NCBI GenBank assembly: GCA_944393225.1
Contig: CALXZK010000006.1
Location: 10,004-74,003, forward strand
Length of the DNA stretch: 64,000 bases
Direction of reading: 5' to 3'
Source: an uncultured Alphaproteobacteria bacterium
Lineage (GTDB): Bacteria > Pseudomonadota > Alphaproteobacteria > RF32 > CAG-239
In this document: piece after piece, positions 1-64,000 of the stretch
How positions within the stretch are numbered: the stretch's first letter is position 1
Layout: the number at the start of each line of letters is the position of its first letter
Notes under the pieces: model-generated
The model's database searches: none
Seen by the model: only the letters and a program-made list of their open reading frames with translations
Told to the model about the DNA's origin: nothing
Position numbers and translations under genes: made by a program

Positions 1-1558
1 CTGATTGAGCATTATCTGTTACCGGACCATAGCTATCAACGGCAATGGTAACAGGACCCATACCAAGCATACCGAAAGCCACCAAACCAAAGGCAAATAC
101 GGTCGGATAAACCATGTATGCATCCAAACCTTCAATCGAGGTCATGTATGCAATTGCCATCAAGCCGACGATAACCAAACCGTTCCAGAAAGCGGAGAAG
201 TTACCGGCAACAATACCGGAGATAATGTTCAAAGAAGCACCGGCTTCGCGGCTGGCATTAACAATCTCTTGAACATGTTTAGATTTTGAAGAAGTGAAAG
301 CTTTGGTAAATTCCGGAATCAAAGCTGCAGCCAAAGTACCGCAAGAAATGATAACGGAAAGTTTCCACCACAAATCTTCACCCATGTTACCAATCATTAC
401 ATAAGAAACACCGAAGGTAACCAAAATGGAAATAATGGAAGTAAACCAAACCAAAGAGGTTAACGGAGTTTCAAAGTTGAAAGATTTTTTGTTACCGAAA
501 ATGGCTTTGCTGACTTTAGAGTTCAACCAATAAGAAACCATAGAGGTCAAAATCATGAGTAAGCGCATAGCAAAAATCCAAACGATTAGGCGAGCTTGAA
601 TATCAATGCCGTTTTGCATCATGGCAAGTTCACCGTTCGGCATATACATCATGCCGGCACCAAGAACGATAAAGCTGATAAGAGCCACGCCGGTCACGCC
701 GTAAGTTTCAAAACCATCGGCGGTAGGACCAACGGAGTCGCCGGCATTATCACCGGTACAGTCGGCAATCACACCGGGGTTACGCGCATCATCTTCGTCG
801 ATTTTGAAAATAATTTTCATCAAATCGGCACCGATATCGGCAATCTTGGTAAAGATACCGCCGCAAATACGCAAAGCGGAAGCACCTAAAGATTCACCAA
901 TGGCAAAACCGATAAAGCAAGCACCTGCGCTCTCGCGAGAAACAAAGAGCAAAATAGCAATCATCATTACGAGTTCAACGCAAATAAGCATCACACCGAT
1001 AGACATACCGGAGCGAAGCGGCAAACTCATAACGGAATAAGCTTGACCTTTAAGGGAGTCAAATGCGGTACGAGAGTTTGCATAAGTATTGATTCGCATA
1101 CCGAACCAAGCTACGCAGAAAGAACCCAAAATACCCAAGATTGACCAACCCAAAATGGTGAACACTTTAGAAAGCGGAGTCTCTTGCAAACCGTAGAAAT
1201 AATAAAAGATACAAGCTGCAATAAAGATTTCCAAAACGACCAAGAGTTTGGCTTGTTGTTTCATATAGGTTTTGCAGGTAGAATAAATCAAATTAGAAAC
1301 ATCGAGCATAGATTTATGAGCCGGAAGTTTTTTAATTTTGATAAATTCATAAAGACCAAACAAAAAGCCCAATAAACAAATTCCCAAACCATAGAACAAG
1401 ATTTGGGAACCAGTTATTGCATAGCCGAAAATTTGATAGTCAACGTCGAGCATCGGAATATTCAAGTCAATTTCCGAAGCCTGAGCTGAACCGGCAAAAG
1501 CTGTCAGCAGCAAAGCAGCATTAACAGCCAAAGCCCCGATTTTTTTCAAACTCAACAT
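1..1558 (-). CDS. hppA: Membrane-bound H+/Na+-translocating pyrophosphatase, 5' portion (runs off the window start)
   Basis: Not in the ORF track because it is open-ended. Manual translation of the minus strand from ATG 1558 (AGGA SD upstream) gives MLSLKKIGALAVNAALLL... and the mPPase signature GGIFTKIADIGADLMKIIFKIDEDDARNPGVIADCTGDNAGDSVGPTADGFETY. Confidence 0.93.
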   Translation of the reverse strand, partial: MLSLKKIGALAVNAALLLTAFAGSAQASEIDLNIPMLDVDYQIFGYAITGSQILFYGLGICLLGFLFGLYEFIKIKKLPAHKSMLDVSNLIYSTCKTYMKQQAKLLVVLEIFIAACIFYYFYGLQETPLSKVFTILGWSILGILGSFCVAWFGMRINTYANSRTAFDSLKGQAYSVMSLPLRSGMSIGVMLICVELVMMIAILLFVSRESAGACFIGFAIGESLGASALRICGGIFTKIADIGADLMKIIFKIDEDDARNPGVIADCTGDNAGDSVGPTADGFETYGVTGVALISFIVLGAGMMYMPNGELAMMQNGIDIQARLIVWIFAMRLLMILTSMVSYWLNSKVSKAIFGNKKSFNFETPLTSLVWFTSIISILVTFGVSYVMIGNMGEDLWWKLSVIISCGTLAAALIPEFTKAFTSSKSKHVQEIVNASREAGASLNIISGIVAGNFSAFWNGLVIVGLMAIAYMTSIEGLDAYMVYPTVFAFGLVAFGMLGMGPVTIAVDSYGPVTDNAQS

Positions 1559-1774
1559 ATAAAATTTCCTTATATAATTGAAACTATTTTCCATATAACG
1601 GAACATGGGTCAACACAAGACTCAGATTCGTTTTCGTTATGGTTAAGATGTTACGCTTGAGATTCTAAAGATTCAATTAATTATTCTGTTTAATAAAATT
1701 TTAAGCAGAAAAATATATCTGTTCAAATTAAGAAAAAAAGATTATAATGAAAGTTAGACTTTAGGAGAATAGAT

Positions 1775-2047
1775 ATGAAGAGATTATTACTTTTAGGCGC
1801 GATTGCCTTGATTTCCGCTTGCAGTAGCACACCGGAAACATACCCCTACGGAATGAGTGAAAAAGAATGGGAAGAGCTTTCCATCAAAGACAAAGCCGCC
1901 ATCCGTCGCGATTTTTATTTTTATGAACGCGGCAACATGAACTTTGTTAACCCTCAGTTAGAAGTTGAAGGAAAAAAAGAAAGCAATAATGTTTTCATGA
2001 AAGATAAAACTTCTCGCAAAACACCCGAACCTTTAATCGGCGAATAA
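1775..2047 (+). CDS. Small hypothetical lipoprotein
   Basis: AGGAG SD; signal peptide with lipobox LISAC; terminator follows. Confidence 0.75.
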   Translation: MKRLLLLGAIALISACSSTPETYPYGMSEKEWEELSIKDKAAIRRDFYFYERGNMNFVNPQLEVEGKKESNNVFMKDKTSRKTPEPLIGE

Positions 2048-2054
2048 TTTCAGT

Positions 2055-2089
2055 AAAATCCTTTGCTTAAAATGCAAAGGATTTTTTTT
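2055..2089 (+). terminator. Rho-independent terminator
   Basis: AAAATCCTTTGC-loop-GCAAAGGATTTT followed by a T-run. Confidence 0.8.
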
Positions 2090-2175
2090 GTCCCTCTGTT
2101 TATAGATTAAAAATTTATATTGTCATCAAAGAGGCATCCTTGTTTAATTATAACATCTTAATAATTTAGAAAAGG

Positions 2176-2640
2176 ATGAAAATTATGCAAAATCAAAATA
2201 CCAACAAGATTGAAGTTTTGAAATCCCATTTCATGAAATATGGTGTCGATGTTGTAAAAAACCACTATGTGGATTTTAAAGGCAGAGCAACACGCCCTGA
2301 TTTTTGGTATTTCCAACTTTATATGTTTATTGTTCTGTTTGTTATCGGTTTTGTTTTTAGTTTGCTCAGATTACCGATTATTTCATCATTAGCCGCATTG
2401 GCTTTGATGTTGCCGGCATTAGGCATTTCTGCTCGTCGTTTGCATGACTTAGGTAAAAGCGGTTACTGGTTGCTCATCAGCATCGTTCCTGGAATTTTGG
2501 TTGTTGCATTGATGGGTGTTTCCATGTCTGCCGCCATGGTTTTTAACTACATTCAATTGGCTGCCAACATTTATCTGTTGGTTTTGTTCTGCATGAAAGG
2601 TGAAGCTAAAGACAATGCTTGGGGCAAAGCTGCAAAATAA
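2176..2640 (+). CDS. DUF805 (YhaH-like) inner-membrane protein
   Basis: Motifs YVDFKGRATRPDFW, ARRLHDLGKSG and C-terminal G-x4-NAWG. Confidence 0.88.
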   Translation: MKIMQNQNTNKIEVLKSHFMKYGVDVVKNHYVDFKGRATRPDFWYFQLYMFIVLFVIGFVFSLLRLPIISSLAALALMLPALGISARRLHDLGKSGYWLLISIVPGILVVALMGVSMSAAMVFNYIQLAANIYLLVLFCMKGEAKDNAWGKAAK

Positions 2641-2661
2641 AGACATTTTAGCACAACCCAA

Positions 2662-2694
2662 TAAAAGGCTTTGACTAAAATCAAAGCCTTTTTT
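2662..2694 (+). terminator. Rho-independent terminator
   Basis: AAAAGGCTTTGA-loop-TCAAAGCCTTTT. Confidence 0.75.
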
Positions 2695-2731
2695 ATGATA
2701 TATACAACGTTGTTATTCAGAGAGAAAAATC

Positions 2732-3079
2732 ATGAAAAAATATATATTGGCACTTTTGTTGGTTATGGGTTTTATAAGCGGTTGCGACAATCAACCTCAA
2801 ATCAGCAATGATAAAATTTACTTTTTCTTTTATGATGGTTGCCCTTATTGCCACTACGCCATGGAATATATCAACAAAAAATATCCCGATTTGGAAATGA
2901 CCAAAGTTGATGTTTACCAAGCTGAAGGTTACAAACTTTTTGAAGCCTGCGGCGATAAGTTTAACTTGGAAAGTATCGGTACACCGCTATTTTGCATGGG
3001 AGATAAATATATCATGGGCTGGTCAAAAAACAATGAACGCAAATTTGACCGCTTTGTTAAGCCGTTTATAAAAGAATAA
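2732..3079 (+). CDS. Glutaredoxin/thioredoxin-fold lipoprotein
   Basis: Lipobox FISGC, CPYC redox motif, GTP cis-Pro motif. Confidence 0.8.
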   Translation: MKKYILALLLVMGFISGCDNQPQISNDKIYFFFYDGCPYCHYAMEYINKKYPDLEMTKVDVYQAEGYKLFEACGDKFNLESIGTPLFCMGDKYIMGWSKNNERKFDRFVKPFIKE

Positions 3080-3083
3080 TATC

Positions 3084-3531
3084 AAAAAAGAGGCCGATAA
3101 ACAGCCTCTTTTATTTTATGGCGTACCCGGAGGGCTTGAGGAGGAAATAATCTCCGATGGAGATTATTTCAACGAAAGGCGCAGATTTGTTAGCTTTGAG
3201 ACAAGTGATAACGCCACCGATAAAGCGTTACAAATCAAGTGACCGCAGCGCCGTTAGTGAGCTTGCGAACTTACAAGCAAGAACGAACCCGGGTTCGACC
3301 ATCCGGAAAGCCATGACAAAAAAAGCCGTCTTCATCAGACGGCTTTTTTATGGCGTACCCGGAAAGATGGGCTCCTTCGTCGCCGCTTCGTCGTCGCTCG
3401 GGCTTTGCCCTCACCGGCATACTCCCGTCTGCCTCTCCTCCTAGTCGAACCACTTCCTCGTGGGTTCGAAACCCGCAGCTACTCAACATAACAGAAAAAA
3501 AGGGCTGATAAGCAGCCCTTTTTTTCTGTTA
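3084..3531 (-). repeat. tRNA-linked repeat region: two extra copies of the tRNA-Arg 3' end, each with its own terminator hairpin
   Basis: TGGCGTACCCGG occurs at 3119-3130, 3351-3362 and 3532-3543 (the tRNA itself). Each copy is adjoined on the left by an A-tract/stem/T-tract hairpin (~3084-3113, ~3318-3349, 3487-3533). Confidence 0.8.
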
Positions 3532-3608
3532 TGGCGTACCCGGGGGGATTCGAACCCACGACCCTCGGCGTCGGAGGCCGATACTCTATCCAACTGAGCT
3601 ACGGGTAC
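3532..3608 (-). tRNA. tRNA-Arg(CCG)
   Basis: Reverse complement GTACCCGTAGCTCAGTTGGATAGAGTA-TCGGC-CT-CCG-AC-GCCGA-GGGTCGTGGGTTCGAATCCCCCCGGGTACGCCA; 77 nt cloverleaf with encoded CCA. Confidence 0.97.
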
Positions 3609-3782
3609 ATCAAACAAACACCATACTCTTACACCGCTTTAGCACACTTTTCCAGCAAAATTTTGCACTTTTTAGCACCTTTACCCCCCATTTTACAAAA
3701 TTTCACTTGACTATTTGTCTAAATCTATGTATTAACAAGCAACAAGTTCTGTTCAAAAGATAAATTTTAAGGAAAAATAACA

Positions 3783-4061
3783 ATGGCTAAAAAGTGTGAT
3801 ATTTCAGGCACCGGCGTTATGAGCGGCAACAATGTCAGCCACGCTAACAATAGAACCCGTCGTCGTTTCTTGCCTAACTTACAAGTTGTTTCACTCTTGA
3901 GTGAAAAACTTAACCGTATTTTCAAATTGAAAGTTTGCTCAAAAACTTTGCGTTCTATTGAACACAATGGCGGTTTGGATGCTTATTTGGAATCCACCTC
4001 TAACAGCAAATTGAGCGATGAAGCTATCAAAATCAAAAAAACTATTGCTAAAGCAAAATAA
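3783..4061 (+). CDS. rpmB: 50S ribosomal protein L28
   Basis: MAKKCDISG...GNNVSHANNRTRRRFLPNL; promoter-like TTGACT-17-TATTAA at 3707-3735. Confidence 0.97.
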   Translation: MAKKCDISGTGVMSGNNVSHANNRTRRRFLPNLQVVSLLSEKLNRIFKLKVCSKTLRSIEHNGGLDAYLESTSNSKLSDEAIKIKKTIAKAK

Positions 4062-4086
4062 TAATCAAGCTTCATAAAAAAGTTTC

Positions 4087-4118
4087 AAATACCTTCTCTT
4101 TCGAGAAGGTATTTTTTT
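4087..4118 (+). terminator. Rho-independent terminator of rpmB
   Basis: AAATACCTTCTC-TTTC-GAGAAGGTATTT followed by a T-run. Confidence 0.85.
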
Positions 4119-4217
4119 ATCCCCGATATCCACAAACCTCTATGTAGAATTTAGATTGTATTTAATGTTTTTTTTGTTTATAAAATCTGCATCAAATAAC
4201 TTAATTGAAAGAAGACC

Positions 4218-5699
4218 ATGGATACCTCTATTGACGTCAGCAAACTCCCGCAAAGCATTGAAGCCGAACAAGCCCTGTTAGGAGCTATTTTAGCCAACAA
4301 TAAGGCTTATGAAAAAGTTTCGGAATTCTTAAAACCGCAACATTTTGCCGATTCGACTCATGCTAAAATTTTTGAGGTAATCTCCAAGCTCATCACCCGC
4401 GGTCACGTTGCCGATGTTATCACCCTCAAAAACTATTTTGAGCAGGAAGGCACGTTAAACGAAGTCGGCGGACACCAATATCTGGTCAAATTGGCAGATA
4501 GTGCCACACCTTTAACCAACGCCGAATACTATGCGCAATTTATTTATGACAAATATCTGCGCCGCGAGCTGATTGCCACCGGTTTTGATATTGTAAACGA
4601 CGCCAGCAAAGAAGACATCGATTCGGATGCTATGGAACAAATCGAGTCGGCAGAAAAAAAATTATTTGAGCTAGCCAACCAAGGCGAGCACCAAGGCGGC
4701 TTTGTTGACTTTGGCGAGGCTTTGAATATTTCTTTAAGCAACATTGAAGAAGCTTACCAAAAAGAAGGAAAAATTTCCGGTTTGCCAACGGCTCTTGATG
4801 CTTTGGATAACAAAACCGGTGGTCTGAACAACTCCGACTTGATTATTATCGCTGCTCGTCCGGCGATGGGAAAAACGGCTTTGGCCACAAATATTGCTTA
4901 TAATGTTGCCGACTATATGTATCACAACAAAAACTTAGACCCGAGCAAAAAAGGCGTTGCTTTCTTTTCTTTGGAAATGTCTGCTGACCAGTTGGCCAGC
5001 CGTATTCTTTCCACCGTTACCCAAACCAACGCGCACAAAATGCGTACTGGTGAGTTGGATAATGCCGAATTTACACGTATTGCCGCCGCCGTCCGCGAGT
5101 TGGAAAATATTCCGCTCTACATTGATGACACACCGGGTTTGAACATCAACTCCATTCGCACCCGCGCCCGCAGATTGAAAAGAAACAAGGGTTTGGGCTT
5201 AATCATCATTGACTATATTCAATTGATTATGGGTAGCGGCAGCAAAAAAACCGAAGGCAACCGTGTACAAGAATTGTCCGAAATCTCCCGTGGTTTAAAA
5301 ATCTTGGCAAAAGAACTCAACTTACCCGTAATTGCCCTGTCCCAATTAAACCGTGGTGTAGAACAAAGAGATGATAAACGTCCGTTAATGTCAGACTTGC
5401 GTGAATCCGGTTCTATCGAGCAAGATGCGGATAGTGTTATGTTTATTTATCGTGAAAACTACTATCTGCAAAATGAAGAGCCGCAGCAAAAAGCCTCCGA
5501 AACACCGGAACACCTGCAAAAACGCCATGAAGAATGGGAAGCTCGTGTCAGAGCCACACAAAACATATCTGAAGTTATTATCGGTAAAAACCGTCACGGC
5601 TCAACCGGAACCATTCAACTCTTCTGGAATGGTGAATTTACCCAATTCGGCAACTTGGCAAAAGAAGAATATTTACCGGACCAAATCGGCGGAGAATAA
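4218..5699 (+). CDS. dnaB: Replicative DNA helicase DnaB
   Basis: PQSIEAEQALLG, Walker A AARPAMGKT, IDYIQL, LSQLNR, SDLRESGSIEQDAD, KNRHG. Confidence 0.98.
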   Translation: MDTSIDVSKLPQSIEAEQALLGAILANNKAYEKVSEFLKPQHFADSTHAKIFEVISKLITRGHVADVITLKNYFEQEGTLNEVGGHQYLVKLADSATPLTNAEYYAQFIYDKYLRRELIATGFDIVNDASKEDIDSDAMEQIESAEKKLFELANQGEHQGGFVDFGEALNISLSNIEEAYQKEGKISGLPTALDALDNKTGGLNNSDLIIIAARPAMGKTALATNIAYNVADYMYHNKNLDPSKKGVAFFSLEMSADQLASRILSTVTQTNAHKMRTGELDNAEFTRIAAAVRELENIPLYIDDTPGLNINSIRTRARRLKRNKGLGLIIIDYIQLIMGSGSKKTEGNRVQELSEISRGLKILAKELNLPVIALSQLNRGVEQRDDKRPLMSDLRESGSIEQDADSVMFIYRENYYLQNEEPQQKASETPEHLQKRHEEWEARVRATQNISEVIIGKNRHGSTGTIQLFWNGEFTQFGNLAKEEYLPDQIGGE

Positions 5700-5960
5700 T
5701 TATTCTTTATTCTGTTTTTGCCCGTTGACAAATATATCATTATAATACAGGGCAGAACCCAAATATTTTCCGGTATATTCATGTTCGGGCGTATTGCAGT
5801 AAATGATGTTATCTTGAGGATGTTCTTCTGGTTCTTCGCTAAGTTGACCCCGCTCAATTTGCTGACGCATTTTCTCCAACCGTTCGCATTTTTGTGAGCA
5901 ACAAGAACAAGTATTTTGTACCGGTGTATTGAGCAACAATTTTGCCAACCAAGCAAACAT
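5700..5960 (-). CDS. Hypothetical protein (86 aa)
   Basis: AAGGAG SD before ATG 5960; its stop directly abuts the dnaB stop. Confidence 0.6.
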   Translation of the reverse strand: MFAWLAKLLLNTPVQNTCSCCSQKCERLEKMRQQIERGQLSEEPEEHPQDNIIYCNTPEHEYTGKYLGSALYYNDIFVNGQKQNKE

Positions 5961-6025
5961 TTTAATTCTCCTTAAACTTTGTTTGCTGTATAGTAGCATA
6001 ACAATTCTTAAAAAAGGAAAAAAGA

Positions 6026-6460
6026 GTGACAAAAGATTTTTGGCAACATAAAAAATTATCCGAGTTTTCAGAAGCCGAATGGGAAAGCATTTGCTGCCGT
6101 TGCGGTCGTTGCTGCCTGATAAAATTGCAAGATGAAGATAGTGATGAAGTTTATTACACTGACTTAGTCTGCCGCTATTTTAATCATGAAAACTGCACCT
6201 GCACGGAATATAAAAATCGCTGCAAATTGGTGCCGGAATGTTTGAAGCTTGATAAAGACAATGTTGATAAAATAAGCTGGATGCCGAAAAACTGTTCTTA
6301 TCGTTGGTTGTCTGAAAAAGGTATCTTGCCGCCATGGCATCCGCTAATAACAGGCAAGCCCCTAGAAGAGCAACACAGCATCAAAAATCGCTGCATTTCC
6401 GAAACGCTTGTTCCCGAGGAAGAATGGGAAGATCATATTTTGGAGGACGACGAGCCATGA
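6026..6460 (+). CDS. YcgN family cysteine-cluster protein (UPF0260), copy 1
   Basis: FWQHKKLSEFSEAEWESICCRCGRCCLIKL...CRYF...CTEYKNR...WMPKNCSYR...LPPWHPLITG. Confidence 0.9.
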   Translation: MTKDFWQHKKLSEFSEAEWESICCRCGRCCLIKLQDEDSDEVYYTDLVCRYFNHENCTCTEYKNRCKLVPECLKLDKDNVDKISWMPKNCSYRWLSEKGILPPWHPLITGKPLEEQHSIKNRCISETLVPEEEWEDHILEDDEP

Positions 6461-6966
6461 GTTCGGACAATAAAAATTTTGCCTCGGAAGAATATGATCC
6501 GCAAAGCCGTTTTGACCATCTTGACCGATTCGAACCAGAATTTTGGAAAAAGAAAAAGCTGGAAGAAATGAGCAAAGAAGAATGGGAATTGCTTTGTGAC
6601 GGTTGCGGAAAATGTTGCCTAAACAAAATTGAAATTAAAGGCAAAATAAAATTCACCAACACGCGTTGCCGATTCTTAGATTGCAAAAGCTGCTTGTGCC
6701 GCATTTACGAGCATCGCTTTGAAAAAGTTTCCGATTGCCGCGACATTGACTTGGCAGCCATCAGAGAAAAACCGCGTTGGTTGCCGAAAACCTGTGCTTA
6801 TTGGCTCTTAGACAACGGCTATGACTTGCCTTCTTGGCATCCGTTAATCACCGGAAAAGCCAAGAGCGTGCATGAGGCAAAAATGTCTTTACAGGAACGC
6901 GAAACCGTATCTGAAACGGGAATAGAAGACTATGAAAATTACGTTATTGACTGGCAAGACCTTTGA
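6457..6966 (+). CDS. YcgN family cysteine-cluster protein (UPF0260), copy 2
   Basis: FWKKKKLEEMSKEEWELLCDGCGKCCLNK...WLPKTCAY...LPSWHPLITG; start at 6457 overlaps the previous stop (ATGA). Confidence 0.9.
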   Translation: MSSDNKNFASEEYDPQSRFDHLDRFEPEFWKKKKLEEMSKEEWELLCDGCGKCCLNKIEIKGKIKFTNTRCRFLDCKSCLCRIYEHRFEKVSDCRDIDLAAIREKPRWLPKTCAYWLLDNGYDLPSWHPLITGKAKSVHEAKMSLQERETVSETGIEDYENYVIDWQDL

Positions 6967-7642
6967 TATTCAAGCCGCTTTGAATATGGATATCAAAATC
7001 ATTAAATCGCCAAAGGCCAAACGCCTAACCTTGCGAATTGATACCAAAGAGCGTTTGCCGATTTTAACCATTCCCAGCCGTTGCAGTGCCAAAAGAGCCA
7101 TTGAATTTGTAGAAATGCACCGTGCCTGGATGGAAGAAAATTTAGAAAAAATTCCCGTTGCCAAGCGTTTTGAAAATGGCGAGATTATTTCCATTATGGG
7201 CAAAGAATATACCATCAACCATTGTCCGCAAAAACGCTGCGGTGTTTTGATGGATGAAAACACTCTGATTGTATCGGGTTCAAAAGAATTTATGCATCGC
7301 CGCATTTGTGATTTCATTAAGAAAAATGCCAAAGATGAATTGTTCAAAAAATCTAAAATTTTGGCAGCCAAAATCGGTTGTCATGTTAACTCCGTCAGCA
7401 TCAAAGACACCAAATCTCGCTGGGGAAGCTGCTCAAGTTTGGATAATATAAATTACAACTGGCGCATCAGCTTAGCGCCCAAATATGTAATAGATTATCT
7501 GGTTGCACATGAAGTTTCTCACCTTCTGCACCAAGATCATTCTAGAGAGTTTTGGCAATGTGTTAAAAAGCTCTGCCCCAATGCCGCCAAAGGCAGATTA
7601 TGGCTCAAAAATCACGGCAAAGAATTATACCAGTACGAATAA
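6932..7642 (+). CDS. YgjP/SprT-like (DUF45) zinc metallo-hydrolase
   Basis: KDTKSRWGSCS, NYNWR, DYLVAHEVSHL (HExxH), DHSREFW. Confidence 0.9.
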   Translation: MKITLLTGKTFDIQAALNMDIKIIKSPKAKRLTLRIDTKERLPILTIPSRCSAKRAIEFVEMHRAWMEENLEKIPVAKRFENGEIISIMGKEYTINHCPQKRCGVLMDENTLIVSGSKEFMHRRICDFIKKNAKDELFKKSKILAAKIGCHVNSVSIKDTKSRWGSCSSLDNINYNWRISLAPKYVIDYLVAHEVSHLLHQDHSREFWQCVKKLCPNAAKGRLWLKNHGKELYQYE

Positions 7643-7711
7643 GGGCGGTTGATTTTTGCAAAAACTTTCCCTATATTATTTTTTAGAACAATTAAACAGG
7701 AGAAAATATCT

Positions 7712-8428
7712 ATGGAAACTAAAGTAAATGCACAAGCCAAAACTTATGTTGATGAAGGCTTGCGTCAATACATGCTCAAAATTTACAACTACATGACCGG
7801 TGGTCTTTGCTTGACTGCTTTGGCTGCTTATTTAGTTGCAAACACCTCCCTCATCCGCTTATTTTTTAACGTAACACCGCAAGGTGTCACCATGAGCGGC
7901 TTAGGCTGGCTATTCTTGTTTGCCCCCTTGCTTATGGTTTTTGCCTTTGGTTGGGTTTTACAACGCGGAACTTTGCAACAAGTTCAAGCCATGTTCTGGG
8001 GCTTTTCTGCCGTTATGGGTATTTCCTTAACCCCAGTTTTGATGGCTTACACCGGCGCCAGCGTCACCAGAGTTTTCTTGATTACTGCCGCTATGTTCGG
8101 TGGCATGAGCTTATATGGCTACACCACTAAAAAAGACTTGAGTGCCATGGGCTCATTCTTGATTATGGGTGTTTGGGGCTTGATTGTGGCTTCTATCATT
8201 AACCTCTTTTTCCAAAGCCCCGGTTTGAGCTATGCCGTATCTGTTATCGGTGTTTTAATCTTCACCGGTTTAACTGCTTATGACACCCAAGCCGTTCGTC
8301 AAATTTATTACAGCGCTGATAGTGAAGATACGATGTCTCGCAAAGCCATTGCCGGTGCTTTGAACCTGTACATGGACTTCATTAACATGTTCATCTATCT
8401 TTTGCGCTTGATGGGTGACCGCCGTTAA
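7712..8428 (+). CDS. Bax inhibitor-1/YccA family membrane protein
   Basis: DEGLRQYMLKIYNYM, YGYTTKKDL, GLTAYDTQ, GALNLYMDFINMF; AGGAG SD before ATG 7712. Confidence 0.93.
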   Translation: METKVNAQAKTYVDEGLRQYMLKIYNYMTGGLCLTALAAYLVANTSLIRLFFNVTPQGVTMSGLGWLFLFAPLLMVFAFGWVLQRGTLQQVQAMFWGFSAVMGISLTPVLMAYTGASVTRVFLITAAMFGGMSLYGYTTKKDLSAMGSFLIMGVWGLIVASIINLFFQSPGLSYAVSVIGVLIFTGLTAYDTQAVRQIYYSADSEDTMSRKAIAGALNLYMDFINMFIYLLRLMGDRR

Positions 8429-8628
8429 TAAGAAACAAAAAACAAAAAAGAAGGGCTTAAATCAAAAATTTAAGTCCTTTTTTTATTGACTTTGATTGGA
8501 TTTAAATTTATAAAACGAGTGTTCTGAATAATCAGAGCATTAATTCCGAGAGGTTCTGTAAGATAAGAAGGACCTTTAAATAATAAATAACAATCGGCGG
8601 AACAATCCGCCTCAACCGGAGAAAAAAA

Positions 8629-8763
8629 ATGAAACGTACTTATCAACCGAGCAAATTGGTTAGAGCTCGCCGTCACGGCTTCCGTACTCGTATGGAAACC
8701 AAAGGTGGTCGCAAAGTCTTGGCAGCACGTCGTGCAAGAGGTCGTAAAAGACTTTCAGCCTAG
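8629..8763 (+). CDS. rpmH: 50S ribosomal protein L34
   Basis: Manual translation [44 protein letters not shown] (44 aa, below the ORF-track cutoff). Confidence 0.98.
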
Positions 8764-8775
8764 TCTGGAACCATT

Positions 8776-9144
8776 ATGGTAGAAGTTTTTATCTTAAAAA
8801 AGAGAAAAGATTTCGTTAGAGTCGCCTCTAAGGGATTAAAGGTTGTTACATCCGGCTTAATCCTGCAGGCGGCTCTCAGTTTATCTGAGCAAGAAAACAT
8901 CTGCCACATTGGCTATACCGCCACAAAAAAATTAGGCAAAGCTCATATCCGAAATCGCACCAAAAGAAGATTACGCGCTGCTGTCCGCGAAGTTTTCCCG
9001 CAAACGGCTTTAAGTGGTGTAGATTATGTCTTAATCGGCAGATACAACACCGCCACTTGCGATTTTCAAAAACTCAAACAAAACATGCAAAATGCTCTTG
9101 AACAAATCAACGGTCAACTGCAAGCCAAGAAAGCCTCCAAATGA
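8776..9144 (+). CDS. rnpA: Ribonuclease P protein component
   Basis: [29 protein letters not shown]; follows rpmH. Confidence 0.96.
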
Positions 9145-9398
9145 CCAAAATCATCAAAAAAATATTGATTTTGCTGGTCAGATTTTATCAAAAATTTCTC
9201 TCTCCGCTATGCCCCGGAGTTTGCCGCTATCAACCGACATGTTCACAATATATGATTGAAGCCATTGAAAAGCATGGAATTTTTAAGGGCGTATGGCTTG
9301 GTTGCAAACGCTTATTGCGTTGCCATCCATGGGGAGGCAGCGGTTATGACCCTGTTCCACCGACAAATGCAAAGAAAAGCAAGCATAACCCAAGATAA
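9141..9398 (+). CDS. yidD: Membrane protein insertion efficiency factor YidD
   Basis: YQKFLSP...[10 protein letters not shown]...[17 protein letters not shown]. Confidence 0.96.
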
Positions 9399-9462
9399 AC
9401 CCTTGCTTTACGCAAATAAATCCACTAGATTATGAGAAATTAGATAGGTGTATTTAGATACT

Positions 9463-9737
9463 GCGTCAGCAATTAAGGAGAAAATTTCCAAGCATGACGC
9501 ATATTCGCCGCGCGTCGGTTAAATTTTCTTTAATTGACGTGCTGCACCGGAAGTTTTTGACGACGTGTACATTTTGAGGTATACGAGAAGAAAATTTCCA
9601 AGCATGACTCTTATTCGCCGCGCGTCGGTTAAACTTTCTTTAATTGACGTGCTGCGCTGAAAGTTTTTGACGACGTGTACATTTTGAGGTACACGAGGAA
9701 AAAATTTTCAAGCATGACGTTAATTAAAGGAAGTTTA
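9463..9737. repeat. 110-bp tandem (about 2.2 copies) palindromic element
   Basis: Units at 9481-9590 and 9591-9700, partial unit 9701-9719. Internal CGTGTAC-n-GTACACG hairpin; long inverted arms 9630-9650 / 9717-9737. Confidence 0.85.
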
Positions 9738-9742
9738 AAAAA

Positions 9743-11419
9743 ATGAAAGATGATGTAAAAGGCTTATACCTTGCTGTTATCGCGTCTATTATCGTGATTT
9801 TTGTAACCAATTTGTTGTTCCCTAAAGAGCAGGTACAACCAAACCAACCGGCTCCGCAAATTGAAGAAAGTGTTGAAAATGAAGAACCGATCAAAAATGA
9901 CACCGTTGTTTTTGATGAAGCTCCTCTGGATAAAACAGCAGCCTTAAATCAAGACAAACGCATTCAAATTAAAACACCGGCTTTGCTCGGCAGCATTCGC
10001 GTTAAAGGTGGTCGTTTTGATGAACTTTACCTTGATAAATATAAACAAACCTTAGATGCCGACAGTGAAGATGTTGAGTTGTTTGCACCTGCCAAAACCG
10101 AAAATGCTTATTACGCCGATTTTGGTTGGATTTCTATGGATAAAAACATTCGTCTTCCGGGCAGCAACACCATCTGGAGTGTTAAAGGCAAAGAATTAAC
10201 CCCTGAAACACCGATTGTTTTGGAATGGAACAACGGACAAGGTATTCGTTTCATTCGCAAAATTTCCGTTGATAAAGATTATATGTTCACATTGGAGCAA
10301 GCCGTTGAAAACAACTCCGGCAAACAAATCAGCTTATATCCTTTTGGTTTGATTAAACGCAGCTTTGACCCCAAAAATGCAAACCGCGCCATCATTCACG
10401 AAGGCATGACCGGCGTTGTCGATTCTTCCTTGGAAGAAATTAAATACAAAGACTTAGAAAGCGGTGAAAAAGAAGAATTCAAGACCAACGGCGGTTGGGC
10501 TGGTTTTTCTGACCACTATTGGTTCTCTGCTTTCATTCTGGATAAAAACAGCGAAAGCAAAGTCAAATTCAGCAACACCGGTAAAAACAGTTATCAAGTT
10601 GACTACGTTGGAACCGAACAAAAAATTGACAACGGTTCTGTTGGAATGGTTGACTTGAAAATGTTTGCCGGCGCCAAAGAAATCAAATTATTGGATAAAT
10701 ACACCAAACAATTTGATATTGAAAAATTTGATTTAGCCGTTGATTTTGGTTGGTACTATTTCTTGACCAAACCGTTCTTCTACATTTTAGACTTTTTCTA
10801 TCACTTTATCGGTAATATGGGCTGGGCAATTTTGCTCTTTGCTGCCCTGCTCCGCTTGGTAATGTATCCAATAGCCAGCAAGTCTTTTGACAGCATGTCC
10901 AAGATGAAAAAGTTGCAACCAAAAATCAAAGAGTTGCAAGAACGCTATGGTGATGACAAAATGAAATTGCAACAAGAAACTATGTTGCTTTATCGCAAAG
11001 AAAAAATCAATCCGGCTGCAGGTTGCTTACCGATGCTCATCCAAATTCCGGTATTCTTCTCTTTGTACAAAGTTTTGAATATCTCCATTGAGATTCGTCA
11101 TGCACCGTTCGTTGGTTGGATTAAAGACTTGTCTGCACCTGACCCGTTGACAATCTCCGAAATGCTTCATTTCCCCGTCCCCGGCTTTTTGGATATTGGT
11201 GTTTGGCCGATTATCATGGGAATCACCATGTACATTCAACAAAAGCTCAATCCGGCACCTACCAACAAAGATCAAGCCCGCATGTTTATGTTGTTGCCGC
11301 TCATCTTCACATTCATGCTCGGTCACTTTGCTGCCGGTTTGGTAATCTACTGGAGCTTTAGTAACCTCTTGTCCATCATTCAACAAAAAGCCATCATGCG
11401 CAAAAACGGAGTAGACTAA
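9743..11419 (+). CDS. yidC: Membrane protein insertase YidC
   Basis: [67 protein letters not shown]. Confidence 0.97.
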
Positions 11420-12066
11420 TGGAATTCGCCACCCCAGAGTATAATCAAGAGTCCTTAAAAGAAGCCGAAGCTTTTTTCAAGCAACCCTGCACCTTTGTAC
11501 TCGGGGTGGCTAAGTTAGAGCAACTTCCTTTAACCGAAATGCCCGAAGTGGCTTTTGCCGGACGTTCCAATGTCGGAAAGTCGAGCATCATCAATGCGCT
11601 GACCAGCCAAAAAAGTTTGGCTAAAACCTCTAATACCCCCGGACGCACTCAACAACTAAACTACTTTAACTTGGGCGACAAAATCCATATTGTTGACCTC
11701 CCCGGTTATGGCTTTGCCCAAGCACCGGAAAGCATGGTCAAGCAATGGCAAAATCTCATTTTTGCTTATCTGCAAGGTCGCGTAAACTTAAAAAGAGTTT
11801 TTGTTTTAATCGATTCGCGCCATGGCATTAAAAAGGTTGATTTAGAGATTATGGAAATGCTGGACAAAGCTGCCGTCACCTACCAAATTGTCTTGACCAA
11901 AACCGATAAAATCAGCGCCAAAGCCTTAGAAAAAGTTTTGCAAGAAACGCAAAAGACCATCAAAGAACACGCAGCTGCCTATGTTACCGTTTTAGCCACA
12001 AGCTCAGAAAAGAAAAGCGGCTTAAACGAATTGCGCTACGAAATTCAATCTTTAGCACTGTCATAA
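11419..12066 (+). CDS. engB: Ribosome biogenesis GTPase YihA/YsxC (EngB)
   Basis: G1 [18 protein letters not shown]3 DLPGYG, G4 TKTDK. Confidence 0.96.
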
Positions 12067-12156
12067 AAAGTACACAATAAAAAACTTGTCAGATAAAAAT
12101 TTAAGGCATAATATTTTCTGTAGAAAAAATATTATTAACCCTTAAATATATGTCTT

Positions 12157-12318
12157 ATGAAAACATTTTTAATTTACCTTGGCATGCTGCTTTGCGCCGG
12201 GGGTATGTTTTATGGTCTATACAATGAAACATCAAGACCATACGTTATTATGTTCATTTTATTTACTTGGGGAGTAATGCTCCAAGAAATGAAAAAAGCA
12301 CCAACGATAGAAGACTAG
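12157..12318 (+). CDS. Small two-TM orphan protein (53 aa)
   Basis: Manual translation MKTFLIYLGMLLCAGGMFYGLYNETSRPYVIMFILFTWGVMLQEMKKAPTIED; promoter-like TTGTCA-17-CATAAT upstream and a hairpin directly downstream. Confidence 0.55.
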   Translation: MKTFLIYLGMLLCAGGMFYGLYNETSRPYVIMFILFTWGVMLQEMKKAPTIED

Positions 12319-12369
12319 AAAAAAACCGTACTGAAAAGATAACTAAAAACTTTTCCGTACGGTTTTTTA
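12319..12369 (+). terminator. Terminator-like hairpin
   Basis: AAAAAACCGTAC-GAAAAG...CTTTTC-GTACGGTTTTTT. Confidence 0.65.
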
Positions 12370-12450
12370 TTGCATTTTTTTGAAAAAAAACATATTTATT
12401 TATGAGAATAGATATTAAAGAGATATTATTAACCCCAAAATTCAAACAAT

Positions 12451-12675
12451 ATGAAAAAAAAGAAAAAATTTTTAAATCGCACTATATGCGGATTGTTATC
12501 AATTTTCATTTGTGTAATTGGAGTCGCTTGCATGGCCGGTATTACCTATCTGATTTATCTGCCGCAAAGCAGAATCCCCATTATCACATTTATTGTGATT
12601 GCATGGATTTATGCCATTTGGGAGCTATGTCACACCCAAGCCACTCCGGAAAAAATTGAAAAAGAAGCCTCTTAA
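12451..12675 (+). CDS. Small two-TM orphan protein (74 aa)
   Basis: Basic N-terminus, two hydrophobic segments; ends in a bidirectional hairpin (12659-12690) shared with the convergent gene. Confidence 0.55.
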   Translation: MKKKKKFLNRTICGLLSIFICVIGVACMAGITYLIYLPQSRIPIITFIVIAWIYAIWELCHTQATPEKIEKEAS

Positions 12676-12687
12676 GGCTTCTTTTTT

Positions 12688-13386
12688 TTAAGCAAATTTC
12701 TTAAAAAAATCCTTCCGAGCTCGCCGTCCCATACTCCAAAGATTGCCGATTCCGTTAATTGGTTGAACCTTGTAAAGAGATTTGAAATCAAAATTACGAG
12801 AGAAGAAAACCGATGTGGTTTTTGTATAATTATTCATCGGGCAAAAGCCATAAAAATCCACCTGCAAAAGCCCTGCCTGTTTCAAAATTTCCACGGCATG
12901 CACATATTCCAAACTGGTATTGATTCTGTCACTGTCATCTAAAATAATCATGCCCCCGTCAGCCAATTTTTGTACGGCAGCCTCGGCACATTTTTCACGA
13001 CGTTTTCCATCGACCACAATCACATCATACTTTATATCATCTTCAAAAATGGCCTTTTCATAAATTTCGCCTTCATCGCGCCAACGAATATCCAAATTTT
13101 GCATTTGAAACTCATTTTTCCAACGCGTAAAATAATTTTGGTTATCTTCAATAGAAGTGACCGTTAAAGCTCTCTCTGCCCAAAATGCCGAGGAATAGCC
13201 ACAACCATATTCAAATATTTTTTTGTCATGATAATCAAATTGCACCAAATATTCAATTGCCGGATACGTGTACCATGGCAACGGATTTCCATCTTTATCG
13301 GCACAAATTTTTTCATCTATGCTTTTTTTGAGAGCATATTCTTTTGCCCAAACATCAATCACTTTTTGAAATTTTTCACTATACAT
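12688..13386 (-). CDS. Class I SAM-dependent methyltransferase-like protein
   Basis: PLPWYTYPAIEYL, IFEYGCGYSS (motif I), YDVIVVDG, GGMIILDDS. Confidence 0.8.
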   Translation of the reverse strand: MYSEKFQKVIDVWAKEYALKKSIDEKICADKDGNPLPWYTYPAIEYLVQFDYHDKKIFEYGCGYSSAFWAERALTVTSIEDNQNYFTRWKNEFQMQNLDIRWRDEGEIYEKAIFEDDIKYDVIVVDGKRREKCAEAAVQKLADGGMIILDDSDRINTSLEYVHAVEILKQAGLLQVDFYGFCPMNNYTKTTSVFFSRNFDFKSLYKVQPINGIGNLWSMGRRARKDFFKKFA

Positions 13387-13471
13387 ATTTTTGCCCCGTT
13401 GAAAATATCATATTCATACATATATCAAAGATGTTACAAACAACAAACCTTTTTTAATAAGGATAAACAAC

Positions 13472-13657
13472 ATGAAGATGATTAGAAAAATTGCTTATAT
13501 TTTAACCTTAATCGGTGCTTTGAACTGGGGTTTGGTCGGTGTTGCTCAGTTTGACTTGGTTGCCGCCATTTTCGGCATCGGTTTAATTGCCAACATTATC
13601 TATTCCTTGGTTGGTATCTCAGCTCTATGGCTTATTTTTGCTCCTAAAGGCGAATAA
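13472..13657 (+). CDS. DUF378 membrane protein
   Basis: IGALNWGLVG...DLVAAIFG...IIYSLVGISA. Confidence 0.9.
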   Translation: MKMIRKIAYILTLIGALNWGLVGVAQFDLVAAIFGIGLIANIIYSLVGISALWLIFAPKGE

Positions 13658-13712
13658 TTTTTGTGTAACACACTCTCCTAAAAAAATAAAAAGGGCTTTT
13701 GCCCTTTTTATT

Positions 13713-14747
13713 TTATGCAATTCTAGCCAATTTCGAGGCTGCCGAAGCAATTTGCATAATGGTATAAGAGGCAATTTCTTCCACCGGCATATTGGTTGTT
13801 TTGCAATCTTTTTCTGCCTTAAACAACAATTCCAAAACAGACAACACGCGTTCTCTCGGCCAGATGGAAACTTGTTTTTTAAAGCTTGACTCACGAAAAA
13901 AAATAATTTTCGGAACCAACTTAAAAACCGCCTTATCCAAAGTATCGCCTTTTTCCATATAGGCTTTCACGGTCAAAATTTTGTTAAAATGATACGAAAG
14001 AGAACGAATAATGGAAATCGGCTCATTCCCCTCATTAACCAGTTTTCTAAAAGCCTTTAGTGCTTTATCCGTTTGCCCGTTAGCGGCAAAATAACAAACA
14101 TCATCTCCGCTCGCTGCCGATTGGTCACTGATGCAAATTTGAATATCATCAGTACTGACATTTTTCTTATCACCCATATAGGTAATAAGCTTTTCAATTT
14201 CACCCAAATTTGTTTTTCTATCATTTGAAAGGCGAGAACACAAAAGCTGCAAAGCCTCATTTGTAATCGTCAATCCGTTTTCAGTGAACATAGAGCGTGC
14301 CGTAGCAAAAATATCTTCATCTCTGTCTTCATAGCAAGCTATTAAGCCCATATCTTCACGTTCTTCAGTTAAAGTTACCAAAGAAGATTTTTTGTTCAAT
14401 GATGTTGAAGATATAATTACCAAAGTATCGGAAGGCGTGCCGTCAAACATGGTTTTAAGATGTTTGGTCAAATTATTATCGGCATCCTTTACCACAATCA
14501 CACGTCTACCACCCATTAAAGATTGGCTGGTATATTCTGCAAACAAACTTCCGATATCAGCCAAAACATCGGCACAATTAAAATAAACAACAGAGAATGG
14601 ATCATACAAATCTTTGGAAACGGTTTGAATAAGCTTTTTGACATATTCATTAACCAAACCGTCATTAGAACCGTAAATAACAAAAGCTTTTACTGCCAAA
14701 TCAGGCTTTTTCAAATATTTATCTATTTGTGCCTGCTTGTAAATCAC
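13713..14747 (-). CDS. holA: DNA polymerase III subunit delta
   Basis: VIYGSNDGLV, SLMGGRRVI, EIEKLITY; directly downstream of lptE; GTG start overlapping the lptE stop. Confidence 0.92.
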   Translation of the reverse strand: MIYKQAQIDKYLKKPDLAVKAFVIYGSNDGLVNEYVKKLIQTVSKDLYDPFSVVYFNCADVLADIGSLFAEYTSQSLMGGRRVIVVKDADNNLTKHLKTMFDGTPSDTLVIISSTSLNKKSSLVTLTEEREDMGLIACYEDRDEDIFATARSMFTENGLTITNEALQLLCSRLSNDRKTNLGEIEKLITYMGDKKNVSTDDIQICISDQSAASGDDVCYFAANGQTDKALKAFRKLVNEGNEPISIIRSLSYHFNKILTVKAYMEKGDTLDKAVFKLVPKIIFFRESSFKKQVSIWPRERVLSVLELLFKAEKDCKTTNMPVEEIASYTIMQIASAASKLARIA

Positions 14748-15289
14748 AGCTGTTGTCCTTTCTTAAAGTGCGCATGAAAATATGCTCCGATACGCAACGT
14801 GATATCGTTAGCAATAATTTTTGCAGCATCGGTTTGTGTTTTTTTCTTGGCAAATGTTGTTGAATAAGGGTTTGCTAAAATATCATAGCTGACATAGGCA
14901 ATACTATCGCCGCTTACCAAAACTTCATTACTTTCCGCACCCAGCAAACGATAATTAACTTTATAGCGAACTCTTTCACGTGTTGCGGTAATATCATCAC
15001 GCATGGCTTGTTGCGTAATTTCAATTGGGGTTACATCGACAAACAGACGATAAGTTGGCTTTTTAGGAGCACCAAGAGGTGTCAGCATATCCAACAAATC
15101 ATTTCTAAGTTCTTGTCCAAAGCGATCAGCAATTGTTTGGACTTTGATTTTAGCCATTTCTGCAGAAATTGAAGTATCAAATTCGCCACCGAAATACCAT
15201 GAACTTTCTTGCTTTTTTTGCACGTATAAAGGTTCAAAACCACAAGCAGAAATAAAAAGTACCAAAAACAAAAGCCAACATTTTTTCAT
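14744..15289 (-). CDS. lptE: LPS assembly lipoprotein LptE
   Basis: Lipobox ISAC followed by GFEPLY; GQELRNDL; located between leuS and holA. Confidence 0.85.
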   Translation of the reverse strand: MKKCWLLFLVLFISACGFEPLYVQKKQESSWYFGGEFDTSISAEMAKIKVQTIADRFGQELRNDLLDMLTPLGAPKKPTYRLFVDVTPIEITQQAMRDDITATRERVRYKVNYRLLGAESNEVLVSGDSIAYVSYDILANPYSTTFAKKKTQTDAAKIIANDITLRIGAYFHAHFKKGQQL

Positions 15290-15437
15290 TATAAAAATCC
15301 TTATTATCAAACTTAAGCCAACTTTAGCATAAATACCGCGCAAGGCAACGATTTTTTATTGCCAAAACACATTTATCTGTTTATCTTGAAAACAGAAAAT
15401 AATTATCATGAATATATTAACTCTAACAGTTATAATT

Positions 15438-16244
15438 ATGAAAACAAAAGAAGAACTTCTGGCTATTTTACAAAAATTAGGTTTAAGTTTTTGTATCAGT
15501 AACTCAATCCACCCCGGAACCTGGGTTTTCAAAATTGAAAAGAACCTGAATTTTATGCAAAAAGACAGTATTAACACTGAAATTGAATACCACTTCGGTT
15601 ACATGACCTCATGGCACAAAAATTGGCTCACGGTCTATCCTGAAATAAGCAGCCGTGTTTTAAACAATTTCAGAAATATCATTGATGATATTGGTAATGC
15701 TCATCAGTTTTATTTCAAACCGCCGTTCATCTTTCGCGAACAGGAAAATTTATCATCTCAACAATTCATTGTTAAGGTCAATTTTAATACTCCTGCCACA
15801 AAAAAAATCTTAAAAGAAATTTGCTGGAAATTTCAAGAAGAAACCAACATCTTTTGCAAAGTTTTATCAAACAACGAATTTCTGATTGATTGCGCAACAC
15901 CGGTTGATGTTGATGCGTTGAAACGCGAACGACAAGAAGCCTTAAAGAAAAAACATTACGCAGATGAATGTGGAAAATTATCACGAAGATTGGACATTCC
16001 TTTTGTTAATGTTTTAGCTATGGGAACGGATGAAAAGCTTTTGGAAAGACACTTGGTATCAATGAACCGAGCCGCCGGCTTAATTGCAGCGCAAGACAAG
16101 AGCGAAAAGAAACTTCTTTTTTATCAGATTTTTAAAGGCAGCAAAGAAGTCAAAACCAAAGCCATTAAAAGTCTGGGAATTGAAATTGGTAACGCAGATG
16201 TCATGCGTATCGATTTTTCAAGCTTAAAAGATGCTTTTAAGTAA
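15438..16244 (+). CDS. Hypothetical orphan protein inserted antisense between leuS and lptE
   Basis: Long ORF (alternative start 15408); no motif recognised. Confidence 0.65.
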   Translation: MKTKEELLAILQKLGLSFCISNSIHPGTWVFKIEKNLNFMQKDSINTEIEYHFGYMTSWHKNWLTVYPEISSRVLNNFRNIIDDIGNAHQFYFKPPFIFREQENLSSQQFIVKVNFNTPATKKILKEICWKFQEETNIFCKVLSNNEFLIDCATPVDVDALKRERQEALKKKHYADECGKLSRRLDIPFVNVLAMGTDEKLLERHLVSMNRAAGLIAAQDKSEKKLLFYQIFKGSKEVKTKAIKSLGIEIGNADVMRIDFSSLKDAFK

Positions 16245-16249
16245 CACCC

Positions 16250-16290
16250 AAAAAAAACACGCTGAACAAAAAATTCAGCGTGTTTTTTTT
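16250..16290. terminator. Bidirectional terminator between the orphan gene and leuS
   Basis: AAAAAAACACGCTGAA-loop-TTCAGCGTGTTTTTTT. Confidence 0.85.
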
Positions 16291-16304
16291 CATTTCAATT
16301 TACT

Positions 16305-18782
16305 TTAGGCAACGATATTGCAGATTTTGTTCGGAACAACAATAATCTTCTTAATTTCTTTACCTTCAAGCTGACGTTTCACATTTTCAACCGCCAAAGC
16401 TGCAGCCTCAACATCAGGGCGCGGAGCATCTTTCGGCATGGTGATAGTTCCGCGAACCTTACCGCAAATTTGTACGGCAATTGTCACTTCATTATCTTGT
16501 GCGAGTTTTGCATCGCCTTTCGGCCAAGCTTCGGTAATAACCAAAGTTGTCTTGCCCATACGAGCCCACATTTCTTCAGCCAAGTGCGGTGTGAACGGAG
16601 AAAGCAGTTTGAGCAAGTTCAAATACATTTCTTCAGGAATTTTCTCCATAGAACTCATATAGTTCACATATTCCATCAAAGAAGAAACGGCAGTATTGAA
16701 CTTCATTTGGTCAATACGTTCGGTCACTTCCAAAATGCACTTGTGCATAGCACGCAAGTCTTTTTCAGAAGCTTTAACATCAGCAACCTTCTTGAACAAG
16801 CCGTAAACTTTGTTCACAAAGCGGTATACACCCATCAAGCTTTCTTCTGACCACATAGCCACCTGATCAAATGGTCCGATAAACATTTCATACAAACGAA
16901 ATGTATCGGCACCATAAGCATCAACAATATCGTCAGGGTTGATAACATTGCCGCGAGATTTAGACATTTTCTCGCCGTTTTCAGCCAAAATCATACCATG
17001 AGACGTACGTTTGTTGTAAGGCTCACTGGTTGGAACCAAACCACAATCATGAAGGAATTTGTGCCAGAAACGAGAATAAAGCAAGTGCAAGGTGGTGTGT
17101 TCCATACCGCCGTTATACCAATCCACATTCATCCAATAGTCAAGAGCTTCTTTAGAAGCAAATTCTTTTGTATTGTGAGGATCGCAATAACGTAAGAAAT
17201 ACCAAGAAGAACCTGCCCAGTTCGGCATGGTATCGGTTTCTCTGCGAGCATGACCACCGCATTTCGGACATTTAGCATTGAGCCAATCTCCGGCTTTAGA
17301 AAGCGGAGATTCACCTTCATCATTGGGATGATAATCCGGAACTTCCGGCAAAGTTAACGGCAATTCAGATTCCGGAATGGGTTGCCAACCGCATTTTTCG
17401 CAATAAACCATCGGAATTGGCTCACCCCAATAGCGTTGACGAGAGAAGACCCAGTCACGCAGTTTGAAGTTTACTTTAGCTTGGCCGAAACCGTTCTTAA
17501 CGGCATAGTCGGTAGCAGCCTTCATGGCATCGGTTTTGTTCATACCGTCTAAGAAACCGGAATTGATGTGCGGACCATCTTCTTCAAAAGCTTTTTCAGA
17601 AATATCACCGCCATCCAAAACTTGAATAATCGGCAAGTTGAAAGCTTTGGCAAAGTCATAGTCGCGTTGGTCATGTGCCGGAACTGCCATAATTGCGCCG
17701 GTACCATAACCGGTCAAAACATAGTCGGAAATAAAGACCGGAATCAAGTCACCGGTATAAGGATTTTTAGCCTTAATACCTTTGAGTTCAACACCGGTTT
17801 TACTATCTGTCATTGTACGTTGCAAATCAGACTTTTTCGCGGTTTCATCAACATAGGCTTGAACTTCGGCAGCATTTTCAAACTTGTCCATCAATTCGGC
17901 AACAAATTTGTGTTCCGGTGCCATAACCATGTAAGTTACACCAAAAGCAGTATCCGGACGAGTGGTAAATACGGTTAATTTTCGGTCCAAAGATTCGCCG
18001 TTGTTGTCAGTTAAACCAAAGTCGAGCTCTGCACCTTCGGAACGACCAATCCAGTTGATTTGTTGAGATTTAACGCGGTCAATAAAGTCCACATCTTTCA
18101 AGTCATTAATCAATCTGTCGGCATATTTGGTAATGGCAATCATCCATTGTTCTTTATTTTTACGAACGACTTGTGCGCCGCAACGTTCGCAACAACCGTT
18201 AACAACTTCTTCGTTTGCCAGACCAACCTTACAGCTCGGGCACCAGTTGATGGCGATTTTATCTTTGTATGCCAAACCTTTTTCAAAGAATTTGATGAAC
18301 ATCCATTGTGTCCATTTATAATATTCTGGATCACAAGTAGAAATGCATCTGTCCCAGTCAAAACTGAAACCCAAAGACTTTAATTGACGGGTAAAGTTTT
18401 CAATATTGGCTTTGGTAGAAACAGCAGGATGCACACCGGTTTTAATGGCATAGTTTTCAGCCGGCAAACCAAAAGCATCAAAACCCATTGGATACAAAAC
18501 ATTAAAGCCTTGCATGCGTTTTTTACGAGAAATAACGTCAAGTGCGGTATAAGAACGCGGGTGACCAACGTGCAAACCGGCACCTGATGGGTAAGGGAAC
18601 TCTACCAACGCATAAAATTTTTCTTTATTTTTATCGATTTCTACTTTGTAGGCTTTTTCTTTTTCCCAAATGGACTGCCATTTTTTTTCAATAGCTTTGA
18701 AGTTGTAGCGGTCTTCCAGTTTCCATTCCTTAGACCATTCATCAAAGCTTTTACCGTTATATCTATCACAATTTTCACACAT
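16305..18782 (-). CDS. leuS: Leucine--tRNA ligase
   Basis: HIGH-type FPYPSGAGLHVGH, editing-domain VFTTRPDT and GTGAIMAVPAHDQRD, KMSKS. Confidence 0.98.
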   Translation of the reverse strand: MCENCDRYNGKSFDEWSKEWKLEDRYNFKAIEKKWQSIWEKEKAYKVEIDKNKEKFYALVEFPYPSGAGLHVGHPRSYTALDVISRKKRMQGFNVLYPMGFDAFGLPAENYAIKTGVHPAVSTKANIENFTRQLKSLGFSFDWDRCISTCDPEYYKWTQWMFIKFFEKGLAYKDKIAINWCPSCKVGLANEEVVNGCCERCGAQVVRKNKEQWMIAITKYADRLINDLKDVDFIDRVKSQQINWIGRSEGAELDFGLTDNNGESLDRKLTVFTTRPDTAFGVTYMVMAPEHKFVAELMDKFENAAEVQAYVDETAKKSDLQRTMTDSKTGVELKGIKAKNPYTGDLIPVFISDYVLTGYGTGAIMAVPAHDQRDYDFAKAFNLPIIQVLDGGDISEKAFEEDGPHINSGFLDGMNKTDAMKAATDYAVKNGFGQAKVNFKLRDWVFSRQRYWGEPIPMVYCEKCGWQPIPESELPLTLPEVPDYHPNDEGESPLSKAGDWLNAKCPKCGGHARRETDTMPNWAGSSWYFLRYCDPHNTKEFASKEALDYWMNVDWYNGGMEHTTLHLLYSRFWHKFLHDCGLVPTSEPYNKRTSHGMILAENGEKMSKSRGNVINPDDIVDAYGADTFRLYEMFIGPFDQVAMWSEESLMGVYRFVNKVYGLFKKVADVKASEKDLRAMHKCILEVTERIDQMKFNTAVSSLMEYVNYMSSMEKIPEEMYLNLLKLLSPFTPHLAEEMWARMGKTTLVITEAWPKGDAKLAQDNEVTIAVQICGKVRGTITMPKDAPRPDVEAAALAVENVKRQLEGKEIKKIIVVPNKICNIVA

Positions 18783-18806
18783 ATTTACTTTACCTTGTAT
18801 TTGTTT

Positions 18807-19247
18807 TTATTGAATAAAACTTTGTTGATATAAAATTCTTGCTCTTTTTAAGATAGAGAGTTCAATCACTTGTTCCATCTCCAAAGACATATTTTCGGTT
18901 TGCCATTCCCCGTTCACGAGTTTTCGGCTTTGTCCTTTGACCTTAACCCCATCGGAACGCAACTCTTTAGAAAGAATTTGAACCTCAAGTTTGAACTGCT
19001 CTTTAGCTTTTTGTGATTCGTTATACCAGCCGGTTACAATCACCCCTGTATCTTGATTTTTGCTTTGAATGGGCATAAAGCCCAATTTGTCAAGAGATGC
19101 TTGCCACAAGAACGGATTAACTTTCGATTCGCGAACTTCTTCTTGCGGTTTTTCTTCTGCCCACGGATTCCATTGTTGCATATAAGCACAACCGTTAAGC
19201 AGAAATGCACCGATTATCATCAGAGGGACAAACTTTTTCATCGTCAT
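18807..19247 (-). CDS. DUF3576-like lipoprotein
   Basis: Lipobox LNGC; VNPFLWQASLDKLGFMP...GVIVTGWY...IL-RAR; usual position upstream of leuS in alphaproteobacteria. Confidence 0.8.
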   Translation of the reverse strand: MTMKKFVPLMIIGAFLLNGCAYMQQWNPWAEEKPQEEVRESKVNPFLWQASLDKLGFMPIQSKNQDTGVIVTGWYNESQKAKEQFKLEVQILSKELRSDGVKVKGQSRKLVNGEWQTENMSLEMEQVIELSILKRARILYQQSFIQ

Positions 19248-19373
19248 TTTCCTTCATTTTTTTCAAAATTAATTAAACCTATAATAATTTTGTTGAAAAC
19301 ACAATAGACTTAATGCAAAACTTCCACTAGAATGCATCAAAAGATTGAATAATTTTAATCAGGAAAAGAAAAA

Positions 19374-20717
19374 ATGAACACCATTCGCCAAACGGCGGTA
19401 GAAATGCTAAAAAATGTGCTGGAAGACAAAAACTTTTTCAGCGAAGTAAAAACGGAACAAAGCCAATTGTCCGCACAAGATTCGGCTTTTGCCAACATGC
19501 TCATTTTAACCACCTTCAGACATCTGGTTTTCATCAAAAAAGTTTTGAAAAAATTTGTTAAGAAAAAACTTCCCGCTTCGGCAATCAACGGACAATATGC
19601 TCTATTTTTAGGCACATGCGAAATTTTATATCTTAACACACCGGACTATGCCGTTATCAACTCCTATGTTGAGGTCACGAAACACATGGCAGACAAATAC
19701 GTTGCCGGTTTTGTTAATGCGGTTTTGCGCAATATTTGCAAGCAAAAAGAAGAACTCAAAAAAGAAGAAACGAATGAGTTCTTTCCACCTGAATTTTTCC
19801 ATATTTTGAATCAAGATTACGGCAAAAAGACCATGCAAAAGATTCAAACCGCAGCCATGGTTGAACCCAAACTTGACATCACCGTCAAAAACAATGCCAA
19901 ACATTGGGCAGAAACTTTGGGCGGACAACTTCTGCCGTCAGATACGATTCGTTTGGAAAATAACGGCAAAATAACAGCTTTGCAAGGCTATGCAAACGGC
20001 GATTGGTGGGTTCAAGATTTTGCCGCCGCTTTGGCCGTTAAAGCTTTATCCGACATCAAAGACAAAAAAGTTTTGGATATGTGCGCCGCCCCAGGAGGCA
20101 AAACCGCTCAACTGATTAATAAGGGCGCTAAAGTTACGGCTTTAGATATATCCGCCGCACGCTTAAAAAAATTGCAAGAAAATCTGCAAAGATTACACTT
20201 TAACGCTGAAGTTGTTTGTGCCGATGCTCTTGAATATATTAAGGAGTATAAAGAAGAAGGCTATGATGCCGTTTTGTTAGATGCCCCCTGCTCTGCCACC
20301 GGCACGATTCGTCGCCACCCCGAGTTGGTTCATATCAAACGCCTGAAAGATGTTGAAAAGCAAGCCGAACTGCAAAAAGAGATTTTAGCGCAAACTCCAA
20401 AAATCTTAAAAGAAGGCGGTATCTTACTTTACTGCACCTGCTCCATTTCCAAATTAGAGGGTGAAAAGCAAATTGCTGCCTTTTTAGAAGCCAACCCGAC
20501 CTTCAAAATCGTTCCGATAACCTCACAAGAACTCTGCGGAACAGATGCTCTGAATGAAATCATCACTGATGAAGGTTTTATCCGCACTTTACCGCAACAT
20601 TTAGCAAACTATGGCGGTACCGATTCGTTTTTTGTTGCCCGATTGAAAAAAGGAAGCCTGAATGTTCTTCAAAAAAAATCACGTTCAAACCGAAAATATC
20701 AACATCACTACCGATGA
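19374..20717 (+). CDS. rsmB: RsmB/Sun RNA m5C methyltransferase with N-terminal NusB-like domain
   Basis: FVNAVLR, WWVQD, LDMCAAPGGKT, LLDAPCSATGTIRRHPE, YCTCS. Confidence 0.9.
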   Translation: MNTIRQTAVEMLKNVLEDKNFFSEVKTEQSQLSAQDSAFANMLILTTFRHLVFIKKVLKKFVKKKLPASAINGQYALFLGTCEILYLNTPDYAVINSYVEVTKHMADKYVAGFVNAVLRNICKQKEELKKEETNEFFPPEFFHILNQDYGKKTMQKIQTAAMVEPKLDITVKNNAKHWAETLGGQLLPSDTIRLENNGKITALQGYANGDWWVQDFAAALAVKALSDIKDKKVLDMCAAPGGKTAQLINKGAKVTALDISAARLKKLQENLQRLHFNAEVVCADALEYIKEYKEEGYDAVLLDAPCSATGTIRRHPELVHIKRLKDVEKQAELQKEILAQTPKILKEGGILLYCTCSISKLEGEKQIAAFLEANPTFKIVPITSQELCGTDALNEIITDEGFIRTLPQHLANYGGTDSFFVARLKKGSLNVLQKKSRSNRKYQHHYR

Positions 20718-21606
20718 AAAACCGATCTATGTTCTCGGCGATGATGATTTAGCCCTATTCTTAACGGCCAAGCTCCAAGAAAACGGTCAAAAAAGCATTT
20801 TGCTGACAACATCGGCACCGGCTCTCAAATACAAAAATATCGACATCAACTTAAAAGAAGAATACAACCTGCAAAAAAACGATATTCAACTGACAACAAC
20901 TTCATATGTCAGCCAAACGCCGACTGCCATTCTGATTGCCTGCAAAATAAACTCTTTCCGTGCACATTTAACACTTCTGCCCAAAATGCAAAATTTTGAT
21001 GCGCCCGTGGTTTATTTCAACCCCATGTCAGATCTGACGGAAATACAACCTTTATTCGGCTATTCTTTTTACAAAGCCTATTTCAACGGCTACTTAAGCC
21101 TTAACGGCTCAAACTTAACGGCAAGTGGCTTAATGCCGGAAATCATCGTTTCGGCAAAAAAAGAAAATGATGAAAAACTTGTCGTTGAACAAATTTTGTC
21201 ACTGACCGGTTTAAAAATATCCGTCCAAGAAAAAGATATTTGCAATTTTTGGAAAAACAATTCCGCCCGTCTTATCGGCTATTTGGCAACCATGCCCAAA
21301 CAACATATTACCGACCTTTTAAACACCAATGACGGCAAAGAACATCTTATGGCAGCTGCTCGCGAAATCTGCTCTCTTGCCAAATTTGAAAAAGTCAAAC
21401 TTTCCGGAGATGAAATCATTCGTGAATTGTTAGATACGCCACGCAATTTCTATTACAAAAAAAACAATTTTTCCAAAATTGAAAATGCCTCACAACTGGA
21501 AAAACTTTATAATATGTTAAGCGAAAAAGCTCGAACTTATAAATGTAAAATTCCCGAACTTAACCAAATGATAAAAGAAAATTACGAATATCTCTTAAAA
21601 AAATAG
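20662..21606 (+). CDS. Divergent ketopantoate-reductase (ApbA/PanE)-fold protein
   Basis: Size and spacing match ApbA (IYVLGDDDLALFLTAKL...ILIACK...C-terminal KARTYKCKIPEL), but the GxGxxG motif is absent. Confidence 0.5.
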   Translation: MFFKKNHVQTENINITTDEKPIYVLGDDDLALFLTAKLQENGQKSILLTTSAPALKYKNIDINLKEEYNLQKNDIQLTTTSYVSQTPTAILIACKINSFRAHLTLLPKMQNFDAPVVYFNPMSDLTEIQPLFGYSFYKAYFNGYLSLNGSNLTASGLMPEIIVSAKKENDEKLVVEQILSLTGLKISVQEKDICNFWKNNSARLIGYLATMPKQHITDLLNTNDGKEHLMAAAREICSLAKFEKVKLSGDEIIRELLDTPRNFYYKKNNFSKIENASQLEKLYNMLSEKARTYKCKIPELNQMIKENYEYLLKK

Positions 21607-21691
21607 GCACGGCATAATTTATGATTGATGCTTGAAGAAAACACAAAAACAAGATATAACATGGTTAATATAAAATTATGGGGCTTTTACC

Positions 21692-22768
21692 ATGACAAAT
21701 GAGTTCATTTTAACTTTAATTACTTTGGTTGCAGGTCTTTCTTTCGGTTTTACCGGTTTTTATGTTTATGCGCAAAAAGCACAAACATTAACTTCCGCAT
21801 TCTTGAAAAAAGAACTGGCTTTTGCCCCAATTTATATCAGCAGTGTCGCCCTCCTCACTCTTTTATACTTCATCACCCCGACGGAAGATGATTTCATTCA
21901 TAACTTTTCTGCCTTAGAATTGTTTATTCCGCTTTTGCTTGCCGGCATCTGCTATTTTCTGACCTTATTTGCCAAAACCGCAAAATTTATTAATATTTTT
22001 TTGATTTTGGCAACGGCTGTTTCGGTTTATTTTCTGCCTACCGATTTTTTGATGTTCGAAGGCTACCTCCCATTATGGGCTGACCGCCTCGTCATCATCT
22101 TGTTATGGTCTGTTTTTTCTTGTTTTTACTATATTTTGAATGGTGTTGACGGCATTTTACCGATTTTCAATGCCTCTTATCTGATTTGTTTAATGGTTCT
22201 TGCCTTGTTTGATGCCGCTCCCGTGCTTTACGGTTTAATCGGCTTAGCCTTGTTATGTATCAATAGCTCATTTATGGTTTATAACTGGTTTCCCTCACGC
22301 ATAAGCTTAAGCAACAATTCTTGCAAAATTTTTGGTTTTATGTTGGGCGGCATTATGACATTTGCCGGTTCAGAGAATTTGGCACCATGCTTTTCAGTTG
22401 TTTTAACTTTGTTTGCGATTGAACTTTTGCAAAGCATTTTCAAAAAACTTTCTTTGCGCGACCGCTATGCCGAATTAAACAACAACACTATTTGTTATCA
22501 GGCACACATCAGAGGTCTTACACCCGATCAAGTTTGCTTTGCCATTTTCAAAATTCAGATTTTATTTATAATTTTAGGCAGTTTTCAAGCCTATCTTCCC
22601 AACAACTATTCTTTACCGATTGCCTCTTTAATCTTAGCGACATGGTTCTTAAACAAGCTCAAAAATTGGGATGAACCGATACAAAGCCTAAAAGAAATCA
22701 ATCAAGAATTTGTAAAAGACTTGCGCCAAAACATCAATGACATAAAAAACACCTTAAACAGAGATTAG
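21692..22768 (+). CDS. Divergent MraY/WecA (polyprenyl-phosphate HexNAc-1-P transferase)-like membrane protein
   Basis: Multi-TM; LNGVDG and FMVYNWFPSRI resemble the DGxDG and FNxxPAxIF family motifs. Confidence 0.6.
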   Translation: MTNEFILTLITLVAGLSFGFTGFYVYAQKAQTLTSAFLKKELAFAPIYISSVALLTLLYFITPTEDDFIHNFSALELFIPLLLAGICYFLTLFAKTAKFINIFLILATAVSVYFLPTDFLMFEGYLPLWADRLVIILLWSVFSCFYYILNGVDGILPIFNASYLICLMVLALFDAAPVLYGLIGLALLCINSSFMVYNWFPSRISLSNNSCKIFGFMLGGIMTFAGSENLAPCFSVVLTLFAIELLQSIFKKLSLRDRYAELNNNTICYQAHIRGLTPDQVCFAIFKIQILFIILGSFQAYLPNNYSLPIASLILATWFLNKLKNWDEPIQSLKEINQEFVKDLRQNINDIKNTLNRD

Positions 22769-22769
22769 C

Positions 22770-24137
22770 ATGAACTTATTGAACAAAATAAAACAAATGT
22801 TTTTCTCATCCGGTTCCAAACAAGATGAACCGGAGTTTGTTTTTGACATCAATAATCTGATAAAATTCAAAGTTGTTGTCATTGAGTTTTCCGACAATGT
22901 AGAAAGCCGAAGCGGTGAAATCATCGCCAAAAAGCTCCAACAACAAGAAGGATTGGAAGTTTCTTACTTTGATGATCCTTTCCCCAAAAACTTTCTCAAT
23001 TTAGATAATCGCACCCTGTTTGACCTAATTGACAGAGGTCTTAACATCATTGACCATACACATGCCGATGTTTTAATTTGGGGTTATCGCGAAGGTGATA
23101 AAATCCGCATCAATTTTCAAAATGCCAAACAATATGAAAAAGATGACAATGCGTTCATCTCTTTAATGGATAGTTTTTACATTCCGGCAGATTTGAGCAG
23201 TTCCGAGGTTGATTTCCCCACTGCTTTAAACAACCTGATTTACGGCGGTGTAATCAGTGCCATCAACCCGCACAATAAAGAAACACAAATTCAAAAGAAA
23301 TTCCTTTTGAAAAAAATCATCAACAGTTTATCAAAAGACAATTCCGCAAAATCATTGTCCATTGAATATATGCCCTATATCATGAATTTGCTTGGCATCA
23401 TTTATTTGAGTTATGCCTATGACCGAGGCGATGGTAAAGATTATAAAATTGTCAAAAACTTGTTTGATACGGCACTAAATCATCAAGATTTAATCAAAAA
23501 CCCCATTCACCTTGGCTGCATCTACAACCACTTGGGACAACTTTATGATGCCTCAAGCGAATATTCCGCTAAACGTCCTATAAACCATCTGCGTAACGCC
23601 ATCAGCTACTTCAGACAAGCACAAAAATATTTAACCAAGTACAATTATCCCTACGATTATGGTTATATATCTTATCGCCTATCGCAGTTATTCTACACTT
23701 ACTGGCGACAGAAAGATGATATTCAGGCCCTGCGCGATGCTGCTTTCCAATTACGTGAAGCCGAAAAAATTTATACCTATGCTCTTTTCCCCGAATTTTG
23801 GGCAAATATCCAAGGCGAGCTGGCTCACATGTTGTCTTTACTCGGAAACTTCAGCAATAGTGAAGAGCTTTGCGAATTGGCTATTGCCGCTTATAAAAAT
23901 CGTCAAAAAGTAATAACCGAAAAAAGAGACCCGCTGGAATGGGCTAATATTCAAACCCGCATCGGTGAAATTTACTATCGCTTAGGCAAAAACGGTGAAG
24001 ACAAATCTTTGCTGGAAGAAGCTTTGGAATATTTTCACGATGCTTTATATGTATATGAAGATAAACAAATGGCTGAAGAAGCCAAAAAAGTTTCAACAGA
24101 CATAGCCAAAGCCAGCCATAGCCTCAATTTTTTGTGA
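22770..24137 (+). CDS. Tetratricopeptide-repeat protein
   Basis: Repeated helical motifs such as WANIQxxLxxxxxxLG and AIAAYK / ALEYFHDAL. Confidence 0.75.
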   Translation: MNLLNKIKQMFFSSGSKQDEPEFVFDINNLIKFKVVVIEFSDNVESRSGEIIAKKLQQQEGLEVSYFDDPFPKNFLNLDNRTLFDLIDRGLNIIDHTHADVLIWGYREGDKIRINFQNAKQYEKDDNAFISLMDSFYIPADLSSSEVDFPTALNNLIYGGVISAINPHNKETQIQKKFLLKKIINSLSKDNSAKSLSIEYMPYIMNLLGIIYLSYAYDRGDGKDYKIVKNLFDTALNHQDLIKNPIHLGCIYNHLGQLYDASSEYSAKRPINHLRNAISYFRQAQKYLTKYNYPYDYGYISYRLSQLFYTYWRQKDDIQALRDAAFQLREAEKIYTYALFPEFWANIQGELAHMLSLLGNFSNSEELCELAIAAYKNRQKVITEKRDPLEWANIQTRIGEIYYRLGKNGEDKSLLEEALEYFHDALYVYEDKQMAEEAKKVSTDIAKASHSLNFL

Positions 24138-24144
24138 GGAGAAG

Positions 24145-24609
24145 ATGATTTTTCGCTCAATCATGAACACCCCTTGCGGAAACATCTTGCTTGAAGCCGA
24201 AAACGACCAATTAATCGGTTGCCGATTTATTTTTGCTTCATCAACCACAAATACCAATCAAGAAACCCCATTCTTACAAAATGTAAAAAAACAATTGGAA
24301 GAATATTTTTCCGGCACAAGAAAATCTTTTGATATTAAATTAGCTCCCGCAGGAACCGCTTTTCAACAAAGCGTATGGCAAGCCTTGCAAAAAATCCCTT
24401 ACGGACAAACAGCGAGTTATAAAGATATTGCTGAAAAAATTCATAATTCCAAAGCCTTCCGCGCCGTTGGTATGGCAAATAACAAAAACCCCATAGCCAT
24501 AATCATTCCTTGTCACCGCGTTATTGGAAGCAACGGCAAGTTAGTGGGCTATGCCGGAGGCTTAGATTTGAAACAACAACTTTTAGAATTAGAACAAAAT
24601 AACCTATAA
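24145..24609 (+). CDS. ogt: Methylated-DNA--protein-cysteine methyltransferase
   Basis: GTAFQQSVW, IPYG, RAVGMAN, active-site IPCHRV, GYAGG. Confidence 0.95.
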   Translation: MIFRSIMNTPCGNILLEAENDQLIGCRFIFASSTTNTNQETPFLQNVKKQLEEYFSGTRKSFDIKLAPAGTAFQQSVWQALQKIPYGQTASYKDIAEKIHNSKAFRAVGMANNKNPIAIIIPCHRVIGSNGKLVGYAGGLDLKQQLLELEQNNL

Positions 24610-24619
24610 GAGAAAAAAT

Positions 24620-24961
24620 ATGAGACAATTTTATCCGTTAATTCTTTTAACCATATCAAACGTATTCATGACTTTTGCCTGGTACGGACACCTCAAGTTC
24701 AAATCCACGGCATTATGGATTGTCATCTTAGCCAGCTGGGGCATTGCTTTTTTTGAATATATTTTTCAAGTTCCGGCAAACCGTATCGGACACGAGTTTT
24801 TTAGTGCCGCCCAATTAAAAATCATGCAAGAAGCCATCACCATCATTGTCTTTTGCATATTTTCAATTCTGTATCTAAAAGAAGACTTAAAATGGAACTA
24901 TCTTGTCGGCTTTGCCTTGATTTTACTCGCCGTCTTTTTTGTATTCAAAAAGTGGAATTGA
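24620..24961 (+). CDS. DMT family small membrane protein (DUF486-like)
   Basis: SNVFMTFAWYGHLK...SWGIAFFEY...VPANRIG...QLKIMQE. Confidence 0.9.
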   Translation: MRQFYPLILLTISNVFMTFAWYGHLKFKSTALWIVILASWGIAFFEYIFQVPANRIGHEFFSAAQLKIMQEAITIIVFCIFSILYLKEDLKWNYLVGFALILLAVFFVFKKWN

Positions 24962-25002
24962 AATACCCAAGGGTCCTAGGCTCCAATTCCACTCTCCTCA
25001 AC

Positions 25003-25031
25003 AAAAAAAGCCCGCTTTTGCAGGCTTTTTT
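25003..25031. terminator. Bidirectional terminator, probably the original tRNA-Ser terminator displaced by the island
   Basis: AAAAAAGCC-CGC-TTTT-GCA-GGCTTTTTT directly adjacent to the displaced tRNA 3' end. Confidence 0.7.
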
Positions 25032-25032
25032 A

Positions 25033-25040
25033 TGGCGGAG
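25033..25040 (-). repeat. att-site direct repeat (displaced tRNA-Ser 3' end CTCCGCCA)
   Basis: Identical to 46924-46931; only 8 bp, but placed exactly between a terminator and the first island sequence. Confidence 0.7.
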
Positions 25041-25086
25041 TAGTAAATCTCAACGGTATTAAGCATACTAAATCAAAAACACTCCA

Positions 25087-25224
25087 ATCCCAAATAACAG
25101 GGAATCTACAGGGAATTTCACTACGATTCTCTCCTCCATACCATCATGTTTACCTTGAATTACTTAGCTTACAAAAAAATCCCTCCCCAAATTATCAGGG
25201 AATTTAAAATTAAATACAGGGATA
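25087..25224 (+). repeat. Cluster of CAGGGA motifs at the island end
   Basis: ACAGGGAAT at 25097-25105 and 25108-25116, CAGGGAAT at 25196-25203, ACAGGGA at 25216-25222; inverted ATCCC half-sites at 25087 and 25179. Confidence 0.7.
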
Positions 25225-25303
25225 AGTATGTTTGTTTTTTTAATTCTTTTTTATATATTTCATAATATGACTATGTAAATAACTAACATTTTTTTATAAG
25301 CAA

Positions 25304-25909
25304 ATGAATGAAAAACATCTTAAATGTGCATTAATTGATTATCTTATGGAAAATTATCCAACGGCTCTTTTAATTGGCGTTGAAATTCCTTTTATCTCAA
25401 TGAGAAGACGAGTAGATGTTTTGATGATTACTGAAGAAAAACAATTAATTGCTTTTGAAATAAAGAGTGATCAAGACAATCTAACTCGTCTTAATGGGCA
25501 AATATCAGATTATAAAAAAACTTTTGATAAATTATATATTGTAACATCTAACAAATATAAAAATATTTGCAAAATGATACCTAATGGCATAGGTTGCCTT
25601 TATTGTAATGATCAAACTATAAAAATTCTTAGAGAATCCAAAACAATAAAACGCCTATCTAAAAAAAACTTATCATTTTTCATTCAGCAAAGTGATTTCC
25701 AGATGATGGGGTATAAAAATTTATCTATAATTGATGCAAGAAAAAAAATTATTAATTCCACTACTACTGATTTATTACGCAATTTTGCTATAAACAGTAT
25801 TTTAAAAAGATATTCAAAAAGATTTACACTTTTTAAGAAATATAAAGAAACAAAAACGTCTATCTCTGATCTTGATTATCTAACAAAGTCATTTGAACTT
25901 CATCTTTAA
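25304..25909 (+). CDS. sce7726/MmcB-like PD-(D/E)XK nuclease-fold protein
   Basis: E...RRVDVL...IAFEIKSDQDNLTRLNGQISDYKKTFDKLYIV. Confidence 0.75.
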   Translation: MNEKHLKCALIDYLMENYPTALLIGVEIPFISMRRRVDVLMITEEKQLIAFEIKSDQDNLTRLNGQISDYKKTFDKLYIVTSNKYKNICKMIPNGIGCLYCNDQTIKILRESKTIKRLSKKNLSFFIQQSDFQMMGYKNLSIIDARKKIINSTTTDLLRNFAINSILKRYSKRFTLFKKYKETKTSISDLDYLTKSFELHL

Positions 25910-26960
25910 ATTCAACAACATTTCTGCTTATATACGAATTTACTCTACAAGATATCCAATGAGATGGATTACTACCATTGGGATTTCCTTTAGATGCTAT
26001 ATTTATTTCATCATCCGCCCAAACTTGAAATTCTTTAATTGGTATATAGTTTTTGTCTTGAATAGTCATTTGTGCAGCAACTACATACCCTCCATCTTCC
26101 CGACGAAAGCGGTAATAATAAGCAAAACGATCATCAAAAAAATCTATTCTTGGAATCCATTGGCCTCCCGCTGTATCATATCTGATAGGGTGGACTGATG
26201 CATAATCAGATGGATAAATATTTATAAATTGTCCATATCGTTGCTTCAGCGAAATAAAAGTACTTTTTTCTAGACGGAGAAAATGCCCATATTTATCATT
26301 TCCATATTTAGTTACAGAATCAGGAAAACAAGAAAAAGCACACAATACTCCTAAAAATTTTTTATAACCAAAAACGCTAATTAGGTTTTGAAGTGTAGAA
26401 TCAAATACTTCTGAAGCATCTGAAGCAAATCTTCTACAATCAATAAATTTAGCATCGAGTATCAAGATTACATTAGAAAGAGAACAACTTTTTTGAATTT
26501 CTTGCAAATAACTTATGATATCTGGATCATCAATATCAACACGAAATGCTAAGTATTTAGAAATTTTTTGAAGTTCAGTGATTTCTGTTGCTACATCATC
26601 TAAAAAATACGGATTATAATGAATTACAGGAATGACTTTCAAATTTTTGTTCTTAAGCTCTGTTATTAAATTAATCCACTCTGGAAATCCACCTTTAGGA
26701 GAATTCAAAATATTTTTGATTTGATCATTTGTAAGCTGGGAATCTATAGAGAGATCCAAAATAAAAGGAGAATCTTTACACAATTCTTCTATTTTATCTA
26801 ATCTCTTATATATAGAACGATCAACATTTTTTGAACTTTTCCTTGACCTGGTTAATTCAAAAATTGGCAATATTTTTTCTTTTACATAAATATCTAAATG
26901 TTCGTACGCTTTCAATTCTGCATCTGTAGTTTTCAAAATTGGAAAATAAACATATCCCAT
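25860..26960 (-). CDS. Beta family protein (P4 beta / sce7725-like)
   Basis: N-terminal YFPILKTTDAELKAY...ILPIFEL, IPVI, SDYASVHP, PRIDF, YYYR, C-terminal WISCRVNSYI; 366 aa. Confidence 0.7.
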   Translation of the reverse strand: MGYVYFPILKTTDAELKAYEHLDIYVKEKILPIFELTRSRKSSKNVDRSIYKRLDKIEELCKDSPFILDLSIDSQLTNDQIKNILNSPKGGFPEWINLITELKNKNLKVIPVIHYNPYFLDDVATEITELQKISKYLAFRVDIDDPDIISYLQEIQKSCSLSNVILILDAKFIDCRRFASDASEVFDSTLQNLISVFGYKKFLGVLCAFSCFPDSVTKYGNDKYGHFLRLEKSTFISLKQRYGQFINIYPSDYASVHPIRYDTAGGQWIPRIDFFDDRFAYYYRFRREDGGYVVAAQMTIQDKNYIPIKEFQVWADDEINIASKGNPNGSNPSHWISCRVNSYISRNVVEFKDEVQMTLLDNQDQR

Positions 26961-26961
26961 A

Positions 26962-27522
26962 TTAATATCCTTTTAAATATCCTAGCTTATAAGCTCTATA
27001 ACGTACTGCTGCAGGCGAGACATTAAAATAATGAGCGATTTCTTCAATTTGATTTATTCCCTTTTTTATTATGTCGTTAAACTCATCTGCAGGCATCAAT
27101 AATTCTGCTGCAAATGTATTCGCCATTCGTTCAATTTTATCTGTAGAAGTATTCTCTCTAAAAAGAATAAAATCATTATGTTTCCCTCTTTCTTCTATTA
27201 ATTCTCTATCAAACAAGAGATGGCCAAGTTCATGAGCTGCTGTAAAACGCTGTCTGGTTTCATTTTGATATTTATTTATACCTATTGTCCATTCATCTTT
27301 TAATTCAATATAACCGGAAATATCTTCCATATCTTCATATATAATGGAGATATTATGCATTTTTAAATATGTAATAATATCGAATGGTATTGTTTCAACA
27401 CCCAAAGACTGAGCATATTTATAAATATCCTCAACATTTGTATATGAAAATATATCATTTTTGAAAAAATTACTTGTAGTTTTTTCTATCAATTTATATG
27501 GATTATTTCGCATCACAACCAT
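26962..27522 (-). CDS. ImmA/IrrE family zinc metallopeptidase (no N-terminal HTH)
   Basis: RQRFTAAHELGH (HExxH), ERMANTFAAELLMP, IAHYFNVS. Confidence 0.93.
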   Translation of the reverse strand: MVVMRNNPYKLIEKTTSNFFKNDIFSYTNVEDIYKYAQSLGVETIPFDIITYLKMHNISIIYEDMEDISGYIELKDEWTIGINKYQNETRQRFTAAHELGHLLFDRELIEERGKHNDFILFRENTSTDKIERMANTFAAELLMPADEFNDIIKKGINQIEEIAHYFNVSPAAVRYRAYKLGYLKGY

Positions 27523-27524
27523 TG

Positions 27525-28103
27525 TTATTCTTCCGGTATTGATATTACATCATCTTCATATGTTTTAGAGTTTTGTATACGCTCTAGTTGATTTTCTAAT
27601 CTTTCAATTTTCCTATTTATATCTTCAACTTGCGTTCCCTCTAAAGCCTCATCGACTCTCGCTCCAACTTTATTAGAAAATTTTACAGACTGAGTGTAAA
27701 TTTCAAAGTGATTATTAACTTCCTTTTCAATAAATTGTTTATTTTTTTCAAATTCTTCTTTTCCTAATGATCGAATATGGATATATCCTAATAAACCAGA
27801 AAGACCTATAAAAATACTTAAAATTGTAATAATTACAGTGTAAAAAGAACTTAACTCGGATATAATATCCGATAGAGGTACAATCTTATTTTTATTAACT
27901 AAATCTGCAATTACTTTTGTATCAGAAGGAATCTTTGTATTATTACAAACTATAATATGTTTATCATAAAAATCTAACAATGGTTCTTTAAATACAACAA
28001 AAAAAATAGATATAAAAAATATCACTACAACCAAAAAACCCAAAGCTCTTAACATCCCATCAATAAAGTAAGAGCATCTACATTTTCTATTATCTTTTTC
28101 CAT
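27525..28103 (-). CDS. Hypothetical two-TM membrane protein with coiled-coil C-terminus
   Basis: Two hydrophobic segments; GAGG SD; 2-bp gap to the peptidase gene. Confidence 0.7.
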   Translation of the reverse strand: MEKDNRKCRCSYFIDGMLRALGFLVVVIFFISIFFVVFKEPLLDFYDKHIIVCNNTKIPSDTKVIADLVNKNKIVPLSDIISELSSFYTVIITILSIFIGLSGLLGYIHIRSLGKEEFEKNKQFIEKEVNNHFEIYTQSVKFSNKVGARVDEALEGTQVEDINRKIERLENQLERIQNSKTYEDDVISIPEE

Positions 28104-28212
28104 AAAAAAACCTCTTGTTGTAATAAAATATTAATCTTAAAATCTCAAAATTCAATATAATTTTATACCTTATATACTCTCATCAAAAATCAATAAAACA
28201 GCCATCTCTTCA

Positions 28213-31200
28213 TCACTCCCCGACGACTTTCATAAGATCTTCGTAGGTTTCGACGACTTCATACTTAACGCTATCGGAGCTAATTGCGGCAAAGTGTTTT
28301 CTGGCGCAGGCAATTTTAGATTTTTCAACCCCTCTTAATTCCAGCTCTAAGTTCTCCATATTTCCTTTAGTTTCTGCTACAAAGTAAATATGTTTGACAC
28401 TTCCCTTATTGAAGGCAATAGCCCAATCGGGGTTATATTTTCCGACCGGAGTAGAAATATAAAATCCTCGAGGCAGCTTTGCATAAACAGCAACTTCTTC
28501 AGCATGCTCCAAAGAATTGGCCATATTTTTCTCTGTCTTAGCACTAGAATCCGCAATAACATGGCTATAAATATGTTTATTGGGTGTCGGGACGGTATTT
28601 TCCAAGCTGCCTTTGAGTTTGGGCTCGGTAAAGACATTCATATCATAAGTTTCCGTAATCCGATCATACTTAATCTCTTCTACAATCGCTGTAGCCTTTT
28701 GCTCATTGATGATATTGGCCGCTCGGGTGATAAATTCTTCCGGATTTGCCTCAAACAGCTTAAATCGGCTTTCTTTTATGCCTGACATTATCTGTGCCAG
28801 AGTTTTTCTGGTTAATCCGGTAAGTTGAACCAACTTATCTAACAAGTCATATTTTACGGAAGTATATTTTCCAACTTGAATTGCTTCTCTGCGTTCGGAG
28901 GTAAAGCCAAAGGCTTCTCCTTTTTCGGCTTGTTGTTTATCCAACTCATCCATTTGTCCGGTTCTAATAACAGCAACCGTTTTACTGACATAAAGTTTTT
29001 CATCTAAGGCATAAATTGCCTTTTTTATCAACTCATCACTGTCAAATACCACGCGATAGGTTGATTTAACATTGATTTTATTCCACAAATCTTGAAATTC
29101 TTGCTGATGAAGTTTTTTATCATTAAGCTTAACCTCAACCACCTGATTGCGTGCATTATCAATTTTGACCGGCTTATAAATTGTTTCAATAACCTTGATA
29201 ATTTCGGCACTATCATATCCTTCAATCGGCTTAAATGTACCGGCCTCAACATCATTATGGTATTGTTCGGTTAATTTACCGCGTTTGACATAACCATTAG
29301 CAATCAAGCTCTCATAAATATCCTGAGATTTTTCTTTATCAACCAGTTGTCCATCAATAGTTCTATTTTCAAACAATTCGGCAGAAATGCTCCGCGGCCT
29401 ATCATGCATTGCATCGGCAATATCGGTTTGCAGATTAGAAACAAAATCTTCATAAGATTCACTGGCAATAACCGTTAGTTGGTTAACTTCTTGAACATCA
29501 TCACCCAAAACACTTTCATCCATACGCTCGCCGTTTTGATTGACCGACAAACGTAAACCGCGGCCAATTTCCTGACGACGAGAAGTATTGTTGTAACTTT
29601 GCTTTAACGGGCAAATCTGAAAAACGTTCGGATTATCCCATCCTTCACGCAAGGCTGAATGTGAAAACAGAAAACGCACCGGCTCGGATAAATTCAAAAG
29701 TTGCTCTTTGTTTTTCATAATCAAATCATAAGCATCAACATCATCTGAGCCGACAGCGTTTCTTTTTACTTCGGAATCCTTAAATTTTTTGCTTTTCTTA
29801 TCTATTGAAAAATAACCCTTATGGCATTTTGTGGCATCGGTATTTTCAATAAATTTTCGATAATTCGGATTAAAATCAAGCTCTGCAAGATAGCTTTCTT
29901 TAATATTGTTATATTCTTCTTCAAAGATTTTGGCATAAATACCGTTAGCCTCTCCGGCATCATTAGAAAGCCTATAATTTGCCACTTCATCAATAAAGAA
30001 CAAAGACAAGACTTTAATTCCGCTTTCCAGCAAAACTTGCTCACGTTCAAAATGGCTTTGGATAGTCTCTCTGATTTGAATGCGCCGCAACTGTTCTTCA
30101 GTTGTGCTGCCGACCACATCTCCGGCAAAAAGCTCGGTTCCATTTTGGAAAGTAACCGAGTTGGAGCGACCATCAATATGTGTAATCAACCAACCATGGC
30201 GATATTCATCCAACTGTCCGGATAAATCATAAAGATTATCCCCTTCATCACAATTCCTGATTTTTTTGACAATGCCGGATTTTCCCCGATAATCAAACTC
30301 CAAACGGGCCGTCGGATTTTTGTTTGCCGAAACATTTATTCCGGCCAAATAAGCATAGCCGCCGGTTGCGCTATCTCCGACCACGGAAATTCCCTTAACG
30401 GCAATCTTTTTGACCAATTTTTTATTATAGGCATCTTGGGCATCCAAGCGATAGATGATATTTTTGTTCAACTCTGGCGGCGTAGCCGAATAACTGATAC
30501 GAAACAAAGGATTAAACCTTTTAATTGCTTTTTGAGTAACGGCATCGGCAGTTCTGCCCAAAGACTGAGGCTCATCCAAAATCAAAATCGGATTTGTTTT
30601 GGCAATCACATCAATAGGTTTGCGCCATTTGAAGCTTTCTTGAGGATTGAAAATTATTTTAGACTCTTTGCTTTTTCCATCTTCTTTGAGTGAGGCGGCA
30701 AAAGCCTGCGAATTGATAATCATCACCCTGATTTTGCTATCTGTGGCAAAGGTTTCAATCTCATTCAAGTTCTGAGAATTATATACAAACTCCATAATAG
30801 ACTTATGATATTCTTGCTGAAAATGCTTGCGTGTATTTTCAAAAGACTTTTTTACCCCTTCCCGAATAGCCACACTCGGCACAACAATAATAAACTTCGT
30901 CCAACCATATAAATAGTTAAGCTCATAAATTGTTTTAATGTAAGTATAAGTCTTACCAGTTCCGGTTTCCATTTCTATAGTTAGGTTAATATCATCGCCA
31001 ACTTTTCCGCTAGGCTTTAGCCCCAGCGCAATTTGCTTTTTGTGAATATTGTCCCAAACTTCTCTTTCAGGAATAAGCAACGGACTATTGGCAAAAGCAT
31101 CTTGCTCAAAAGAGGTTTGCGTATTTTTAACATCTTTTCCGGGATCCAAGATATAACGTGTTGGTTTGGATTTTGGCTGTCCGGCAAAGATATCACAAAC

Positions 31201-31263
31201 CGCGTTGCAGGCATCTATCTGAAATTGCTGATGCTTAAATTTGAGTTCTATTTTTGCCGACAT
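28213..31263 (-). CDS. res: Type III restriction-modification system Res subunit
   Basis: METGTGKT, DEPQ, SAT, LREGWDNPNVFQIC, QEIGRGLRL, C-terminal YNPDWA...VAETKG nuclease motif. Confidence 0.95.
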   Translation of the reverse strand: MSAKIELKFKHQQFQIDACNAVCDIFAGQPKSKPTRYILDPGKDVKNTQTSFEQDAFANSPLLIPEREVWDNIHKKQIALGLKPSGKVGDDINLTIEMETGTGKTYTYIKTIYELNYLYGWTKFIIVVPSVAIREGVKKSFENTRKHFQQEYHKSIMEFVYNSQNLNEIETFATDSKIRVMIINSQAFAASLKEDGKSKESKIIFNPQESFKWRKPIDVIAKTNPILILDEPQSLGRTADAVTQKAIKRFNPLFRISYSATPPELNKNIIYRLDAQDAYNKKLVKKIAVKGISVVGDSATGGYAYLAGINVSANKNPTARLEFDYRGKSGIVKKIRNCDEGDNLYDLSGQLDEYRHGWLITHIDGRSNSVTFQNGTELFAGDVVGSTTEEQLRRIQIRETIQSHFEREQVLLESGIKVLSLFFIDEVANYRLSNDAGEANGIYAKIFEEEYNNIKESYLAELDFNPNYRKFIENTDATKCHKGYFSIDKKSKKFKDSEVKRNAVGSDDVDAYDLIMKNKEQLLNLSEPVRFLFSHSALREGWDNPNVFQICPLKQSYNNTSRRQEIGRGLRLSVNQNGERMDESVLGDDVQEVNQLTVIASESYEDFVSNLQTDIADAMHDRPRSISAELFENRTIDGQLVDKEKSQDIYESLIANGYVKRGKLTEQYHNDVEAGTFKPIEGYDSAEIIKVIETIYKPVKIDNARNQVVEVKLNDKKLHQQEFQDLWNKINVKSTYRVVFDSDELIKKAIYALDEKLYVSKTVAVIRTGQMDELDKQQAEKGEAFGFTSERREAIQVGKYTSVKYDLLDKLVQLTGLTRKTLAQIMSGIKESRFKLFEANPEEFITRAANIINEQKATAIVEEIKYDRITETYDMNVFTEPKLKGSLENTVPTPNKHIYSHVIADSSAKTEKNMANSLEHAEEVAVYAKLPRGFYISTPVGKYNPDWAIAFNKGSVKHIYFVAETKGNMENLELELRGVEKSKIACARKHFAAISSDSVKYEVVETYEDLMKVVGE

Positions 31264-31551
31264 TACACAAATTCCTCATATAAATCATTAAAATTAGGAT
31301 TTTCTTTTATAATTAAATTAATTTTCCAATCTCTGTGCCAATTTTTTAATTGCTTTTCGCGAGCGATTGCATCAGTTAAAAGATCATATTGCTCTACATA
31401 AACCAGCTTATGTACACTATATTTTTTTGTAAAACCATCTATCAAATTATTTTTATGCTCAAACACACGTCGAATAATATCATTAGTTACACCTATATAG
31501 AATGTGGAATTAGTTTTATTTGTCATAATATAAACATATCCTTTTTTTCAT
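31263..31551 (-). pseudogene. Stand-alone GIY-YIG nuclease, frameshifted just after the start codon
   Basis: GYVYIMTNK...FYIGVTNDIIRRVFEHK...FTKKYSVHKLVY...AIAREKQLKNW. ATG at 31551 (AAGG SD) is followed by A7; A6 would be in frame. Confidence 0.75.
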
Positions 31552-31646
31552 TTAACCTTCCACAACTCAACATACAACAATATGCTTCAAAAAGCAGGAT
31601 TCACCATATAAGACAGCGGTACAGCCATTATCTCGAACGGCATAAC

Positions 31647-31710
31647 CGTCATCCCGAACTTGTTTCGGGATCTCTTTTCCACCGGATGCTGAAACAAGTT
31701 CAGCATGACG
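31647..31710. repeat. CGTC-tagged REP-like inverted doublet
   Basis: CGTCAT-CCCGAA-CTTGT-TTCGGG-ATC ... GAT-GCTGAA-ACAAG-TTCAGC-ATGACG. Confidence 0.85.
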
Positions 31711-31724
31711 AAGCGACAACAACA

Positions 31725-33677
31725 TTACATTACCCTTACATTATCTTTGGCTTGTTTATCATCCCAATGGCAGATGGTTTTGAAAATTTCAAACATATTG
31801 ATTTTTTCATCATCTTTTTCAAAACAAGAATCTCTAAATACCACACGTGTTGGGTTGAGTTCTGCCATTTTGGTGATGGTTGCGGTGCTAACATTTCTAT
31901 CAAAACAAGCAACCAAATCATTGTCACCGACAATATGAATGGTATTCTCGCCCACTTTAACCTCTTGCAGCGGCAAAGAGAGAGAAACACCCCATTCCAC
32001 CATAACCCCAAACAACAAATCGAGCGGAGTGCGATCGGCTTTGATATTATCAATACTGCTTAACAAATCGGCTTGTTTGAGCTCGCTTGGTTTGTAATAT
32101 ACATCTTGCATATTAGAATCATCAACCTTCAAAACCCTAAAACCGATATCCAAATCTGTTTTTCCGGTTTCCTGCACGATTTTATCACCGGCACGGCGAA
32201 TACGTTCTTTACCAATTTCACAAATATTTTTGTAACCAGCTTTATAGGCTTCTGATTTTTCATCAGTTTCTTCCGGTAGTTGCACCATAATAAACTTGCG
32301 ATTACCACCATCTTCAGCATTCAGTTGCATAACAGCATGAGCAGTTGTTGCCGAGCCGGAGAAGAAATCAAGGATTATAGAATCTCTATTAAAATGCGTA
32401 GCAGAGTTTACTAATTCTTTAATATAATTTACAGGTTTAGAATAATTAAATAGATTCTTTATAGAGAAAAGTCTTTCAAGTTCTTCATATGCATCTTCAT
32501 TAGTCCCTTTTATAGAAATTCCATTAATAAAGCTACTAAATCCTTTGAAATTATCTTCGTCGTATATACGAAAAACACGAATTTGAAAATTTAATGTGTT
32601 GATTATAAATTTTGCGCCTTGAGAAAGTTGTTCATTCAGCATTTGTTGAGACCATACAAATGGAGCTTTCATTTTTAATTCATCTACTATTTTTCCATCT
32701 TTGACTCTAATATCATTTAATAACTCCACTGGATTAATTTCATCACCATATACGCCAGCCTTATACATTCCATCACTTAATTTCGTATAAATTGTATTGC
32801 TTGGTATGCTCAATATTGATGATTTATTAGTTCTTTTAATTATAGGTTGTGATTCTGATGAATCTGCTGTTCCACCATATAATCCTACAGTTTTCCCTCT
32901 ACACTTAGTATACACCAAAACATATTCCGTAAGACTTATAATTCCCTTGGAAAGAAAGCTACCTTTTCTTTTTTTGGTCCAAGTTATAATTCCATAACCA
33001 TTATCTTCGCCAAAAACCTCATCACAAATCTTTTTGAGGTTGGCAACTTCGTTGTCATCAATAGAAATAAAAATCACGCCATCATCGGTTAACAAATCAC
33101 GAGCCAGTTTCAAACGCGGATACATCATAGAACACCAGTCCGAATGGAAACGTCCGCTTGATTCCGTATTGCGGACAAAAGACTTGCTCAACAAGCGGTT
33201 GTCCTCTTCATCAAACAAATCTATCCCTTGGTTCATTTCTTCTTTAGACTGCACCCGATTATCATGATAAACAAAATCATTTCCGGTATTATACGGCGGA
33301 TCAATATATATCATCTTGATTTTGCCCAAATAACCTTCTTCCAAAATTTTGAGCACTTCCAAGTTATCACCCTCAATATAAAGGTTTTCGGTTGCATCCC
33401 AATTTTTACTTTCCTCTTTGCAGGGGCGCAAAGTTTTGCGAATAGGCTTGTTAGCCTCCACCATAGCCGCATTTTTGCCTACCCACTTAAACTCATAGGT
33501 CTCGCGTGCATTTTCATCCACCACATCGGCTAGTTCGGCCTTTAAACGCTCAAAATCTACCTTGCCGTTTTGGACTGCCGCCGGACAAAGCTCTGCCACT
33601 TTGGCCAAAACCTTATCATAAGGCTTTGCCTCCATTCCAAGCTTTTCAATTTTTATGTCTGTTGTTTCCTTACTCAT
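31725..33677 (-). CDS. mod: Type III restriction-modification system Mod subunit (N6-adenine methyltransferase)
   Basis: NLYIEGDNLEVLK, IYIDPPYNTG, LDFFSGSATTAHA; AAGGAG SD before ATG 33677. Confidence 0.95.
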   Translation of the reverse strand: MSKETTDIKIEKLGMEAKPYDKVLAKVAELCPAAVQNGKVDFERLKAELADVVDENARETYEFKWVGKNAAMVEANKPIRKTLRPCKEESKNWDATENLYIEGDNLEVLKILEEGYLGKIKMIYIDPPYNTGNDFVYHDNRVQSKEEMNQGIDLFDEEDNRLLSKSFVRNTESSGRFHSDWCSMMYPRLKLARDLLTDDGVIFISIDDNEVANLKKICDEVFGEDNGYGIITWTKKRKGSFLSKGIISLTEYVLVYTKCRGKTVGLYGGTADSSESQPIIKRTNKSSILSIPSNTIYTKLSDGMYKAGVYGDEINPVELLNDIRVKDGKIVDELKMKAPFVWSQQMLNEQLSQGAKFIINTLNFQIRVFRIYDEDNFKGFSSFINGISIKGTNEDAYEELERLFSIKNLFNYSKPVNYIKELVNSATHFNRDSIILDFFSGSATTAHAVMQLNAEDGGNRKFIMVQLPEETDEKSEAYKAGYKNICEIGKERIRRAGDKIVQETGKTDLDIGFRVLKVDDSNMQDVYYKPSELKQADLLSSIDNIKADRTPLDLLFGVMVEWGVSLSLPLQEVKVGENTIHIVGDNDLVACFDRNVSTATITKMAELNPTRVVFRDSCFEKDDEKINMFEIFKTICHWDDKQAKDNVRVM

Positions 33678-35244
33678 CGCGGCTCCTTTTAACGGTTTGA
33701 TATTTTTGATTTGGGTGATTTGGTATATCAGGGTGAGTTTGTTCAAGAACACCTAGATTAATTAGCGGATATAAAATATTTTGCAAGAAATAAGACTTAT
33801 TACTATATTTCATAATTGCCATTATTTCTGTTGTTTTTAAAGGTCTCTCGCAAAGTTCCAGCACCTTACGACCTTCATCGCCAATTAAGTCCAGTATCTT
33901 ATCCATAGGCAACTGTTGAATACTGCTGGCAACTGTGTCCCTAACTGTATCAGTAGGTGTGTCACTAACTGTGTCACTAGCTGTATCACTTGTCGGGCTA
34001 ACTGATTGATTTTGAGTCGCCGACTGAGCCATTCTATCTGACTCGGCTACTTGATCACTGGCGGTATTAAACAAGTTTATGGGCCAATCAAGTTTAAAGA
34101 CCTCTCCATCAGTTAAAGTTGGAACATAGCCGGCATAAATCCTTGCATATTTTGCAATTTTACGAATTCCTGAACCTAACTCCTCAGCCAGTCCGATCTC
34201 TTTAAAAAACTTTGCAATATTAGGATTTTTAGTATATGGGGTACTTGTATCTGGGTTTATATTTCCGCAGATATAGGGTTTGTTGCCATTTTCAGTATAT
34301 ATTCTGTCATGCTCAATCACCAATTTTGCCGGATAATGGTTGGTAAACTCCCGGTGCATCAATAAATTTACACTAATTTCTCGAAACAGTATGTTTCTTA
34401 GATCTCTGCGAATTCCATCCGATGTATCCATATAAAATGGTGATGGCAAATGTTTATTTACAAAAGCCATTATCCGCTCATAGCTTTCTATCAAATTTGT
34501 TCGCACATCATCTCTATCATCATATCTTTCAGAATCTTTAACTCTTAATATGAGATCTGTCTTATAATGCGGCAAAATAGACTGAATTACCTCGTCTTTT
34601 CCCAAAATCAAAGCGCATGCCAGTGTATATCCTTCTTTCTGCGAATTAAAATCTTTCTTATGCAGACCGGCACTGCGTAATAATTGTTCGTTATTTAGGT
34701 CTTTCCAGGGGTGATCCGGTTGTCTATTAACAGCCATTGTCCGACAACGTTCTATTAAATCAACACGCAAATCATCCATTGTAATCCCAGGAAAAATTTC
34801 ATTTTCAGAATAAGTTTTTTCCTTATTAACATATAATTGAGCTATCTGAGAATGATTATGCGTTATATCGCGGTCACCATCATCTGTGCGGATATAAACT
34901 TTACCTCCCGCATAATGGACTTCTGAACTAGCGGGAACCAAAATATACAAAATAACCTTATCATCAATTTCAACCTCTTTACACTCTAAATACAAAGGAG
35001 GATGAACCTTAGAAATATTACTGATTGTATTGGCAAAATCACGTTCTATTTGAGGCAATAAGTCACGGTTAATGCCTAAAATATTTCCATTATCAGCAAC
35101 ACCCAATAAAATTTCGCCGCCTTGCGTATTAGAAAAGGCACAAATTGTTTCATAAATATTTTTAGGCAAGCCGCCTTGAGCTTCCTTGAATTCAACTTTT
35201 AAACCCTCACCTTGGGCTATTAATGCTCTTATTTTTTCTATCAT
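33670..35244 (-). CDS. Schlafen/AlbA_2 domain + HATPase_c_4 + winged-helix protein
   Basis: EGLKVEFKEA...ETICAFSNTQGG.ILLGVADNG, NLLMHR, NPNIAKFF...EELGSG, C-terminal PNHPNQKY. Confidence 0.88.
   Translation of the reverse strand: MIEKIRALIAQGEGLKVEFKEAQGGLPKNIYETICAFSNTQGGEILLGVADNGNILGINRDLLPQIERDFANTISNISKVHPPLYLECKEVEIDDKVILYILVPASSEVHYAGGKVYIRTDDGDRDITHNHSQIAQLYVNKEKTYSENEIFPGITMDDLRVDLIERCRTMAVNRQPDHPWKDLNNEQLLRSAGLHKKDFNSQKEGYTLACALILGKDEVIQSILPHYKTDLILRVKDSERYDDRDDVRTNLIESYERIMAFVNKHLPSPFYMDTSDGIRRDLRNILFREISVNLLMHREFTNHYPAKLVIEHDRIYTENGNKPYICGNINPDTSTPYTKNPNIAKFFKEIGLAEELGSGIRKIAKYARIYAGYVPTLTDGEVFKLDWPINLFNTASDQVAESDRMAQSATQNQSVSPTSDTASDTVSDTPTDTVRDTVASSIQQLPMDKILDLIGDEGRKVLELCERPLKTTEIMAIMKYSNKSYFLQNILYPLINLGVLEQTHPDIPNHPNQKYQTVKRSRDE
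33931..33990. repeat. Degenerate 12-bp tandem repeat encoding an (S/T/R)DT(V/A/P) linker
   Basis: Encodes SDTA-SDTV-SDTP-TDTV-RDTV inside the AlbA_2 protein. Confidence 0.65.
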
Positions 35245-35867
35245 AACTCTTCCTTTAGGGACTTTATCATAGACTTAATTTCTAACTTTTTCTTTAACTG
35301 CGGCTCATTATTCATCTTATTTTCAAGTTGCTCTATCTTTTTTGCGATTTTTTCTTGCTCTATACTTCTTGAAACCTTTTCTTTGAGCCCCTTTTCTGCA
35401 TTGTCTTCAATTTTGCCACCGCTTATTTGCTTAATCAGACTTTCATAGATGGCATCAATGCTTCCTCCTTCTATATCAAGAGAAATCTCTTTTTGCCAAT
35501 TACTTGTCCATCTCTTAACAATGCTGATATTGTCTTTGTTTTTATCTTTATAAGCAATACTAAGGCAATATTTTCCATCAAATTCCAAAACAAACAAAAC
35601 ATATGCTGCGCGAATGCTTTTATCCATTAAATCTAAAAGTTGTGTATTGCATACTCGTCTTTTTAATACAACTCTTAAAACCATTATTTCTGGAAAGATA
35701 CTTCCTTCCTTAACATTTAAGCTTCGTGCCGAGAACTGATTTGTAGCCATAATTTTGGCAACATCATTAGTCATTGCCGTTTTTAAAGAGGTCGAAAATT
35801 CGCCGTATTTATAAAATTTTTCTTTGGCAATAAATTTATTGGGAAGCTCCGTCGACTTTGGAAACAT
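35241..35867 (-). CDS. DUF4391 domain protein
   Basis: MFPKSTE...FIAKEKFY, EIMVL, DAIYESLIKQI, C-terminal IEQLENKMNNEPQLKKKLEI; typical position between SNF2 and mod. Confidence 0.8.
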   Translation of the reverse strand: MFPKSTELPNKFIAKEKFYKYGEFSTSLKTAMTNDVAKIMATNQFSARSLNVKEGSIFPEIMVLRVVLKRRVCNTQLLDLMDKSIRAAYVLFVLEFDGKYCLSIAYKDKNKDNISIVKRWTSNWQKEISLDIEGGSIDAIYESLIKQISGGKIEDNAEKGLKEKVSRSIEQEKIAKKIEQLENKMNNEPQLKKKLEIKSMIKSLKEEL

Positions 35868-38800
35868 TTATTTTTTACTCCCATAAACTTCTTCGTCAGA
35901 CTTCAGTACAACAAAACAAATCAACTCAAAATCATCCAAACCCTTGATTTCACCTTGTCCAAAAGTGCTACTGCCATCTGAAAATAAACTATCGACCTCG
36001 GATTCGTCTTTAACTTGAATAATTGATTGAATAGCTTTTCCCAACAAATCGGAATATTTGCTCATGTCCATTCCGTCTTTGGTTTGTTTATTAAACAAAG
36101 CACAACGACTTTTATCCGGCGTTGAAAAGCCCTTGCACACCAAGCGCATATAACTCAACAATTTGTGAGGCTCCAAATGATTATACTGCACAGTCCCGTC
36201 ATCTTTCATATAAACCATGTAAAACGGGTGTAACCTGTTTGGATTATCAATATCTCTGACATTGTTAACATTTCTCAAGATATAAATAACCCCCGGAGGC
36301 AGACCATCTCCGGCAGCCATGGCAACGGCATGCATGCCCAGCGGAGCTTTTTCAACATCATCATGGTGTTTTTTATATTCAACCAAATCCAAACGAAATT
36401 CATTTAACCCCAAATCCATGATATTGACACCACCAGAAATATCTTCGGGATCAACAACCTCTTTTTGTAATTTTTCCAGCTGTTTTCTGCGGTACTCCAG
36501 ATCTCCTTTTTCGGTTATATCAATCGGATTATCCTCACCAGTTGAGGTCATAACCGTAATTTTCATACGAGTTTCAACACGATTTTTAAGGTTAATATAT
36601 TCGTCTAACTTAATGTTTGGCCAAAAGTTAACCAATTGAATTTTATCATTTTGACTGCCAATTCGATCGATTCGGCCAAATCTTTGAATAATTCTAACCG
36701 GATTCCAGTGAATATCAAAATTAATCAGATAATCGCAGTCTTGAAGGTTTTGTCCCTCTGAAATACAGTCTGTGCCAATTAGAATATCAATATCCCCATC
36801 GGGAATTTTATTTAACTTATTACGATCCTTTGAAATGGGTGAAAAACAGGCCAAAACAGTATTAAAATCAGCGGGCATCTTATCAATGGTTGTTTTTCCA
36901 TCTGTTGAGCCGGTAACCATAGCCGTATTTAGCCCAAGTTCATTTTTAATAATCTTGCTAAGATTGTCGTACAAATATTCTGCCGTGTCTGCAAATGCTG
37001 TAAAAATCAAGACTTTTTTATTGCCATCATTTATCGGATGTTTAATTTTGTTGCGAACGACCTCCAATAATGTCTGGAGTTTTTTGTCTTTTTCCGGAGT
37101 TATGGTCGATACCTCTAATAACAAATGCTCCAAAATCTCCTTATCGGTATTTAAATCAACTCTCCATGCTCGATAATCCATATCCTTAAAATCAAGCTGA
37201 TATTTACCACCTGCAGAAATCAAATCAGATAATTCACCATCAAAATCCAATTCTATTTCATCGGAATAGGTACTACATGTCTTGTTTTTTTCATAATTAT
37301 CAATTGCCGAAATAGCTTTTTGAATTTGCTCAAGAATTTTTGAGGTTGTAATTCTAAAAGAATAAACCGAACTTTCTAAACGCTTAAGCAAATTAACAGC
37401 CATCAACTGTTTCAAACCAAATTCTCGTCCGGCCAAAGAAATACCCATTTTACCGCGTTTGCCATATTTGCTTTCATATTTAGCTAAACGACTGGGAAAC
37501 AAATAAGATGATGGACTATAAACAGATAAGTTTAGGCTTTCCAAAGATTTAAAAATCTCTTCATAGCTTATATTTGTATTATCTGCCAATGATGGAGACT
37601 TGTTAATGGGCGGCAATCTGGTCGGAAACTTACCAATTTCGGTCATATCATAATATTTTTCGATATGTTTGCGGCTTCTGGCGATGGTTACGGAATCCAA
37701 AACTTCAAAAAAGTCAAAGTCAAGTTCGCTTAATAGCCGCTCAGTTGTTCGTTCTTCTGTGGGTAATTTGCTCCATAGATTAAAGGCTCTTTGCGCATTG
37801 TTAAAAATCGTTGATAGGGGTTTTTGAGTCTTCAATTTTTTATTTAATTCATCTTCAACACCTTCGTATGCCAGTTGCAACTGATTTTTTAGATCAACAA
37901 ACCGATTATTGACCGGAGTAGCAGAAAGCATAAGAACTTTTGTTTTTACACCCGATTTAATAACATTTTTCATCAATGTTGCATAGCGGTTAAAATGCTC
38001 AAGCCCGTCTTCATCCGTTGTTACCAATGAGCCGTTGCGGAAATTATGGCTTTCATCAATAACTACGAGATCATAGTTACCCCAATTAATAAGAGATAAA
38101 TTTACCCCATTTGTATAGCCACTTTCACGAGATAAATCCGTATGAAACAATACATCATAACGAAGTCTGTCATTAATAAGGGGATTATTCTGATAATTTC
38201 CCTTATAATTCATCCAGTTATCAGAAAGTTTTTTAGGACAAAGGACCAAAACATTTTTATTTCTATTTTCATAATATTTGATAACCGATAATGCCGTAAA
38301 AGTTTTACCCAAACCAACACTATCGGCCAAAATACAGCCATTAAACTTTTCTAGCTTATGAATAATTGCCAGTGCTGCATCTTTTTGAAAAGAATATAAC
38401 ATATTCCAAACTTGGCTATTTTTAAAACCTGTTGCTTCGTTAGGGATGTTATCCTCTATATCTTCCAAAAACTCGCTAAATATATGATATAGCGTTATCA
38501 TATAAATAAATTCCGGAGAATTCTCTTCATAAACAAGCTCTATATGCTCCAAAACCTGCTCGGTTACATCTTTCATATGCTCTTTGTCATTCCAAACTTC
38601 CTCAAAACCTTTAATATATTGCTTGGTGTATGGAGCAGGTATTTTCATAGTCATTTTAAATATATCATTTCCACGTTCACTTCCTAAATCAACCGTAGTG
38701 AAACCATCAAGAGGCATATATGTATAATCTTCATTAATATTTAAAAAGCCGACAATTCCGCGCGTTGCTGATATATTTGATTTAAATTTAACTTTATTTC

Positions 38801-39125
38801 TTATCCATTCGGCACATTCTTTAGAAATTGCTTTTTGTGTCATCTGATTTCTCAGGCGAACCTCAAACTCAGTACCATATAAACTCTTCTCTCTGTTTAA
38901 TCTTGGGATATAAAACTCTCGCTTTTCCTTTTCTATCTTATCACCTAAAAAAGCCGGACTGGTAAAAATAAAACGCAACTCATCAATTTTATTGAGCTGT
39001 TTCTTTAAGCTTTCATAAGCATAGATGGAAAAACAAGATGCCGCTATGGATAATTTACTTCCTGATTTGATTTCCTCTTTCAGATCATCAACTAATCTTG
39101 TTGTCCTATTATCAAACTGTTGCAT
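35868..39125 (-). CDS. SNF2-family (SF2) helicase associated with Type III RM
   Basis: ILADSVGLGKT, VIDESHNFRN, MLSATPVNN, TDCISEGQNLQD, WNPVRIIQRFGRIDRIG. Confidence 0.92.
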   Translation of the reverse strand: MQQFDNRTTRLVDDLKEEIKSGSKLSIAASCFSIYAYESLKKQLNKIDELRFIFTSPAFLGDKIEKEKREFYIPRLNREKSLYGTEFEVRLRNQMTQKAISKECAEWIRNKVKFKSNISATRGIVGFLNINEDYTYMPLDGFTTVDLGSERGNDIFKMTMKIPAPYTKQYIKGFEEVWNDKEHMKDVTEQVLEHIELVYEENSPEFIYMITLYHIFSEFLEDIEDNIPNEATGFKNSQVWNMLYSFQKDAALAIIHKLEKFNGCILADSVGLGKTFTALSVIKYYENRNKNVLVLCPKKLSDNWMNYKGNYQNNPLINDRLRYDVLFHTDLSRESGYTNGVNLSLINWGNYDLVVIDESHNFRNGSLVTTDEDGLEHFNRYATLMKNVIKSGVKTKVLMLSATPVNNRFVDLKNQLQLAYEGVEDELNKKLKTQKPLSTIFNNAQRAFNLWSKLPTEERTTERLLSELDFDFFEVLDSVTIARSRKHIEKYYDMTEIGKFPTRLPPINKSPSLADNTNISYEEIFKSLESLNLSVYSPSSYLFPSRLAKYESKYGKRGKMGISLAGREFGLKQLMAVNLLKRLESSVYSFRITTSKILEQIQKAISAIDNYEKNKTCSTYSDEIELDFDGELSDLISAGGKYQLDFKDMDYRAWRVDLNTDKEILEHLLLEVSTITPEKDKKLQTLLEVVRNKIKHPINDGNKKVLIFTAFADTAEYLYDNLSKIIKNELGLNTAMVTGSTDGKTTIDKMPADFNTVLACFSPISKDRNKLNKIPDGDIDILIGTDCISEGQNLQDCDYLINFDIHWNPVRIIQRFGRIDRIGSQNDKIQLVNFWPNIKLDEYINLKNRVETRMKITVMTSTGEDNPIDITEKGDLEYRRKQLEKLQKEVVDPEDISGGVNIMDLGLNEFRLDLVEYKKHHDDVEKAPLGMHAVAMAAGDGLPPGVIYILRNVNNVRDIDNPNRLHPFYMVYMKDDGTVQYNHLEPHKLLSYMRLVCKGFSTPDKSRCALFNKQTKDGMDMSKYSDLLGKAIQSIIQVKDESEVDSLFSDGSSTFGQGEIKGLDDFELICFVVLKSDEEVYGSKK

Positions 39126-39131
39126 GATAGT

Positions 39132-39302
39132 TTATTCCCGACAATTGTTAATCCATTGTTCAAGTTCTGATTTTTTAAAACGCCAGAACTTTCCTACTCT
39201 AAAAGCGGGAAGTTGTTTTTCTGCTACCAGTTTATAGACCGTTTTTTTAGCAAGCTTTAAATATGCTGCAACTTCATCAACCGTTAAAATTTCACTATCC
39301 AT
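39132..39302 (-). CDS. Excisionase-like helix-turn-helix (HTH_17) DNA-binding protein
   Basis: LTVDEVAAYLKLAKKTVYKL...LPAFRVGKFWRFKKSELEQWI; AAGGA SD before ATG 39302. Confidence 0.9.
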   Translation of the reverse strand: MDSEILTVDEVAAYLKLAKKTVYKLVAEKQLPAFRVGKFWRFKKSELEQWINNCRE

Positions 39303-39466
39303 GGAGCGTTCCTTATAAAATATTAAAATCATGCTATAAAGATAAATCTAATTTTGCAAGAAAAAACTTCAAAAGGAATAAAACGGAGCCAAAAGACTTA
39401 AAATCTATGTTACATAGCTTTTAAATAGAGTACAACATTATACATAAATATATTTAAATAAAAGTA

Positions 39467-39495
39467 TTGACATTTATAATATACTATGATATACA
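39467..39495 (+). promoter_or_regulatory. Sigma70-like promoter for the island backbone
   Basis: TTGACA-17 bp-TATACA with extended TG, followed by AAGGAGG SD and ATG 39525. Confidence 0.6.
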
Positions 39496-39524
39496 TAAGC
39501 ACATAAGAAGGTAAGGAGGGCTCT

Positions 39525-39890
39525 ATGGCATTTGAAAAATTTATTATCCAAACCAAAAAAAACTTCCCAGCTGCGTCAATTTCAACGCTTGGAAGACTTA
39601 GCCTGAATGAGGCTGCAATCGCCGCTTTTGGTTTACAAACAAAAAACTTTGCAGAACTTTTTTACGATTCGGAAAAGGCACTTATTGGCATAAAATTTTT
39701 GAATGCAGCGACAGAAAACAGTCTAAAAGTCCAAAGACGCGACAACTCTGGTATGTTTTTATCGGTTAAAAGCTTCTTCAAAGCCTATCAGATTGACTAC
39801 TCAACTACATATTTTTGTGAAGTATCACAAGATGAAAAGGATAAAGACTTTTTGATAATAAACTTAAACACCAAGACAGAAAGGAGATAA
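39525..39890 (+). CDS. Hypothetical protein (beta-rich, possibly DNA-binding)
   Basis: Strong SD; 121-aa ORF; no confident family. Confidence 0.7.
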   Translation: MAFEKFIIQTKKNFPAASISTLGRLSLNEAAIAAFGLQTKNFAELFYDSEKALIGIKFLNAATENSLKVQRRDNSGMFLSVKSFFKAYQIDYSTTYFCEVSQDEKDKDFLIINLNTKTERR

Positions 39891-40083
39891 ACCAATGAAT
39901 CGCTGATAATAAAAAAAGAGGTTAAGAAACCGCTATTTCCCAACCTCAGAAGAAATGTTAAAAATTAACATCTCCAAGCAAGAGTTATCTTAACATTTCT
40001 CCGAATAGAATCAAGCTTTTTTTACTTATACCATTTGCGGTTTAGGTACAAATTCATTTTTTCAATAAGAAAGGAGAAAGTTA

Positions 40084-41395
40084 ATGGACAATTCATTAAT
40101 TATTGAAAATATAAACCTTACTTCGTTAAAAACATATCATAACAATGCCAAAGTACATAATGAAGAGCAGCTTCAAGCCTTAGCTTCGTCAATTAAACAA
40201 TTTGGCTTTAATTCCCCCATTTTGATTGATGAGAAAAACGAAATCATTGCCGGGCATGGCCGATTAGAAGCTGCCAAAATTGTCGGATTGACAGAAGTTC
40301 CTGCCATCAGGCTAACTCATTTGTCTGAAGCTCAAAAACGCGCATACCGTCTTGCTGATAACAAAATTGCTGAAAAAGGCGGATGGAATGAAGACATTCT
40401 CAAACTTGAACTTTCTGAGTTAGAAAGCCTGTGTAATGATTTTGACATAACGATCACCGGTTTTAGTTCTGTCGAGTTAGATGTGTTGCTTGATGATACC
40501 GGCAATTCACATAAAATTGATAAGCAGCTTAACACTGATCCTTTTGTTCCTGAAAATGAAATAATTACGCAGCCAGGAGATATTTGGCACCTTGGCAATC
40601 ATCGGATTATCTGCGGCAATTCTCAAGATGAAGAAACCTTCTCAAAATTGATGCAAACTCAAAAAGCAAAGATGGTTTTGCAAGATCCTCCTTTTAATGT
40701 TGCCATTAACGGACATGTTTGCGGAAGCGGCAAAACCAAGCATAAAGAATTTGCTTTTGCCTCTGGTGAAATGACTGATGATCAATTTATCAAATTTTTA
40801 GAAACAAACTTCAGACTTTGCGCCTCTTTTTCACAAGAAGGCTCTCTTCACTATAACTTTATGGACTGGCGACATATTCTTCATATATCGGTTGCAGGAA
40901 AAAATGTTTTTGACTCACTGATTAACCTTTGTGTGTGGAACAAAGGAACTGGCGGCATGGGCAGCTGCTACAGAAGCGCACATGAACTCTGCTTTATTTT
41001 CTAAAAGTCACACTAATAATGTTGAGCTTGGCAAAAATGGTCGCTACCGAACAAATGTTTGGAATTATCCCGGAGTAAATAGTTTTGGTCGTCATCGACA
41101 AGACTTAAAAATGCATCCTACAGTAAAACCAGTAGAAATGCTTTATGATGCTATTTTAGATGTAACCAAGCGTGGTGATTTAGTTTTAGATTCGTTTTTA
41201 GGTTCTGGCTCAAGTTTAATCGCTGCCGAGAAAGCACACAGGATCTGCTATGGCATTGAATGCGAGATGCTTTATATCGATACCACAATCAGACGTTTTC
41301 AAAATATCTTCAAGATTGATGCTGTCCGTGAAAAAGACGGTAAGACATACAATCAATTATTGGAAGAACTAAAATCAGGAGACACTCATGACTAA
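40084..41395 (+). pseudogene. ParB/Srx N-terminal domain + N4/N6 DNA methyltransferase fusion, frameshifted near 41000
   Basis: Frame 1: SIKQFGF...IIAGHGRLEAA...AYRLADNK, DPPF, HELCFIF*. Frame 2 continues KSHTNNVELGKNGRYRTNVW...HPTVKP...DSFLGSGS. Confidence 0.85.
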
Positions 41396-41768
41396 TAAGA
41401 CTTATGATGTTGGCTATTGCAATCCACCACAACATTCCCGCTTTCAGAAAGGGAAAAGCGGCAATCCTTCAGGGCGTCCTAAGCACAGCCGAAATACGTA
41501 TAAGCTATTGGAAGATATTTTGGAGCAGAAGGTTTCAATCGTCCAAGATGGTAAGCAAATCAAAATTTCAAAAAAGGTAGCGATTCTTTTGCAGGCGGTC
41601 AATTCTGCGGTTAAAGGCGATACAAAAGCCATTCGCGATTTATTTCCTCATTTGTTGGCTGTCGATGCCAAACAAGAAGAGAAAGAACAAAAAAGAGCTT
41701 CACTTAAAGCTGATGATTTAAGCATAATTAATAATTTTTTGCAAAATAAGGAGACCGGAAATGGTTAA
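41388..41768 (+). CDS. DUF5681 domain protein (small-terminase-like)
   Basis: YDVGYCNPPQHSRFQKGKSGNPSGRPK...AVKGDTKA. Confidence 0.8.
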   Translation: MTNKTYDVGYCNPPQHSRFQKGKSGNPSGRPKHSRNTYKLLEDILEQKVSIVQDGKQIKISKKVAILLQAVNSAVKGDTKAIRDLFPHLLAVDAKQEEKEQKRASLKADDLSIINNFLQNKETGNG

Positions 41769-42252
41769 ATTTAAAGTAGATAAATTACTCAATTTTTTAG
41801 AACAAATAAGTCACAATGCTTCCTCTCCAAAGCAACTACTGCAAAATCTTGCAAAAGATTTCCGGTCGTTAAGCTCAGAAGAACAAAAAGATTTTCAGCA
41901 ATTATTGCTTGATATGCTTGATAAAACTTGCAGTTTTAAAAAGATAAAAATTGCTCAGGATGCCGAAAGTAAAGTAAAAAGACCTGAATTTCCTAAAGAC
42001 ATTTTTGAAAAATTGCTTTGGGAATTACAAGACAAACCATCTGAATATATTGAACCTCGGCTGGAGATGATGCGAGCTTGTCTTTCTTTTCCATCGGGCA
42101 AACAATCTAAAACAGCATCAAGCGCCATTCAAGAAATGAAGTTGAGCTTATCTCACAAAGGTTTTTCATTGGCTAAAAAACGCAACGTCTTCTTAAGATG
42201 TTTGTATGAAACATTTTTACTTCAGGAGCTGTACAATGATATCGATGAATAA
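41761..42252 (+). CDS. Hypothetical helical protein
   Basis: AAGGAG SD; overlaps both neighbouring genes. Confidence 0.65.
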   Translation: MVKFKVDKLLNFLEQISHNASSPKQLLQNLAKDFRSLSSEEQKDFQQLLLDMLDKTCSFKKIKIAQDAESKVKRPEFPKDIFEKLLWELQDKPSEYIEPRLEMMRACLSFPSGKQSKTASSAIQEMKLSLSHKGFSLAKKRNVFLRCLYETFLLQELYNDIDE

Positions 42253-43762
42253 CCAAGACTTGCTTAAGGCCATTTTACGTTCAGATCTAAAATCATTTGT
42301 CACAAAAGTGTTTTTTGATGTATCACCCTCGGCTCAATATCTTGATAATTGGCATATTGATCTTATTTGCCAAGAATTAGCACAAATGATAAATGGTCAA
42401 GAAACGCGTTTAATAATTAACATTCCACCACGATATTTAAAATCCATAATCTGTTCGGTTGCACTTCCAGCTTTTATTTTGGGACATAATCCGCAAAGCT
42501 CTATTATCTGCGTAAGTTATTCGGATGATTTGGCGGCAAAACATGCTAATGATTGTCGCAGAATAATTACCTCACAATGGTATCAAGAGCTATTTCCCGA
42601 GACAGTGTTAAGCAGCAATAAAAAATCAACATCAGATTTTGAAACGACTAAAGGAGGAGGAAGATTTTCTACCTCCATAAACGGCACATTAACCGGACGA
42701 GGAGCAGATTGGATTATAATTGACGACCCCATAAAACCGACAGATGCAATGTCAGATAATATCAGAGATAAAGTTAACGACTGGTACCGATCAACACTGT
42801 ACTCCCGTCTCAACAATAAAGTTGAAGGAAAAATCATTCTAATTATGCAGCGCTTACATGAAAATGATATGACCGGATTTTTGCTTGAAAGCGATAAAAA
42901 GTTTAAGCTCATCAAACTCCCAGTCATTGCGGAAGAAGACGAAACATGGATTTTAAAAAATCAATTTACACAAACAACGCGTACAATCGAGCGACATCCT
43001 GGAGATCTTTTGCATCCGCAGAGAGAAAACCTTGAAACGATTAAAGAATTGCAAGATTCTTTAGGCGAGTTTGCCTTTGCAGGGCAATACCAACAAAATC
43101 CCGTTCCCCAAAGTGGTGGAATGGTAAAAAAGGACTGGATGTACTTTTATAATGAGCTGCCAGCATTTAAGCAAATCATTTTGTCTTGGGATACGGCAAG
43201 TAAAGAGGGCTTTGACAATGCATATTCTGCATACGTCTTACTTGGTGTCGATTATAACCGCAAATATTATTTGATTGAGGCTAATCGTTACCGGCTCAAT
43301 TTTCCAGAACTAGTAAAAACAGTAGATAGAATGAATGATCAATGTATTGATTTATTTAAGCAAAAGCCTGATATCCTTATTGAAGATGCATCATCCGGGA
43401 CACAACTTATCCAAGTTTTAAGAGGAGAATATGGTCTATCTCCACATGCAATTAGAGCTGAGCAAGACAAAATTTCACGTATGCAAGCGGTATCTCTAGC
43501 AATAGAGCAACAAAGACTGTTATTTCCCAATCAAGCCGGAATATGGTATCAAACTTTTGAAAAAGAGCTTTTAACATTTCCAAAATCAAGATTTAAGGAT
43601 CAATGTGATGCTTTGAGTCAAGCCGTGTGCTTTTTATCTTCTGAGATACAAAATCCGCAAATCAAACCGTATATAGCCACCGGCAATCATTTTTACACTA
43701 GTGGACATCGATCAACCTATAAAGTACATCCTATGCGAGATCCAAGGAAACTAAGACATTAA
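42236..43762 (+). CDS. Phage terminase large subunit-like protein
   Basis: Walker A INIPPRYLKS, TGRGAD-WIIIDDP (Walker B), MQRLHEND, YQQNP, RNase H-like LSWDTA / IEDASSG / KDQCDA; AGGAG SD before ATG 42236. Confidence 0.88.
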   Translation: MISMNNQDLLKAILRSDLKSFVTKVFFDVSPSAQYLDNWHIDLICQELAQMINGQETRLIINIPPRYLKSIICSVALPAFILGHNPQSSIICVSYSDDLAAKHANDCRRIITSQWYQELFPETVLSSNKKSTSDFETTKGGGRFSTSINGTLTGRGADWIIIDDPIKPTDAMSDNIRDKVNDWYRSTLYSRLNNKVEGKIILIMQRLHENDMTGFLLESDKKFKLIKLPVIAEEDETWILKNQFTQTTRTIERHPGDLLHPQRENLETIKELQDSLGEFAFAGQYQQNPVPQSGGMVKKDWMYFYNELPAFKQIILSWDTASKEGFDNAYSAYVLLGVDYNRKYYLIEANRYRLNFPELVKTVDRMNDQCIDLFKQKPDILIEDASSGTQLIQVLRGEYGLSPHAIRAEQDKISRMQAVSLAIEQQRLLFPNQAGIWYQTFEKELLTFPKSRFKDQCDALSQAVCFLSSEIQNPQIKPYIATGNHFYTSGHRSTYKVHPMRDPRKLRH

Positions 43763-43818
43763 TAAAACTTGACTTAAGACAATGAAAGAGCCTTCATGCA
43801 ACAATATGGAGGCTCTTA

Positions 43819-44076
43819 ATGTATAAAAAACCGCCTATAGCACACCAATTTCAAAAAGGAAAATCAGGAAATCCGAATGGTCGACCAAAAATCTCCGATT
43901 CGGCACTATTTGATTTGACTTCCTTGTTTTTGCAAGCGTTACTGTTAGCAAGGGACAAAGATAAAAGTTCCCGAGACAAATTAAGCAAAATAAGGGAGAT
44001 ATTGTATGAAAAGGAAAATTCATCTACCCAAAAACATCGAAGAGCTAAAAAAATTATCACAAAAAAAGCAGGCTGA
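43819..44076 (+). CDS. Second, short DUF5681 domain protein
   Basis: YKKPPIAHQFQKGKSGNPNGRPK; GGAGG SD. Confidence 0.7.
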   Translation: MYKKPPIAHQFQKGKSGNPNGRPKISDSALFDLTSLFLQALLLARDKDKSSRDKLSKIREILYEKENSSTQKHRRAKKIITKKAG

Positions 44077-44458
44077 GCTTTGGGAGCGTTATGTAAACAG
44101 CCCTTACAATCACCAGCTTCGAGCATTGTGGTATTATATTGCTTGCGAAAATGCCAATCTTAAGATTGAACGCAAACACCTAATTAAGTTAGAAAAATAT
44201 GCTGAAAACCCGGATGAATGTATGATTAAGGTATACAAAACCAAATATAACCTTCATCCGGGGACAGAAATTACTAAAACCTTCCGCAACCATCAATACA
44301 AAGTTATTATAAATGAAGCAAATAATTTTATTTTTGAGGGCAAACATTATAAAACTCTATCGGCAGTTGCCAAAGAAATATGTGGAATAAAAGTATCAGG
44401 CTATGACTTCTTTGGCTTAAACAACAAACGAGCATTAAAGGAGGCAACACATGACTAG
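44006..44458 (+). CDS. DUF2924 domain protein
   Basis: LHPGTEITKTFRNHQYKV...FIFEGKHYKTLSAVAKEICGIKVSGYDFFGL; directly upstream of a serine recombinase. Confidence 0.85.
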   Translation: MKRKIHLPKNIEELKKLSQKKQAELWERYVNSPYNHQLRALWYYIACENANLKIERKHLIKLEKYAENPDECMIKVYKTKYNLHPGTEITKTFRNHQYKVIINEANNFIFEGKHYKTLSAVAKEICGIKVSGYDFFGLNNKRALKEATHD

Positions 44459-46088
44459 AATAAATTGTGCCGTCTATGTTCGTAAATCTACCGAAAAAGG
44501 ATTGGAGCTTGAGTTTAATTCATTGCACAATCAAGAAGAAGCATGCCGAAGCTATATATTATCACAAGCCTTTAACAACTGGGAGTATTTCAAAACTTAT
44601 ATCGATGGCGGAATTTCCGGTGGCACCATGGAACGTCCGGCCTTAAAACAAATGCTTGAAGATATTCGGCATGGATTAATACAGACAGTGGTGGTTTATA
44701 AAGTCGACCGTTTGTCCCGCTCAATTATGGACTTCCATAATATGATGAAAGAATTCGATAAATATGGTTGCAGCTTTGTTTCAATTACTCAAGCCTTTGA
44801 CACGTCGACTTCCATGGGCAAGCTAACGCTAAACATGCTGCTATCATTTGCTCAATTTGAGCGAGAGGTGTCTTCGGAACGTGTCCGTGATAAAATCCGT
44901 GCCAGTAAAGCCAAAGGCCTATGGACTGGAGGGATTCCTAAACTAGGTTATGATATTATAGATAAAAAACTGGTTATAAATTCAATAGAAGCTGAACAGG
45001 TAAAAGATATTTTTGAAAGCTATTTAAAATGTGAATCTTTGGTAGAACTTGAAACCTTTGTCCAAACCAAAGGAATTACTCATAAACATTGGATTACTAA
45101 TAAAGGTGTTGAGAAAGGTGGAAAACCATTAAAAACATCGGCCTTACATAGGTTATTGCATGAAAAAATATATTTAGGTTTAATTGAAAACAAGAAAACA
45201 GGACAAACTTTCAAAGGACACCATCAAGCAATTATCTCCAAAGAATTATGGGAGCAGGTACAAAATAAGCTGAAAGAAAATGATAAATGCAAAAATCCCA
45301 ATCATGTGCCAAATAATAATTTACTTACCGGAAAGCTGTTTAACACAGAAGGAACCGCCTTTGGCAACCAAGCAAACAGCAAAAAGAAAAGTACAAAACG
45401 CCATTATTACGCAATAAAAGGTTTATTCTTGCCAACAGAGCAAATTGATAAACTTACAAAAGAAGCAATAAGCGAAATTCTTAACAGTAACCTCAATGGA
45501 CTAAACAAAGACAGTTCACTTGCTTTAAAGTTAATAAATTTTGCAGATATGGACTATCTGAAACAGCGTAACTTTATCCGTAACTTTGTTAACAAAATAA
45601 TTTATCAAAAAGATCACTTAACATTCTTTTTTAACACCGATCCTTTAATTCTATCAGCTTATACAGGCAATGCGTTAAACGAAAATAACAATCCATTAGA
45701 CTTTATAGCCGATAATACCAACAATCAAATCATCTATGAAAAACAAGTGATTATTAATCGCGGATTATCAAGTAATGTCTATAATGCAGGAAAAGTTGGA
45801 CTGATGAGTATCAATGATAACAATCGCCTCATTGTCCGTGCCTTAGCTTATGCTTGGAAATTTAAGAAACTCTACGAAAAGGGACTAAGCACCGATGACA
45901 TAGCAAAACAAGAAAAAATGTCGAAACGAACCATCTACAAATACTTAAATCTTGCCTACCTCTCACCAAGAATAATTAATCAACTTCTCGATGGAACCTT
46001 AACCATTAACCTTCAAACACTTTTTGAAATCGCCTCTAAAAACCTGAGTTTTGACGAGCAGGAAAAGATGTTAGTAAAATTTGCTTGA
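44451..46088 (+). CDS. Large serine recombinase (island integrase)
   Basis: CAVYVRKST (catalytic Ser), DGGISG, YKVDRLSR, FAQFERE, recombinase domain, C-terminal HTH (IAKQEKMSKRTIYKYLNLAYLSP). Confidence 0.95.
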   Translation: MTRINCAVYVRKSTEKGLELEFNSLHNQEEACRSYILSQAFNNWEYFKTYIDGGISGGTMERPALKQMLEDIRHGLIQTVVVYKVDRLSRSIMDFHNMMKEFDKYGCSFVSITQAFDTSTSMGKLTLNMLLSFAQFEREVSSERVRDKIRASKAKGLWTGGIPKLGYDIIDKKLVINSIEAEQVKDIFESYLKCESLVELETFVQTKGITHKHWITNKGVEKGGKPLKTSALHRLLHEKIYLGLIENKKTGQTFKGHHQAIISKELWEQVQNKLKENDKCKNPNHVPNNNLLTGKLFNTEGTAFGNQANSKKKSTKRHYYAIKGLFLPTEQIDKLTKEAISEILNSNLNGLNKDSSLALKLINFADMDYLKQRNFIRNFVNKIIYQKDHLTFFFNTDPLILSAYTGNALNENNNPLDFIADNTNNQIIYEKQVIINRGLSSNVYNAGKVGLMSINDNNRLIVRALAYAWKFKKLYEKGLSTDDIAKQEKMSKRTIYKYLNLAYLSPRIINQLLDGTLTINLQTLFEIASKNLSFDEQEKMLVKFA

Positions 46089-46120
46089 TTTTTTTTAATA
46101 TATTTATAACATAACACTAT

Positions 46121-46216
46121 GCTAATGGCTAGCTAGCTCATCCGTGCAAAGATTTTATCAGCCACAGATAACATAAACCTTATGGGTTTATTATCTAACC
46201 AACAGATTACGGATGC
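46121..46216 (+). ncRNA. Candidate structured leader RNA upstream of the 46262 gene
   Basis: CATCCGT (46139-46145) pairs with ACGGATG (46209-46215), enclosing an AGATAA/TTATCT + TAAACC/GGTTTA hairpin. Confidence 0.3.
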
Positions 46217-46261
46217 AAAATTTATAGATAATAAGCTCAACCATTTAATAAGGAATATGTT

Positions 46262-46705
46262 ATGAACAACATTGAATATTTCAAACTACAAGCAAAGAAC
46301 TTATATAAAGATTGGAAAAATAGGGAGCAAAAACTCTGTGTTTTCAATATAAAGGATTTGTTTTATATATATAATGTCAAAATAGATGAAAAACCAACAT
46401 TAATGAGAGCTCAACATTTACTTGCTTTAGCTCTAGGGCGCAATAAATGGGCTGACCTTATTAATGAAGCTGACGAGAAACTTAGCTATACTCGTGAGAT
46501 TATGGAAGCTGAGAGGCTAGAATTTAAAGAAACAAAAATAGAAAATACAATAGAAAATACAGCAGAAAACATTAACGAGAATGGTTATACTGGAGAAGTT
46601 GAGTGCCTACATTGTGGACAACGCTTTCCAATAAACAAACCAAACCATTTACCTAGTTGTGATGGTGAAGAATGGGATTTAGTTCCAGTCGAGGAATTAG
46701 ACTAA
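46262..46705 (+). CDS. Hypothetical protein with helical N-terminus and C-terminal Cys/His motif
   Basis: IEYFKLQAKNL...LMRAQHLLALALG..KWADL; C-terminal ECLHCG...H...C; AAGGA SD. Confidence 0.7.
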   Translation: MNNIEYFKLQAKNLYKDWKNREQKLCVFNIKDLFYIYNVKIDEKPTLMRAQHLLALALGRNKWADLINEADEKLSYTREIMEAERLEFKETKIENTIENTAENINENGYTGEVECLHCGQRFPINKPNHLPSCDGEEWDLVPVEELD

Positions 46706-46721
46706 ACAACATACATTGTTT

Positions 46722-46759
46722 TTAGTGGGCTACTATAAATCTTAGTAGCCCACTAATTT
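46722..46759 (+). terminator. 14-bp perfect hairpin, probable terminator
   Basis: TTAGTGGGCTACTA-7 nt-TAGTAGCCCACTAA. Confidence 0.7.
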
Positions 46760-46884
46760 GACTCTGCAAAAAACGGCAATGTATGTAACTGCCGGAAATT
46801 TTGCGTTTTTTGATTTTAAATGAGCTTACCATAGTCAATTTAGCAAAGTCAACCGCCAGCAAAGCCCGCAATACCGCCAGATAC

Positions 46885-46914
46885 AAAAAAAGACGCTATT
46901 TTCAAGCGTCCTTT
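46885..46914 (-). terminator. Island-supplied terminator downstream of tRNA-Ser
   Basis: Minus strand GACGCT-loop-AGCGTC followed by T7. Confidence 0.65.
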
Positions 46915-46923
46915 CAACTAAAC

Positions 46924-47015
46924 TGGCGGAGAGATAGGGATTCGAACCCTAGGTACCCGTTACCGAGCACAATTGATTTCGAGTCAACCGCATTCGACCA
47001 CTCTGCCATCTCTCC
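46924..47015 (-). tRNA. tRNA-Ser(CGA)
   Basis: Reverse complement GGAGAGATGGCAGAGTGGTCGAATGCG-GTTGA-CT-CGA-AA-TCAAT, long variable arm, CTAGGGTTCGAATCCCTATCTCTCCGCCA. Confidence 0.96.
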
Positions 47016-47089
47016 ATTTCTTTTGATACTAATAAATTTTATTCTCTCTTTTGGCAAGAATTATTTTCTTTCTTCCGCAACTAATCTGC

Positions 47090-47671
47090 CTACTCACGAC
47101 CTTCATCTTCTATCCCGCATCTCCGCAGTCTTTCGATCTGAGCGGCTTTTTCTTTTTCATCTATTCCCTCTTCTGCACTATGAACAATTCTTTGACTAAC
47201 CGGATGCCAATTTTTTTCTTCTTTCAGCATCTGTTTTACCTCAGAATAAGTTTGCTTAAAAGAACGTGTTTCTTCTTGTCTGGCATCACGACCTTCTTCA
47301 ATATGCTCGTTTGCTTTATCTCGTTGCGTTTCAGAAACCTGCAACGGCATAATTAATATGCCGACAACATGATTAAATAACTGTTCTTCAAAGCTAAAAC
47401 GACGATTCAAGCGAATTCTGACTTCTTCTTTATTATCATATCCAAAAACTTTAGATGGAAGCAAAGCCACCAAATCGTCACACCGTTCAAAAACCAACAA
47501 ACCACGAACCAGACACAATACTTTTTCATCAGTGTCCTGACATACAAACTCAATAACATCATTCAGCTTGATTTTCTGATGATCTTCATCAAAAAGTTTG
47601 ACTTCAACACGTTTTGTTCCATTAACAATTTTATCAAAAGAAAAACGCATAAGATACATTGTATGTTTCAT
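47090..47671 (-). CDS. ASCH/PUA-like domain protein with charged C-terminal extension
   Basis: MKHTMYL...FDKIVNGTKRVEVKLFD...IKLNDVIEF. Confidence 0.75.
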   Translation of the reverse strand: MKHTMYLMRFSFDKIVNGTKRVEVKLFDEDHQKIKLNDVIEFVCQDTDEKVLCLVRGLLVFERCDDLVALLPSKVFGYDNKEEVRIRLNRRFSFEEQLFNHVVGILIMPLQVSETQRDKANEHIEEGRDARQEETRSFKQTYSEVKQMLKEEKNWHPVSQRIVHSAEEGIDEKEKAAQIERLRRCGIEDEGRE

Positions 47672-47795
47672 TTTTTTGCTCCGGTTTGAATAAAAATAAA
47701 ATAAACCAGAAAAAAGCAACTTTCAAATATTTAGTGGGTCGACAATTAAAAAATATAATGTTATATGTAAATTGAATCTAGAATAAGAGGAACAT

Positions 47796-48317
47796 ATGAA
47801 AAAGCTTTTAACAACATTTGCCTTGTTTTTTATGACAATCACTTCAACGCCGGCACAAGCAGACTTAGTGCTAGGGGCAGATGTTTACAGAACATTTATT
47901 GACACCAGCCAAGAGTTTGATAGCTATACAGAAAGCGATTATGACACAATTGCCGCTGTTTTGGGTTTTGATTTTAATGGTGTTGGCATTGAAGGCTTTT
48001 ATCAGATGTCAGATGACGTTACCAACAGTCATAACTTCAATAGCAAAACAACAGCCTATGGTGCAGACTTTGTTTTAAGATTACCCACCTCCGAATATTT
48101 GGATTTTGTGACATCAATCGGATATATAAACTATAAGCTGGAAAACCAATTGCGCGATTTGGAAAGCGATGGCTTGCGCATTGGTGTTGGTTTCCAATTC
48201 AACTTCAATAAACATATGGCTATAAGAGCAATGTATCACTACTCTGCTCTAACGGAAGAAGTAGATAACCTCAAAAGCATCAATGAAATCAGCGCCGGTG
48301 TTCGTTTCAGATTCTAA
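47796..48317 (+). CDS. Outer-membrane beta-barrel (porin / OmpA-TM-like) protein
   Basis: Signal peptide ending AQA; alternating beta strands; C-terminal GVRFRF. Confidence 0.85.
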   Translation: MKKLLTTFALFFMTITSTPAQADLVLGADVYRTFIDTSQEFDSYTESDYDTIAAVLGFDFNGVGIEGFYQMSDDVTNSHNFNSKTTAYGADFVLRLPTSEYLDFVTSIGYINYKLENQLRDLESDGLRIGVGFQFNFNKHMAIRAMYHYSALTEEVDNLKSINEISAGVRFRF

Positions 48318-48787
48318 TCAAAAACGGCATAAATTTTTTCCCAGAAATGCTTTTTTTCTTGTTTGAATGCAAAATATTTAAACAGCAAAAAGTTTGCTAA
48401 TGTTATCACAAACAAAATAAGCGCTTGAGAAAGGTATGGATTAAATCCGTTCTTCTCAACAAAAATCCATAAAAAGAAAGAATTGATAACATAGCCAATA
48501 GCCAAAATCATTGTTGATTTGAAATATTCTTTCAAATGATTTCCTTCGGTAGCAAATACCAAAATTTTATAACCGATAAAAGCCGTAAAAGAAGACAAGA
48601 GCCAAGACAAAAGCAAATTAAGCTGATAATTTTGACGATACATCAAAGTCAAAACAAAAAAGACCAGATATTTAAACACTACATTGGTCAAAGCAACCGT
48701 CAAATAGCGCCAACGCTCATCAATATCAAACCAATGATCAATATAAGACTTTTCTTGAACGAACCAAGTTTTTAAATTCTGCAACAT
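48314..48787 (-). CDS. GtrA family protein
   Basis: Four TM segments; RYL..., YKILVF, NFLLFKYFAF. Confidence 0.8.
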   Translation of the reverse strand: MLQNLKTWFVQEKSYIDHWFDIDERWRYLTVALTNVVFKYLVFFVLTLMYRQNYQLNLLLSWLLSSFTAFIGYKILVFATEGNHLKEYFKSTMILAIGYVINSFFLWIFVEKNGFNPYLSQALILFVITLANFLLFKYFAFKQEKKHFWEKIYAVFD

Positions 48788-48890
48788 ATATTTTCTCCGT
48801 AAACATTCAGATAAAAATATAGTTAACTTGTTACAATTTACAAGACATCTTTCCTAAAACGAAACAAACTTATTTTAATGTTCTTAAAAT

Positions 48891-49835
48891 TTACTTTGTA
48901 TAAACAATATATTGCTTACCAAATAATTCTAAAACATATTTCTTTTGAAGAATACTTTTCATTTTATAAAACTTAATAATTCCACCTATCTTAAACTGCA
49001 TTTTTAGCTGATAGATATTTTCATCAAAGACTCGTTTCCATTTTTCTTCCCCTTTTTGCTCAACTATTTTTTTCTCATACAAAATTGTTTTTTTTGTTAC
49101 CGCTTTCATGTATTTTTTATTTTGCGCGGTATTCTGACTATGCCACCGATAAGAAAATAAAATCTCGTTAAGAAAACCATACCTTCCTAACTTGCTCATT
49201 TGTAAATGCATATACCAATCTTCAAGAGGAGCCTCAGAGGTAAATGGAGAAATACTTTTTAATGCCTTTGCCCTGCTTAAATAACCATTGGGAATATAAT
49301 TACCTTTAAGTAAAGAGTGATAAGCCCCAAAATCTTCACAATATTTTTGCAAATGCAAAAACTGAGCAAAAGTTTTATATTGTCCTTGCTCTAAAGGTAA
49401 TACATTTCGGTTTTTATCCCAGCTAACTCTACAGTTTTGATCATCTATAAATTCATTATCACCAACTACTAACACATAGTTAGGATGTTCTTCAAGAAAA
49501 CGAACTTGTTTTTCAATTGCTTGAGGTTTGGATAAATCATCCGATGCTATCGAATAAATATATTTACCCTGAGCTTCTGCGATAATTTTATTTGATGTTA
49601 TGGCACAACCAACATTTGGTTGTGTTTGGGCATAGGTTCGAACAAAACGTTTTTCACATTCTGGCAACAATTTCTGAATTTCATTCCATGTAGAATCTGG
49701 AGAACCATCATCAATTATAATTAATTCTATATTTTTATACGTTTGTGCCATAATTGAGCGAATTGTTTGTTCAACAAAACGCTCATGATTGTAGGCTGGG
49801 ATTAAAACGGAAACTAAAGGATTATTTCCAGGCAT
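48891..49835 (-). CDS. Glycosyltransferase family 2
   Basis: [13 protein letters not shown]...IIIDDGSPD...ASDD...EDW...YRWH. Confidence 0.93.
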
Positions 49836-50910
49836 TTATAACCTCAACAACTTTTTGAACTTCCGTATTTGTCATAACAGGAGACATTGGAAGAGAAATA
49901 ACTGTCTTATGAATTTCTTCTGTAATTGGGAAAGACAAATTATTCCACTCTGCATAAGCTGGTTGTTTGTGCGGAGGTGTTGGATAATGTATTAAAGTTT
50001 GAATTTCATTATTTAATAAATATTGCTGAAACATATCTCTATTTTGTGTACGCACCGCAAAAATATGCCAAACAGCAGCTGCTTCATCATAAGTTTGAGG
50101 CAAAATAACTTTAGGATTTTTAATATTTTCTCGATAATATTTAGCAATTTCTCGACGACGATTATTGTCAGCATCTAAATGAGGAAGTTTAATATCTAAA
50201 ACTGCTGCTTGAATTTCATCAAGACGAGAATTAAGTCCTTTATAAATATGGTGATATTTTCTATCTGAGCCATAATTTCCGAGAGCTTTTATTTTTAAAT
50301 AAATTTCTTCACTATTTGTTGTAACGGCACCGCCATCACCCATACACCCCAAATTTTTTCCGGGATAAAAAGAAAATGCCGCCGCATCAGAAAGATTTCC
50401 GGTCCTTCTTCCTTGATACATAGCCCCGTGAGCTTGAGCTGCATCTTCAAAAACTTTTAGATTATATTTTTTAGCTAAATCCCAAATTTTTTGCATTTGG
50501 ACAGCTTGTCCATATAAATGGACAACCATAATTGCTTTGGTTTTGGGCGTGATCTTTTCTTCAATTAAATCGGGATTGATATTGTATGTATTAATATCAG
50601 GTTCAACCAACACCGGAGTGCAACCATTATCCGTAATTGCAAGAATTGTAGCAATATAAGTATTGGCAGGAACAATGATTTCATCCCCATCACCAAAACC
50701 ATGCGCTTTAATAATCAAGCGCAAAGCATCTAAGCCATTGGCTACGCCAACAGCATATTTCGTTCCGCAATAGGCAGCAAAATTTTTAGCAAAAGAATCA
50801 TTTTCTTCTCCTTGCAAATACCAACCTTTATCTAAGATTTTTTTAATTTTAGAATCGATTTCGTTTCTAAAACGATTATTTACTTTTTCCAAATCTAAAA
50901 ATTTAATCAT
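49822..50910 (-). CDS. fdtB: DegT/DnrJ/EryC1/StrS PLP aminotransferase (FdtB-like)
   Basis: [47 protein letters not shown]. Confidence 0.85.
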
Positions 50911-50936
50911 TGTATCATGCCCTATATATAATTTAT

Positions 50937-52445
50937 TTATGAAATTCTTTCAGATATTGCATACTTATTTTTGCACTCTTCTTTCACATGGTCATTCGTA
51001 GACTCATAAAAAGAATATCTACCCCACCAGTTTGTTTCAAATACTTTTATACCAAAAAAATAAAAAGAATTTTTAGGACCCTCTTTTTTTATTTTAAAAA
51101 ACGGAATACCCAAAAAATAAAATTTTGTTTTTGTAAAGGTATAACAAAACTTCATAAAAGGAACACCCATAAGATAATATCTTACTTTTCCATTATGATG
51201 CTTAATCTTTAAAAAAGAAATTCCCAAAAATTTATATGTTTGTACCGCCAACCCACATTTATCATTATAGGGTAAAAATTTTAATACCTTTTTCAATTTT
51301 TCATAAGTAAGTGTTGTTTGACAAATTGCCTCTAAAAATTTACTTCCACAATATTCTATAGATCCATATGTTTGAGTATAAAACTTCTGCCCTTCTTCTC
51401 CAATAGCTTTACGTTTTTTGGAATCACATGCATCATCCAACATAGACTTAAATGTTTTTAATTTTTTATACATTCCATCAAACATCTTATTATCATCTAA
51501 AGGCGTACCGCAACAACCACCTTCCATATCGCTTAGCCAAAGGAATTTATCAATAGTAATTGGCGTTGCTGATTGCGGAGCCATAATAACCGGTATAGAT
51601 AATGCTCCGATATTCAATGTTGACGTTCCCATTGCAACGCCAACATCCGCATTTTCTTGTAGATATTTAGTTAAATCATCTGCCGTCAATACTCCGGTAA
51701 AAATAAATTCAATATCTTGGCTATATTTGCTCGCATAATCTTTTATATCTTTTTCCAAAGGACCATTTCCTATTAAATGAAATCTTTTTTTCTTTGATGT
51801 TTTATATGCAGCAAAATTATCAATAATATTGTATATGGCATATTTTTTTGACCCGGCAAACCGCCCTAACCAAACCAAATTAAGTTCGCTATCCGGTGTA
51901 ATCTTTGCATAATATTTTGCTTTCGGGGTATAATAAAATAAAGGCATATAAATCTGTTTGAACTCCTGTTTTAATTGCTGACAAGCTGCTATATAGCAAC
52001 CGACATCAATAAAACTAGCGCCATTATTTTCCTTCAATAATTGTGCAACTGCTTTCTTTGTTTTCTTTTCAAACAAGATATCCCAACCAAAAACAGCCTC
52101 CCATACATCCACTTGGATTCGAATATTTTTTCCTTTAATGGATTTAACACAACCTAAATGATCTGCCCCTGCAAAAATAATAGAATCATCATCTAAAGTC
52201 CAAGAAGCTTGATCGTAGTCTATATAATGAATATCTTCATTTGAAAAAAATTTTTTACAAGTACGAGACAGCATTCCATCTGTAAAATCAATAATTCCTA
52301 TTTTAATATCAGTATACGCCAATAAATATTCTATCATGCGACAAACATATGTTTCACCACCACCAACTAAATAAACTGGAAACATGAAGTAGATACGTTT
52401 AGGTTTGTTCGCATTTTCTATAAAATTTAAATTTGTTTTTTTCAT
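50937..52445 (-). CDS. GT-B fold glycosyltransferase-like protein with C-terminal aromatic/basic repeats
   Basis: GGGE N-terminal motif, WLGRF, IGNGPL, FTG, MGTSTL; C-terminal repeats Y/F-x-x-G-I/V-x-F-x-K. Confidence 0.7.
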
Positions 52446-53633
52446 TCAACTAATCCTTATAACTCTAGACATTTCTCTAATCAAATCATAACCATCCCAA
52501 ATCAAAGAAAAATCCATAGATTTTCCCAAAGGAACAGCTCTATCAACCCCTTGAGGACGATAATTTTTCATAAAATGATTTATCTCTGCAGCAGAAATTC
52601 CATAATAAGTCATCGTCTGACATTTTACGGAACACAAAGGAAGAATATCTGCCAGTTCTTTTGCCTCATACTCAAAAAAGAAACCGCTATTATATTTATA
52701 TTCCATCAAATCTTCATCGAGCGAAGATAAAGAAATTCGCATAATCAAATTATCTTGCTTAGGATACAAACAAACATCTTTTTCAGAAGCAACTTTATAA
52801 AATGCCGCTAACTTTCCAACAGCTTGCACTGCTGACAAATTATATTTTTCATCAGCCAACTGATGGACTGCCTCCCAAAAATATTCTTGCGCCTCTTTCA
52901 CCTTTTTTCCGAGCCACACCAAAACTCGCGGAGACGTGCAAGCATTTTGATCAGAAAAGAACGTATCATTATAAAAATTTTGAGCTAGTTGCTTGATATT
53001 TTCTGTTTTTAAAACTGCATCAGCATCCAAAACGGCAAAAGAATATCTATCTGCAAAAGTAATTTCATTAGCTCTGGGAGGAAGAACGGACTCTCTGATA
53101 TGGCTAATAGTTTCATCTCCACCCCAAATAACTCTTGTCATACAAATTGATGAAAAATAATCCGTAATTTCTTTGGTTGATTTGTACCGCACCATAACCA
53201 CAAAAGGCTTCATTTCCGGCATTTTTTCTAAAGCAGCATTCACGGCGCGACAAATAATATCTACTTGCTCAAAATCTTTGGCTGGTAAACGAATAATATT
53301 TTTATTTCCGGCCAACAAGCCTGCCGCAAAACTAAATGCAAAATTAACCGGAACATTGGATGGCGTGCTGTGAAAAGCAATTCCTTTTCCTAAACGCAAT
53401 TCATCATGAACATAATTTTCTTTTTCTTTAAGTAATGCGGCTTTTCGACACCAAAAAGCAAAAGTCACTACATCAGAAAAAGCTTTTCCTGTTTTCAACA
53501 ATGTTGATGAAATCAAATTTAAAAACTCGATTGCCGATTCGGAAAATATAGGCAAGGAAGGTGCTTTTTGCATATCTTCCAAAGATTGATAATTACCGAC
53601 GGCAAAAAACAAATCATTAAAACTTTGCGGCAT
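52446..53633 (-). CDS. LuxC-like acyl-CoA/acyl-protein reductase
   Basis: GIAFHSTPSNVPVNF, VIWGGDET, FADRYS, DQNACTSP (catalytic Cys), GVDR; alternative start 53663. Confidence 0.85.
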   Translation of the reverse strand: MPQSFNDLFFAVGNYQSLEDMQKAPSLPIFSESAIEFLNLISSTLLKTGKAFSDVVTFAFWCRKAALLKEKENYVHDELRLGKGIAFHSTPSNVPVNFAFSFAAGLLAGNKNIIRLPAKDFEQVDIICRAVNAALEKMPEMKPFVVMVRYKSTKEITDYFSSICMTRVIWGGDETISHIRESVLPPRANEITFADRYSFAVLDADAVLKTENIKQLAQNFYNDTFFSDQNACTSPRVLVWLGKKVKEAQEYFWEAVHQLADEKYNLSAVQAVGKLAAFYKVASEKDVCLYPKQDNLIMRISLSSLDEDLMEYKYNSGFFFEYEAKELADILPLCSVKCQTMTYYGISAAEINHFMKNYRPQGVDRAVPLGKSMDFSLIWDGYDLIREMSRVIRIS

Positions 53634-54699
53634 AGGTATCACTACATCCTCTAATTTCTGCATTTTTCAATCTTCCTAATATTTTAAAATATTTACCTTT
53701 TCTTCCACAAGGGCAATCATCCTCACCTAAAACGACACCTTCATCTTCTGTTAAAAGAGAATGTCCAGGGTATGATTCGGGCAACAAAGAAACCACTTGT
53801 ACAATTCCTTTTTCTCCAAACGAAGCCACCGAAAAATCTTTAGGATTTCTAATGATTATATCTGAGAAATTTGATGCGTGTAGATGCCCATGTTCACATT
53901 GCATATAAATACACCCCGTTTGCTCGACCATTCCATAATAATCATGAATATCGGACAAACCACAAACGTCAGTTAACCTTTTTTGAAATTCTGCCGGAGA
54001 AACTGCCTCAGAAATTAACTTTTTCCATCCACCGCCGTGAATGAGTATTCCTTGAGACAAATCTATTTTTCTATCTGATTTTAAAAGTTCTTTATAAAAA
54101 TGTTGCCAAATCATAAAGGTAAAGCCGAACAAAAGAATCTTTTGCCCTTGATGACGAGCAAGAAACGCTTCTATGGCATCAAAATCAATTTCCATTTCAT
54201 CATTCAAAGCATAGGTTCTGTCAGCACCAAAGATTGAAAAACCTAAAATTCCGGCACCTCTTGCTGAAAACATCAACCGATTTTTAACAACCGAAGGACT
54301 ATCAATAATCAGCATCGGTAATCTTGATGCTCCGGTAAAAGCTGAAACAATTTTAACTAAAGTTTTTTGCTGTTTTGCTGCTGTTTCTTTATCAAGAAAA
54401 ATTTTAGAAACAGCTTGTCCTGTTGTCCCTGAAGAGGTCATAGTCTTAAAAACTTCGGCATCGGAAATGCTTTTTAAGGTCAAACTTTTAAATAAGCTCA
54501 CGGGTAAAAATGGCAAATCTTCATAGGAATACACATTTTCACGCTTATAATTGAGACCTTTCAACATATTGTCATAAGCTTGACAATGTTGTTGGTGAAA
54601 CTCTGTTAAATTTTTTAGCTCCTCAGTCAGAAGCTTAGACTTCTGCGTTTTATCTAAACAATACGGATCAAGTTCTAACAGCTCAGCAAACTTTGTCAT
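53617..54699 (-). CDS. LuxE-like acyl-protein synthetase
   Basis: LPFLPVSLFK, TSSGTTG, FGFTF, GGGWKK, YYGMVEQ, SYPGHSLLTED, CPCGRKG, E-RGC. Confidence 0.88.
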   Translation of the reverse strand: MTKFAELLELDPYCLDKTQKSKLLTEELKNLTEFHQQHCQAYDNMLKGLNYKRENVYSYEDLPFLPVSLFKSLTLKSISDAEVFKTMTSSGTTGQAVSKIFLDKETAAKQQKTLVKIVSAFTGASRLPMLIIDSPSVVKNRLMFSARGAGILGFSIFGADRTYALNDEMEIDFDAIEAFLARHQGQKILLFGFTFMIWQHFYKELLKSDRKIDLSQGILIHGGGWKKLISEAVSPAEFQKRLTDVCGLSDIHDYYGMVEQTGCIYMQCEHGHLHASNFSDIIIRNPKDFSVASFGEKGIVQVVSLLPESYPGHSLLTEDEGVVLGEDDCPCGRKGKYFKILGRLKNAEIRGCSDTYAAKF

Positions 54700-56101
54700 A
54701 AAACTTCTCCAATTCTTTATACATGGTTTTACCGACCTCATTTTTAGGAATTTGTTCTAAAAACTGCACATGAAATGCCACTGGATTAAGTTTGGTTTTC
54801 TCAACCAAATATTTCTTAATATCGGAGCACAAATCTGAATTATTTACAAAGACATAAAGAGCATCATCTTTTCCCGAGCAAGCACATTCTACATTGCTGT
54901 ATTTAGATTTAATCAAACGCTCAGTTTCATCCAAACCAACACGATTACCAAAAATCTTCAAAAATCTTTTTTTGCGACCAACGACATAAAAATAGCCATC
55001 TTTATCAAATTTAGCCATATCTCCGGTATAAAGCACACCGTGGCGTTCATCTGGCTTTGCCAAATCTTCTCCGGACAAAGCATATCCTAGAGTAACATTA
55101 TCACCATAATAGACAAGTTCTCCGACAGTTTCGGTATCGGTAATAACCTGATTATTTTCATCATGAAGCTCAAATTTCCCTCCCGGAATGGCAATTCCCA
55201 TAGAGCCGCATTTTTTCAATGACATTTCAGGCGGTAAATAAGCCATGCGAGCTGTTGCTTCGGCCTGACCGTACATAACAACAAACTTTTTGCCCTCTTT
55301 CTCAGCATATTCCGCAAATTTTTGATGCAACTCCGGTAACAACTTTCCTCCGGCTTGAGTCATTGTTCTCAAATCTGGCAATCTGCGTCTGAAAAACATC
55401 AATCTATTTAGCATTTCATAGGTATACGGAACGCCGCCCAAAGATGTGGCATGTTGATCACTCATAAAATTCCAAAAATCTCTTTGCATCAACGTCTTAT
55501 CTGTCAATAGAATGGTTGCCCCAACCATCAAATGCGAATTAATAATAGATAGACCATAAGTATAATTCATCGGCAATGTTGTAATTGGCCTTTCAGATGC
55601 ATCCAAATGCAAATATTCTGCAATAGCTCTTGTATTTGCCTCCAAATTTTTATAACTTTGGCGCACAAATTTTGGAGAACCTGTTGAACCTGAAGTTGTG
55701 AGCAATAAGGCTAATTCGTCATACAAAGGATATTCATGATCATAAGATGTTTTTATCAAAGAATATTCACATTCACTAAAAACAATGCGTCCACCAAACT
55801 CTGAATTTTTATTATTTGGAACCCATAAATAATCTGGTTTATAAGTCAAAATAAAATGTGATAACAACTCCTTGTCAATATGATCATCCAACATCAGAGT
55901 TACATTTTTTCCCTGCACACAAGCCACATATCCAAGCAAAGCCCCTAGACAATTGGAACTCAAGTTAAACACAAGGCTGCGCGAAGGAATATGTTGCAAA
56001 AAATCATCGCAAAGCTTAGATAATTCCGCATATGTTACAGAATTGGAATTTTCTTCTACTATGGCAATATTGTTTTCAAAAGATTTAAAATTCCACATCA
56101 C
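54683..56101 (-). CDS. AMP-binding acyl-CoA/acyl-ACP ligase
   Basis: TTSGSTGSPK, YGQAE, TGD, GRKKR, C-terminal PKNEVGK. Confidence 0.9.
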   Translation of the reverse strand: MMWNFKSFENNIAIVEENSNSVTYAELSKLCDDFLQHIPSRSLVFNLSSNCLGALLGYVACVQGKNVTLMLDDHIDKELLSHFILTYKPDYLWVPNNKNSEFGGRIVFSECEYSLIKTSYDHEYPLYDELALLLTTSGSTGSPKFVRQSYKNLEANTRAIAEYLHLDASERPITTLPMNYTYGLSIINSHLMVGATILLTDKTLMQRDFWNFMSDQHATSLGGVPYTYEMLNRLMFFRRRLPDLRTMTQAGGKLLPELHQKFAEYAEKEGKKFVVMYGQAEATARMAYLPPEMSLKKCGSMGIAIPGGKFELHDENNQVITDTETVGELVYYGDNVTLGYALSGEDLAKPDERHGVLYTGDMAKFDKDGYFYVVGRKKRFLKIFGNRVGLDETERLIKSKYSNVECACSGKDDALYVFVNNSDLCSDIKKYLVEKTKLNPVAFHVQFLEQIPKNEVGKTMYKELEKFYDKVC

Positions 56102-56790
56102 AAAGTACCCTTAAGAATTTTTCCCAATTTTTCTGATTTTCCATGACCAGGAAGAACCAATAAATCAGAACTCAAAGAGTCCAAAATCGGAAGGGAAATG
56201 TTTTTATAATCATGAACATTTCCTCCAGGAAAACGTGTAATTACAGGATAATCTGCAAGCAAACTATCTCCGGTAAAAAGAGCCTCATTATTCATCATGA
56301 TACAACAACTTCCTTGAGAATGTCCTGGAGTATGATAAAAGATAAAATGTTCCCCTTGCCAATCATAGCTAAAATTTTTATCAAAAGAAATATCCGTCTG
56401 GCAAACATATTCTTTAAATGTCTTTAAATATTTTTGCTCTGTATGAGTACCATTCTTTTCATCTTGAATTGCTAAAATAAAAGCAATCATTATCGGGCGA
56501 TTGTTCCTTTTTTCAGCAATAGCTTCTGCACATTTCTGCTGACAGATGAGCTTCAATTGATAGTTTTTTGCTAAAAAAGGCACACCACTTGTATGATCAG
56601 GATGCTCATGCGTTAAGAAAACGGTCACCTCTTTAACATGATTTTGCTCAAGTAGAGATTGCATTTCCAAATTTTCATGAGGATCTATCACCAAAGCTTG
56701 CTCCCCCTTAATCAAAACATACATATTTGAACTGATTTCTGGGGATACAAAACAGCTAAGGAATGGATTATTAGACAAAGGATACTTCAT
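56098..56790 (-). CDS. Metallo-beta-lactamase-fold hydrolase
   Basis: THEHPDH, TPGHS, FTGD, PGHG. Confidence 0.9.
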   Translation of the reverse strand: MKYPLSNNPFLSCFVSPEISSNMYVLIKGEQALVIDPHENLEMQSLLEQNHVKEVTVFLTHEHPDHTSGVPFLAKNYQLKLICQQKCAEAIAEKRNNRPIMIAFILAIQDEKNGTHTEQKYLKTFKEYVCQTDISFDKNFSYDWQGEHFIFYHTPGHSQGSCCIMMNNEALFTGDSLLADYPVITRFPGGNVHDYKNISLPILDSLSSDLLVLPGHGKSEKLGKILKGTL

Positions 56791-56798
56791 GACAATTC

Positions 56799-57035
56799 TT
56801 AAAACTCTATACCATATTTAGATAAAATTTCTTTTCCTTTCTCAAAAGAGCTCAAATCAATAATATCATCTGTTTCCATCATAATATCAAAGGCTTCTTC
56901 TAAAGCCGCAATCAACCCCATGTGCCCAACAGAATCCCATGCAGAAATATCCTGATATTTTAATCTTTTAGCTGTTTCTTCATCAACTTCAAAACATGTT
57001 ACAAATGCATTTGTATATTTTTCTAAATTAGACAT
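56799..57035 (-). CDS. Acyl carrier protein
   Basis: WDSVGHM phosphopantetheine Ser motif; acidic, 78 aa. Confidence 0.9.
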   Translation of the reverse strand: MSNLEKYTNAFVTCFEVDEETAKRLKYQDISAWDSVGHMGLIAALEEAFDIMMETDDIIDLSSFEKGKEILSKYGIEF

Positions 57036-57046
57036 TTTTTTCTCCT

Positions 57047-58006
57047 CTATAAAACTTTTAATATTCTTTCAGCCACTTGCTCAGCAGAAAGACCAACTTG
57101 TTTAACTAAGTAATTGTATTCTCCTGGCTTCACATAATGATCTTCAACACCAATTATTAAATGGCGGCTTTTTTCTTTATATAAAGCAATCTCTTCAGCA
57201 ACAGCGCTTCCCAATCCACCAATTACAGAATGTTCTTCAACTGTAACCAATAATTTAGATTTGCTACATTCTAAAACAGCTTGTTTATCAAGAGGTTTTA
57301 TAGTATGCATATCAACCACTTTTACACTAACACCTTGTTCTTCAAGAATTTTTGCTGCTTTTAGAGAATTATATACCATTGTTCCGGTAGCAATAATAGC
57401 AACATCAGAACCTTCTTTTAAGGTAATAGCCTTACCTATTTCAAAATCATAATCCTCTTTATAAACAATTGGATTGTTCATCCATCCGGATAATCTGATA
57501 TAGGTTGGTCTACTATCTTTAGCTGCTGCAAGCAAAGCTTTAGCTGTTTCAGTACAATCAGCCGGAGACAACACAACCATATTAGGAATTGCTCTTGTTA
57601 AAGCAATATCTTCCATACTCATATGCGTTGCACCATATTGACCAATCGCCAAACCAGCACTAAGTCCAACAATTTTTATACCAAAATTCATATATCCCAT
57701 ATTTATTTTGATTTGATCAAAACATCTTGTTGTCGAAAATGTTGCTTGCGCTGTGACAAAGGGTTTAAATCCTTCTTTTGCCAAACCAGCCGCTATACCG
57801 ACCAAATTTTGTTCCGCAATTCCAACATTGTAATAATGATCTGGATATTGGTCTCTAAAATATTCCAATCCGGCTGGCGAACATTGATCAGCCGCTAAAA
57901 TAACAATTTTATCATCAATTTTTGGAAACTCGAGGGCAATCTGTCCAAAAGTTCTATGAGAACCTAATAATGAATATGTTCTGATATTTTGTCTGTTTAA
58001 TTCCAT
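57047..58006 (-). CDS. Transketolase-like, C-terminal subunit
   Basis: NVGIAEQN, GATH, YIRL, DMHTIKPLD, TVEEHSVIGGLGSAV. Confidence 0.92.
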   Translation of the reverse strand: MELNRQNIRTYSLLGSHRTFGQIALEFPKIDDKIVILAADQCSPAGLEYFRDQYPDHYYNVGIAEQNLVGIAAGLAKEGFKPFVTAQATFSTTRCFDQIKINMGYMNFGIKIVGLSAGLAIGQYGATHMSMEDIALTRAIPNMVVLSPADCTETAKALLAAAKDSRPTYIRLSGWMNNPIVYKEDYDFEIGKAITLKEGSDVAIIATGTMVYNSLKAAKILEEQGVSVKVVDMHTIKPLDKQAVLECSKSKLLVTVEEHSVIGGLGSAVAEEIALYKEKSRHLIIGVEDHYVKPGEYNYLVKQVGLSAEQVAERILKVL

Positions 58007-58008
58007 TA

Positions 58009-58833
58009 TTACGCCTCCAATTCCTCAATTGCTTTTTTGTAAAGCTCATCATTTAATACACCAATATGCCAATTATATTTATTTTCTATAAAAGAAACAC
58101 CCTTGCCTTTAATTGTATGTGCAAAAACAACAACAGGCTGTTTTTGATTTATTAATGCTTCCGAAAATGTTTTATAAATAGCGTCAACGTCATGACCATC
58201 TGTACCATATACTTTCCAGCCAAAACTACTCCATTTATCTTCCAGAGAATCTTGCTTCATAATTTCTTCAATAAATCCATCAAGTTGCAATCTGTTTTTG
58301 TCAATAATCAACACCAAATTATTTAAGCCAAAATTTGAAGCAGACATTGCAGCTTCCCAAATAGATCCTTCGTCACATTCCCCATCTCCCATCATAACGA
58401 AGACTTTGGATGTCACATTATTTTTTCTTTTTAAAGCAAGAGCTGAACCTACACCCAAGGATAATCCATGTCCTAAGCTTCCTGTAGAAAACTCTATTCC
58501 TTTTTTTACATTCATATAAGGATGCGTTGAAAATGAAGATCCATCTTTCTTAAAGGAAGCAATATCCTCATCAGACAATATTCCAACTCTATGCATAACA
58601 GCATATTGCGCCATAGCGCCATGACCTTTGCTCAAGATAAAACGATCTCGAGTATCATCGGTCATATCACTTTTATTTAATTTTAATATATCGTTATACA
58701 GTACCGACAAAACCTCAACAATTGAAAGGGAGCCTCCGATATGAGTACCATTTGTTCCGGCTTTATAAGTTAAATCAATTATATCACGTCTAACTTGTTT
58801 AGCCAATGTAAGTGTTTTCATCATATTGTACAT
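58009..58833 (-). CDS. Transketolase-like, N-terminal ThDP-binding subunit
   Basis: HIGGSLS, DRFILSKGH, STGSLGHG, GDGECDEG, DGHD, TIKGKG; AAAGGA SD before ATG 58833. Confidence 0.92.
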   Translation of the reverse strand: MYNMMKTLTLAKQVRRDIIDLTYKAGTNGTHIGGSLSIVEVLSVLYNDILKLNKSDMTDDTRDRFILSKGHGAMAQYAVMHRVGILSDEDIASFKKDGSSFSTHPYMNVKKGIEFSTGSLGHGLSLGVGSALALKRKNNVTSKVFVMMGDGECDEGSIWEAAMSASNFGLNNLVLIIDKNRLQLDGFIEEIMKQDSLEDKWSSFGWKVYGTDGHDVDAIYKTFSEALINQKQPVVVFAHTIKGKGVSFIENKYNWHIGVLNDELYKKAIEELEA

Positions 58834-58850
58834 TATTGTTCCTTTACTCA

Positions 58851-59987
58851 TTAAAGATTTTCTTTGTAATAATTTATCCAATACTCTTTTTGTTGTTCGC
58901 GAGATAATATCGAATTTGCTTTTTTATAAAAACCTACACCGCCATTTTTCATATTTGATAAGTTAACAATACCAAAACTATATGACAAACCGATTCCAAA
59001 ACTAGCTAACAAAACATCATTTACTTTTTTTCCAAGTAAAGAATCACAAGCATTCATTGCAACCGAAGCAACCCCTGCGTTTGCATATTTTGTAAATGTT
59101 TCTGAAGAATATTTCTCTTTTGGTAAATTTGCATGTCTGGCGATAGTTTCTACAATCTGTTTATTAGCTTGATGGATCGCAAAAAAATCTATATCGTTTT
59201 GCTCTTTTTTAGCAAAATCCATAATCTGTTTAATTCCCTGAGGTCCAATTACTGATGTATATTTAAAAACTTCAAAACCTTTTAAAATATCTTCCCAAAG
59301 ATGCCAAACATTTCCTTGTGAATCTTTAACCTCTAAATCTGCTATATCCTTTCTAATGGGCAATTTAAATCCACCAAACGGGGCAACAATTTTATCCCAA
59401 TCTTTTCCGTTAGTCCCTGTCAAAAAATAAGACGGATTGGGCTGCTCTGTCCGCTCCAAAACTGTTGCAACTGCACCATCTCCAAAAAGAATACAAACAT
59501 TTCTATTTTGATTATTTGTATGTGTACTTCCAATATCTGCAGCAATGTATAAACACTTTCGAATTGCCCCGGCTTCAATCATCGAAGATAAAACCCACAA
59601 GTGATAAATATAACCTGAGCAAGCTAAACCCGAAAAATCAAAACATGAAACATTTTCAGGAAGATTCAATCTACCTTGCATAATACAAGAAGAAGCAGGA
59701 TAGGGGTAATCATGGCCTGAAGAGGCATACACGAGCGCATCGATATCAGACAAATCTACACCGCACTTTTCAACAAGTCTATGCACGGCACATTCTGCCA
59801 AATCCAAACCACCGACACCTTCCTCAATAATATGACGATTTCCCAATCCTAAAATTTTTTTATTTCTCTCTAATTTTTTAGGATCATTGTCATAATAGCA
59901 AAGTTCATCATCAATATTAATATAATTTTCAGGAACGACAGCTGCCATTGCTGATATTTTAACATTGTTAAACCTAGAAAATGTCAT
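58851..59987 (-). CDS. 3-oxoacyl-ACP synthase III (FabH-like)
   Basis: LACSGY (Cys), LFGDGA, HQAN, YAN, FGIGLS. Confidence 0.88.
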   Translation of the reverse strand: MTFSRFNNVKISAMAAVVPENYINIDDELCYYDNDPKKLERNKKILGLGNRHIIEEGVGGLDLAECAVHRLVEKCGVDLSDIDALVYASSGHDYPYPASSCIMQGRLNLPENVSCFDFSGLACSGYIYHLWVLSSMIEAGAIRKCLYIAADIGSTHTNNQNRNVCILFGDGAVATVLERTEQPNPSYFLTGTNGKDWDKIVAPFGGFKLPIRKDIADLEVKDSQGNVWHLWEDILKGFEVFKYTSVIGPQGIKQIMDFAKKEQNDIDFFAIHQANKQIVETIARHANLPKEKYSSETFTKYANAGVASVAMNACDSLLGKKVNDVLLASFGIGLSYSFGIVNLSNMKNGGVGFYKKANSILSREQQKEYWINYYKENL

Positions 59988-60743
59988 TCAAATAACTCCT
60001 CCTGAATCAATGATATAATTTTGTCCTGAAATAAATTTTGATTTATCTGACAACAAAAAAACTATTAAGTTAGCAACATCTAGAGGCTCTCCCCACCCCC
60101 ATGGATACTTATCTTTCTGAAGTTCCTCTGAAACATTGTATAACTTTGAATAGTCTTCTGTCATTTGAGTCTTAATCATTGATGGCAATACACTATTTAA
60201 CCTTATACCAGCGCCACTAACTTCTTTTGATATAGCTTTAACAGATGCCGACAACGCAGCTTTTGTTCCAGAATAAACGCTTTGTCCTCTTGTACAAATT
60301 TGAGCATCTAAAGATGAAACAAACACCAAGGAAGTTCCATTTCCTTTATTATTTCTTCTATCTAAAAGAGCCTTGGTCATAAGCATCGGAACAAAATAAT
60401 TGATATTAAAAGCATCTTGCATTACACCATAGTCAACCAACTGCAATGGTTTAACGCATGAAACACCCGCACAGTAAGCCATACCTGAAAATTTACCAAA
60501 CTTTTTACATAACGATTTGATAAAAGATGAAATTTCGGTTATTTCGGATGTCAAATCCTTGACTTCTATATACATATTTTCCGGATACTTACACTTCTGT
60601 TTCAAATGTTCCAAACGAACCTTATTTCTAGCTATCGCAACTACCGATGCACCTAATTCATTAAGCAATAAAGCTGTCTGCTCTCCTATCCCAGAGCTAG
60701 CTCCTGTTACAATATAAAATTGATCTGAACTAAATAGCATCAT
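59988..60743 (-). CDS. SDR family oxidoreductase (FabG-like)
   Basis: TGASSGIG, YSGTK (YxxxK), IRLNSVLP, FISGQ. Confidence 0.92.
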   Translation of the reverse strand: MMLFSSDQFYIVTGASSGIGEQTALLLNELGASVVAIARNKVRLEHLKQKCKYPENMYIEVKDLTSEITEISSFIKSLCKKFGKFSGMAYCAGVSCVKPLQLVDYGVMQDAFNINYFVPMLMTKALLDRRNNKGNGTSLVFVSSLDAQICTRGQSVYSGTKAALSASVKAISKEVSGAGIRLNSVLPSMIKTQMTEDYSKLYNVSEELQKDKYPWGWGEPLDVANLIVFLLSDKSKFISGQNYIIDSGGVI

Positions 60744-60744
60744 A

Positions 60745-60963
60745 TTACAAACCGGCCTTAGAAGCTATATCCCCAATTGTTTTCATTTCTCTAAAGTCTT
60801 TCATTGTTGTTTTAACATTGAAATTTTTTTCCAAAAAAGCCATGGTAGCCATTATGGATAAAGAATCCCATTCTGCTAAACTAGACAAAACCGTATCCAT
60901 ATTAAGATCTTCTTCTGTTTGCAAAACATCAACCATTTCATTCAAAAATTCATTTATAGTCAT
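60745..60963 (-). CDS. Acyl carrier protein
   Basis: EWDSL motif; AAGGAG SD before ATG 60963. Confidence 0.88.
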   Translation of the reverse strand: MTINEFLNEMVDVLQTEEDLNMDTVLSSLAEWDSLSIMATMAFLEKNFNVKTTMKDFREMKTIGDIASKAGL

Positions 60964-60980
60964 TTTTATCTCCTTAAAAA

Positions 60981-61511
60981 TTATAAAGCATCCCAAAATA
61001 GTTGTTTATGCTGATTATATGCATCTCTTGTAATTTCAAAAAAATAATCTATATCATCTTCTGCCACTATCTTGGCACCTGTCATTTTATGAAATCTCAC
61101 AACTTTTTTATTTTCTTTCCGAACATCAAAACAATCTTTCTCAAAGCCCAATTTTTCAAAAGCCATATGTCTGGCTAAAAGAGCTCCTTCCAACGTTTCT
61201 TCCGGCAAAGAACCTTCTTTCATCAACCAACTTCCTCCTGTATATTGCTTTCCTGAAACATTATAAATTCTGCTTGTTCCTAATGGTTGATGTTGTTTAT
61301 CTTCAATTATAAAATACCATTCATTATCCAACGTTTTATAACGTTTTAAATACTCAATTTGTTTATCCAAATTATTTTCTGTTTTATGCAAAAAGCGACA
61401 TTTTTTAGGATTAGTACGTAATTGCAAAATAAACGCAGCATCGCTGATTTCGACCTCGCGTAAATTAACATATTTTCCTTCTAAAGGCTTAAAATCATGA
61501 GTGTTTTTCAT
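60981..61511 (-). CDS. GNAT (RimJ/RimL-like) N-acyltransferase
   Basis: VNLREVEISDAAFILQLR...YFII...VRKENKKVVRFHKMTGA. Confidence 0.8.
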   Translation of the reverse strand: MKNTHDFKPLEGKYVNLREVEISDAAFILQLRTNPKKCRFLHKTENNLDKQIEYLKRYKTLDNEWYFIIEDKQHQPLGTSRIYNVSGKQYTGGSWLMKEGSLPEETLEGALLARHMAFEKLGFEKDCFDVRKENKKVVRFHKMTGAKIVAEDDIDYFFEITRDAYNQHKQLFWDAL

Positions 61512-61522
61512 TATTATATCCT

Positions 61523-61918
61523 TTAAGCGACCAATTTTATAAAGTCATCATAATTTCTGATATAATCAGATTCATCATAGGGCTCAGAAGCTAAAACCAT
61601 TACAACACAATCTTTACTAAAGTTAGTAAATTCGCGCCATATATTGTGTTTGATGTATAAACCCTGCGCCGGATTATCTAAATGTACAGTCTGTCTTTCA
61701 TTACCATCATCTAAAATGAAATCACAACTGCCCGAAGTACAAATAATAACTTGCTCTAGCTTCTTATGTGCGTGTTTGCCTCGAACAACATCGGAATGGT
61801 TTCCCCAAATATAATACACACGCTTTGGTTCAAACGGAATACCGTTTCCCTTCTCTAAAGCGACCAAGTTGCCGTCGTGGTTTCCGTGAATTTTAAAATC
61901 TATCAACTCATACATCAT
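61523..61918 (-). CDS. fdtA: FdtA/QdtA cupin, dTDP-4-keto-6-deoxyglucose 3,4-isomerase
   Basis: GNLVALE, PFEPKRVYYI, RGKHAHKKL, WREF, VLASEPYDESDYIR; start overlaps the rfbB stop. Confidence 0.9.
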   Translation of the reverse strand: MMYELIDFKIHGNHDGNLVALEKGNGIPFEPKRVYYIWGNHSDVVRGKHAHKKLEQVIICTSGSCDFILDDGNERQTVHLDNPAQGLYIKHNIWREFTNFSKDCVVMVLASEPYDESDYIRNYDDFIKLVA

Positions 61919-62919
61919 TTCAAATACCACTCCACGGTTTTAACAATTCCGGTTTCAAAAGTTTCTTCAGCTTTCCAACCGAGTTCTGTTTCCAATTTTG
62001 TTGCATCTATGGCATAACGCTTGTCATGTCCGGCTCTATCTTTCACAAACGTAATCAAATCCGCATACTTACCTGATTTTCTTGGATGTTTTTCATCCAA
62101 AATTGCACAAATGGTATGCACGATTTCCAGATTATTTCTTTCATTTCTGCCGCCGACATTGTAAGTTTCACCGGCTTTACCTGTATGAAAAATCAAGTCA
62201 ATTGCTTTACAGTGATCCAAAACATACAGCCAATCGCGTATATTCTTTCCATCTCCATAAATTGGAATAGATTTTTCAGCCAAACAGTTGCTAATAATCT
62301 TGGGAATAAGTTTTTCCGGATGTTGTTTAGGACCATAATTATTTGAGCAGTTAGAGGTTGTCACATTCATACCAAACGTATGGAAATATGCTCTAACCAA
62401 AAAGTCAGAACTTGCTTTGCTTGCAGAATATGGAGAATTTGGGGCATAGGCCGTTGTTTCTTCAAACAATCCGGTTTCACCCAAAGTACCATAAACTTCA
62501 TCTGTAGAAATATGATGAAATCTGCAAGTTTCATATCCTTCTTTATATTGATTAGGAGCAAGCATCCAATGTTTGCGTGCCGTTTCCAAAAGATTAAACG
62601 TACCTAAGATATTGGTTTCAATAAACGGACGCGGACCAGTGATGGAATTATCGACATGGCTTTCAGCCGCAAAATGAATAACACCTCTGATATCATATTG
62701 TGCAAATAGTTTCTCGAGAAATGCAACATCACAAATATCACCTTGAACAAAAGTATAATTGTCCATCGAATTGCATTCTTTTAAATTTTCCAAATTTCCG
62801 GCATAAGTAAGCTTGTCCAAATTAATGATATGATAATCCGGATATTTTTCACAAAAATACGGTACAAAATTTGAACCTATAAAACCGGCACCTCCGGTTA
62901 CCAAAATATTTTTTCTCAT
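61915..62919 (-). CDS. rfbB: dTDP-glucose 4,6-dehydratase
   Basis: TGGAGFIGSNF, HFAAESHVD, HISTDEVYG, PYSASKA, NNYGP, DRAGHDKRY. Confidence 0.97.
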   Translation of the reverse strand: MRKNILVTGGAGFIGSNFVPYFCEKYPDYHIINLDKLTYAGNLENLKECNSMDNYTFVQGDICDVAFLEKLFAQYDIRGVIHFAAESHVDNSITGPRPFIETNILGTFNLLETARKHWMLAPNQYKEGYETCRFHHISTDEVYGTLGETGLFEETTAYAPNSPYSASKASSDFLVRAYFHTFGMNVTTSNCSNNYGPKQHPEKLIPKIISNCLAEKSIPIYGDGKNIRDWLYVLDHCKAIDLIFHTGKAGETYNVGGRNERNNLEIVHTICAILDEKHPRKSGKYADLITFVKDRAGHDKRYAIDATKLETELGWKAEETFETGIVKTVEWYLK

Positions 62920-63791
62920 AGGTCATAATCCTCATAAACGCGTTGCAAATATTCTTTATAATTTCCGGATTTCAGTTCAGAAATCAGCTTTTGCATCTGA
63001 GCTTTATTTATAAAACCTCGGCGATAAGCAATTTCTTCGATACAAGAAATTTTTAAGCCTTGCCGTTTTTCAATCAATTGCACGTACAAACCTGCATCCA
63101 TCAAACTATCGGGGGTTCCGGCATCGAGCCATGCTGCGCCACGTTTCAACTCACAAAACTTAACTCGCTTTTCTTGCAAATAAAGATTATTCAAATCTGT
63201 AATTTCCAACTCACCACGCGCAGAAGGCTTCAAACTGCGCGCTTTGGCAACCACATCATTTTGATAGAAATACAATCCGACGGCAGCATAATTTGACTTT
63301 GGATTTTTAGGCTTTTCTTCAATAGAAAGAACATTTCTGTCTTTATCAAACTCAACAATTCCAAAGCGCTCCGGATCTGGAACATGATAACCGAAAATAA
63401 TAGCACCGGTGTTTTCTTTAACCTCTTCATTCAAACGGGCGAATTGGTCACCCATATAAAAGATATTATCTCCCAAAATCAAGCAAACATCGTCATTACC
63501 TATGAACTGTTCTCCAATGGTAAAGGCCTGAGCAATGCCTTTGGGCTCATTTTGAATTTGATACTGCAAAGAAAGCCCTATTCTGCTGCCATCACCGAGC
63601 AATTTTTGAATATTTGGCGTATCTTGAGGCGTAGAAATAATCAAAATCTCTCTAATTCCGAACAACATCAAAGTTGAAAGCGGATAATAAATCATTGGTT
63701 TATCATAAACCGGTAACAACTGTTTAGAAATTGCTGTTGTCAACGGATAAAGACGGCTTCCGCTACCACCGGCTAAAATAATTCCCTTCAT
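62916..63791 (-). CDS. rfbA: Glucose-1-phosphate thymidylyltransferase
   Basis: GIILAGGSGSRLYP, SKQLLPVYDKPMIYYP, LGDN, EEKP, SARGELEIT, WLDAGT. Confidence 0.98.
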   Translation of the reverse strand: MKGIILAGGSGSRLYPLTTAISKQLLPVYDKPMIYYPLSTLMLFGIREILIISTPQDTPNIQKLLGDGSRIGLSLQYQIQNEPKGIAQAFTIGEQFIGNDDVCLILGDNIFYMGDQFARLNEEVKENTGAIIFGYHVPDPERFGIVEFDKDRNVLSIEEKPKNPKSNYAAVGLYFYQNDVVAKARSLKPSARGELEITDLNNLYLQEKRVKFCELKRGAAWLDAGTPDSLMDAGLYVQLIEKRQGLKISCIEEIAYRRGFINKAQMQKLISELKSGNYKEYLQRVYEDYDL

Positions 63792-64000
63792 TATACTAAA
63801 CCTCCTTGCCTCTTATCCCAGCACAAGAAATTTTGTTTCATCGTTTTGCTAAGCTTTTCAAAATCAGACCTTGAAATTTTCTTCAATTGTCTTTTTTTAA
63901 TAAATAAGCCTTTTTGCAAAAGGTCTTTCCAATTTTGCTTAGTAATATCTTTTTGAACGGGTAAATATGTTTCAGGTTTCAACCCCAATTTCCGAGCCAA
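63791..64000 (-). CDS. 3' end of an unidentified gene (runs off the window end)
   Basis: Open frame ending in a TAATG overlap with the rfbA start, with AAGGAGG inside it. Confidence 0.55.
   Translation of the reverse strand: MARKLGLKPETYLPVQKDITKQNWKDLLQKGLFIKKRQLKKISRSDFEKLSKTMKQNFLCWDKRQGGLV

Follow-up and report, generated by a model that had tools for sequence, protein, structure and literature searches.

A 21.9-kb mobile island (bp 25033–46931 of the 64,000-nucleotide stretch analyzed here, "the window") is integrated at a tRNA-Ser gene in the genome of an alphaproteobacterium from the gut. It belongs to a widespread and apparently undescribed family of elements that have a terminase and a serine integrase, lack capsid genes and bear anti-phage defense cargo. 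We favor the reading, to which we give about an even chance, that these are helper-dependent, satellite-like elements predicted to package themselves with their own terminase.

Boundaries and gene content of the island

The island ends had been predicted from an 8-bp direct repeat of the tRNA-Ser 3′ end, and a same-genus genome (G001) with an empty site confirms them; there the left-flank terminator lies directly against the tRNA-Ser 3′ end, with the eight repeat bases common to both flank alignments. The 8-mer by itself is not significant; TGGCGGAG occurs in the whole window only at the two att cores (Table 1), or two matches versus 0.85 expected, and at least two were present in 20 of 100 shuffles. 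In related genomes the presence or absence of the element falls exactly at the tRNA-Ser 3′ site, and genome G010 has a decayed remnant of ∼6.6 kb at the same tRNA. The tRNA 3′ ends adjoin the recombinase end of the elements, and GC content drops to 27–30% at 25–28 kb of the window.

Table 1. Features of the island and its insertion site (window coordinates)
Feature	Position	Strand	Basis
attL core TGGCGGAG, copy of tRNA-Ser 3′ end	25033..25040	+	Repeat search; empty site in G001
MmcB-like/"cll" nuclease-fold protein, 201 aa (cargo)	25304..25909	+	Pfam; PADLOC cll E 2e-31
Beta protein, PD-Lambda-2_C-like (cargo)	25860..26960	-	Pfam E 1.5e-39; PADLOC
ImmA/IrrE M78 peptidase (cargo)	26962..27522	-	Pfam E 3e-26; PADLOC capP/RmrA-like
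192-aa protein without family match (cargo)	27525..28103	-	Profile scans including Pfam, PADLOC
Type III restriction enzyme Res (cargo)	28213..31263	-	PADLOC REase_III E 2.6e-276
GIY-YIG endonuclease, 87 aa	31263..31526	-	Pfam
Type III methyltransferase Mod (cargo)	31725..33752	-	PADLOC MTase_III E 3e-202
Schlafen AlbA_2/HATPase_c_4/Fic-like_C protein (cargo)	33670..35244	-	Pfam
DUF4391 protein (cargo)	35241..35867	-	Pfam E 1e-31
Snf2-family helicase, 1085 aa (cargo)	35868..39125	-	Pfam; PADLOC
Conserved backbone	39439..46074	+	blastn, 94–97% identity to three near-identical elements with different cargo
hyp121, kept only within the window's clade	39525..39890	+	Profile scans; locus comparison
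ParB_N-N6/N4 DNA methyltransferase, frameshifted	40084..41395	+	Pfam/PHROG; 11-bp deletion at 41001
DUF5681a, putative small-terminase-like TerL partner	41388..41768	+	Pfam E 5e-21; position in LE3; complex model
hyp163, without family match, overlapping both neighbors	41761..42252	+	Profile scans
Large terminase subunit TerL, intact	42206..43762	+	PHROG 38; Terminase_6C; selection and residue checks
DUF5681b, 85 aa, second paralog, ahead of DUF2924	43819..44076	+	Pfam E 4e-9
DUF2924, overlapping recombinase start	44006..44458	+	Pfam E 1e-18; adjacent in 50/80 loci
Large serine recombinase, 545 aa	44451..46088	+	Resolvase E 2e-40 and Recombinase E 3e-14
hyp147, variable segment	46262..46705	+	Contigs of two runs have other DNA here
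Conserved att-proximal non-coding end of element	46759..46923	.	blastn to L037–L039
tRNA-Ser(cga); 3′ end 46924–46931 is the attR core	46924..47015	-	

The 6.6-kb backbone reads hypothetical gene, ParB-MTase, DUF5681, hypothetical gene, TerL, DUF5681, DUF2924 and large serine recombinase. Pfam and PHROGs bear out this predicted gene content, except that the ParB-MTase turns out to be broken; it is split into two frames (bp 40084–41004 and 40931–41395) through the loss of 11 bp. This deletion is peculiar to the window copy, being absent from the three near-identical elements and from the contigs of 4 of 4 sequencing runs compared (all runs with the element are total metagenomes), and this copy of the element may be impaired as a result. 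The recombinase has a Resolvase domain followed by a Recombinase domain in a protein of more than 400 aa, the arrangement of the large serine recombinases; it resembles CcrB and XisF with scores below their equivalog cut-offs. DUF2924 is likely a recombinase accessory.

With Pfam, 20 of the 21 island ORFs (all but hyp66) gave none of the portal, capsid, tail, primase, relaxase or T4SS families, nor did PHROGs give a portal, capsid, tail, primase or relaxase for the 10 backbone ORFs, in agreement with the original prediction, which had recognized none of these genes and no replicase. Where no Pfam family exceeded its cut-off, the island ORFs encode 66–192 aa, below the size of portal and major capsid proteins. 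No regulator was found in the window copy. Cargo occupies 14.4 of the 21.9 kb, which matches the estimate that about two thirds of the island is defense-like, and falls into a Type III restriction-modification group with Snf2, DUF4391 and Schlafen proteins and a PD-Lambda-2-like set; the former includes both the Mod methyltransferase and the Res helicase-nuclease that a Type III system comprises. The GIY-YIG ORF sits on a 462-bp insert that is missing from contigs X1 and X5 of two other runs (joint 31259>31722).

A conserved large terminase subunit

The island protein is a large terminase subunit of the Terminase_6 type; it matches PHROG 38 (E = 3.5e-99) and scores above the cut-off for Terminase_6C (28 bits vs 22.6) and below that for Terminase_6N (19.4 bits vs 22). 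Residues K79, S80, R216, H218, D329 and E393 are invariant in 156–157 of 157 sequences, and K79/S80, D173/D174, D329 and D465/D468 are likewise invariant; we take these to be the ATPase (Walker A/B) and RNase H-like nuclease motifs, and the gene is intact, as had been thought. TerL is 99% identical to the proteins of the near-identical elements L037–L039, from which the window copy differs by 30–44 synonymous and 3–4 non-synonymous changes, and identity is 39–68% among the other relatives. Its dN/dS lies between 0.016 and 0.305 (median 0.086, 21 pairs), which is not the signature of relaxed selection, and all five core genes have values of ∼0.05–0.2. Two of the 10 TerL genes in the bacterial family are damaged, one by a TAG stop and one by truncation.

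Relatives and their distribution

Related loci were taken from three collections (genome, viral [IMG/VR] and metagenome), 80 from each, these being the best 80 by similarity of more than 520 matches per collection, so that more distant portal-linked TerLs fall outside the sample. The 240 loci cover 11 phyla, and only five families recur across them: TerL, ParB-MTase, DUF5681, DUF2924 and the recombinase, present in 79, 72, 62, 50 and 50, respectively, of the genome loci (best 80 of >520), where the sixth-commonest family is in only 7 of the 80. Genome and viral contigs together give 156 TerL rows, with a ParB-MTase/DUF5681 context for 143 of them, the recombinase only for five, a portal for five and none of these for three. 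Where TerL is flanked by 8 kb or more on each side (43 loci), the recombinase is present in 37.

Close relatives do not regularly carry portal and capsid genes. A portal lies beside TerL in five of the 160 genome and viral loci, all five among the 80 from IMG/VR, and in none of the 80 metagenome loci (each set the best 80 of >520). Both ends are present in three elements, the window copy and two complete relatives (21.9, 16.2 and 19.0 kb); no portal, capsid, tail or replicase family was matched in them among the ORFs scanned, which are most of the total (20 of 21 in the window) and include all those of at least 300 aa in both relatives. The 75 ORFs in the interval between TerL and the recombinase include restriction-modification and Mrr families; the 25 families listed, of 53 matched, contain neither a portal nor a capsid. 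Terminal repeats that would indicate a circle were found on the contigs of 0 of the 240 loci. The distribution is patchy: within the bacterial family, 10 of 151 genomes, from 6 of 23 genera, have a member of the TerL family, and none of the 12 other genomes of the genus does. Cargo is swapped while the core stays constant and under purifying selection.

Could the island be a decaying temperate phage from which the head, tail and lysis genes have been deleted? An attL, ParB-MTase, TerS-like gene, TerL, DUF2924, recombinase, attR order may be seen as a WO-like prophage without its middle, to judge from the gene descriptions in PMC10299305, and the frameshifted ParB-MTase, the remnant in G010 and the two damaged TerLs would fit decay. 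Nevertheless, we consider this very improbable. The head-less layout is repeated in 11 phyla with deep TerL divergence and with no partial portal or capsid genes, the five core genes are under purifying selection, and the backbone is constant while the cargo is exchanged; any reduction must therefore be ancient, and the reduced form persists as a type of its own. No structural family (portal, major capsid or tail genes or fragments, by which a prophage is recognized) was matched in the island (Pfam, 20 of 21 ORFs; PHROGs, 10 backbone ORFs), and six structural families are missing from the host assembly (see below).

The putative packaging module

Neither DUF5681 nor DUF2924 has a match among solved structures, and hence the proposal that DUF5681 is a small terminase (TerS) draws on gene position and a complex model. 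In Leptospira phage LE3, a ParB-like nuclease gene is followed by DUF5681, which holds the TerS position and overlaps TerL, and then by the portal gene. In the model, the C-terminal helix of DUF5681a (residues 106–121) docks on TerL residues 16–47 with a score of 0.69, and the best of three controls scored 0.01; 58 of 80 solved complexes attain that mark, as do 2 of 110 mismatched pairs, counts that apply here only approximately because the model was made with our own alignments. At least 42% of contacts agree between runs, and partner pLDDT is at least 65.

The conserved core consists of a ParB-nuclease-like/DNA-methyltransferase fusion, DUF5681, TerL, DUF2924 and the large serine recombinase. 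In the satellite reading that we favor, DUF5681 would serve as the small terminase and, with TerL, would recognize a site on the element and pump its DNA into procapsids from an infecting or co-resident helper phage; the ParB-MTase may mark or cut DNA during packaging, and DUF2924 would help the recombinase. The helper probably has a Mu-type head, because the portal-linked TerLs in the clade adjoin Mu-type portals only. As a satellite, the element would thus travel with a motor of its own, without capsid remodeling, and would carry defense systems between hosts. Packaging into helper capsids is plausible, and the original satellite-like prediction is supported in that the empty junction, the scarcity of portals in close relatives and the selection on TerL all agree with it. 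A wider proposal can be made tentatively: that a satellite family in many phyla, with a terminase holoenzyme (DUF5681, TerL and ParB-MTase) and no capsid, portal or replicase, hijacks helper procapsids, possibly packages while integrated, and is a major unrecognized vehicle of defense genes from gut Alphaproteobacteria to soil Acidobacteriota.

In the 97%-complete host assembly, Portal_Mu, Phage_portal, SPP1_portal, Phage_portal_2, Phage_capsid and tape-measure families were all unmatched, the island TerL is the only TerL, and no candidate helper phage was found. Gene transfer agent heads, which had been suggested as a possible package, are unlikely here because this assembly has no HK97 portal or capsid match. 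In the bacterial family, 5 of the 151 genomes have Mu-type prophages, whose TerLs are unrelated to that of the island.

The host assembly, the island ORFs and the 240 loci yielded no helper, replicase or circular form, which counts against the satellite reading, as do the lack of a regulator in this copy, the broken ParB-MTase and the two damaged TerLs. The want of helper, replicase and circle would also suit a ParB-MTase/DUF5681/TerL trio that acts within the cell, for example as an anti-phage or anti-plasmid device or as a decoy that upsets phage packaging, the element moving otherwise or hardly at all. The elements are indeed rich in defense genes, and a methyltransferase beside an ATPase-nuclease may recall the logic of restriction-modification. 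This we regard as unlikely: in 37 of 43 well-flanked loci DUF2924 and the recombinase accompany the trio while the other genes vary, a pattern of a core and not of cargo; the identical gene order is used for packaging in LE3; and near-identical elements have lost the MTase on two independent occasions and show no sign of losing TerL, which is unexpected if the MTase shields the host from TerL.

Comparison with known satellites and phages

The four satellite families that have been modeled are described as borrowing the helper terminase, bringing only TerS, or bringing a whole capsid (PMC10085698). Like the PICIs and SaPIs, the island is a site-specifically integrated element in the 10–20 kb class with defense or accessory genes, a TerS-like gene that could redirect packaging, and no structural genes; unlike them, it has an intact TerL and a large serine recombinase as integrase, and lacks a replicase, a capsid-morphogenesis gene and, in this copy, a regulator. 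The PICI core, as defined in PMC10085698, is an integrase, an AlpA/Stl/MerR regulator, a primase-replicase, a capsid-morphogenesis gene and TerS, with TerL absent, and by that definition the island is not a PICI, having TerL and no primase-replicase (Pfam, 20 of 21 ORFs; PHROGs, 10 backbone ORFs). The cfPICIs share with it a TerL and a small-terminase-like protein of their own; they are also reported to have a capsid gene, a portal-side head-tail adaptor, a connector and a primase-replicase (PMC10085698). All of these are missing among the ORFs scanned in the window and its complete relatives and do not recur in the 80 genome loci (best 80 of >520). P4-like satellites (Psu/Delta/Sid and alpha primase-helicase) seem to fit no better; no primase, helicase-primase or capsid-size family is among the matches from the general Pfam and PHROG scans. 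The island thus appears to fit none of these three groups, as originally predicted, and its lack of a replicase, and in this copy of a regulator, sets it apart from known satellite families.

The PLEs carry their own replication initiator and, to our knowledge, have no terminase. They are described as anti-phage islands of Vibrio cholerae that integrate by a large serine recombinase and spread in a phage-dependent manner (PMC6002521), and by that description they resemble the island in anti-phage cargo and recombinase type. The account of phage WO gives it a ParB-methylase and terminase end and a DUF2924-recombinase end (PMC10299305); by these gene descriptions, WO is like the island in having a ParB-domain methylase before the terminase and DUF2924 just ahead of the serine recombinase, and LE3 is like it in having a ParB-like nuclease before the terminase and DUF5681 in the small-terminase position. 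In phages of the WO and LE3 type, as far as their descriptions go, the terminase is followed by gpW or portal and then head and tail genes, whereas the island has cargo or nothing there.

Integrative islands that have only an oriT and carry many defense genes are reported to be common (10.64898/2026.01.13.699239), and no relaxase or T4SS family was matched here (Pfam, 20 of 21 island ORFs). On such a view the island might be moved by conjugation from an oriT, or by natural transformation, its terminase module being an inherited phage leftover with some maintenance role. This is quite improbable; serine-recombinase integrases are given for <1% of oriT-only islands in the same report, and some function must underlie the purifying selection seen for the ATPase-nuclease motor and its partner.

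Possible significance of the family

If the satellite reading is correct, a packaging motor and an integrase alone would constitute a fourth satellite strategy, and the common "orphan" terminase genes in genomes and IMG/VR, often scored as prophage remnants or viral contigs, would be explained. A conserved chassis with swappable defense cargo in 11 phyla is a ready source of new defense systems, and its tRNA-targeting large serine recombinases, paired with DUF2924, are a further resource. Testable roles are gained for two domains of unknown function, that of a small terminase for DUF5681 and that of a recombinase accessory for DUF2924. Cultured carriers, namely Nitrobacter vulgaris DSM 10236, Marivita geojedonensis DPG-138 and Methylobacterium trifolii DSM 23632, make the satellite idea open to direct test.

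Insertion site and boundaries

The island had been predicted to be bounded by an 8-bp repeat of the tRNA-Ser 3′ end, and comparison with other genomes of the genus bears this out. The repeat occurs exactly twice within the window, and its left copy lies immediately after a terminator-like hairpin; the repeat alone carries no significance, given 0.85 expected matches and at least two in 20 of 100 shuffles. The same-genus genome G001 has an empty site in which the last 76 bases of the left flank, terminator included, directly join the tRNA-Ser 3′ end, where the original prediction had placed the junction; the eight att bases are common to both flank alignments. A second genome of the genus, G010, carries an ∼6.6-kb remnant of the island in the same tRNA-Ser (G010:C6, locus L030, about 935–7514), in which nothing survives but pieces of the Res, Mod, and Schlafen genes and of the recombinase C-terminus. 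Taken together, the G001 and G010 sequences indicate that the island is a true 21.9-kb insertion at the tRNA-Ser 3′ end that is able to decay in place. No inverted repeat was seen around the att core by eye, and the contig loose ends at 46924 resemble tRNA genes of other organisms.

Relatives of the element likewise adjoin tRNA genes (Ser, Ala, His, or Val) at their recombinase end. In genomes G021 and G027, a single gene of 385–413 aa lies between tRNA-Ser and the element (L013 2835–4525; L012 14678–16128); the G027 gene scans as DUF4238, and that of G021 is flanked by two copies of the 8-base tRNA end, a sequence arrangement that suggests tandem insertions at a single att site.

Features of the island and its variable segments
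Feature	Position	Strand	Remark
att core TGGCGGAG	25033–25040 and 46924–46931		plus-strand reading of tRNA-Ser 3′ end
Low-GC leftmost cargo	25001–28000		'cll'-like, Beta protein, ImmA, hyp192 genes
MmcB/'cll'-like protein			cargo
Beta protein + ImmA/IrrE peptidase			cargo; PD-Lambda-2-like
Type III Res			cargo; PADLOC E 2.6e-276
GIY-YIG segment	31259–31722		462 bp; between Res and Mod
Type III Mod			cargo; PADLOC E 3e-202
Schlafen AlbA_2 protein, DUF4391, Snf2 helicase			cargo
Site of cassette in L038	39404–39438		35 bases in window; 3.68 kb in L038 (3584–7267)
Backbone	39439–46074	+	hyp121, ParB_N-MTase, DUF5681a, hyp163, TerL, DUF5681b, DUF2924, 545-aa large serine recombinase
Deletion in ParB-MTase	41001		11 bp
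tRNA-Ser(cga)	46924–47015	−	ARAGORN

Backbone genes

The backbone makes up the right 6.6 kb of the island (Pfam, PHROGs), and beyond the recombinase lie a 147-aa ORF, which is variable, and a conserved att-proximal end of 170 bp. Its gene order is as originally read; the ParB-MTase had been taken as a single gene and proves to be split in two frames by the 11-bp deletion. The 11 bases are present in the near-identical elements L037–L039 and in contigs of 4 of 4 sequencing runs, which come from four studies. In L038 the ParB-MTase carries its own 50-bp deletion at another position (around 8380), so that among near-identical elements (TerL 99% identical) this gene has been disrupted twice independently, and TerL, DUF5681, DUF2924, and the recombinase are intact in both.

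The predicted lack of portal, capsid, tail, primase, and relaxase genes was upheld: none of these families was matched in the island ORFs scanned with Pfam (20 of 21 ORFs, all except hyp66), PHROGs (10 backbone ORFs), and PADLOC (10 cargo ORFs), nor was a replicase found among the island ORFs scanned. The ORFs without a family, at 66–192 aa, fall short of the length of a portal or HK97-fold capsid protein. NCBIfam gave no further names for the small proteins, and an ESM Atlas search with hyp163 returned low-value leads only.

A recurrent five-gene core

Relatives of the island TerL are patchily distributed: within the bacterial family they turn up in 10 of 151 genomes, representing 6 of 23 genera, and the 12 other genomes of the genus have none. 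Scanning a single genome per species with a TerL alignment returned over 520 hits, and the best 80 loci span 11 named phyla (48 in Pseudomonadota, 15 in Acidobacteriota, then Melainabacteria, Elusimicrobiota, and others). Nitrobacter vulgaris DSM 10236, Marivita geojedonensis DPG-138, and Methylobacterium trifolii DSM 23632 are cultured carriers. When all 1,488 ORFs of the 80 genome loci (best of >520 hits) were clustered, five families recurred, many of the loci being truncated by contig ends; the next commonest family was found in 7 of the 80. Where at least 8 kb was present on each side of TerL, the recombinase was found in 37 of 43 loci; the remaining six include one true phage. The best 80 IMG/VR loci give the same picture; among the best 80 metagenome loci, 62 have the module context, one has the recombinase only, and 17 are short contigs with neither.

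Recurrence and selection of the five core families (recurrence in the 80 genome loci, best of >520 hits; dN/dS by Nei-Gojobori between tree neighbours picked by hand)
Family	Genome loci	dN/dS
TerL	79/80	0.016–0.305, median 0.086 (21/24 pairs; 3 saturated)
ParB-MTase	72/80	0.055–0.144
DUF5681	62/80	0–0.33
DUF2924	50/80	0.058–0.439
Recombinase	50/80	0.069–0.188

Twenty loci have a compact, collinear gene order; 42 are collinear and hold cargo between TerL and DUF2924, 39 are divergent (recombinase-DUF2924 facing ParB-MTase-DUF5681-TerL), and 11 are arranged otherwise. Seventy-five ORFs of 150 aa or more from the interval between TerL and the recombinase were examined, and their commonest families are a divergent DUF2924 (11), DUF3489 (6), Mrr, and further RM components; the 25 families listed, of 53 matched, include no portal or capsid family. 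The DUF3489 protein (six of the 75 interior ORFs, from the 42 loci) may serve the DUF2924-recombinase unit as another accessory. Both ends could be placed for the elements of G027 (16.2 kb, 14-bp repeats) and L058 (19.0 kb, 16-bp repeats), the latter being the one success in 11 further loci of an automated boundary search by tRNA-end repeats. Their other genes encode a C5 methylase, GHKL ATPases, DUF4238, an exo/endonuclease-phosphatase fold protein, glycosyltransferases, and HNH.

Core modules are exchanged between loci: in pairs such as window/L037, L186/L189, L061/L120, and L042/L067, TerL is 97–99% identical, whereas the recombinase is 75–86% identical, and in L042/L067 DUF5681 is 48% and ParB-MTase 67% identical. 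Loci L122, L137, L181, and L234 each have two TerL-like ORFs, sometimes with a second ParB-MTase, and may be tandem elements or contain split genes. In the pair of relatives L016 (5319–7199) and L014 (7237–9300), one has a 626-aa Ser/Thr kinase between TerL and DUF5681b and the other an AAA_13 ATPase adjoining a truncated TerL. The core genes are also present in MT839917.1, which is listed as 'UNVERIFIED Bacteriophage sp.' (5.4 kb; human faeces, Mexico); it was dropped as evidence of encapsidation, as the accession could not be traced to a Mexican VLP virome paper (PMC8361208).

Selection, and the relationship to phages

If the island were a deleted prophage, as the original prediction had considered, its close relatives should regularly carry portal and capsid genes and its TerL should be under relaxed selection. 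Five IMG/VR loci are real phages, with a Mu-type or HK97-type portal, Mu F, and the Mu I protease after TerL. Their TerLs form a single clade (support 99) nested among module-type rows of a midpoint-rooted FastTree tree of 157 TerLs, of which 144 (143 loci and the window) have ParB-MTase/DUF5681 context, five the recombinase only, and three no context; none of the 80 metagenome loci encodes a portal by BLASTP against three verified portals. The low TerL dN/dS values indicate purifying, not relaxed, selection, and K79, S80, R216, H218, D329, and E393 are invariant in 156–157 of the 157 sequences (MAFFT); D173/D174 and D465/D468 are also invariant, but partly ascertained, because they lie inside the peptide patterns that retrieved the loci. 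Judged from these sequences, recurrence and selection together indicate that the head-less form is old, widespread, and maintained, which a recent deletion from a prophage does not account for. Individual copies do decay, as in G010, the window's MTase, and 2 of the 10 TerLs in the bacterial family.

Putative function of the DUF5681-TerL module

The best cultured-phage match to the island TerL is ∼33% identical. The gene order in Leptospira phage LE3 is a ParB-like nuclease, a DUF5681 protein that overlaps the TerL start, TerL, and the portal. PMC10299305 describes corresponding ends for phage WO, with a ParB-domain methylase before the terminase, gpW and a portal after it, and a DUF2924 gene just before the recombinase.

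The AlphaFold model of DUF5681a (pLDDT 86) has a basic unstructured N-terminal arm bearing an invariant SGNPxGR motif, a small helix-hairpin-helix unit, and a long helical hairpin. Small terminases bind the N-terminus of the large subunit through their own C-terminus. The predicted complex supports an interaction between the last helix of DUF5681a (106–121) and TerL residues 16–47 (score 0.69; best of three controls 0.01); at least 42% of contacts are shared between the runs, and the partner pLDDT is at least 65. Of 80 solved complexes, 58 passed the mark applied to such scores, as did 2 of 110 mismatched pairs, counts that are only rough here because custom alignments were used. Given that C-terminus-to-N-terminus mode of binding, the model fits a TerS role for DUF5681. 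In a fold search, the DUF5681a and DUF2924 (pLDDT 85) models had no PDB match at E ≤ 0.001; PDB sequence searches with DUF5681a, DUF2924, and TerL gave nothing usable, and every BFVD match was itself a phage DUF5681 protein.

The likeliest reading, in which we place about even confidence, is a helper-dependent, satellite-like life cycle. The recombinase and DUF2924 would integrate and excise the element at the tRNA; in the packaging steps that we infer, DUF5681 and TerL would recognise element DNA, cut it, and load it into phage-made procapsids, and ParB-MTase would act at this stage. What the data demonstrate is where the element inserts, that its core is conserved and under selection, and that head genes are absent from the ORFs scanned. 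The core definitions in PMC10085698 exclude the element from both the PICIs and the cfPICIs, as originally claimed: unlike a PICI it is without a replicase and a capsid-morphogenesis gene and has TerL, and unlike a cfPICI it is without capsid, adaptor, and connector genes. It has a large serine recombinase in common with PLE, and flanking modules in common with WO-like and LE3-like phages. We rate it a phage-satellite-like integrative element, of a five-gene form for which no description was found in the open-access literature.

Several results count against the satellite reading. No replicase was found, the TerLs of Mu-type prophages in this bacterial family are unrelated to the island TerL, and the host assembly (1.7 Mb, 97% complete) has no match to any of six structural families searched for as signs of a helper, nor any tblastn match to the three verified portals. 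No circular contig was recognised among the 240 loci either: terminal direct repeats of at least 20 bases were lacking in the 160 genome and viral loci and in L002, and those of at least 15 bases in the 80 from metagenomes. An RcGTA-like route is unlikely in this host, because HK97-type portal and capsid families were not found in the assembly.

Mu-type portals are present in 5 of the 151 genomes of the bacterial family, in 2 of 10 TerL-positive and 3 of 141 other genomes (Fisher p = 0.036, the kin being non-independent). This co-occurrence was set aside as helper evidence, since besides this kinship the two 151-genome samples are presumed identical (they have the same genus tallies), and the TerLs in the flanks of these portals, and that of a prophage in genome G098, are unrelated to the island TerL. 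The G098 prophage (G098:C1, about 69000–96000; L285, L286) is apparently Mu-like and lies beside tRNA-Ala, ∼22 kb from the element on the same contig; its Mu-type portal was confirmed, and a 569-aa ORF occupies the large-terminase position just upstream.

Cargo and variable segments

The left 14.4 kb of the 21.9-kb island is defence-like cargo, mostly on the minus strand (Pfam; PADLOC on 10 cargo ORFs), in agreement with the predicted two thirds. Its leftmost part has a GC content of 27–30%, compared with 33–40% in the remainder of the island, and may be a later addition. The GIY-YIG gene (87 aa) lies on a segment that is exactly skipped in contigs of sequencing runs X1 and X5, with eight bases that fit either side, and looks like a homing-endonuclease-type insertion inside the RM operon. 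Run X9 gives little or no cover of the cargo part, and one of its contigs matches from 39439 on, preceded by 12.4 kb absent from the window, which is no more than a hint of other cargo.

The L038 cassette encodes an HTH repressor, a 294-aa unknown protein, a 398-aa metallo-beta-lactamase-fold (RMMBL) protein, a 232-aa unknown protein, and a 100-aa protein. The HTH, ∼298-aa, and 398-aa genes are kept in five loci (L037–L041), and the 232-aa and 100-aa genes are found in L037–L039 only, their place being taken in L040 and L041 by a 329-aa WYL/WCX protein (domain scan of L040). The L037–L041 cassette may be a defence system or a regulatory module of this clade.

Follow-up and report, generated by a model that had tools for sequence, protein, structure and literature searches.

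At one end of a defence and mobile island, as judged from gene content and composition, is a cassette of four genes, each an intact open reading frame. The window, that is, the whole 64,000-nucleotide stretch analysed, from an uncultured Alphaproteobacteria bacterium, carries three of them on the minus strand: those of a 192-residue membrane protein with two hydrophobic segments (the 2-TM protein; positions 27525–28103), a 186-residue M78 peptidase (26962–27522) and a 366-residue beta-family protein (25860–26960). The membrane-protein and peptidase genes are separated by 2 bp (27523–27524), and the peptidase and beta genes by 1 bp (26961). Facing them on the plus strand is the gene for a 201-residue nuclease of the cII/sce7726 family (25304–25909), which meets the beta gene tail to tail, the C-termini of the two proteins being encoded on opposite strands of a 50-bp overlap (25860–25909). 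The ORF coordinates thus confirm the spacing of 1–2 bp and the convergent overlap described in a first-pass annotation of this DNA, made from the sequence alone.

The block is also, as that annotation had it, the most AT-rich part of its surroundings. The three 1-kb bins covering 25–28 kb have GC fractions of 0.274, 0.296 and 0.276, the lowest in the window, against 0.306–0.442 in the remaining 61 bins. Its position at the end of the island holds as well, with Type III restriction–modification genes adjoining the cassette on one side (PADLOC REase_III 2.6e-276, MTase_III 3.3e-202) and the core ogt gene (24145–24609) on the other. At the far end of the island are a serine recombinase gene (44451–46088) and a tRNA-Ser gene (46924–47015). 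The left boundary of the island is defined by composition and gene content only, and no direct repeat of at least 13 bp from the tRNA-Ser region was found near 25 kb. A search of 41 related genomes found beta in 2, and of 12 genomes of the same genus none was found to carry it, pointing to accessory status.

Lying 5′ of the membrane-protein gene is an AT-rich intergenic region (28104–28212), the presumed location of a minus-strand operon promoter. Promoter-like matches in this region are fewer than in shuffled sequences (11 versus a mean of 20.3), and no promoter is claimed. One sigma-70-like match upstream of the gene (28183–28154, 9 of 12 positions) is weak and is no evidence of a promoter, because shuffles give more such matches.

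The nuclease matches the PADLOC cll model (2e-31), the NCBIfam sce7726_fam model (3.5e-28) and the Pfam MmcB-like family (5.2e-6). Its relation to P4 CII had been left for checking; P4 cII carries the RefSeq label ‘sce7726 family protein’, and by sequence comparison the window nuclease is a P4 cII homologue. The E-D-ExK site is intact, with residues E27, D38, E52, K54, D58 and Q66 invariant in 27 homologues. Because a sequence profile of cII against PDB sequences gave zero matches, the fold was assigned by structure search: the best PDB match of the model (pLDDT 94.9) is 3dnx (8e-6), followed by the restriction endonucleases PaqCI, XisH, SfsA and NucS, and the modelled fold is that of a PD-(D/E)xK restriction endonuclease.

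On the beta side, the overlap encodes residues 351–366, past the end of the Pfam match at residue 347, and the last four of these are modelled with low confidence. The first-pass annotation had implied that the convergent, overlapping nuclease was new. This does not stand: in a comparison set of 53 other beta loci pooled from genomes and viral contigs, cII is convergent with beta in 41, the canonical arrangement of the family, and 32 of these 41 pairs overlap, by 4–135 bp, for which reason we rejected the overlap as a peculiarity of the window locus. Antisense coupling through the overlap is not obligatory, because among the 19 loci that have the same layout as the window cII is undetected in three and co-directional in one.

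The beta protein matches Pfam Beta_protein (1.5e-39, residues 5–347), the PADLOC beta model (3.7e-46) and, over its full length, PD-Lambda-2_C (1e-18); tblastn aligns it with P4 beta at 4e-20 (27% identity, 97% of the query), and the family has 346 representatives at E ≤ 1e-3. Its model (pLDDT 96.3, pTM 0.94) consists of alternating strands and helices, predicted to form a (beta/alpha)8 barrel with a beta-hairpin and helices after it. Foldseek found 50 PDB matches at E ≤ 1e-3, the named top ones being mostly TIM-barrel enzymes; the matches listed are generic TIM barrels with TM-scores of 0.30–0.43, and no deazaguanine transglycosylase is among them. A sequence profile of beta against PDB sequences found nothing. 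Invariant in beta are E15, D69, W95, P213, D252, Y292, W314, W335, I336 and R339, and the model places conserved acidic and basic residues at the ends of the barrel strands. Beta is presumed to be a negative regulator or sensor and is possibly an enzyme.

Inserted between the membrane-protein gene and beta is the gene for an ImmA/IrrE-type (M78) zinc metallopeptidase (Pfam Peptidase_M78 3.3e-26, residues 56–177), in which no helix–turn–helix (HTH) domain was found with Pfam and which is without a C-terminal sensor domain. Together with the nuclease and beta results, these Pfam and NCBIfam matches agree with the original assignment of an HExxH peptidase without HTH, a beta-family protein and an sce7726-like nuclease. 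Further PADLOC matches of the peptidase are capP (5.8e-33), RmrA (1e-10 to 1e-14) and PD-Lambda-2_B (1.6e-4). The HExxH motif and the additional glutamate are intact, H97, E98, H101 and E131 being invariant in 23 subfamily members. Its closest solved relatives are CapP (PDB 7t5t, 2.2e-14) and IrrE (PDB 3dte, 8.7e-10), both of about 290–300 residues.

First in the minus-strand series is the membrane protein, in which our own Kyte–Doolittle window places hydrophobic segments at about residues 10–46 and 80–110, as expected of the two-TM protein first described. Its N-terminus is short and basic, a loop of ~45 residues lies between the hydrophobic segments, taken more narrowly as about residues 17–38 and 85–108, and the C-terminus comprises a coiled-coil-like region and then an acidic tail. 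The family is rare (5 matches among 5.8 billion clusters), and Pfam, PADLOC, NCBIfam and PHROG give nothing above noise for it. ESM Atlas returned unnamed clusters only, with recognition below the usual level. Pattern scans gave 49 matches in genome_contigs and 374 in viral_contigs, of which none was confirmed in either set; these blanks reflect the narrowness of the patterns, as relatives were found later through the peptidase and beta, and homologues lie 5′ of the peptidase–beta pair in 19 other loci. When its profile was compared with that of a second clade's smaller 2-TM proteins, the probability was 89.9% (E 1.7e-6).

Comparison with the P4 gene order bears out the suggestion that the membrane protein and peptidase together occupy the gop position. 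The PADLOC gop model, which scores 4.8e-70 on P4 Gop, does not match the membrane protein at E ≤ 1, and hhalign of 10 of its relatives against 10 Gop-family sequences gave a probability of 0.5%, on which ground a diverged Gop was rejected. Gop, the Pasteurella-phage (Pmp11) protein in the gop slot and the window protein are each hydrophobic in the N-terminal part, which we interpret as two TM segments, and have a C-terminal helical, coiled-coil-like region with an acidic end; at a hydropathy threshold of 1.6, two segments are seen in the window protein only, one in Gop and none in the Pmp11 protein. We regard the 2-TM protein as a putative membrane effector, the toxicity of which is proposed by analogy because there is no detectable homology to Gop. 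It probably belongs to the ‘2TM-B’ family of a recent preprint, to which it is matched by description only.

The same gene order is found well beyond this genome. Membrane protein, peptidase and beta follow one another in 19 of the 53 pooled loci, 15 of which also have the convergent cII, and do so without exception in the six genome loci whose peptidases showed the greatest similarity; these loci are from Alphaproteobacteria, Bradyrhizobium, Chelativorans, Muribaculaceae, Prevotella and Porphyromonas. Because this order recurs in unrelated genomes, the arrangement is beyond chance, and the prospect that the four genes might not co-occur elsewhere, named at the outset as a refutation of the cassette, can be set aside because they do recur together (all four, with cII convergent, in 15 of 53 loci). 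The novelty implied for the hybrid layout falls by the same neighbourhood check: it is a recurrent subtype, and one put into words in the preprint’s section on ‘TIM-B systems’. Among 26 beta loci from viral contigs, a set chosen for similarity to the window beta, 11 have all four genes, and an evenly drawn phylum sample of 11 beta loci holds one locus of the same type and three more of the second 2-TM clade, with a peptidase gene in 7 of the 11. The peptidase-bearing 2-TM form may be among the commonest in the family, at 11/26 in the sample drawn by beta-likeness and 4/11 in the even sample when both 2-TM clades are counted. Close relatives of the cassette are located inside prophage and viral contigs. 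The annotated phage collection yielded five matched records only (three P4, Pmp11 and Rac-SA53), with the peptidase type not among them, and the annotated plasmid collection two weak ones.

The history of beta follows that of its upstream partners. In a quick IQ-TREE tree of 40 rows, a branch with 99% SH-aLRT support parts a set of 19 rows from all rows of the window layout; this set comprises all 12 gop-linked rows, the five of the mem2 clade and two without a small-TM gene, and the HigB-type/Rac pair falls on the same side as the window-layout rows. Architecture labels require 8 changes on the tree (the minimum being 7) versus a mean of 20.3 after shuffling, and 0 of 200 shuffles were as low. 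The beta phylogeny tracks upstream architecture, a pattern of co-evolution.

The reading of the cassette as an intact, horizontally acquired anti-phage member of the beta/TIM-B family, of which P4 gop–beta–cII and PD-lambda-2 are the tested members, is well supported. Equally well supported, at the level of sequence, is its assignment to a recurrent subtype made up of a 2-TM protein, an HTH-less M78 peptidase, beta and a convergent, overlapping cII. The cassette is an ordinary member of a known family and not a new kind of system, because many bacteria and prophages carry its layout, which the preprint describes in words. No experiment on the peptidase-bearing 2-TM subtype was found among the papers retrieved.

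The overall explanation that we consider best, and to which our analysis gives an even chance, is that of a beta-family defence cassette combining a membrane effector, a block by beta, a proteolytic licensing step and a nuclease arm. The three tightly spaced genes would be co-expressed, and the 2-TM coiled-coil protein would take the role of Gop as a membrane-damaging abortive-infection effector. In uninfected cells, the beta TIM barrel would hold this effector off, perhaps not by simple binding but by way of an enzymatic product or a modification, and a phage factor that disturbs beta would release the block. The peptidase would add a second, proteolytic licensing step, its most likely substrate being either beta or the membrane protein's cytoplasmic tail. 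The convergent cII nuclease would serve as a second effector, the expression of which would be coupled to the operon through the overlapping 3′ ends, probably antagonistically.

A cassette protein is the most likely substrate of the peptidase because there is no HTH repressor for it to cut. Taken further, this would make the system a membrane pore that is licensed by a protease and gated by a TIM-barrel enzyme, with an antisense-coupled nuclease as fallback. Its HTH-less M78 peptidase would directly process a cassette protein (beta, or the 2-TM effector at its cytoplasmic coiled-coil or acidic tail) and not a transcription factor. We put this forward tentatively, as possible though on balance doubtful; if true, the target of this ImmA/IrrE-type switch would be an effector instead of a repressor, and its action post-translational. 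A co-fold of the peptidase with residues 105–192 of the membrane protein, run without controls, scored 0.00 and gives no verdict.

The roles could also be exchanged, with the peptidase as the toxic effector, the 2-TM protein restraining or anchoring it at the membrane, and beta and cII sensing the phage. Such an assignment has a precedent in PD-lambda-2, whose HTH–peptidase protein is reported to be toxic when overexpressed alone and to be rescued by the upstream gene (PMC9519451), and the TIM-B section of the preprint names the metallopeptidase ‘as an alternative effector’ (bioRxiv 10.64898/2026.10.19.760177). No variation is seen in the active site of the peptidase across 23 members, and in the even sample its gene (7 of 11 loci) is more constant than any single effector. 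Set against this, Gop-type loci function, as described, without any peptidase; its relatives of solved structure, CapP and IrrE, act as specific switch proteases; and the peptidase gene is invariably placed after a first gene that varies and before beta, a fixed position that makes it look like a regulator and not a payload. We consider a peptidase toxin unlikely.

Still less probable is a cassette that acts mainly as an addiction (toxin–antitoxin) module stabilizing the island, with no significant part in phage defence. The first description of gop and beta was that of a toxin/antitoxin-like pair (cited in PMC9122126), and a location at the edge of an integrative element and a very low GC content indicative of separate acquisition would suit such a module. 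Both tested relatives are, however, reported to protect against phages, the cassette lies directly beside a Type III restriction–modification system in a cluster of defence genes, and its close relatives are found in prophage and viral contigs, the usual site of superinfection-exclusion genes. That two systems are merely adjacent here, a Rosmerta-type membrane-toxin/peptidase pair and a separate beta–cII pair, is very improbable: the peptidase does match RmrA models at about 1e-14 and beta–cII pairs without an upstream partner exist (for example, Rac-SA53 and loci L103/L111), but the genes are 1–2 bp apart, their order is constant in 19 loci of different phyla, the beta phylogeny follows upstream architecture, the HTH domain of RmrA is missing and no RmrT model matches the membrane protein.

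For the window, the outcome is a secure defence-cassette annotation within a mobile island of a bird-gut bacterium. The beta/TIM-B family contains two experimentally validated defence systems with an unsolved mechanism, and the peptidase-bearing 2-TM subtype, for which a beta-gated membrane effector with a licensing peptidase is proposed here, is a compact test case of four small genes with recognizable active sites. Questions that can be addressed with it include the role of the beta barrel, the target of an ImmA-type protease in the absence of a repressor, and whether a dual-coding convergent overlap couples two effectors.

Among the closest tested systems is gop–beta–cII of P4 (‘gop_beta_cll’ in PADLOC/DefenseFinder), to the family of which the cassette was assigned with individual PADLOC HMMs. 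Beta and cII are homologous to the window proteins, and gop and beta are co-oriented with cII convergent, as in the window. In both, the first gene encodes a small protein that begins with a membrane part and is helical in its C-terminal region, and both are carried by mobile elements and in defence hotspots. The window cassette differs in having a 2-TM protein and no homologue of Gop, an additional M78 peptidase gene placed after the first gene and before beta, a shorter cII (201 residues versus 264 in P4) and 3′ ends that overlap by 50 bp, whereas those of P4 are separated by a 27-bp gap with a terminator. The P4 system is reported to protect against lambda and P1, with gop toxic when beta is missing (Rousset et al. 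2022, PMC9122126), and a phage gene is reported to trigger cell death through it (bioRxiv 2023.04.06.535777).

PD-lambda-2 of E. coli shares with the window a variable first gene, an M78-peptidase gene and a beta-like third gene, and a locus of this type with a convergent cII occurs in the genome of a relative (L086). Its first gene is HigB-like, whereas that of the window encodes a 2-TM protein without a PADLOC or Pfam toxin match, and its B protein joins an Xre HTH to the M78 domain, whereas the window peptidase has no HTH; the PD-Lambda-2_B model aligns with the latter (1.6e-4) over profile positions 292–372 of 402 only, its C-terminal part. The beta-like PD-lambda-2C is reported to be needed for defence (Vassallo et al. 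2022, PMC9519451) and to be dispensable for neutralization of the peptidase-bearing protein by the toxin-like first gene (PMC9519451). With a toxic peptidase protein and a neutralizing first gene, as reported, PD-lambda-2 is a poor fit to a scheme of toxin first and beta as antitoxin.

The M78-type catalytic domain is common to the window peptidase and those of CapP/CapH, IrrE/DdrO and ImmA/ImmR, CapP being its best match in both PADLOC and the PDB. CapP and IrrE exceed the window peptidase by ~100 residues and have a C-terminal domain that it lacks; CapP/CapH also has an HTH repressor partner, whereas no ORF with an HTH domain is found in or beside the cassette and no CBASS genes are found in it. 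Rosmerta (RmrT/RmrA) likewise has a toxin-like first gene followed by a gene with an M78 peptidase domain. RmrA is an HTH–peptidase fusion of 360–400 residues, of which the window peptidase matches the peptidase part only, and RmrT models match neither the window membrane protein nor 9 of its relatives. As PADLOC defines it, Rosmerta is not known to include a beta or cII component.

A close description is that of the ‘TIM-B systems’ in section 33 of a computational survey (preprint of 22 Oct 2026, bioRxiv 10.64898/2026.10.19.760177). This section describes a second family of 2TM effectors, different from Gop; a metallopeptidase, HTH-bearing or HTH-less, whose gene lies between those of the effector and TIM-B; and a REase gene that is convergently oriented and overlaps. 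It also proposes, computationally, the same mechanistic scheme. In addition, it ties beta specifically to deazaguanine transglycosylases, a link that our fold and profile searches with the window protein did not reproduce. These elements are matched by text description; the exact four-gene combination may be the one meant there, and the likeness of the window protein to the 2TM-B effector, as a 2-TM protein distinct from Gop, is to the preprint’s wording alone. At that level, the window contains the Beta_protein TIM barrel, the metallopeptidase between effector and TIM-B and the overlapping convergent REase, and the C-terminal hairpin and helices that follow the TIM-B barrel are present in the window beta model.

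The cassette is composed of four intact open reading frames, of which three lie on the minus strand, separated by 1 and 2 bp: a membrane protein (27525–28103, 192 aa), an M78 peptidase (26962–27522, 186 aa) and beta (25860–26960, 366 aa). Facing them on the plus strand is a nuclease of the cII/sce7726 family (25304–25909, 201 aa), whose gene shares 50 bp with the 3′ end of the beta gene. The first-pass annotation had described this architecture, and its coordinates, spacing and overlap were all borne out by the ORF listing. It had also called the block the most AT-rich part of the island, and the three 1-kb bins of 25–28 kb have the lowest GC in the window (0.274, 0.296 and 0.276; all other bins 0.306–0.442). 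Within a known defence family, the cassette belongs as a typical member to a recurrent subtype that has already been described computationally.

Alignment of the 23 closest peptidases led to 80 genome loci, whose ORFs were scored by phmmer; beta directly follows the peptidase in 12, only the peptidase is found in 66 and two have no ORF-level match. At the six loci where the peptidase is most similar (a goat-colon alphaproteobacterial MAG, Bradyrhizobium, a Muribaculaceae MAG, Prevotella CAG:1031, Porphyromonas catoniae and Chelativorans), membrane protein, peptidase and beta always come in this order; cII faces and overlaps beta in three, runs in the same direction in one and was not detected in the other two. 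One of the 12 peptidase–beta loci, L033, has a broken beta, apparently split into a 174-aa N-terminal part after the peptidase (6376–6900) and a fragment ~5 kb further on (12086–12283); unrelated ORFs lie between the two pieces, and the split is probably an insertion.

Among 26 viral-contig loci sampled by beta, 11 contain all four genes and 11 have instead a small 2-TM protein in the first-gene position, the slot of the Gop toxin in phage P4, eight of these matching the Gop profile; one locus ends at the contig edge after the peptidase, one is without cII and two are of neither type. In a sample of 401 genomes drawn evenly from the phylum, 10 contain Pfam PF14350, the window's own included. 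The other nine genomes hold 11 loci, with beta directly preceded by a peptidase gene in seven, a convergent cII in six, and a 2-TM protein plus short peptidase in four (one of the window clade, three of a second clade of shorter 2-TM proteins). Among close relatives, beta turned up in 2 of 41 genomes and in none of 12 from the window's genus. Carried by one related genome, G021, which belongs to the window genome's family, are two different beta/TIM-B cassettes (L085 and L086), both with convergent cII: one reads membrane protein, short peptidase, beta, cII, and the other, PD-lambda-2-like, consists of a 107-aa HigB-like gene, a 382-aa HTH-peptidase and beta, with a cII overlap of 95 bp.

A uniform re-scan of 53 pooled beta loci, which exclude the window, are non-independent and include near-duplicates such as L088/L089/L091, found the window-type membrane–peptidase–beta order in 19, 15 of them with convergent cII, so that the four genes do co-occur elsewhere. 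Convergent cII is present in 41 of the 53, and in 32 of these the pair overlaps, by 4–135 bp. On three IMG/VR contigs (L092, L094 and L102) the four-gene cassette is flanked by phage tail/baseplate-like genes, as judged from N-terminal sequences, a setting that would point to a prophage hotspot of the kind known from P2 and P4.

Architecture follows the phylogeny of beta. In a tree of 40 beta proteins, inferred by a quick IQ-TREE search with SH-aLRT support and built without the near-copies L089, L091 and L100, the broken L033 and the later additions L113–L124, a 99% branch sets apart 19 rows, comprising all gop-linked loci, the second 2-TM clade and two loci without a small-TM gene; on its other side are all window-type rows and the HigB-type/Rac pair. 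The architecture labels require 8 changes (minimum 7) versus a shuffled mean of 20.3, with none of 200 shuffles as low; L065, tagged 'peptidase only' here, was later shown by the uniform scan to have a second-clade membrane ORF. Sister to the window beta is that of the goat-colon MAG locus (99%).

The nuclease matches NCBIfam sce7726_fam (3.5e-28), Pfam MmcB-like (5.2e-6) and PADLOC cll (2e-31). Its homology to P4 cII, earlier left as a point to check, is settled by the last of these, because the cll model is built on P4 cII. In the P4 record (NC_001609), gop (133 aa) and beta lie on one strand and cII, labelled 'sce7726 family protein' by RefSeq, is convergent on the other. Together, the match and the P4 layout and label identify the window nuclease as a cII homologue, and the convergence with beta is the ancestral layout, no peculiarity of the window; the beta/cII pair of Rac-SA53 overlaps by 41 bp. 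Residues E27, D38, E52, K54, D58 and Q66 are kept across 27 sequences, and the structure model (pLDDT 94.9) matches 3dnx (8e-6), then restriction endonucleases and related nucleases. At the P. catoniae locus (L008, 7435–8058) the cII homologue is co-directional and directly downstream of beta, a natural variant without the antisense overlap.

The peptidase matches Peptidase_M78 (3.3e-26, residues 56–177) and the PADLOC models capP (5.8e-33), RmrA (~1e-14) and PD-Lambda-2_B (1.6e-4). Pfam gives no HTH match in the 186-aa protein, in agreement with its earlier description as an HTH-less peptidase, and H97, E98, H101 and E131 are kept in 23 of 23 aligned members. The nearest solved structures are CapP (7t5t, 2.2e-14) and IrrE (3dte, 8.7e-10), each ~100 residues longer.

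Beta matches Pfam Beta_protein (1.5e-39), PADLOC beta (3.7e-46) and PD-Lambda-2_C (1e-18). Its model, from a 66-sequence alignment (pLDDT 96.3, pTM 0.94), comprises eight alternating strand–helix units, followed by a β-hairpin (271–284) and three helices. Foldseek against the PDB returned 50 hits at E ≤ 1e-3 (best 1.3e-4, TM-scores 0.30–0.43), with glycoside hydrolases, triosephosphate isomerases, aldolase and designed TIM barrels at the top. TIM-barrel enzymes carry their active sites at or just past the strand ends, and it is there that the invariant or nearly invariant residues E15, E35, R40, D69, R140, D169, D252 and Y253 are placed in the model, which favours an enzyme rather than a passive antitoxin.

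In Pfam, PADLOC, NCBIfam and PHROGs, the membrane protein matches nothing beyond noise level. By our own hydropathy script, it has two hydrophobic segments, after which come 80 residues of helical, coiled-coil-like character and an acidic tail. The general build is shared by P4 Gop and by the protein that fills the gop slot in Pasteurella phage Pmp11; for both, the second TM segment rests on a reading of the sequence, since at a threshold of 1.6 the script gave a single segment in Gop and none in the Pmp11 protein. No homology to Gop is detectable, with a profile–profile probability of 0.5% (10 relatives against 10 Gop-family sequences). Gop is a narrow family of 26 hits, the organism-named ones all from Enterobacterales or Aeromonas. 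The window family, though rare by word-indexed search (5 clusters in 5.8 billion), is recognisable beside peptidase–beta pairs in many loci, and its profile resembles that of the shorter second 2-TM family in the pre-TM2/TM2 region (89.9% probability, E 1.7e-6), a likeness that could be partly compositional. Ending all three first-gene families, despite no detectable homology of Gop to the other two, is a short E/D-rich tail (window 27525–28103; L001 247–648; also L004–L009, L044, L070, L080 and L082), possibly a site of recognition or modification common to all three.

The cassette adjoins a minus-strand run of five genes (28213–39125): a Type III restriction enzyme (1016 aa, PADLOC REase_III 2.6e-276) and methyltransferase (675 aa, MTase_III 3.3e-202), then a Schlafen/AlbA_2-HATPase_c_4 protein (524 aa), a DUF4391 protein (208 aa) and an SNF2-family helicase (1085 aa, PADLOC 'HKD+Snf2' C3a139 3.1e-117), the last three of which look like a separate helicase-based system. 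Beyond these, at 40084–47015, are ParB_N-like, terminase-large-subunit-like (Terminase_6C 2.5e-6) and large serine recombinase (Resolvase 2.2e-40) genes, adjoining tRNA-Ser (46924–47015) at the recombinase end of the island; this region looks like its mobile backbone, a satellite or remnant prophage. No tRNA-derived direct repeat of at least 13 bp was found at the other end. At ~8 points lower than elsewhere in the island, the GC of the cassette suggests a separate acquisition. Between the core genes and cII (24962–25303) are a terminator-like hairpin, rich in GC and bordered by runs of A and T (~25005–25032), and a CAGGGA(A/T) motif in four copies (~25100–25230), which could be recombinase or regulator sites. 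Near-identical DNA (at least half of the sampled words) occurs in 12 runs from four coded studies, among which may be the window's own source; their labels are all chicken-gut, bird or plain 'metagenome'.

Gene order, spacing, homology, intact motifs, folds, recurrence and accessory distribution are observations on the cassette; Gop toxicity, neutralisation by beta, phage protection and triggering by a phage gene come from papers on its relatives. We propose that the 2-TM protein would be a membrane effector, and beta its enzymatic negative regulator and also the point of infection sensing. The peptidase would add a proteolytic licensing step on a protein of the cassette, where its substrate is placed because it has no HTH partner, and cII, tied to the operon by the antisense overlap, would serve as a second effector. 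By analogy with PD-lambda-2, the payload may instead be the peptidase, held in check by the membrane protein. That system consists of a HigB-like A, an Xre-HTH-peptidase B and a P4-antitoxin-like C, and the alternative stays alive because there the peptidase protein is the toxic component: B alone is toxic and rescued by A, with C needed for defence (PMC9519451).

The related gop-beta-cII system guards E. coli against lambda and P1, and in it gop is toxic without beta (PMC9122126, citing Ghisotti 1990); the phage accessory gene orf184 sets off cell death through it (bioRxiv 2023.04.06.535777). Among the papers searched on the beta/TIM-B family, none reports experiments on the 2-TM-plus-peptidase form. 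In its section 'TIM-B systems', bioRxiv 10.64898/2026.10.19.760177 (22 Oct 2026) renames Beta_protein TIM-B; the preprint describes the overlapping convergent REase and proposes that TIM-B represses the effector by a nucleobase-transfer-type activity, to which proteolytic derepression is an added step.

Follow-up and report, generated by a model that had tools for sequence, protein, structure and literature searches.

A GIY-YIG nuclease gene with a hairpin doublet inserted at the mod-res junction of a type III restriction-modification operon

Introduction

The closest described system is the Ssn nuclease family with its SRM (NTS) hairpins, reported by Chenal et al. (2025, Nat Commun, PMC11893778), which includes SsnA of Neisseria meningitidis. 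According to the available text of that paper, SsnA cleaves exclusively single-stranded DNA, at a position a few nucleotides 5' of the hairpin and in one orientation, without known joining activity; mutation of Y6, Y17 and E64 abolishes the activity, and the enzyme limits transformation of Neisseria by NTS-bearing DNA. The work described there was performed in the test tube and by Neisseria transformation, and the movement of the hairpin-gene-hairpin unit was left open. Ssn was compared there with REP and IS200/IS605, and an IS-like layout was noted. The available text of PMC11893778 makes no mention of a target site, restriction-modification or a methyltransferase, and its Supplementary data 5 gives genomes only, without hairpin sequences.

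The literature search found nothing that joins GIY-YIG with "repetitive extragenic palindromic"; the matches for REPIN, RAYT and Bacteroidetes palindromic repeats were unrelated. For 2025-2026, no follow-up on Ssn was found among the matches listed, most of which were unrelated. REP repeats of the GTAG type pair with HUH/Y1 RAYT transposases, and accessory genes are known to be embedded in type I restriction-modification operons.

Here, we describe a type III mod-res operon in the window, a stretch of 64,000 nucleotides from an uncultured bacterium, where a GIY-YIG gene (ssn) and two hairpins lie between the methyltransferase and restriction genes.

Results and Discussion

Organization of the locus

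The features of the locus are given below in the direction of transcription; all genes of the mod/ssn/res locus are on the minus strand.

31725 to 33752, minus strand: mod, type III DNA methyltransferase ORF (Pfam N6_N4_Mtase, E 9.5e-31; PADLOC MTase_III, E 3e-202)
31722 to 31729, minus strand: left repeat copy TGTAATGT, containing the mod stop TAA and an ATG that is no longer used (TAATG)
31711 to 31721, minus strand: 11 nt, TGTTGTCGCTT, from the left repeat copy to the first hairpin head, unconserved in relatives
31685 to 31710, minus strand: hairpin unit B, CGTCATGCTGAACTTGTTTCAGCATC, head on the coding strand, SRM-like (inverted repeat I1)
31647 to 31672, plus strand: hairpin unit A, CGTCATCCCGAACTTGTTTCGGGATC, head on the opposite strand
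31552 to 31646, minus strand: spacer from the doublet to ssn, partly alignable to L002
31263 to 31551, minus strand: ssn, gene of a putative Ssn-type GIY-YIG nuclease, frameshifted (Pfam GIY-YIG, E 4.8e-13)
31542 to 31548, minus strand: A7 run, the cause of the frameshift; A6 elsewhere
31260 to 31267, minus strand: right repeat copy TGTAATGT, in which the ssn stop TAA overlaps the res ATG
28213 to 31263, minus strand: res, type III restriction endonuclease/helicase (Pfam ResIII and RE_endonuc)

The longest mod ORF starts with GTG at 33752, and the true start may lie further inside. The res product matches PADLOC REase_III with E 2.6e-276, and NCBIfam PRK15483 with E 7.8e-108 and 361.7 bits, which is under the 564-bit cut-off of the model.

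Two exact copies of ACATTACA are present at 31260-31267 and 31722-31729 (repeat search, family D13, spacing 462). The coding-strand form, TGTAATGT, runs from 31729 to 31722 and again from 31267 to 31260, and 454 bp separate the copies, consisting of the 11 nt, the hairpin doublet, the spacer of about 95 nt and the GIY-YIG gene. Within the left copy, mod terminates at TAA (31725-31727), which an ATG follows; in the right copy, the GIY-YIG frame terminates at 31263-31265, in overlap with the res ATG (31261-31263). The initial annotation had described these repeats and this overlap correctly; its account of the insert as a CGTC doublet and a small GIY-YIG gene also holds for the presence of both, but the gene is frameshifted by the A7 run. 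A Shine-Dalgarno-like stretch, GAGGA, lies within the ssn 3' end, 9 nt upstream of the res ATG.

By itself, an 8-nt repeat is at chance level, and the 801 nt of the repeat search also hold D9 and D12, two further exact repeats of 8-9 nt. The repeat is meaningful because it coincides with the insertion borders, which were defined independently as described below. A part of the spacer, 31620-31643, is variable among strains, with substitutions, a 21-nt insertion (X9) and a 39-nt duplication (X10), and the RNA fold of the spacer gave a z-score of only −2.3. The Rfam search of 31000-32000 gave nothing above chance, and the number of sites in the promoter/terminator scan was not above that in shuffled sequences. 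One terminator-like match is hairpin unit A on the antisense strand.

Empty and filled sites

At the mod/res stop-start overlap, the insertion of the 462 bp is real, because the related operons in L013 and L031 are empty and a short contig of the metagenome run X10 carries the precise empty allele. In L013, whose res is 85% identical, the junction reads GTAATGTAATGTCG, where the mod stop overlaps the res ATG without an insert and the sequence of the left copy is present once. L031 is empty at its own homologous stop/start overlap, and the operon of L011 is filled. The 57-nt contig of X10 joins 31259 to 31722, so that 462 positions are skipped and 8 letters fit on either side, and it is otherwise identical to the window. 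The depth of X10 at 31726 is 10.9, given as the sum of 6.3 for the filled form and 4.6 for the empty form. L013 and the X10 contig thus bear out the earlier claim that removal of the 462 bp restores mod-TAATG-res, and empty-site homologues with direct mod-res coupling do exist, in L013 and L031.

L047 was considered as a second empty-site case, but the borders of its insert cannot be fixed because no close relative was found among 80 mod loci. The C5 and C3 sites, at which ssn is present in G009/G010 and G011, were rejected as border evidence, because in G000 one of these sites has a decayed hairpin and the other has a spacer that is poorly conserved, which leaves no clean borders.

The nuclease gene

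The open ssn frame matches Pfam GIY-YIG with E 2.5e-16, covering positions 1-78 of the PF01541 model, and the intact product is a single-domain GIY-YIG protein of 95 aa. This intact protein is encoded by the A6 allele, which is found in L011 as well as in contigs from three further studies (X3, X9 and X10); one base is absent at 31542 in those contigs and not in X1. In the window, the ATG at 31549-31551 does not lie in the open ssn frame, and the ATG-started ORF at 31263-31526 gives 87 aa without the first catalytic Tyr (Y7).

The residues Y7, Y18 and E65 are invariant among 21 aligned relatives and match the published Y6, Y17 and E64 of SsnA (PMC11893778). PADLOC has no model that matches ssn. 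The NCBIfam model TIGR01453 (group I intron endonuclease) gives 26.2 bits against a cut-off of 56.05, and a GIY-YIG homing endonuclease was rejected as the identity of this one-domain, 95-aa product.

The insert is probably an Ssn cassette, consisting of the 95-residue GIY-YIG gene and the hairpin doublet, that entered the type III mod-res operon at the TAATG overlap. This assignment is based on the Pfam match, the catalytic residues and the hairpins, where SsnA was compared through its published residues. The points against it are the mismatch to the published search pattern, the few hairpin copies and their lack of enrichment, the hairpin-rich genomes G003 and G015 in which ssn was not found with this query, the missing downstream hairpin, the 11-nt border and the frameshift.

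Hairpins of the cassette and of the genome

Units A and B form an inverted doublet, 12 nt apart, and each has a CGTCAT head, a stem of 8-9 bp and a CTTGT loop, with a C following the palindrome. The head, the palindrome and the trailing C are common to the window hairpin and the NTS as given in the available text of PMC11893778. At least one hairpin lies within 300 nt of the GIY-YIG gene in 57 of 58 metagenomic relatives (those with 300 nt or more on each side), compared to a background of 0.24 per kb, and hairpins lie on both sides in inverted orientation in 39 of the 58. Both gene flanks carry hairpins also in L002, L003 and L004, and in L097, L125, L137, L151 and L169 (59-66% identical) the flanking hairpins follow the NTS consensus almost letter for letter. 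The association between palindrome and GIY-YIG gene that was proposed in the initial annotation is therefore strong; however, the pairing of a GIY-YIG nuclease with an oriented CGTCAT hairpin is not new, as it is the Ssn/SRM (NTS) system already published in PMC11893778.

The transcribed degenerate SRM search pattern fits an NTS-like unit and neither of the window units (stem position 5 = A), which shows that the published pattern misses a common hairpin subtype with the stem/loop CCCGAA/CTTGT. The host genome (G000) contains three good hairpin units and one decayed unit. Genome-wide, the loose hairpin detector gave 258 matches in G000 against 225-278 in shuffles, which is no enrichment, and the published SRM pattern gave 4 against 1-4; for the copy number, only the exact-type units (3) are meaningful, and the other two values cannot be used as counts.

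The depth of X1 over the stretch of unit A is 151, which indicates that the sequence of unit A is a repeat in the X1 community. G003 and G015 are hairpin-rich and both about 100% complete, and ssn was not found in them with the window query; therefore, the gene and the repeat load are not tightly coupled within a genome. A Bacteroidetes origin of the hairpin was also considered and proved wrong, as the best mod relatives are labelled as proteobacterial or alphaproteobacterial MAGs.

Relatives and origin of the cassette

The ssn gene is 79-82% identical to those of L091 and L002, whereas the res genes of these loci are only 40-43% identical to the window res. This difference points to a horizontal origin of the window ssn. 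Four operon lineages have the gene between mod and res (the window with L011, L091, L002 and L047), and none of the 74 other loci with scanned neighbours does; among these, only L121 has an N6_N4 methylase as a neighbour. In the three closest ssn lineages, the gene is directly upstream of a type III res with a stop/start overlap, which is TAATG in the window and ATGA in both L091 and L002. With an identity of only about 50%, the L047 gene is more distant, and its hairpins differ. Other ssn cassettes occupy many unrelated intergenic junctions, such as those at folA/thyA-like genes and Cas4/Cas1.

An ancestral mod-ssn-res order, with a deletion between the 8-bp repeats that removed ssn from L013 and L031, would account for its presence in four operon lineages, and deletion between direct repeats would be precise. 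However, the identity of ssn between lineages far exceeds that of res, the gap between mod and res is at most 100 nt in 27 of 67 homologous operons from many phyla, and the L047 gene is distant, with other hairpins. We consider such a loss highly improbable.

Extra DNA of more than 100 nt lies between mod and res in 40 of the 67 homologous operons. Many of the ORFs in these gaps (30/39 scanned) are of defence type, with matches to RhuM (6), YhcG/DUF1016 nuclease (6) and Schlafen AlbA_2 (2), and further to Shedu SduA_C (1) and DUF3800 (1). The ssn gene might accordingly be a recruited accessory defence gene, kept for the restriction of hairpin-bearing incoming single-stranded DNA, with mobility being secondary; the limitation of NTS-DNA transformation by SsnA (PMC11893778), a host genome nearly without hairpin copies, and the overlap with res in the three closest lineages would agree with this role. 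The lack of a PADLOC model match, the absence of ssn between mod and res in the 74 other loci, with the methylase neighbour of L121 as a single case, and an ssn that is frameshifted here and missing from the co-occurring allele with no sign of consequence all count against it, and recruitment for defence appears distinctly unlikely.

Possible process of insertion

By analogy with SsnA, the enzyme would bind the hairpin only in single-stranded DNA and in one orientation, with cleavage a few nucleotides away from the CGTC head on its 5' side. The cassette would have entered the type III operon at the TAATG overlap, in an uncultured bacterium with a small genome, later than the split of this operon from its closest empty relatives. 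In this assembly, ssn is disrupted by an extra A in the homopolymer, and the gene is intact in other strains. Because the 8 bp TGTAATGT are present on both sides, mod keeps its stop and res keeps its ATG, which is overlapped by the ssn stop. The entry may have been of the copy-in type: it would begin where Ssn breaks the DNA beside the hairpins, and a template switch or a microhomology joint would come next. This process is favoured over a classical transposase reaction because the length of the duplication differs between events, with 8 bp in the window and an exact 26-bp flanking repeat, including 22 nt of the res coding sequence, at the L002 insert.

If the cassette were instead an autonomous mini-transposon with a nuclease that cuts the target in a staggered manner, TGTAATGT would be a true target-site duplication. 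The empty site has a single copy of the 8 bp and the filled site has two, L002 has its exact duplication at the same kind of junction, the cassettes occur in many unrelated intergenic junctions, and the IS-like layout remarked on in PMC11893778 fits such an element. The unequal duplications, the lack of a hairpin at the right end of the cassette in the window, and the published enzyme, for which no joining activity is known and whose only substrate is single-stranded DNA (PMC11893778), are difficult to reconcile with it. Among the loci of 53 relatives (51 metagenomic loci, L002 and L047), no general flanking duplication was found: the longest direct matches between the 390-nt flanks were mostly of 8-10 nt, as in the controls, a scan in which an 8-bp repeat would not stand out, and the only exceptions above the controls were L002 and hairpin-derived matches. 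The ssn stop also lies inside the supposed duplication at the codon position of the L091 stop. A mini-transposon is thus an unlikely explanation, although less so than recruitment for defence.

The right copy contains the ssn stop, at the codon position where the L091 gene also ends; both genes have 95 codons, so that the stop is where a native one is expected, and the right copy may be the cassette's own end. The repeat would then be a joint of two stop/start overlaps without a true duplication: in the donor operon the ssn stop already overlapped the next ATG, and the 3' end of the cassette, TTTGTGTAATG, paired with the TAATG of the recipient. The ssn genes of L091 and L002 likewise end in a stop/ATG overlap before res, and TAATG, five of the eight bases, is expected at both junctions for functional reasons. 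However, no relative was found with TGTAATGT at the 3' end, which in L091 is GCATGA, and the 26-bp repeat of L002 with its 22 nt of res would be left unexplained unless the donor was a near-identical operon. We regard a joint of this kind as a real possibility, the foremost of the alternatives, though still somewhat doubtful.

Returning to the favoured copy-in process, Ssn cassettes in general might form a mobile class of their own, with break-started copy-in at operon stop/start junctions and variable duplications that preserve the coupling, and with the clade of 79-82% identity specialised for the position before type III res. Taken jointly, these two parts make a speculative and rather unlikely generalization. 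If it is true, the res-adjoining clade may add restriction of single-stranded DNA to a double-strand system.

Comparison with known systems

Relative to the available text of PMC11893778, the locus adds a clean comparison of filled and empty sites, duplications at the junctions that differ in length (8 bp in the window, 26 bp in the relative L002), and the finding that the three closest Ssn relatives lie directly before a type III res with a stop/start overlap. It is a clear further example of Ssn and adds evidence for the movement of nuclease-hairpin units. The comparison is among the cleanest natural before/after cases, as one operon with and without the cassette is seen base-exactly, with both forms in one metagenome, and the borders of the insert can be compared directly with the cut site of the enzyme. 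The relatives point to recurrent lodging of one Ssn clade before type III restriction genes.

The locus resembles the Ssn/SRM system in its protein, which is of about 95 aa with a single GIY-YIG domain and shares the catalytic Tyr, Tyr and Glu, in the oriented hairpin with the CGTCAT head and the C after the palindrome, and in the gene-flanking hairpins of relatives and the gene-less copies scattered in related genomes. It differs in the stem/loop subtype CCCGAA/CTTGT, which is outside the published degenerate pattern, in the host genome with only 3 hairpin copies, and in the layout, as the hairpins are upstream only, as an inverted doublet, instead of the usual hairpin-gene-hairpin. The distance from the left border to the CGTC head is 11 nt, more than the "few nucleotides" of the SsnA cut, and the insertion with its empty site and junction repeat has no counterpart in the available text of PMC11893778.

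With REP/RAYT systems, the locus shares short oriented hairpins, often in inverted doublets, that flank one small enzyme gene and whose sequence co-varies with the enzyme lineage. However, the enzyme is GIY-YIG and not HUH, and the head is CGTC and not GTAG, which places the locus outside that class. A strand-transfer chemistry is not known for Ssn.

The IS200/IS605 elements with their "peel and paste" movement are similar in that subterminal hairpins are recognised in single-stranded form and cleavage takes place beside the hairpin. Those elements produce no target duplication and adjoin a fixed short target, unlike the window with its 8-bp junction repeat (26 bp in L002) and left flanks without a common motif; L091 and L002 have different letters at the position of the 11 nt TGTTGTCGCTT.

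Homing endonuclease genes of the I-TevI type have in common with ssn the GIY-YIG domain, the precise site between conserved host sequences, and the recurrence of related copies at equivalent sites of diverged operons, whereas ssn has neither a DNA-binding domain nor an intron or intein context. Finally, as with the accessory genes of restriction-modification operons, ssn fills a slot between mod and res that is filled in 40 of the 67 homologous type III operons; unlike them, it has its own repeat, a datable insertion and relatives that are mostly at non-restriction loci.

Organization of the mod-ssn-res Locus

The type III methyltransferase gene (mod) and restriction gene (res) are separated by a small GIY-YIG nuclease gene, ssn, and all genes in the region are on the minus strand.

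Table. Features of the locus, from mod to res
31725-33752, minus strand: mod, type III methyltransferase (Pfam N6_N4_Mtase; PADLOC MTase_III, E 3e-202)
31729-31722, minus strand: left copy of the 8-bp repeat TGTAATGT (coding strand), which contains the mod stop and then ATG
31710-31685 and 31672-31647: two hairpins of 26 nt each, inverted, 12 nt apart
After a spacer of ~95 nt: ssn, GIY-YIG gene (Pfam E 4.8e-13; E 2.5e-16 across the whole open frame)
31267-31260, minus strand: right copy of the 8-bp repeat, where the stop of the GIY-YIG frame overlaps the res ATG
28213-31263, minus strand: res, type III restriction enzyme (Pfam ResIII and RE_endonuc; PADLOC REase_III, E 2.6e-276)

The 454 bp between the 8-bp copies consist of 11 nt, the hairpin doublet, the ~95-nt spacer and the GIY-YIG gene. 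Each hairpin has a CGTCAT head, a palindromic stem and a C following the palindrome. The initial annotation had described the 462 bp between mod and res in the same way, and its repeat copies, stop/ATG overlaps, doublet and GIY-YIG gene were all recovered. After the insertion, mod retains its stop, and a stop codon from upstream still overlaps the res ATG. A GAGGA stretch lies 9 nt upstream of the res ATG, within the 3' end of ssn, and similar stretches are found in L091 and L002, two loci with ssn before a distant res. The left TAATG starts an ORF of 52 codons through the hairpins, seemingly a by-product of the insertion.

In the window, a run of seven A (31542-31548) puts the gene out of frame with the ATG at 31551, and the ATG-started ORF of ssn, with 87 aa, is without the first catalytic tyrosine. 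The homologous operon L011 has six A and an intact 95-aa Ssn-type protein (P0001). One A fewer is also found in contigs of the public metagenome runs X3, X9 and X10, and X1 has the A7 form of the window at a depth of 3.6. The frameshift may reflect either variation between strains or an error in the homopolymer.

Comparison of Filled and Empty Sites

Two further exact repeats of 8-9 nt occur within the same 801 nt as the TGTAATGT pair, and in 53 related loci the longest direct match between the flanks (390 nt each) is typically 8-10 nt, similar to controls. The 8-bp repeat alone is no more than chance; it carries weight because the insertion borders are set independently.

Among 80 collected loci encoding mod relatives, 67 span the junction from the end of mod to the start of res, and the mod-res distance is at most 100 nt in 27 of these. 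The same insert is present in L011, whose res is 98.6% identical. In L013 and L031 (res 85% identical in each), mod and res are coupled directly without the insert, as in the empty-site homologues that the initial annotation had proposed to look for. The empty site of L013 is ...GTAATGTAATGTCG..., with a single copy of the 8 bp, in which the mod stop and the res ATG overlap.

Contigs from four public runs, each from a different study, were compared with window 31000-32000. This 1 kb is nearly identical across studies outside 31620-31643, a hotspot of strain differences beside the hairpin unit at 31672-31647, where many bases are substituted, X9 has an insertion of 21 nt and X10 a duplication of 39 nt. 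In X10, a contig of 57 nt passes directly from 31259 to 31722 and otherwise agrees with the window; eight letters fit either side of the joint, and this letter-for-letter match is not expected from L013-like DNA. The filled form is also present in X10 as a 560-nt contig, and the depth of 10.9 at 31726 is the sum of 6.3 and 4.6. The joint was seen in a single run, its shorter side spans only 22 letters, and it may be taken as modest evidence for an empty allele. The left repeat copy in X9 and in the filled X10 contig is TGTGATGT (T>C at 31726); therefore, the filled allele has had time to diverge. As far as comparison of sequences can prove it, the 462 bp are a real insertion.

Origin of ssn and Its Placement before res

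The window's Ssn-type protein has three closest relatives, and the gene of each directly precedes a type III res. The ssn of L091 (the same as L092) is 82% identical, with its stop overlapping the start of res in ATGA, and that of L002 is 79% identical and likewise terminates in an ATGA shared with the res start codon. The res genes of L091 and L002 are 40-43% identical to that of the window and 70% to each other, and the three ssn genes are about equidistant (76-82%). This conflict between ssn and res identities, together with the empty sites of L013 and L031, argues that ssn reached the window's operon from outside.

The operon L047 is a fourth case of ssn before res, where the distant ssn is ~50% identical and yet another stem follows the same CGTCAT head. 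In L002 (1494-2007, genome G020), the ssn frame reads through the downstream hairpin for ~80 extra codons, up to a stop placed exactly on the res ATG; the frame of L047 likewise passes through its hairpin. Around the remaining ssn loci, where 125 of 129 neighbour ORFs were scanned with the duplicates L092 and L150 dropped, the neighbours are ordinary genes of many kinds, and an N6_N4 methylase is beside ssn at one locus (L121). On the metagenome contig L107, an ssn relative has Cas4 on one side and Cas1 on the other.

More than 100 nt separate mod and res in 40 of the 67 homologous operons; therefore, ssn sits where accessory genes commonly enter. Thirty of 39 gap ORFs were scanned, leaving out L011 and eight ORFs that match a scanned ORF in length. 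They gave six RhuM, six YhcG/DUF1016 nucleases (two with the N-terminal domain only), two Schlafen AlbA_2, one Shedu SduA_C, one DUF3800, one 23S-rRNA-IVP protein, one second methylase, two DUF2971 (one below the cut-off), one weak HEPN and the GIY-YIG of L047; eight of the 30 gave no family match. A defence role for ssn is possible, and no PADLOC model matches it.

Just upstream of mod, and not between mod and res, the window has a Schlafen-AlbA_2 gene (33670-35244). Genes for a DUF4391 protein and for an SNF2-type helicase of 1085 aa lie further upstream (35241-39125). The helicase matches 'HKD+Snf2' best in PADLOC (E 3e-117), and DrmD and BrxH more weakly; the type III system is therefore part of a larger defence cluster. 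Two genes downstream of res (25860-27522) may form a further small pair with a role in defence or regulation: one encodes an M78/IrrE-type peptidase (PADLOC capP, E 6e-33), the other a 'Beta protein' (PF14350; PADLOC beta, E 4e-46, and PD-Lambda-2_C).

Distribution in the Host Genome and Relatives

The host genome, a MAG of 1.7 Mb in 54 contigs with 38% G+C, has the window's ssn as its single copy. Its hairpin units are the two at this locus, one at C7:70150-70175 and a single decayed one at C5:12096-12134, where the same-genus loci L003 and L004 have an ssn cassette with up to seven hairpins. This suggests a lost second cassette or an old hairpin site.

Doublet matches are frequent in several of 41 related genomes: G015 (36), G010 (35), G020 (27), G030 (22), and G003 and G027 (20 each). 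An ssn gene was also seen in G010, G020 and G030, and none was found in G003, G015 (both ~100% complete) or G027 (~81%), including by a search with a protein query; there, ssn may be unassembled, as repeats often end contigs. The ssn of G011 is only 60% identical, and its hairpins differ in the stem. An ssn relative at E ≤ 1e-10 is present in 94 of 301 genomes sampled from the class; the tally takes in G065 and G264, two genomes flagged as unpublished that support no other statement here.

Possible Routes of Insertion

An exact direct repeat of 26 bp borders the L002 insert; it comprises the final base of the upstream stop, the res ATG overlapping that stop, and the 22 nt of res that follow. 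This repeat and the single copy of the 8 bp in the empty site fit a true target duplication at the window junction. Alternatively, the right 8-bp copy may be the cassette's own end, joined by microhomology, since it contains the ssn stop, whose codon position is that of the L091 stop, and TAATG is functionally expected at both junctions. A classical transposase reaction is spoken against by the unequal junction repeats (8 bp in the window, 26 bp in L002), by the lack of a general flanking-repeat signal across the 53 loci, by the missing right-hand hairpin at the window insert, and by the fact that the Ssn enzyme is known only to cut single strands. We therefore favour, as an inference, a break beside the hairpins that would be followed by copy-in through template switching.

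Comparison with the Ssn Family

The Ssn family consists of single-domain GIY-YIG proteins of ~94 aa (CDD cd10448; Chenal et al. 2025, PMC11893778). According to the available text of that paper, they bind an oriented hairpin repeat (NTS, CGTCATTCCCGCGMAVGCGGGAATCYRG, more generally SRM) solely as single-stranded DNA and cleave a few nucleotides 5' of it, SRM-type repeats typically lie on both sides of ssn genes, and mutation of Y6, Y17 or E64 in SsnA abolishes cutting. The corresponding residues of the window's protein, Y7, Y18 and E65, are invariant among 21 aligned relatives.

Of 80 metagenomic loci with protein relatives, 58 extend for 300 nt or more in both directions; their rows are not all independent, as L091 equals L092 and the identical rows L145 and L150 are seemingly one sequence. 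At least one hairpin lies within 300 nt of ssn in 57 of the 58, against a background of 0.24 per kb more than 600 nt from the gene, which upholds the tie to GIY-YIG genes that the initial annotation had proposed to check. Hairpins are upstream with an outward head in 46 loci, downstream and inverted in 50, and both in 39. The hairpins of 59-66% identical relatives (L097, L125, L137, L151 and L169) fit the NTS consensus almost exactly. The degenerate SRM pattern of PMC11893778, as transcribed, matches an NTS-like unit and gave no match to either window unit.

Judged by its sequence, the insert is the published Ssn/SRM pairing, with a hairpin subtype outside the published pattern. The pairing of a GIY-YIG nuclease with a REP-like repeat read from the initial sequence thus stands, but it is not new. 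The distance from the left border to the CGTC head is 11 nt in the window, 5 nt in L002 and 0 nt in L047, where the border is not fixed; these values are near, but not equal to, the reported SsnA cut distance. The locus is a useful natural experiment on the mobility of Ssn units, which is only hypothesised in the available text of PMC11893778.
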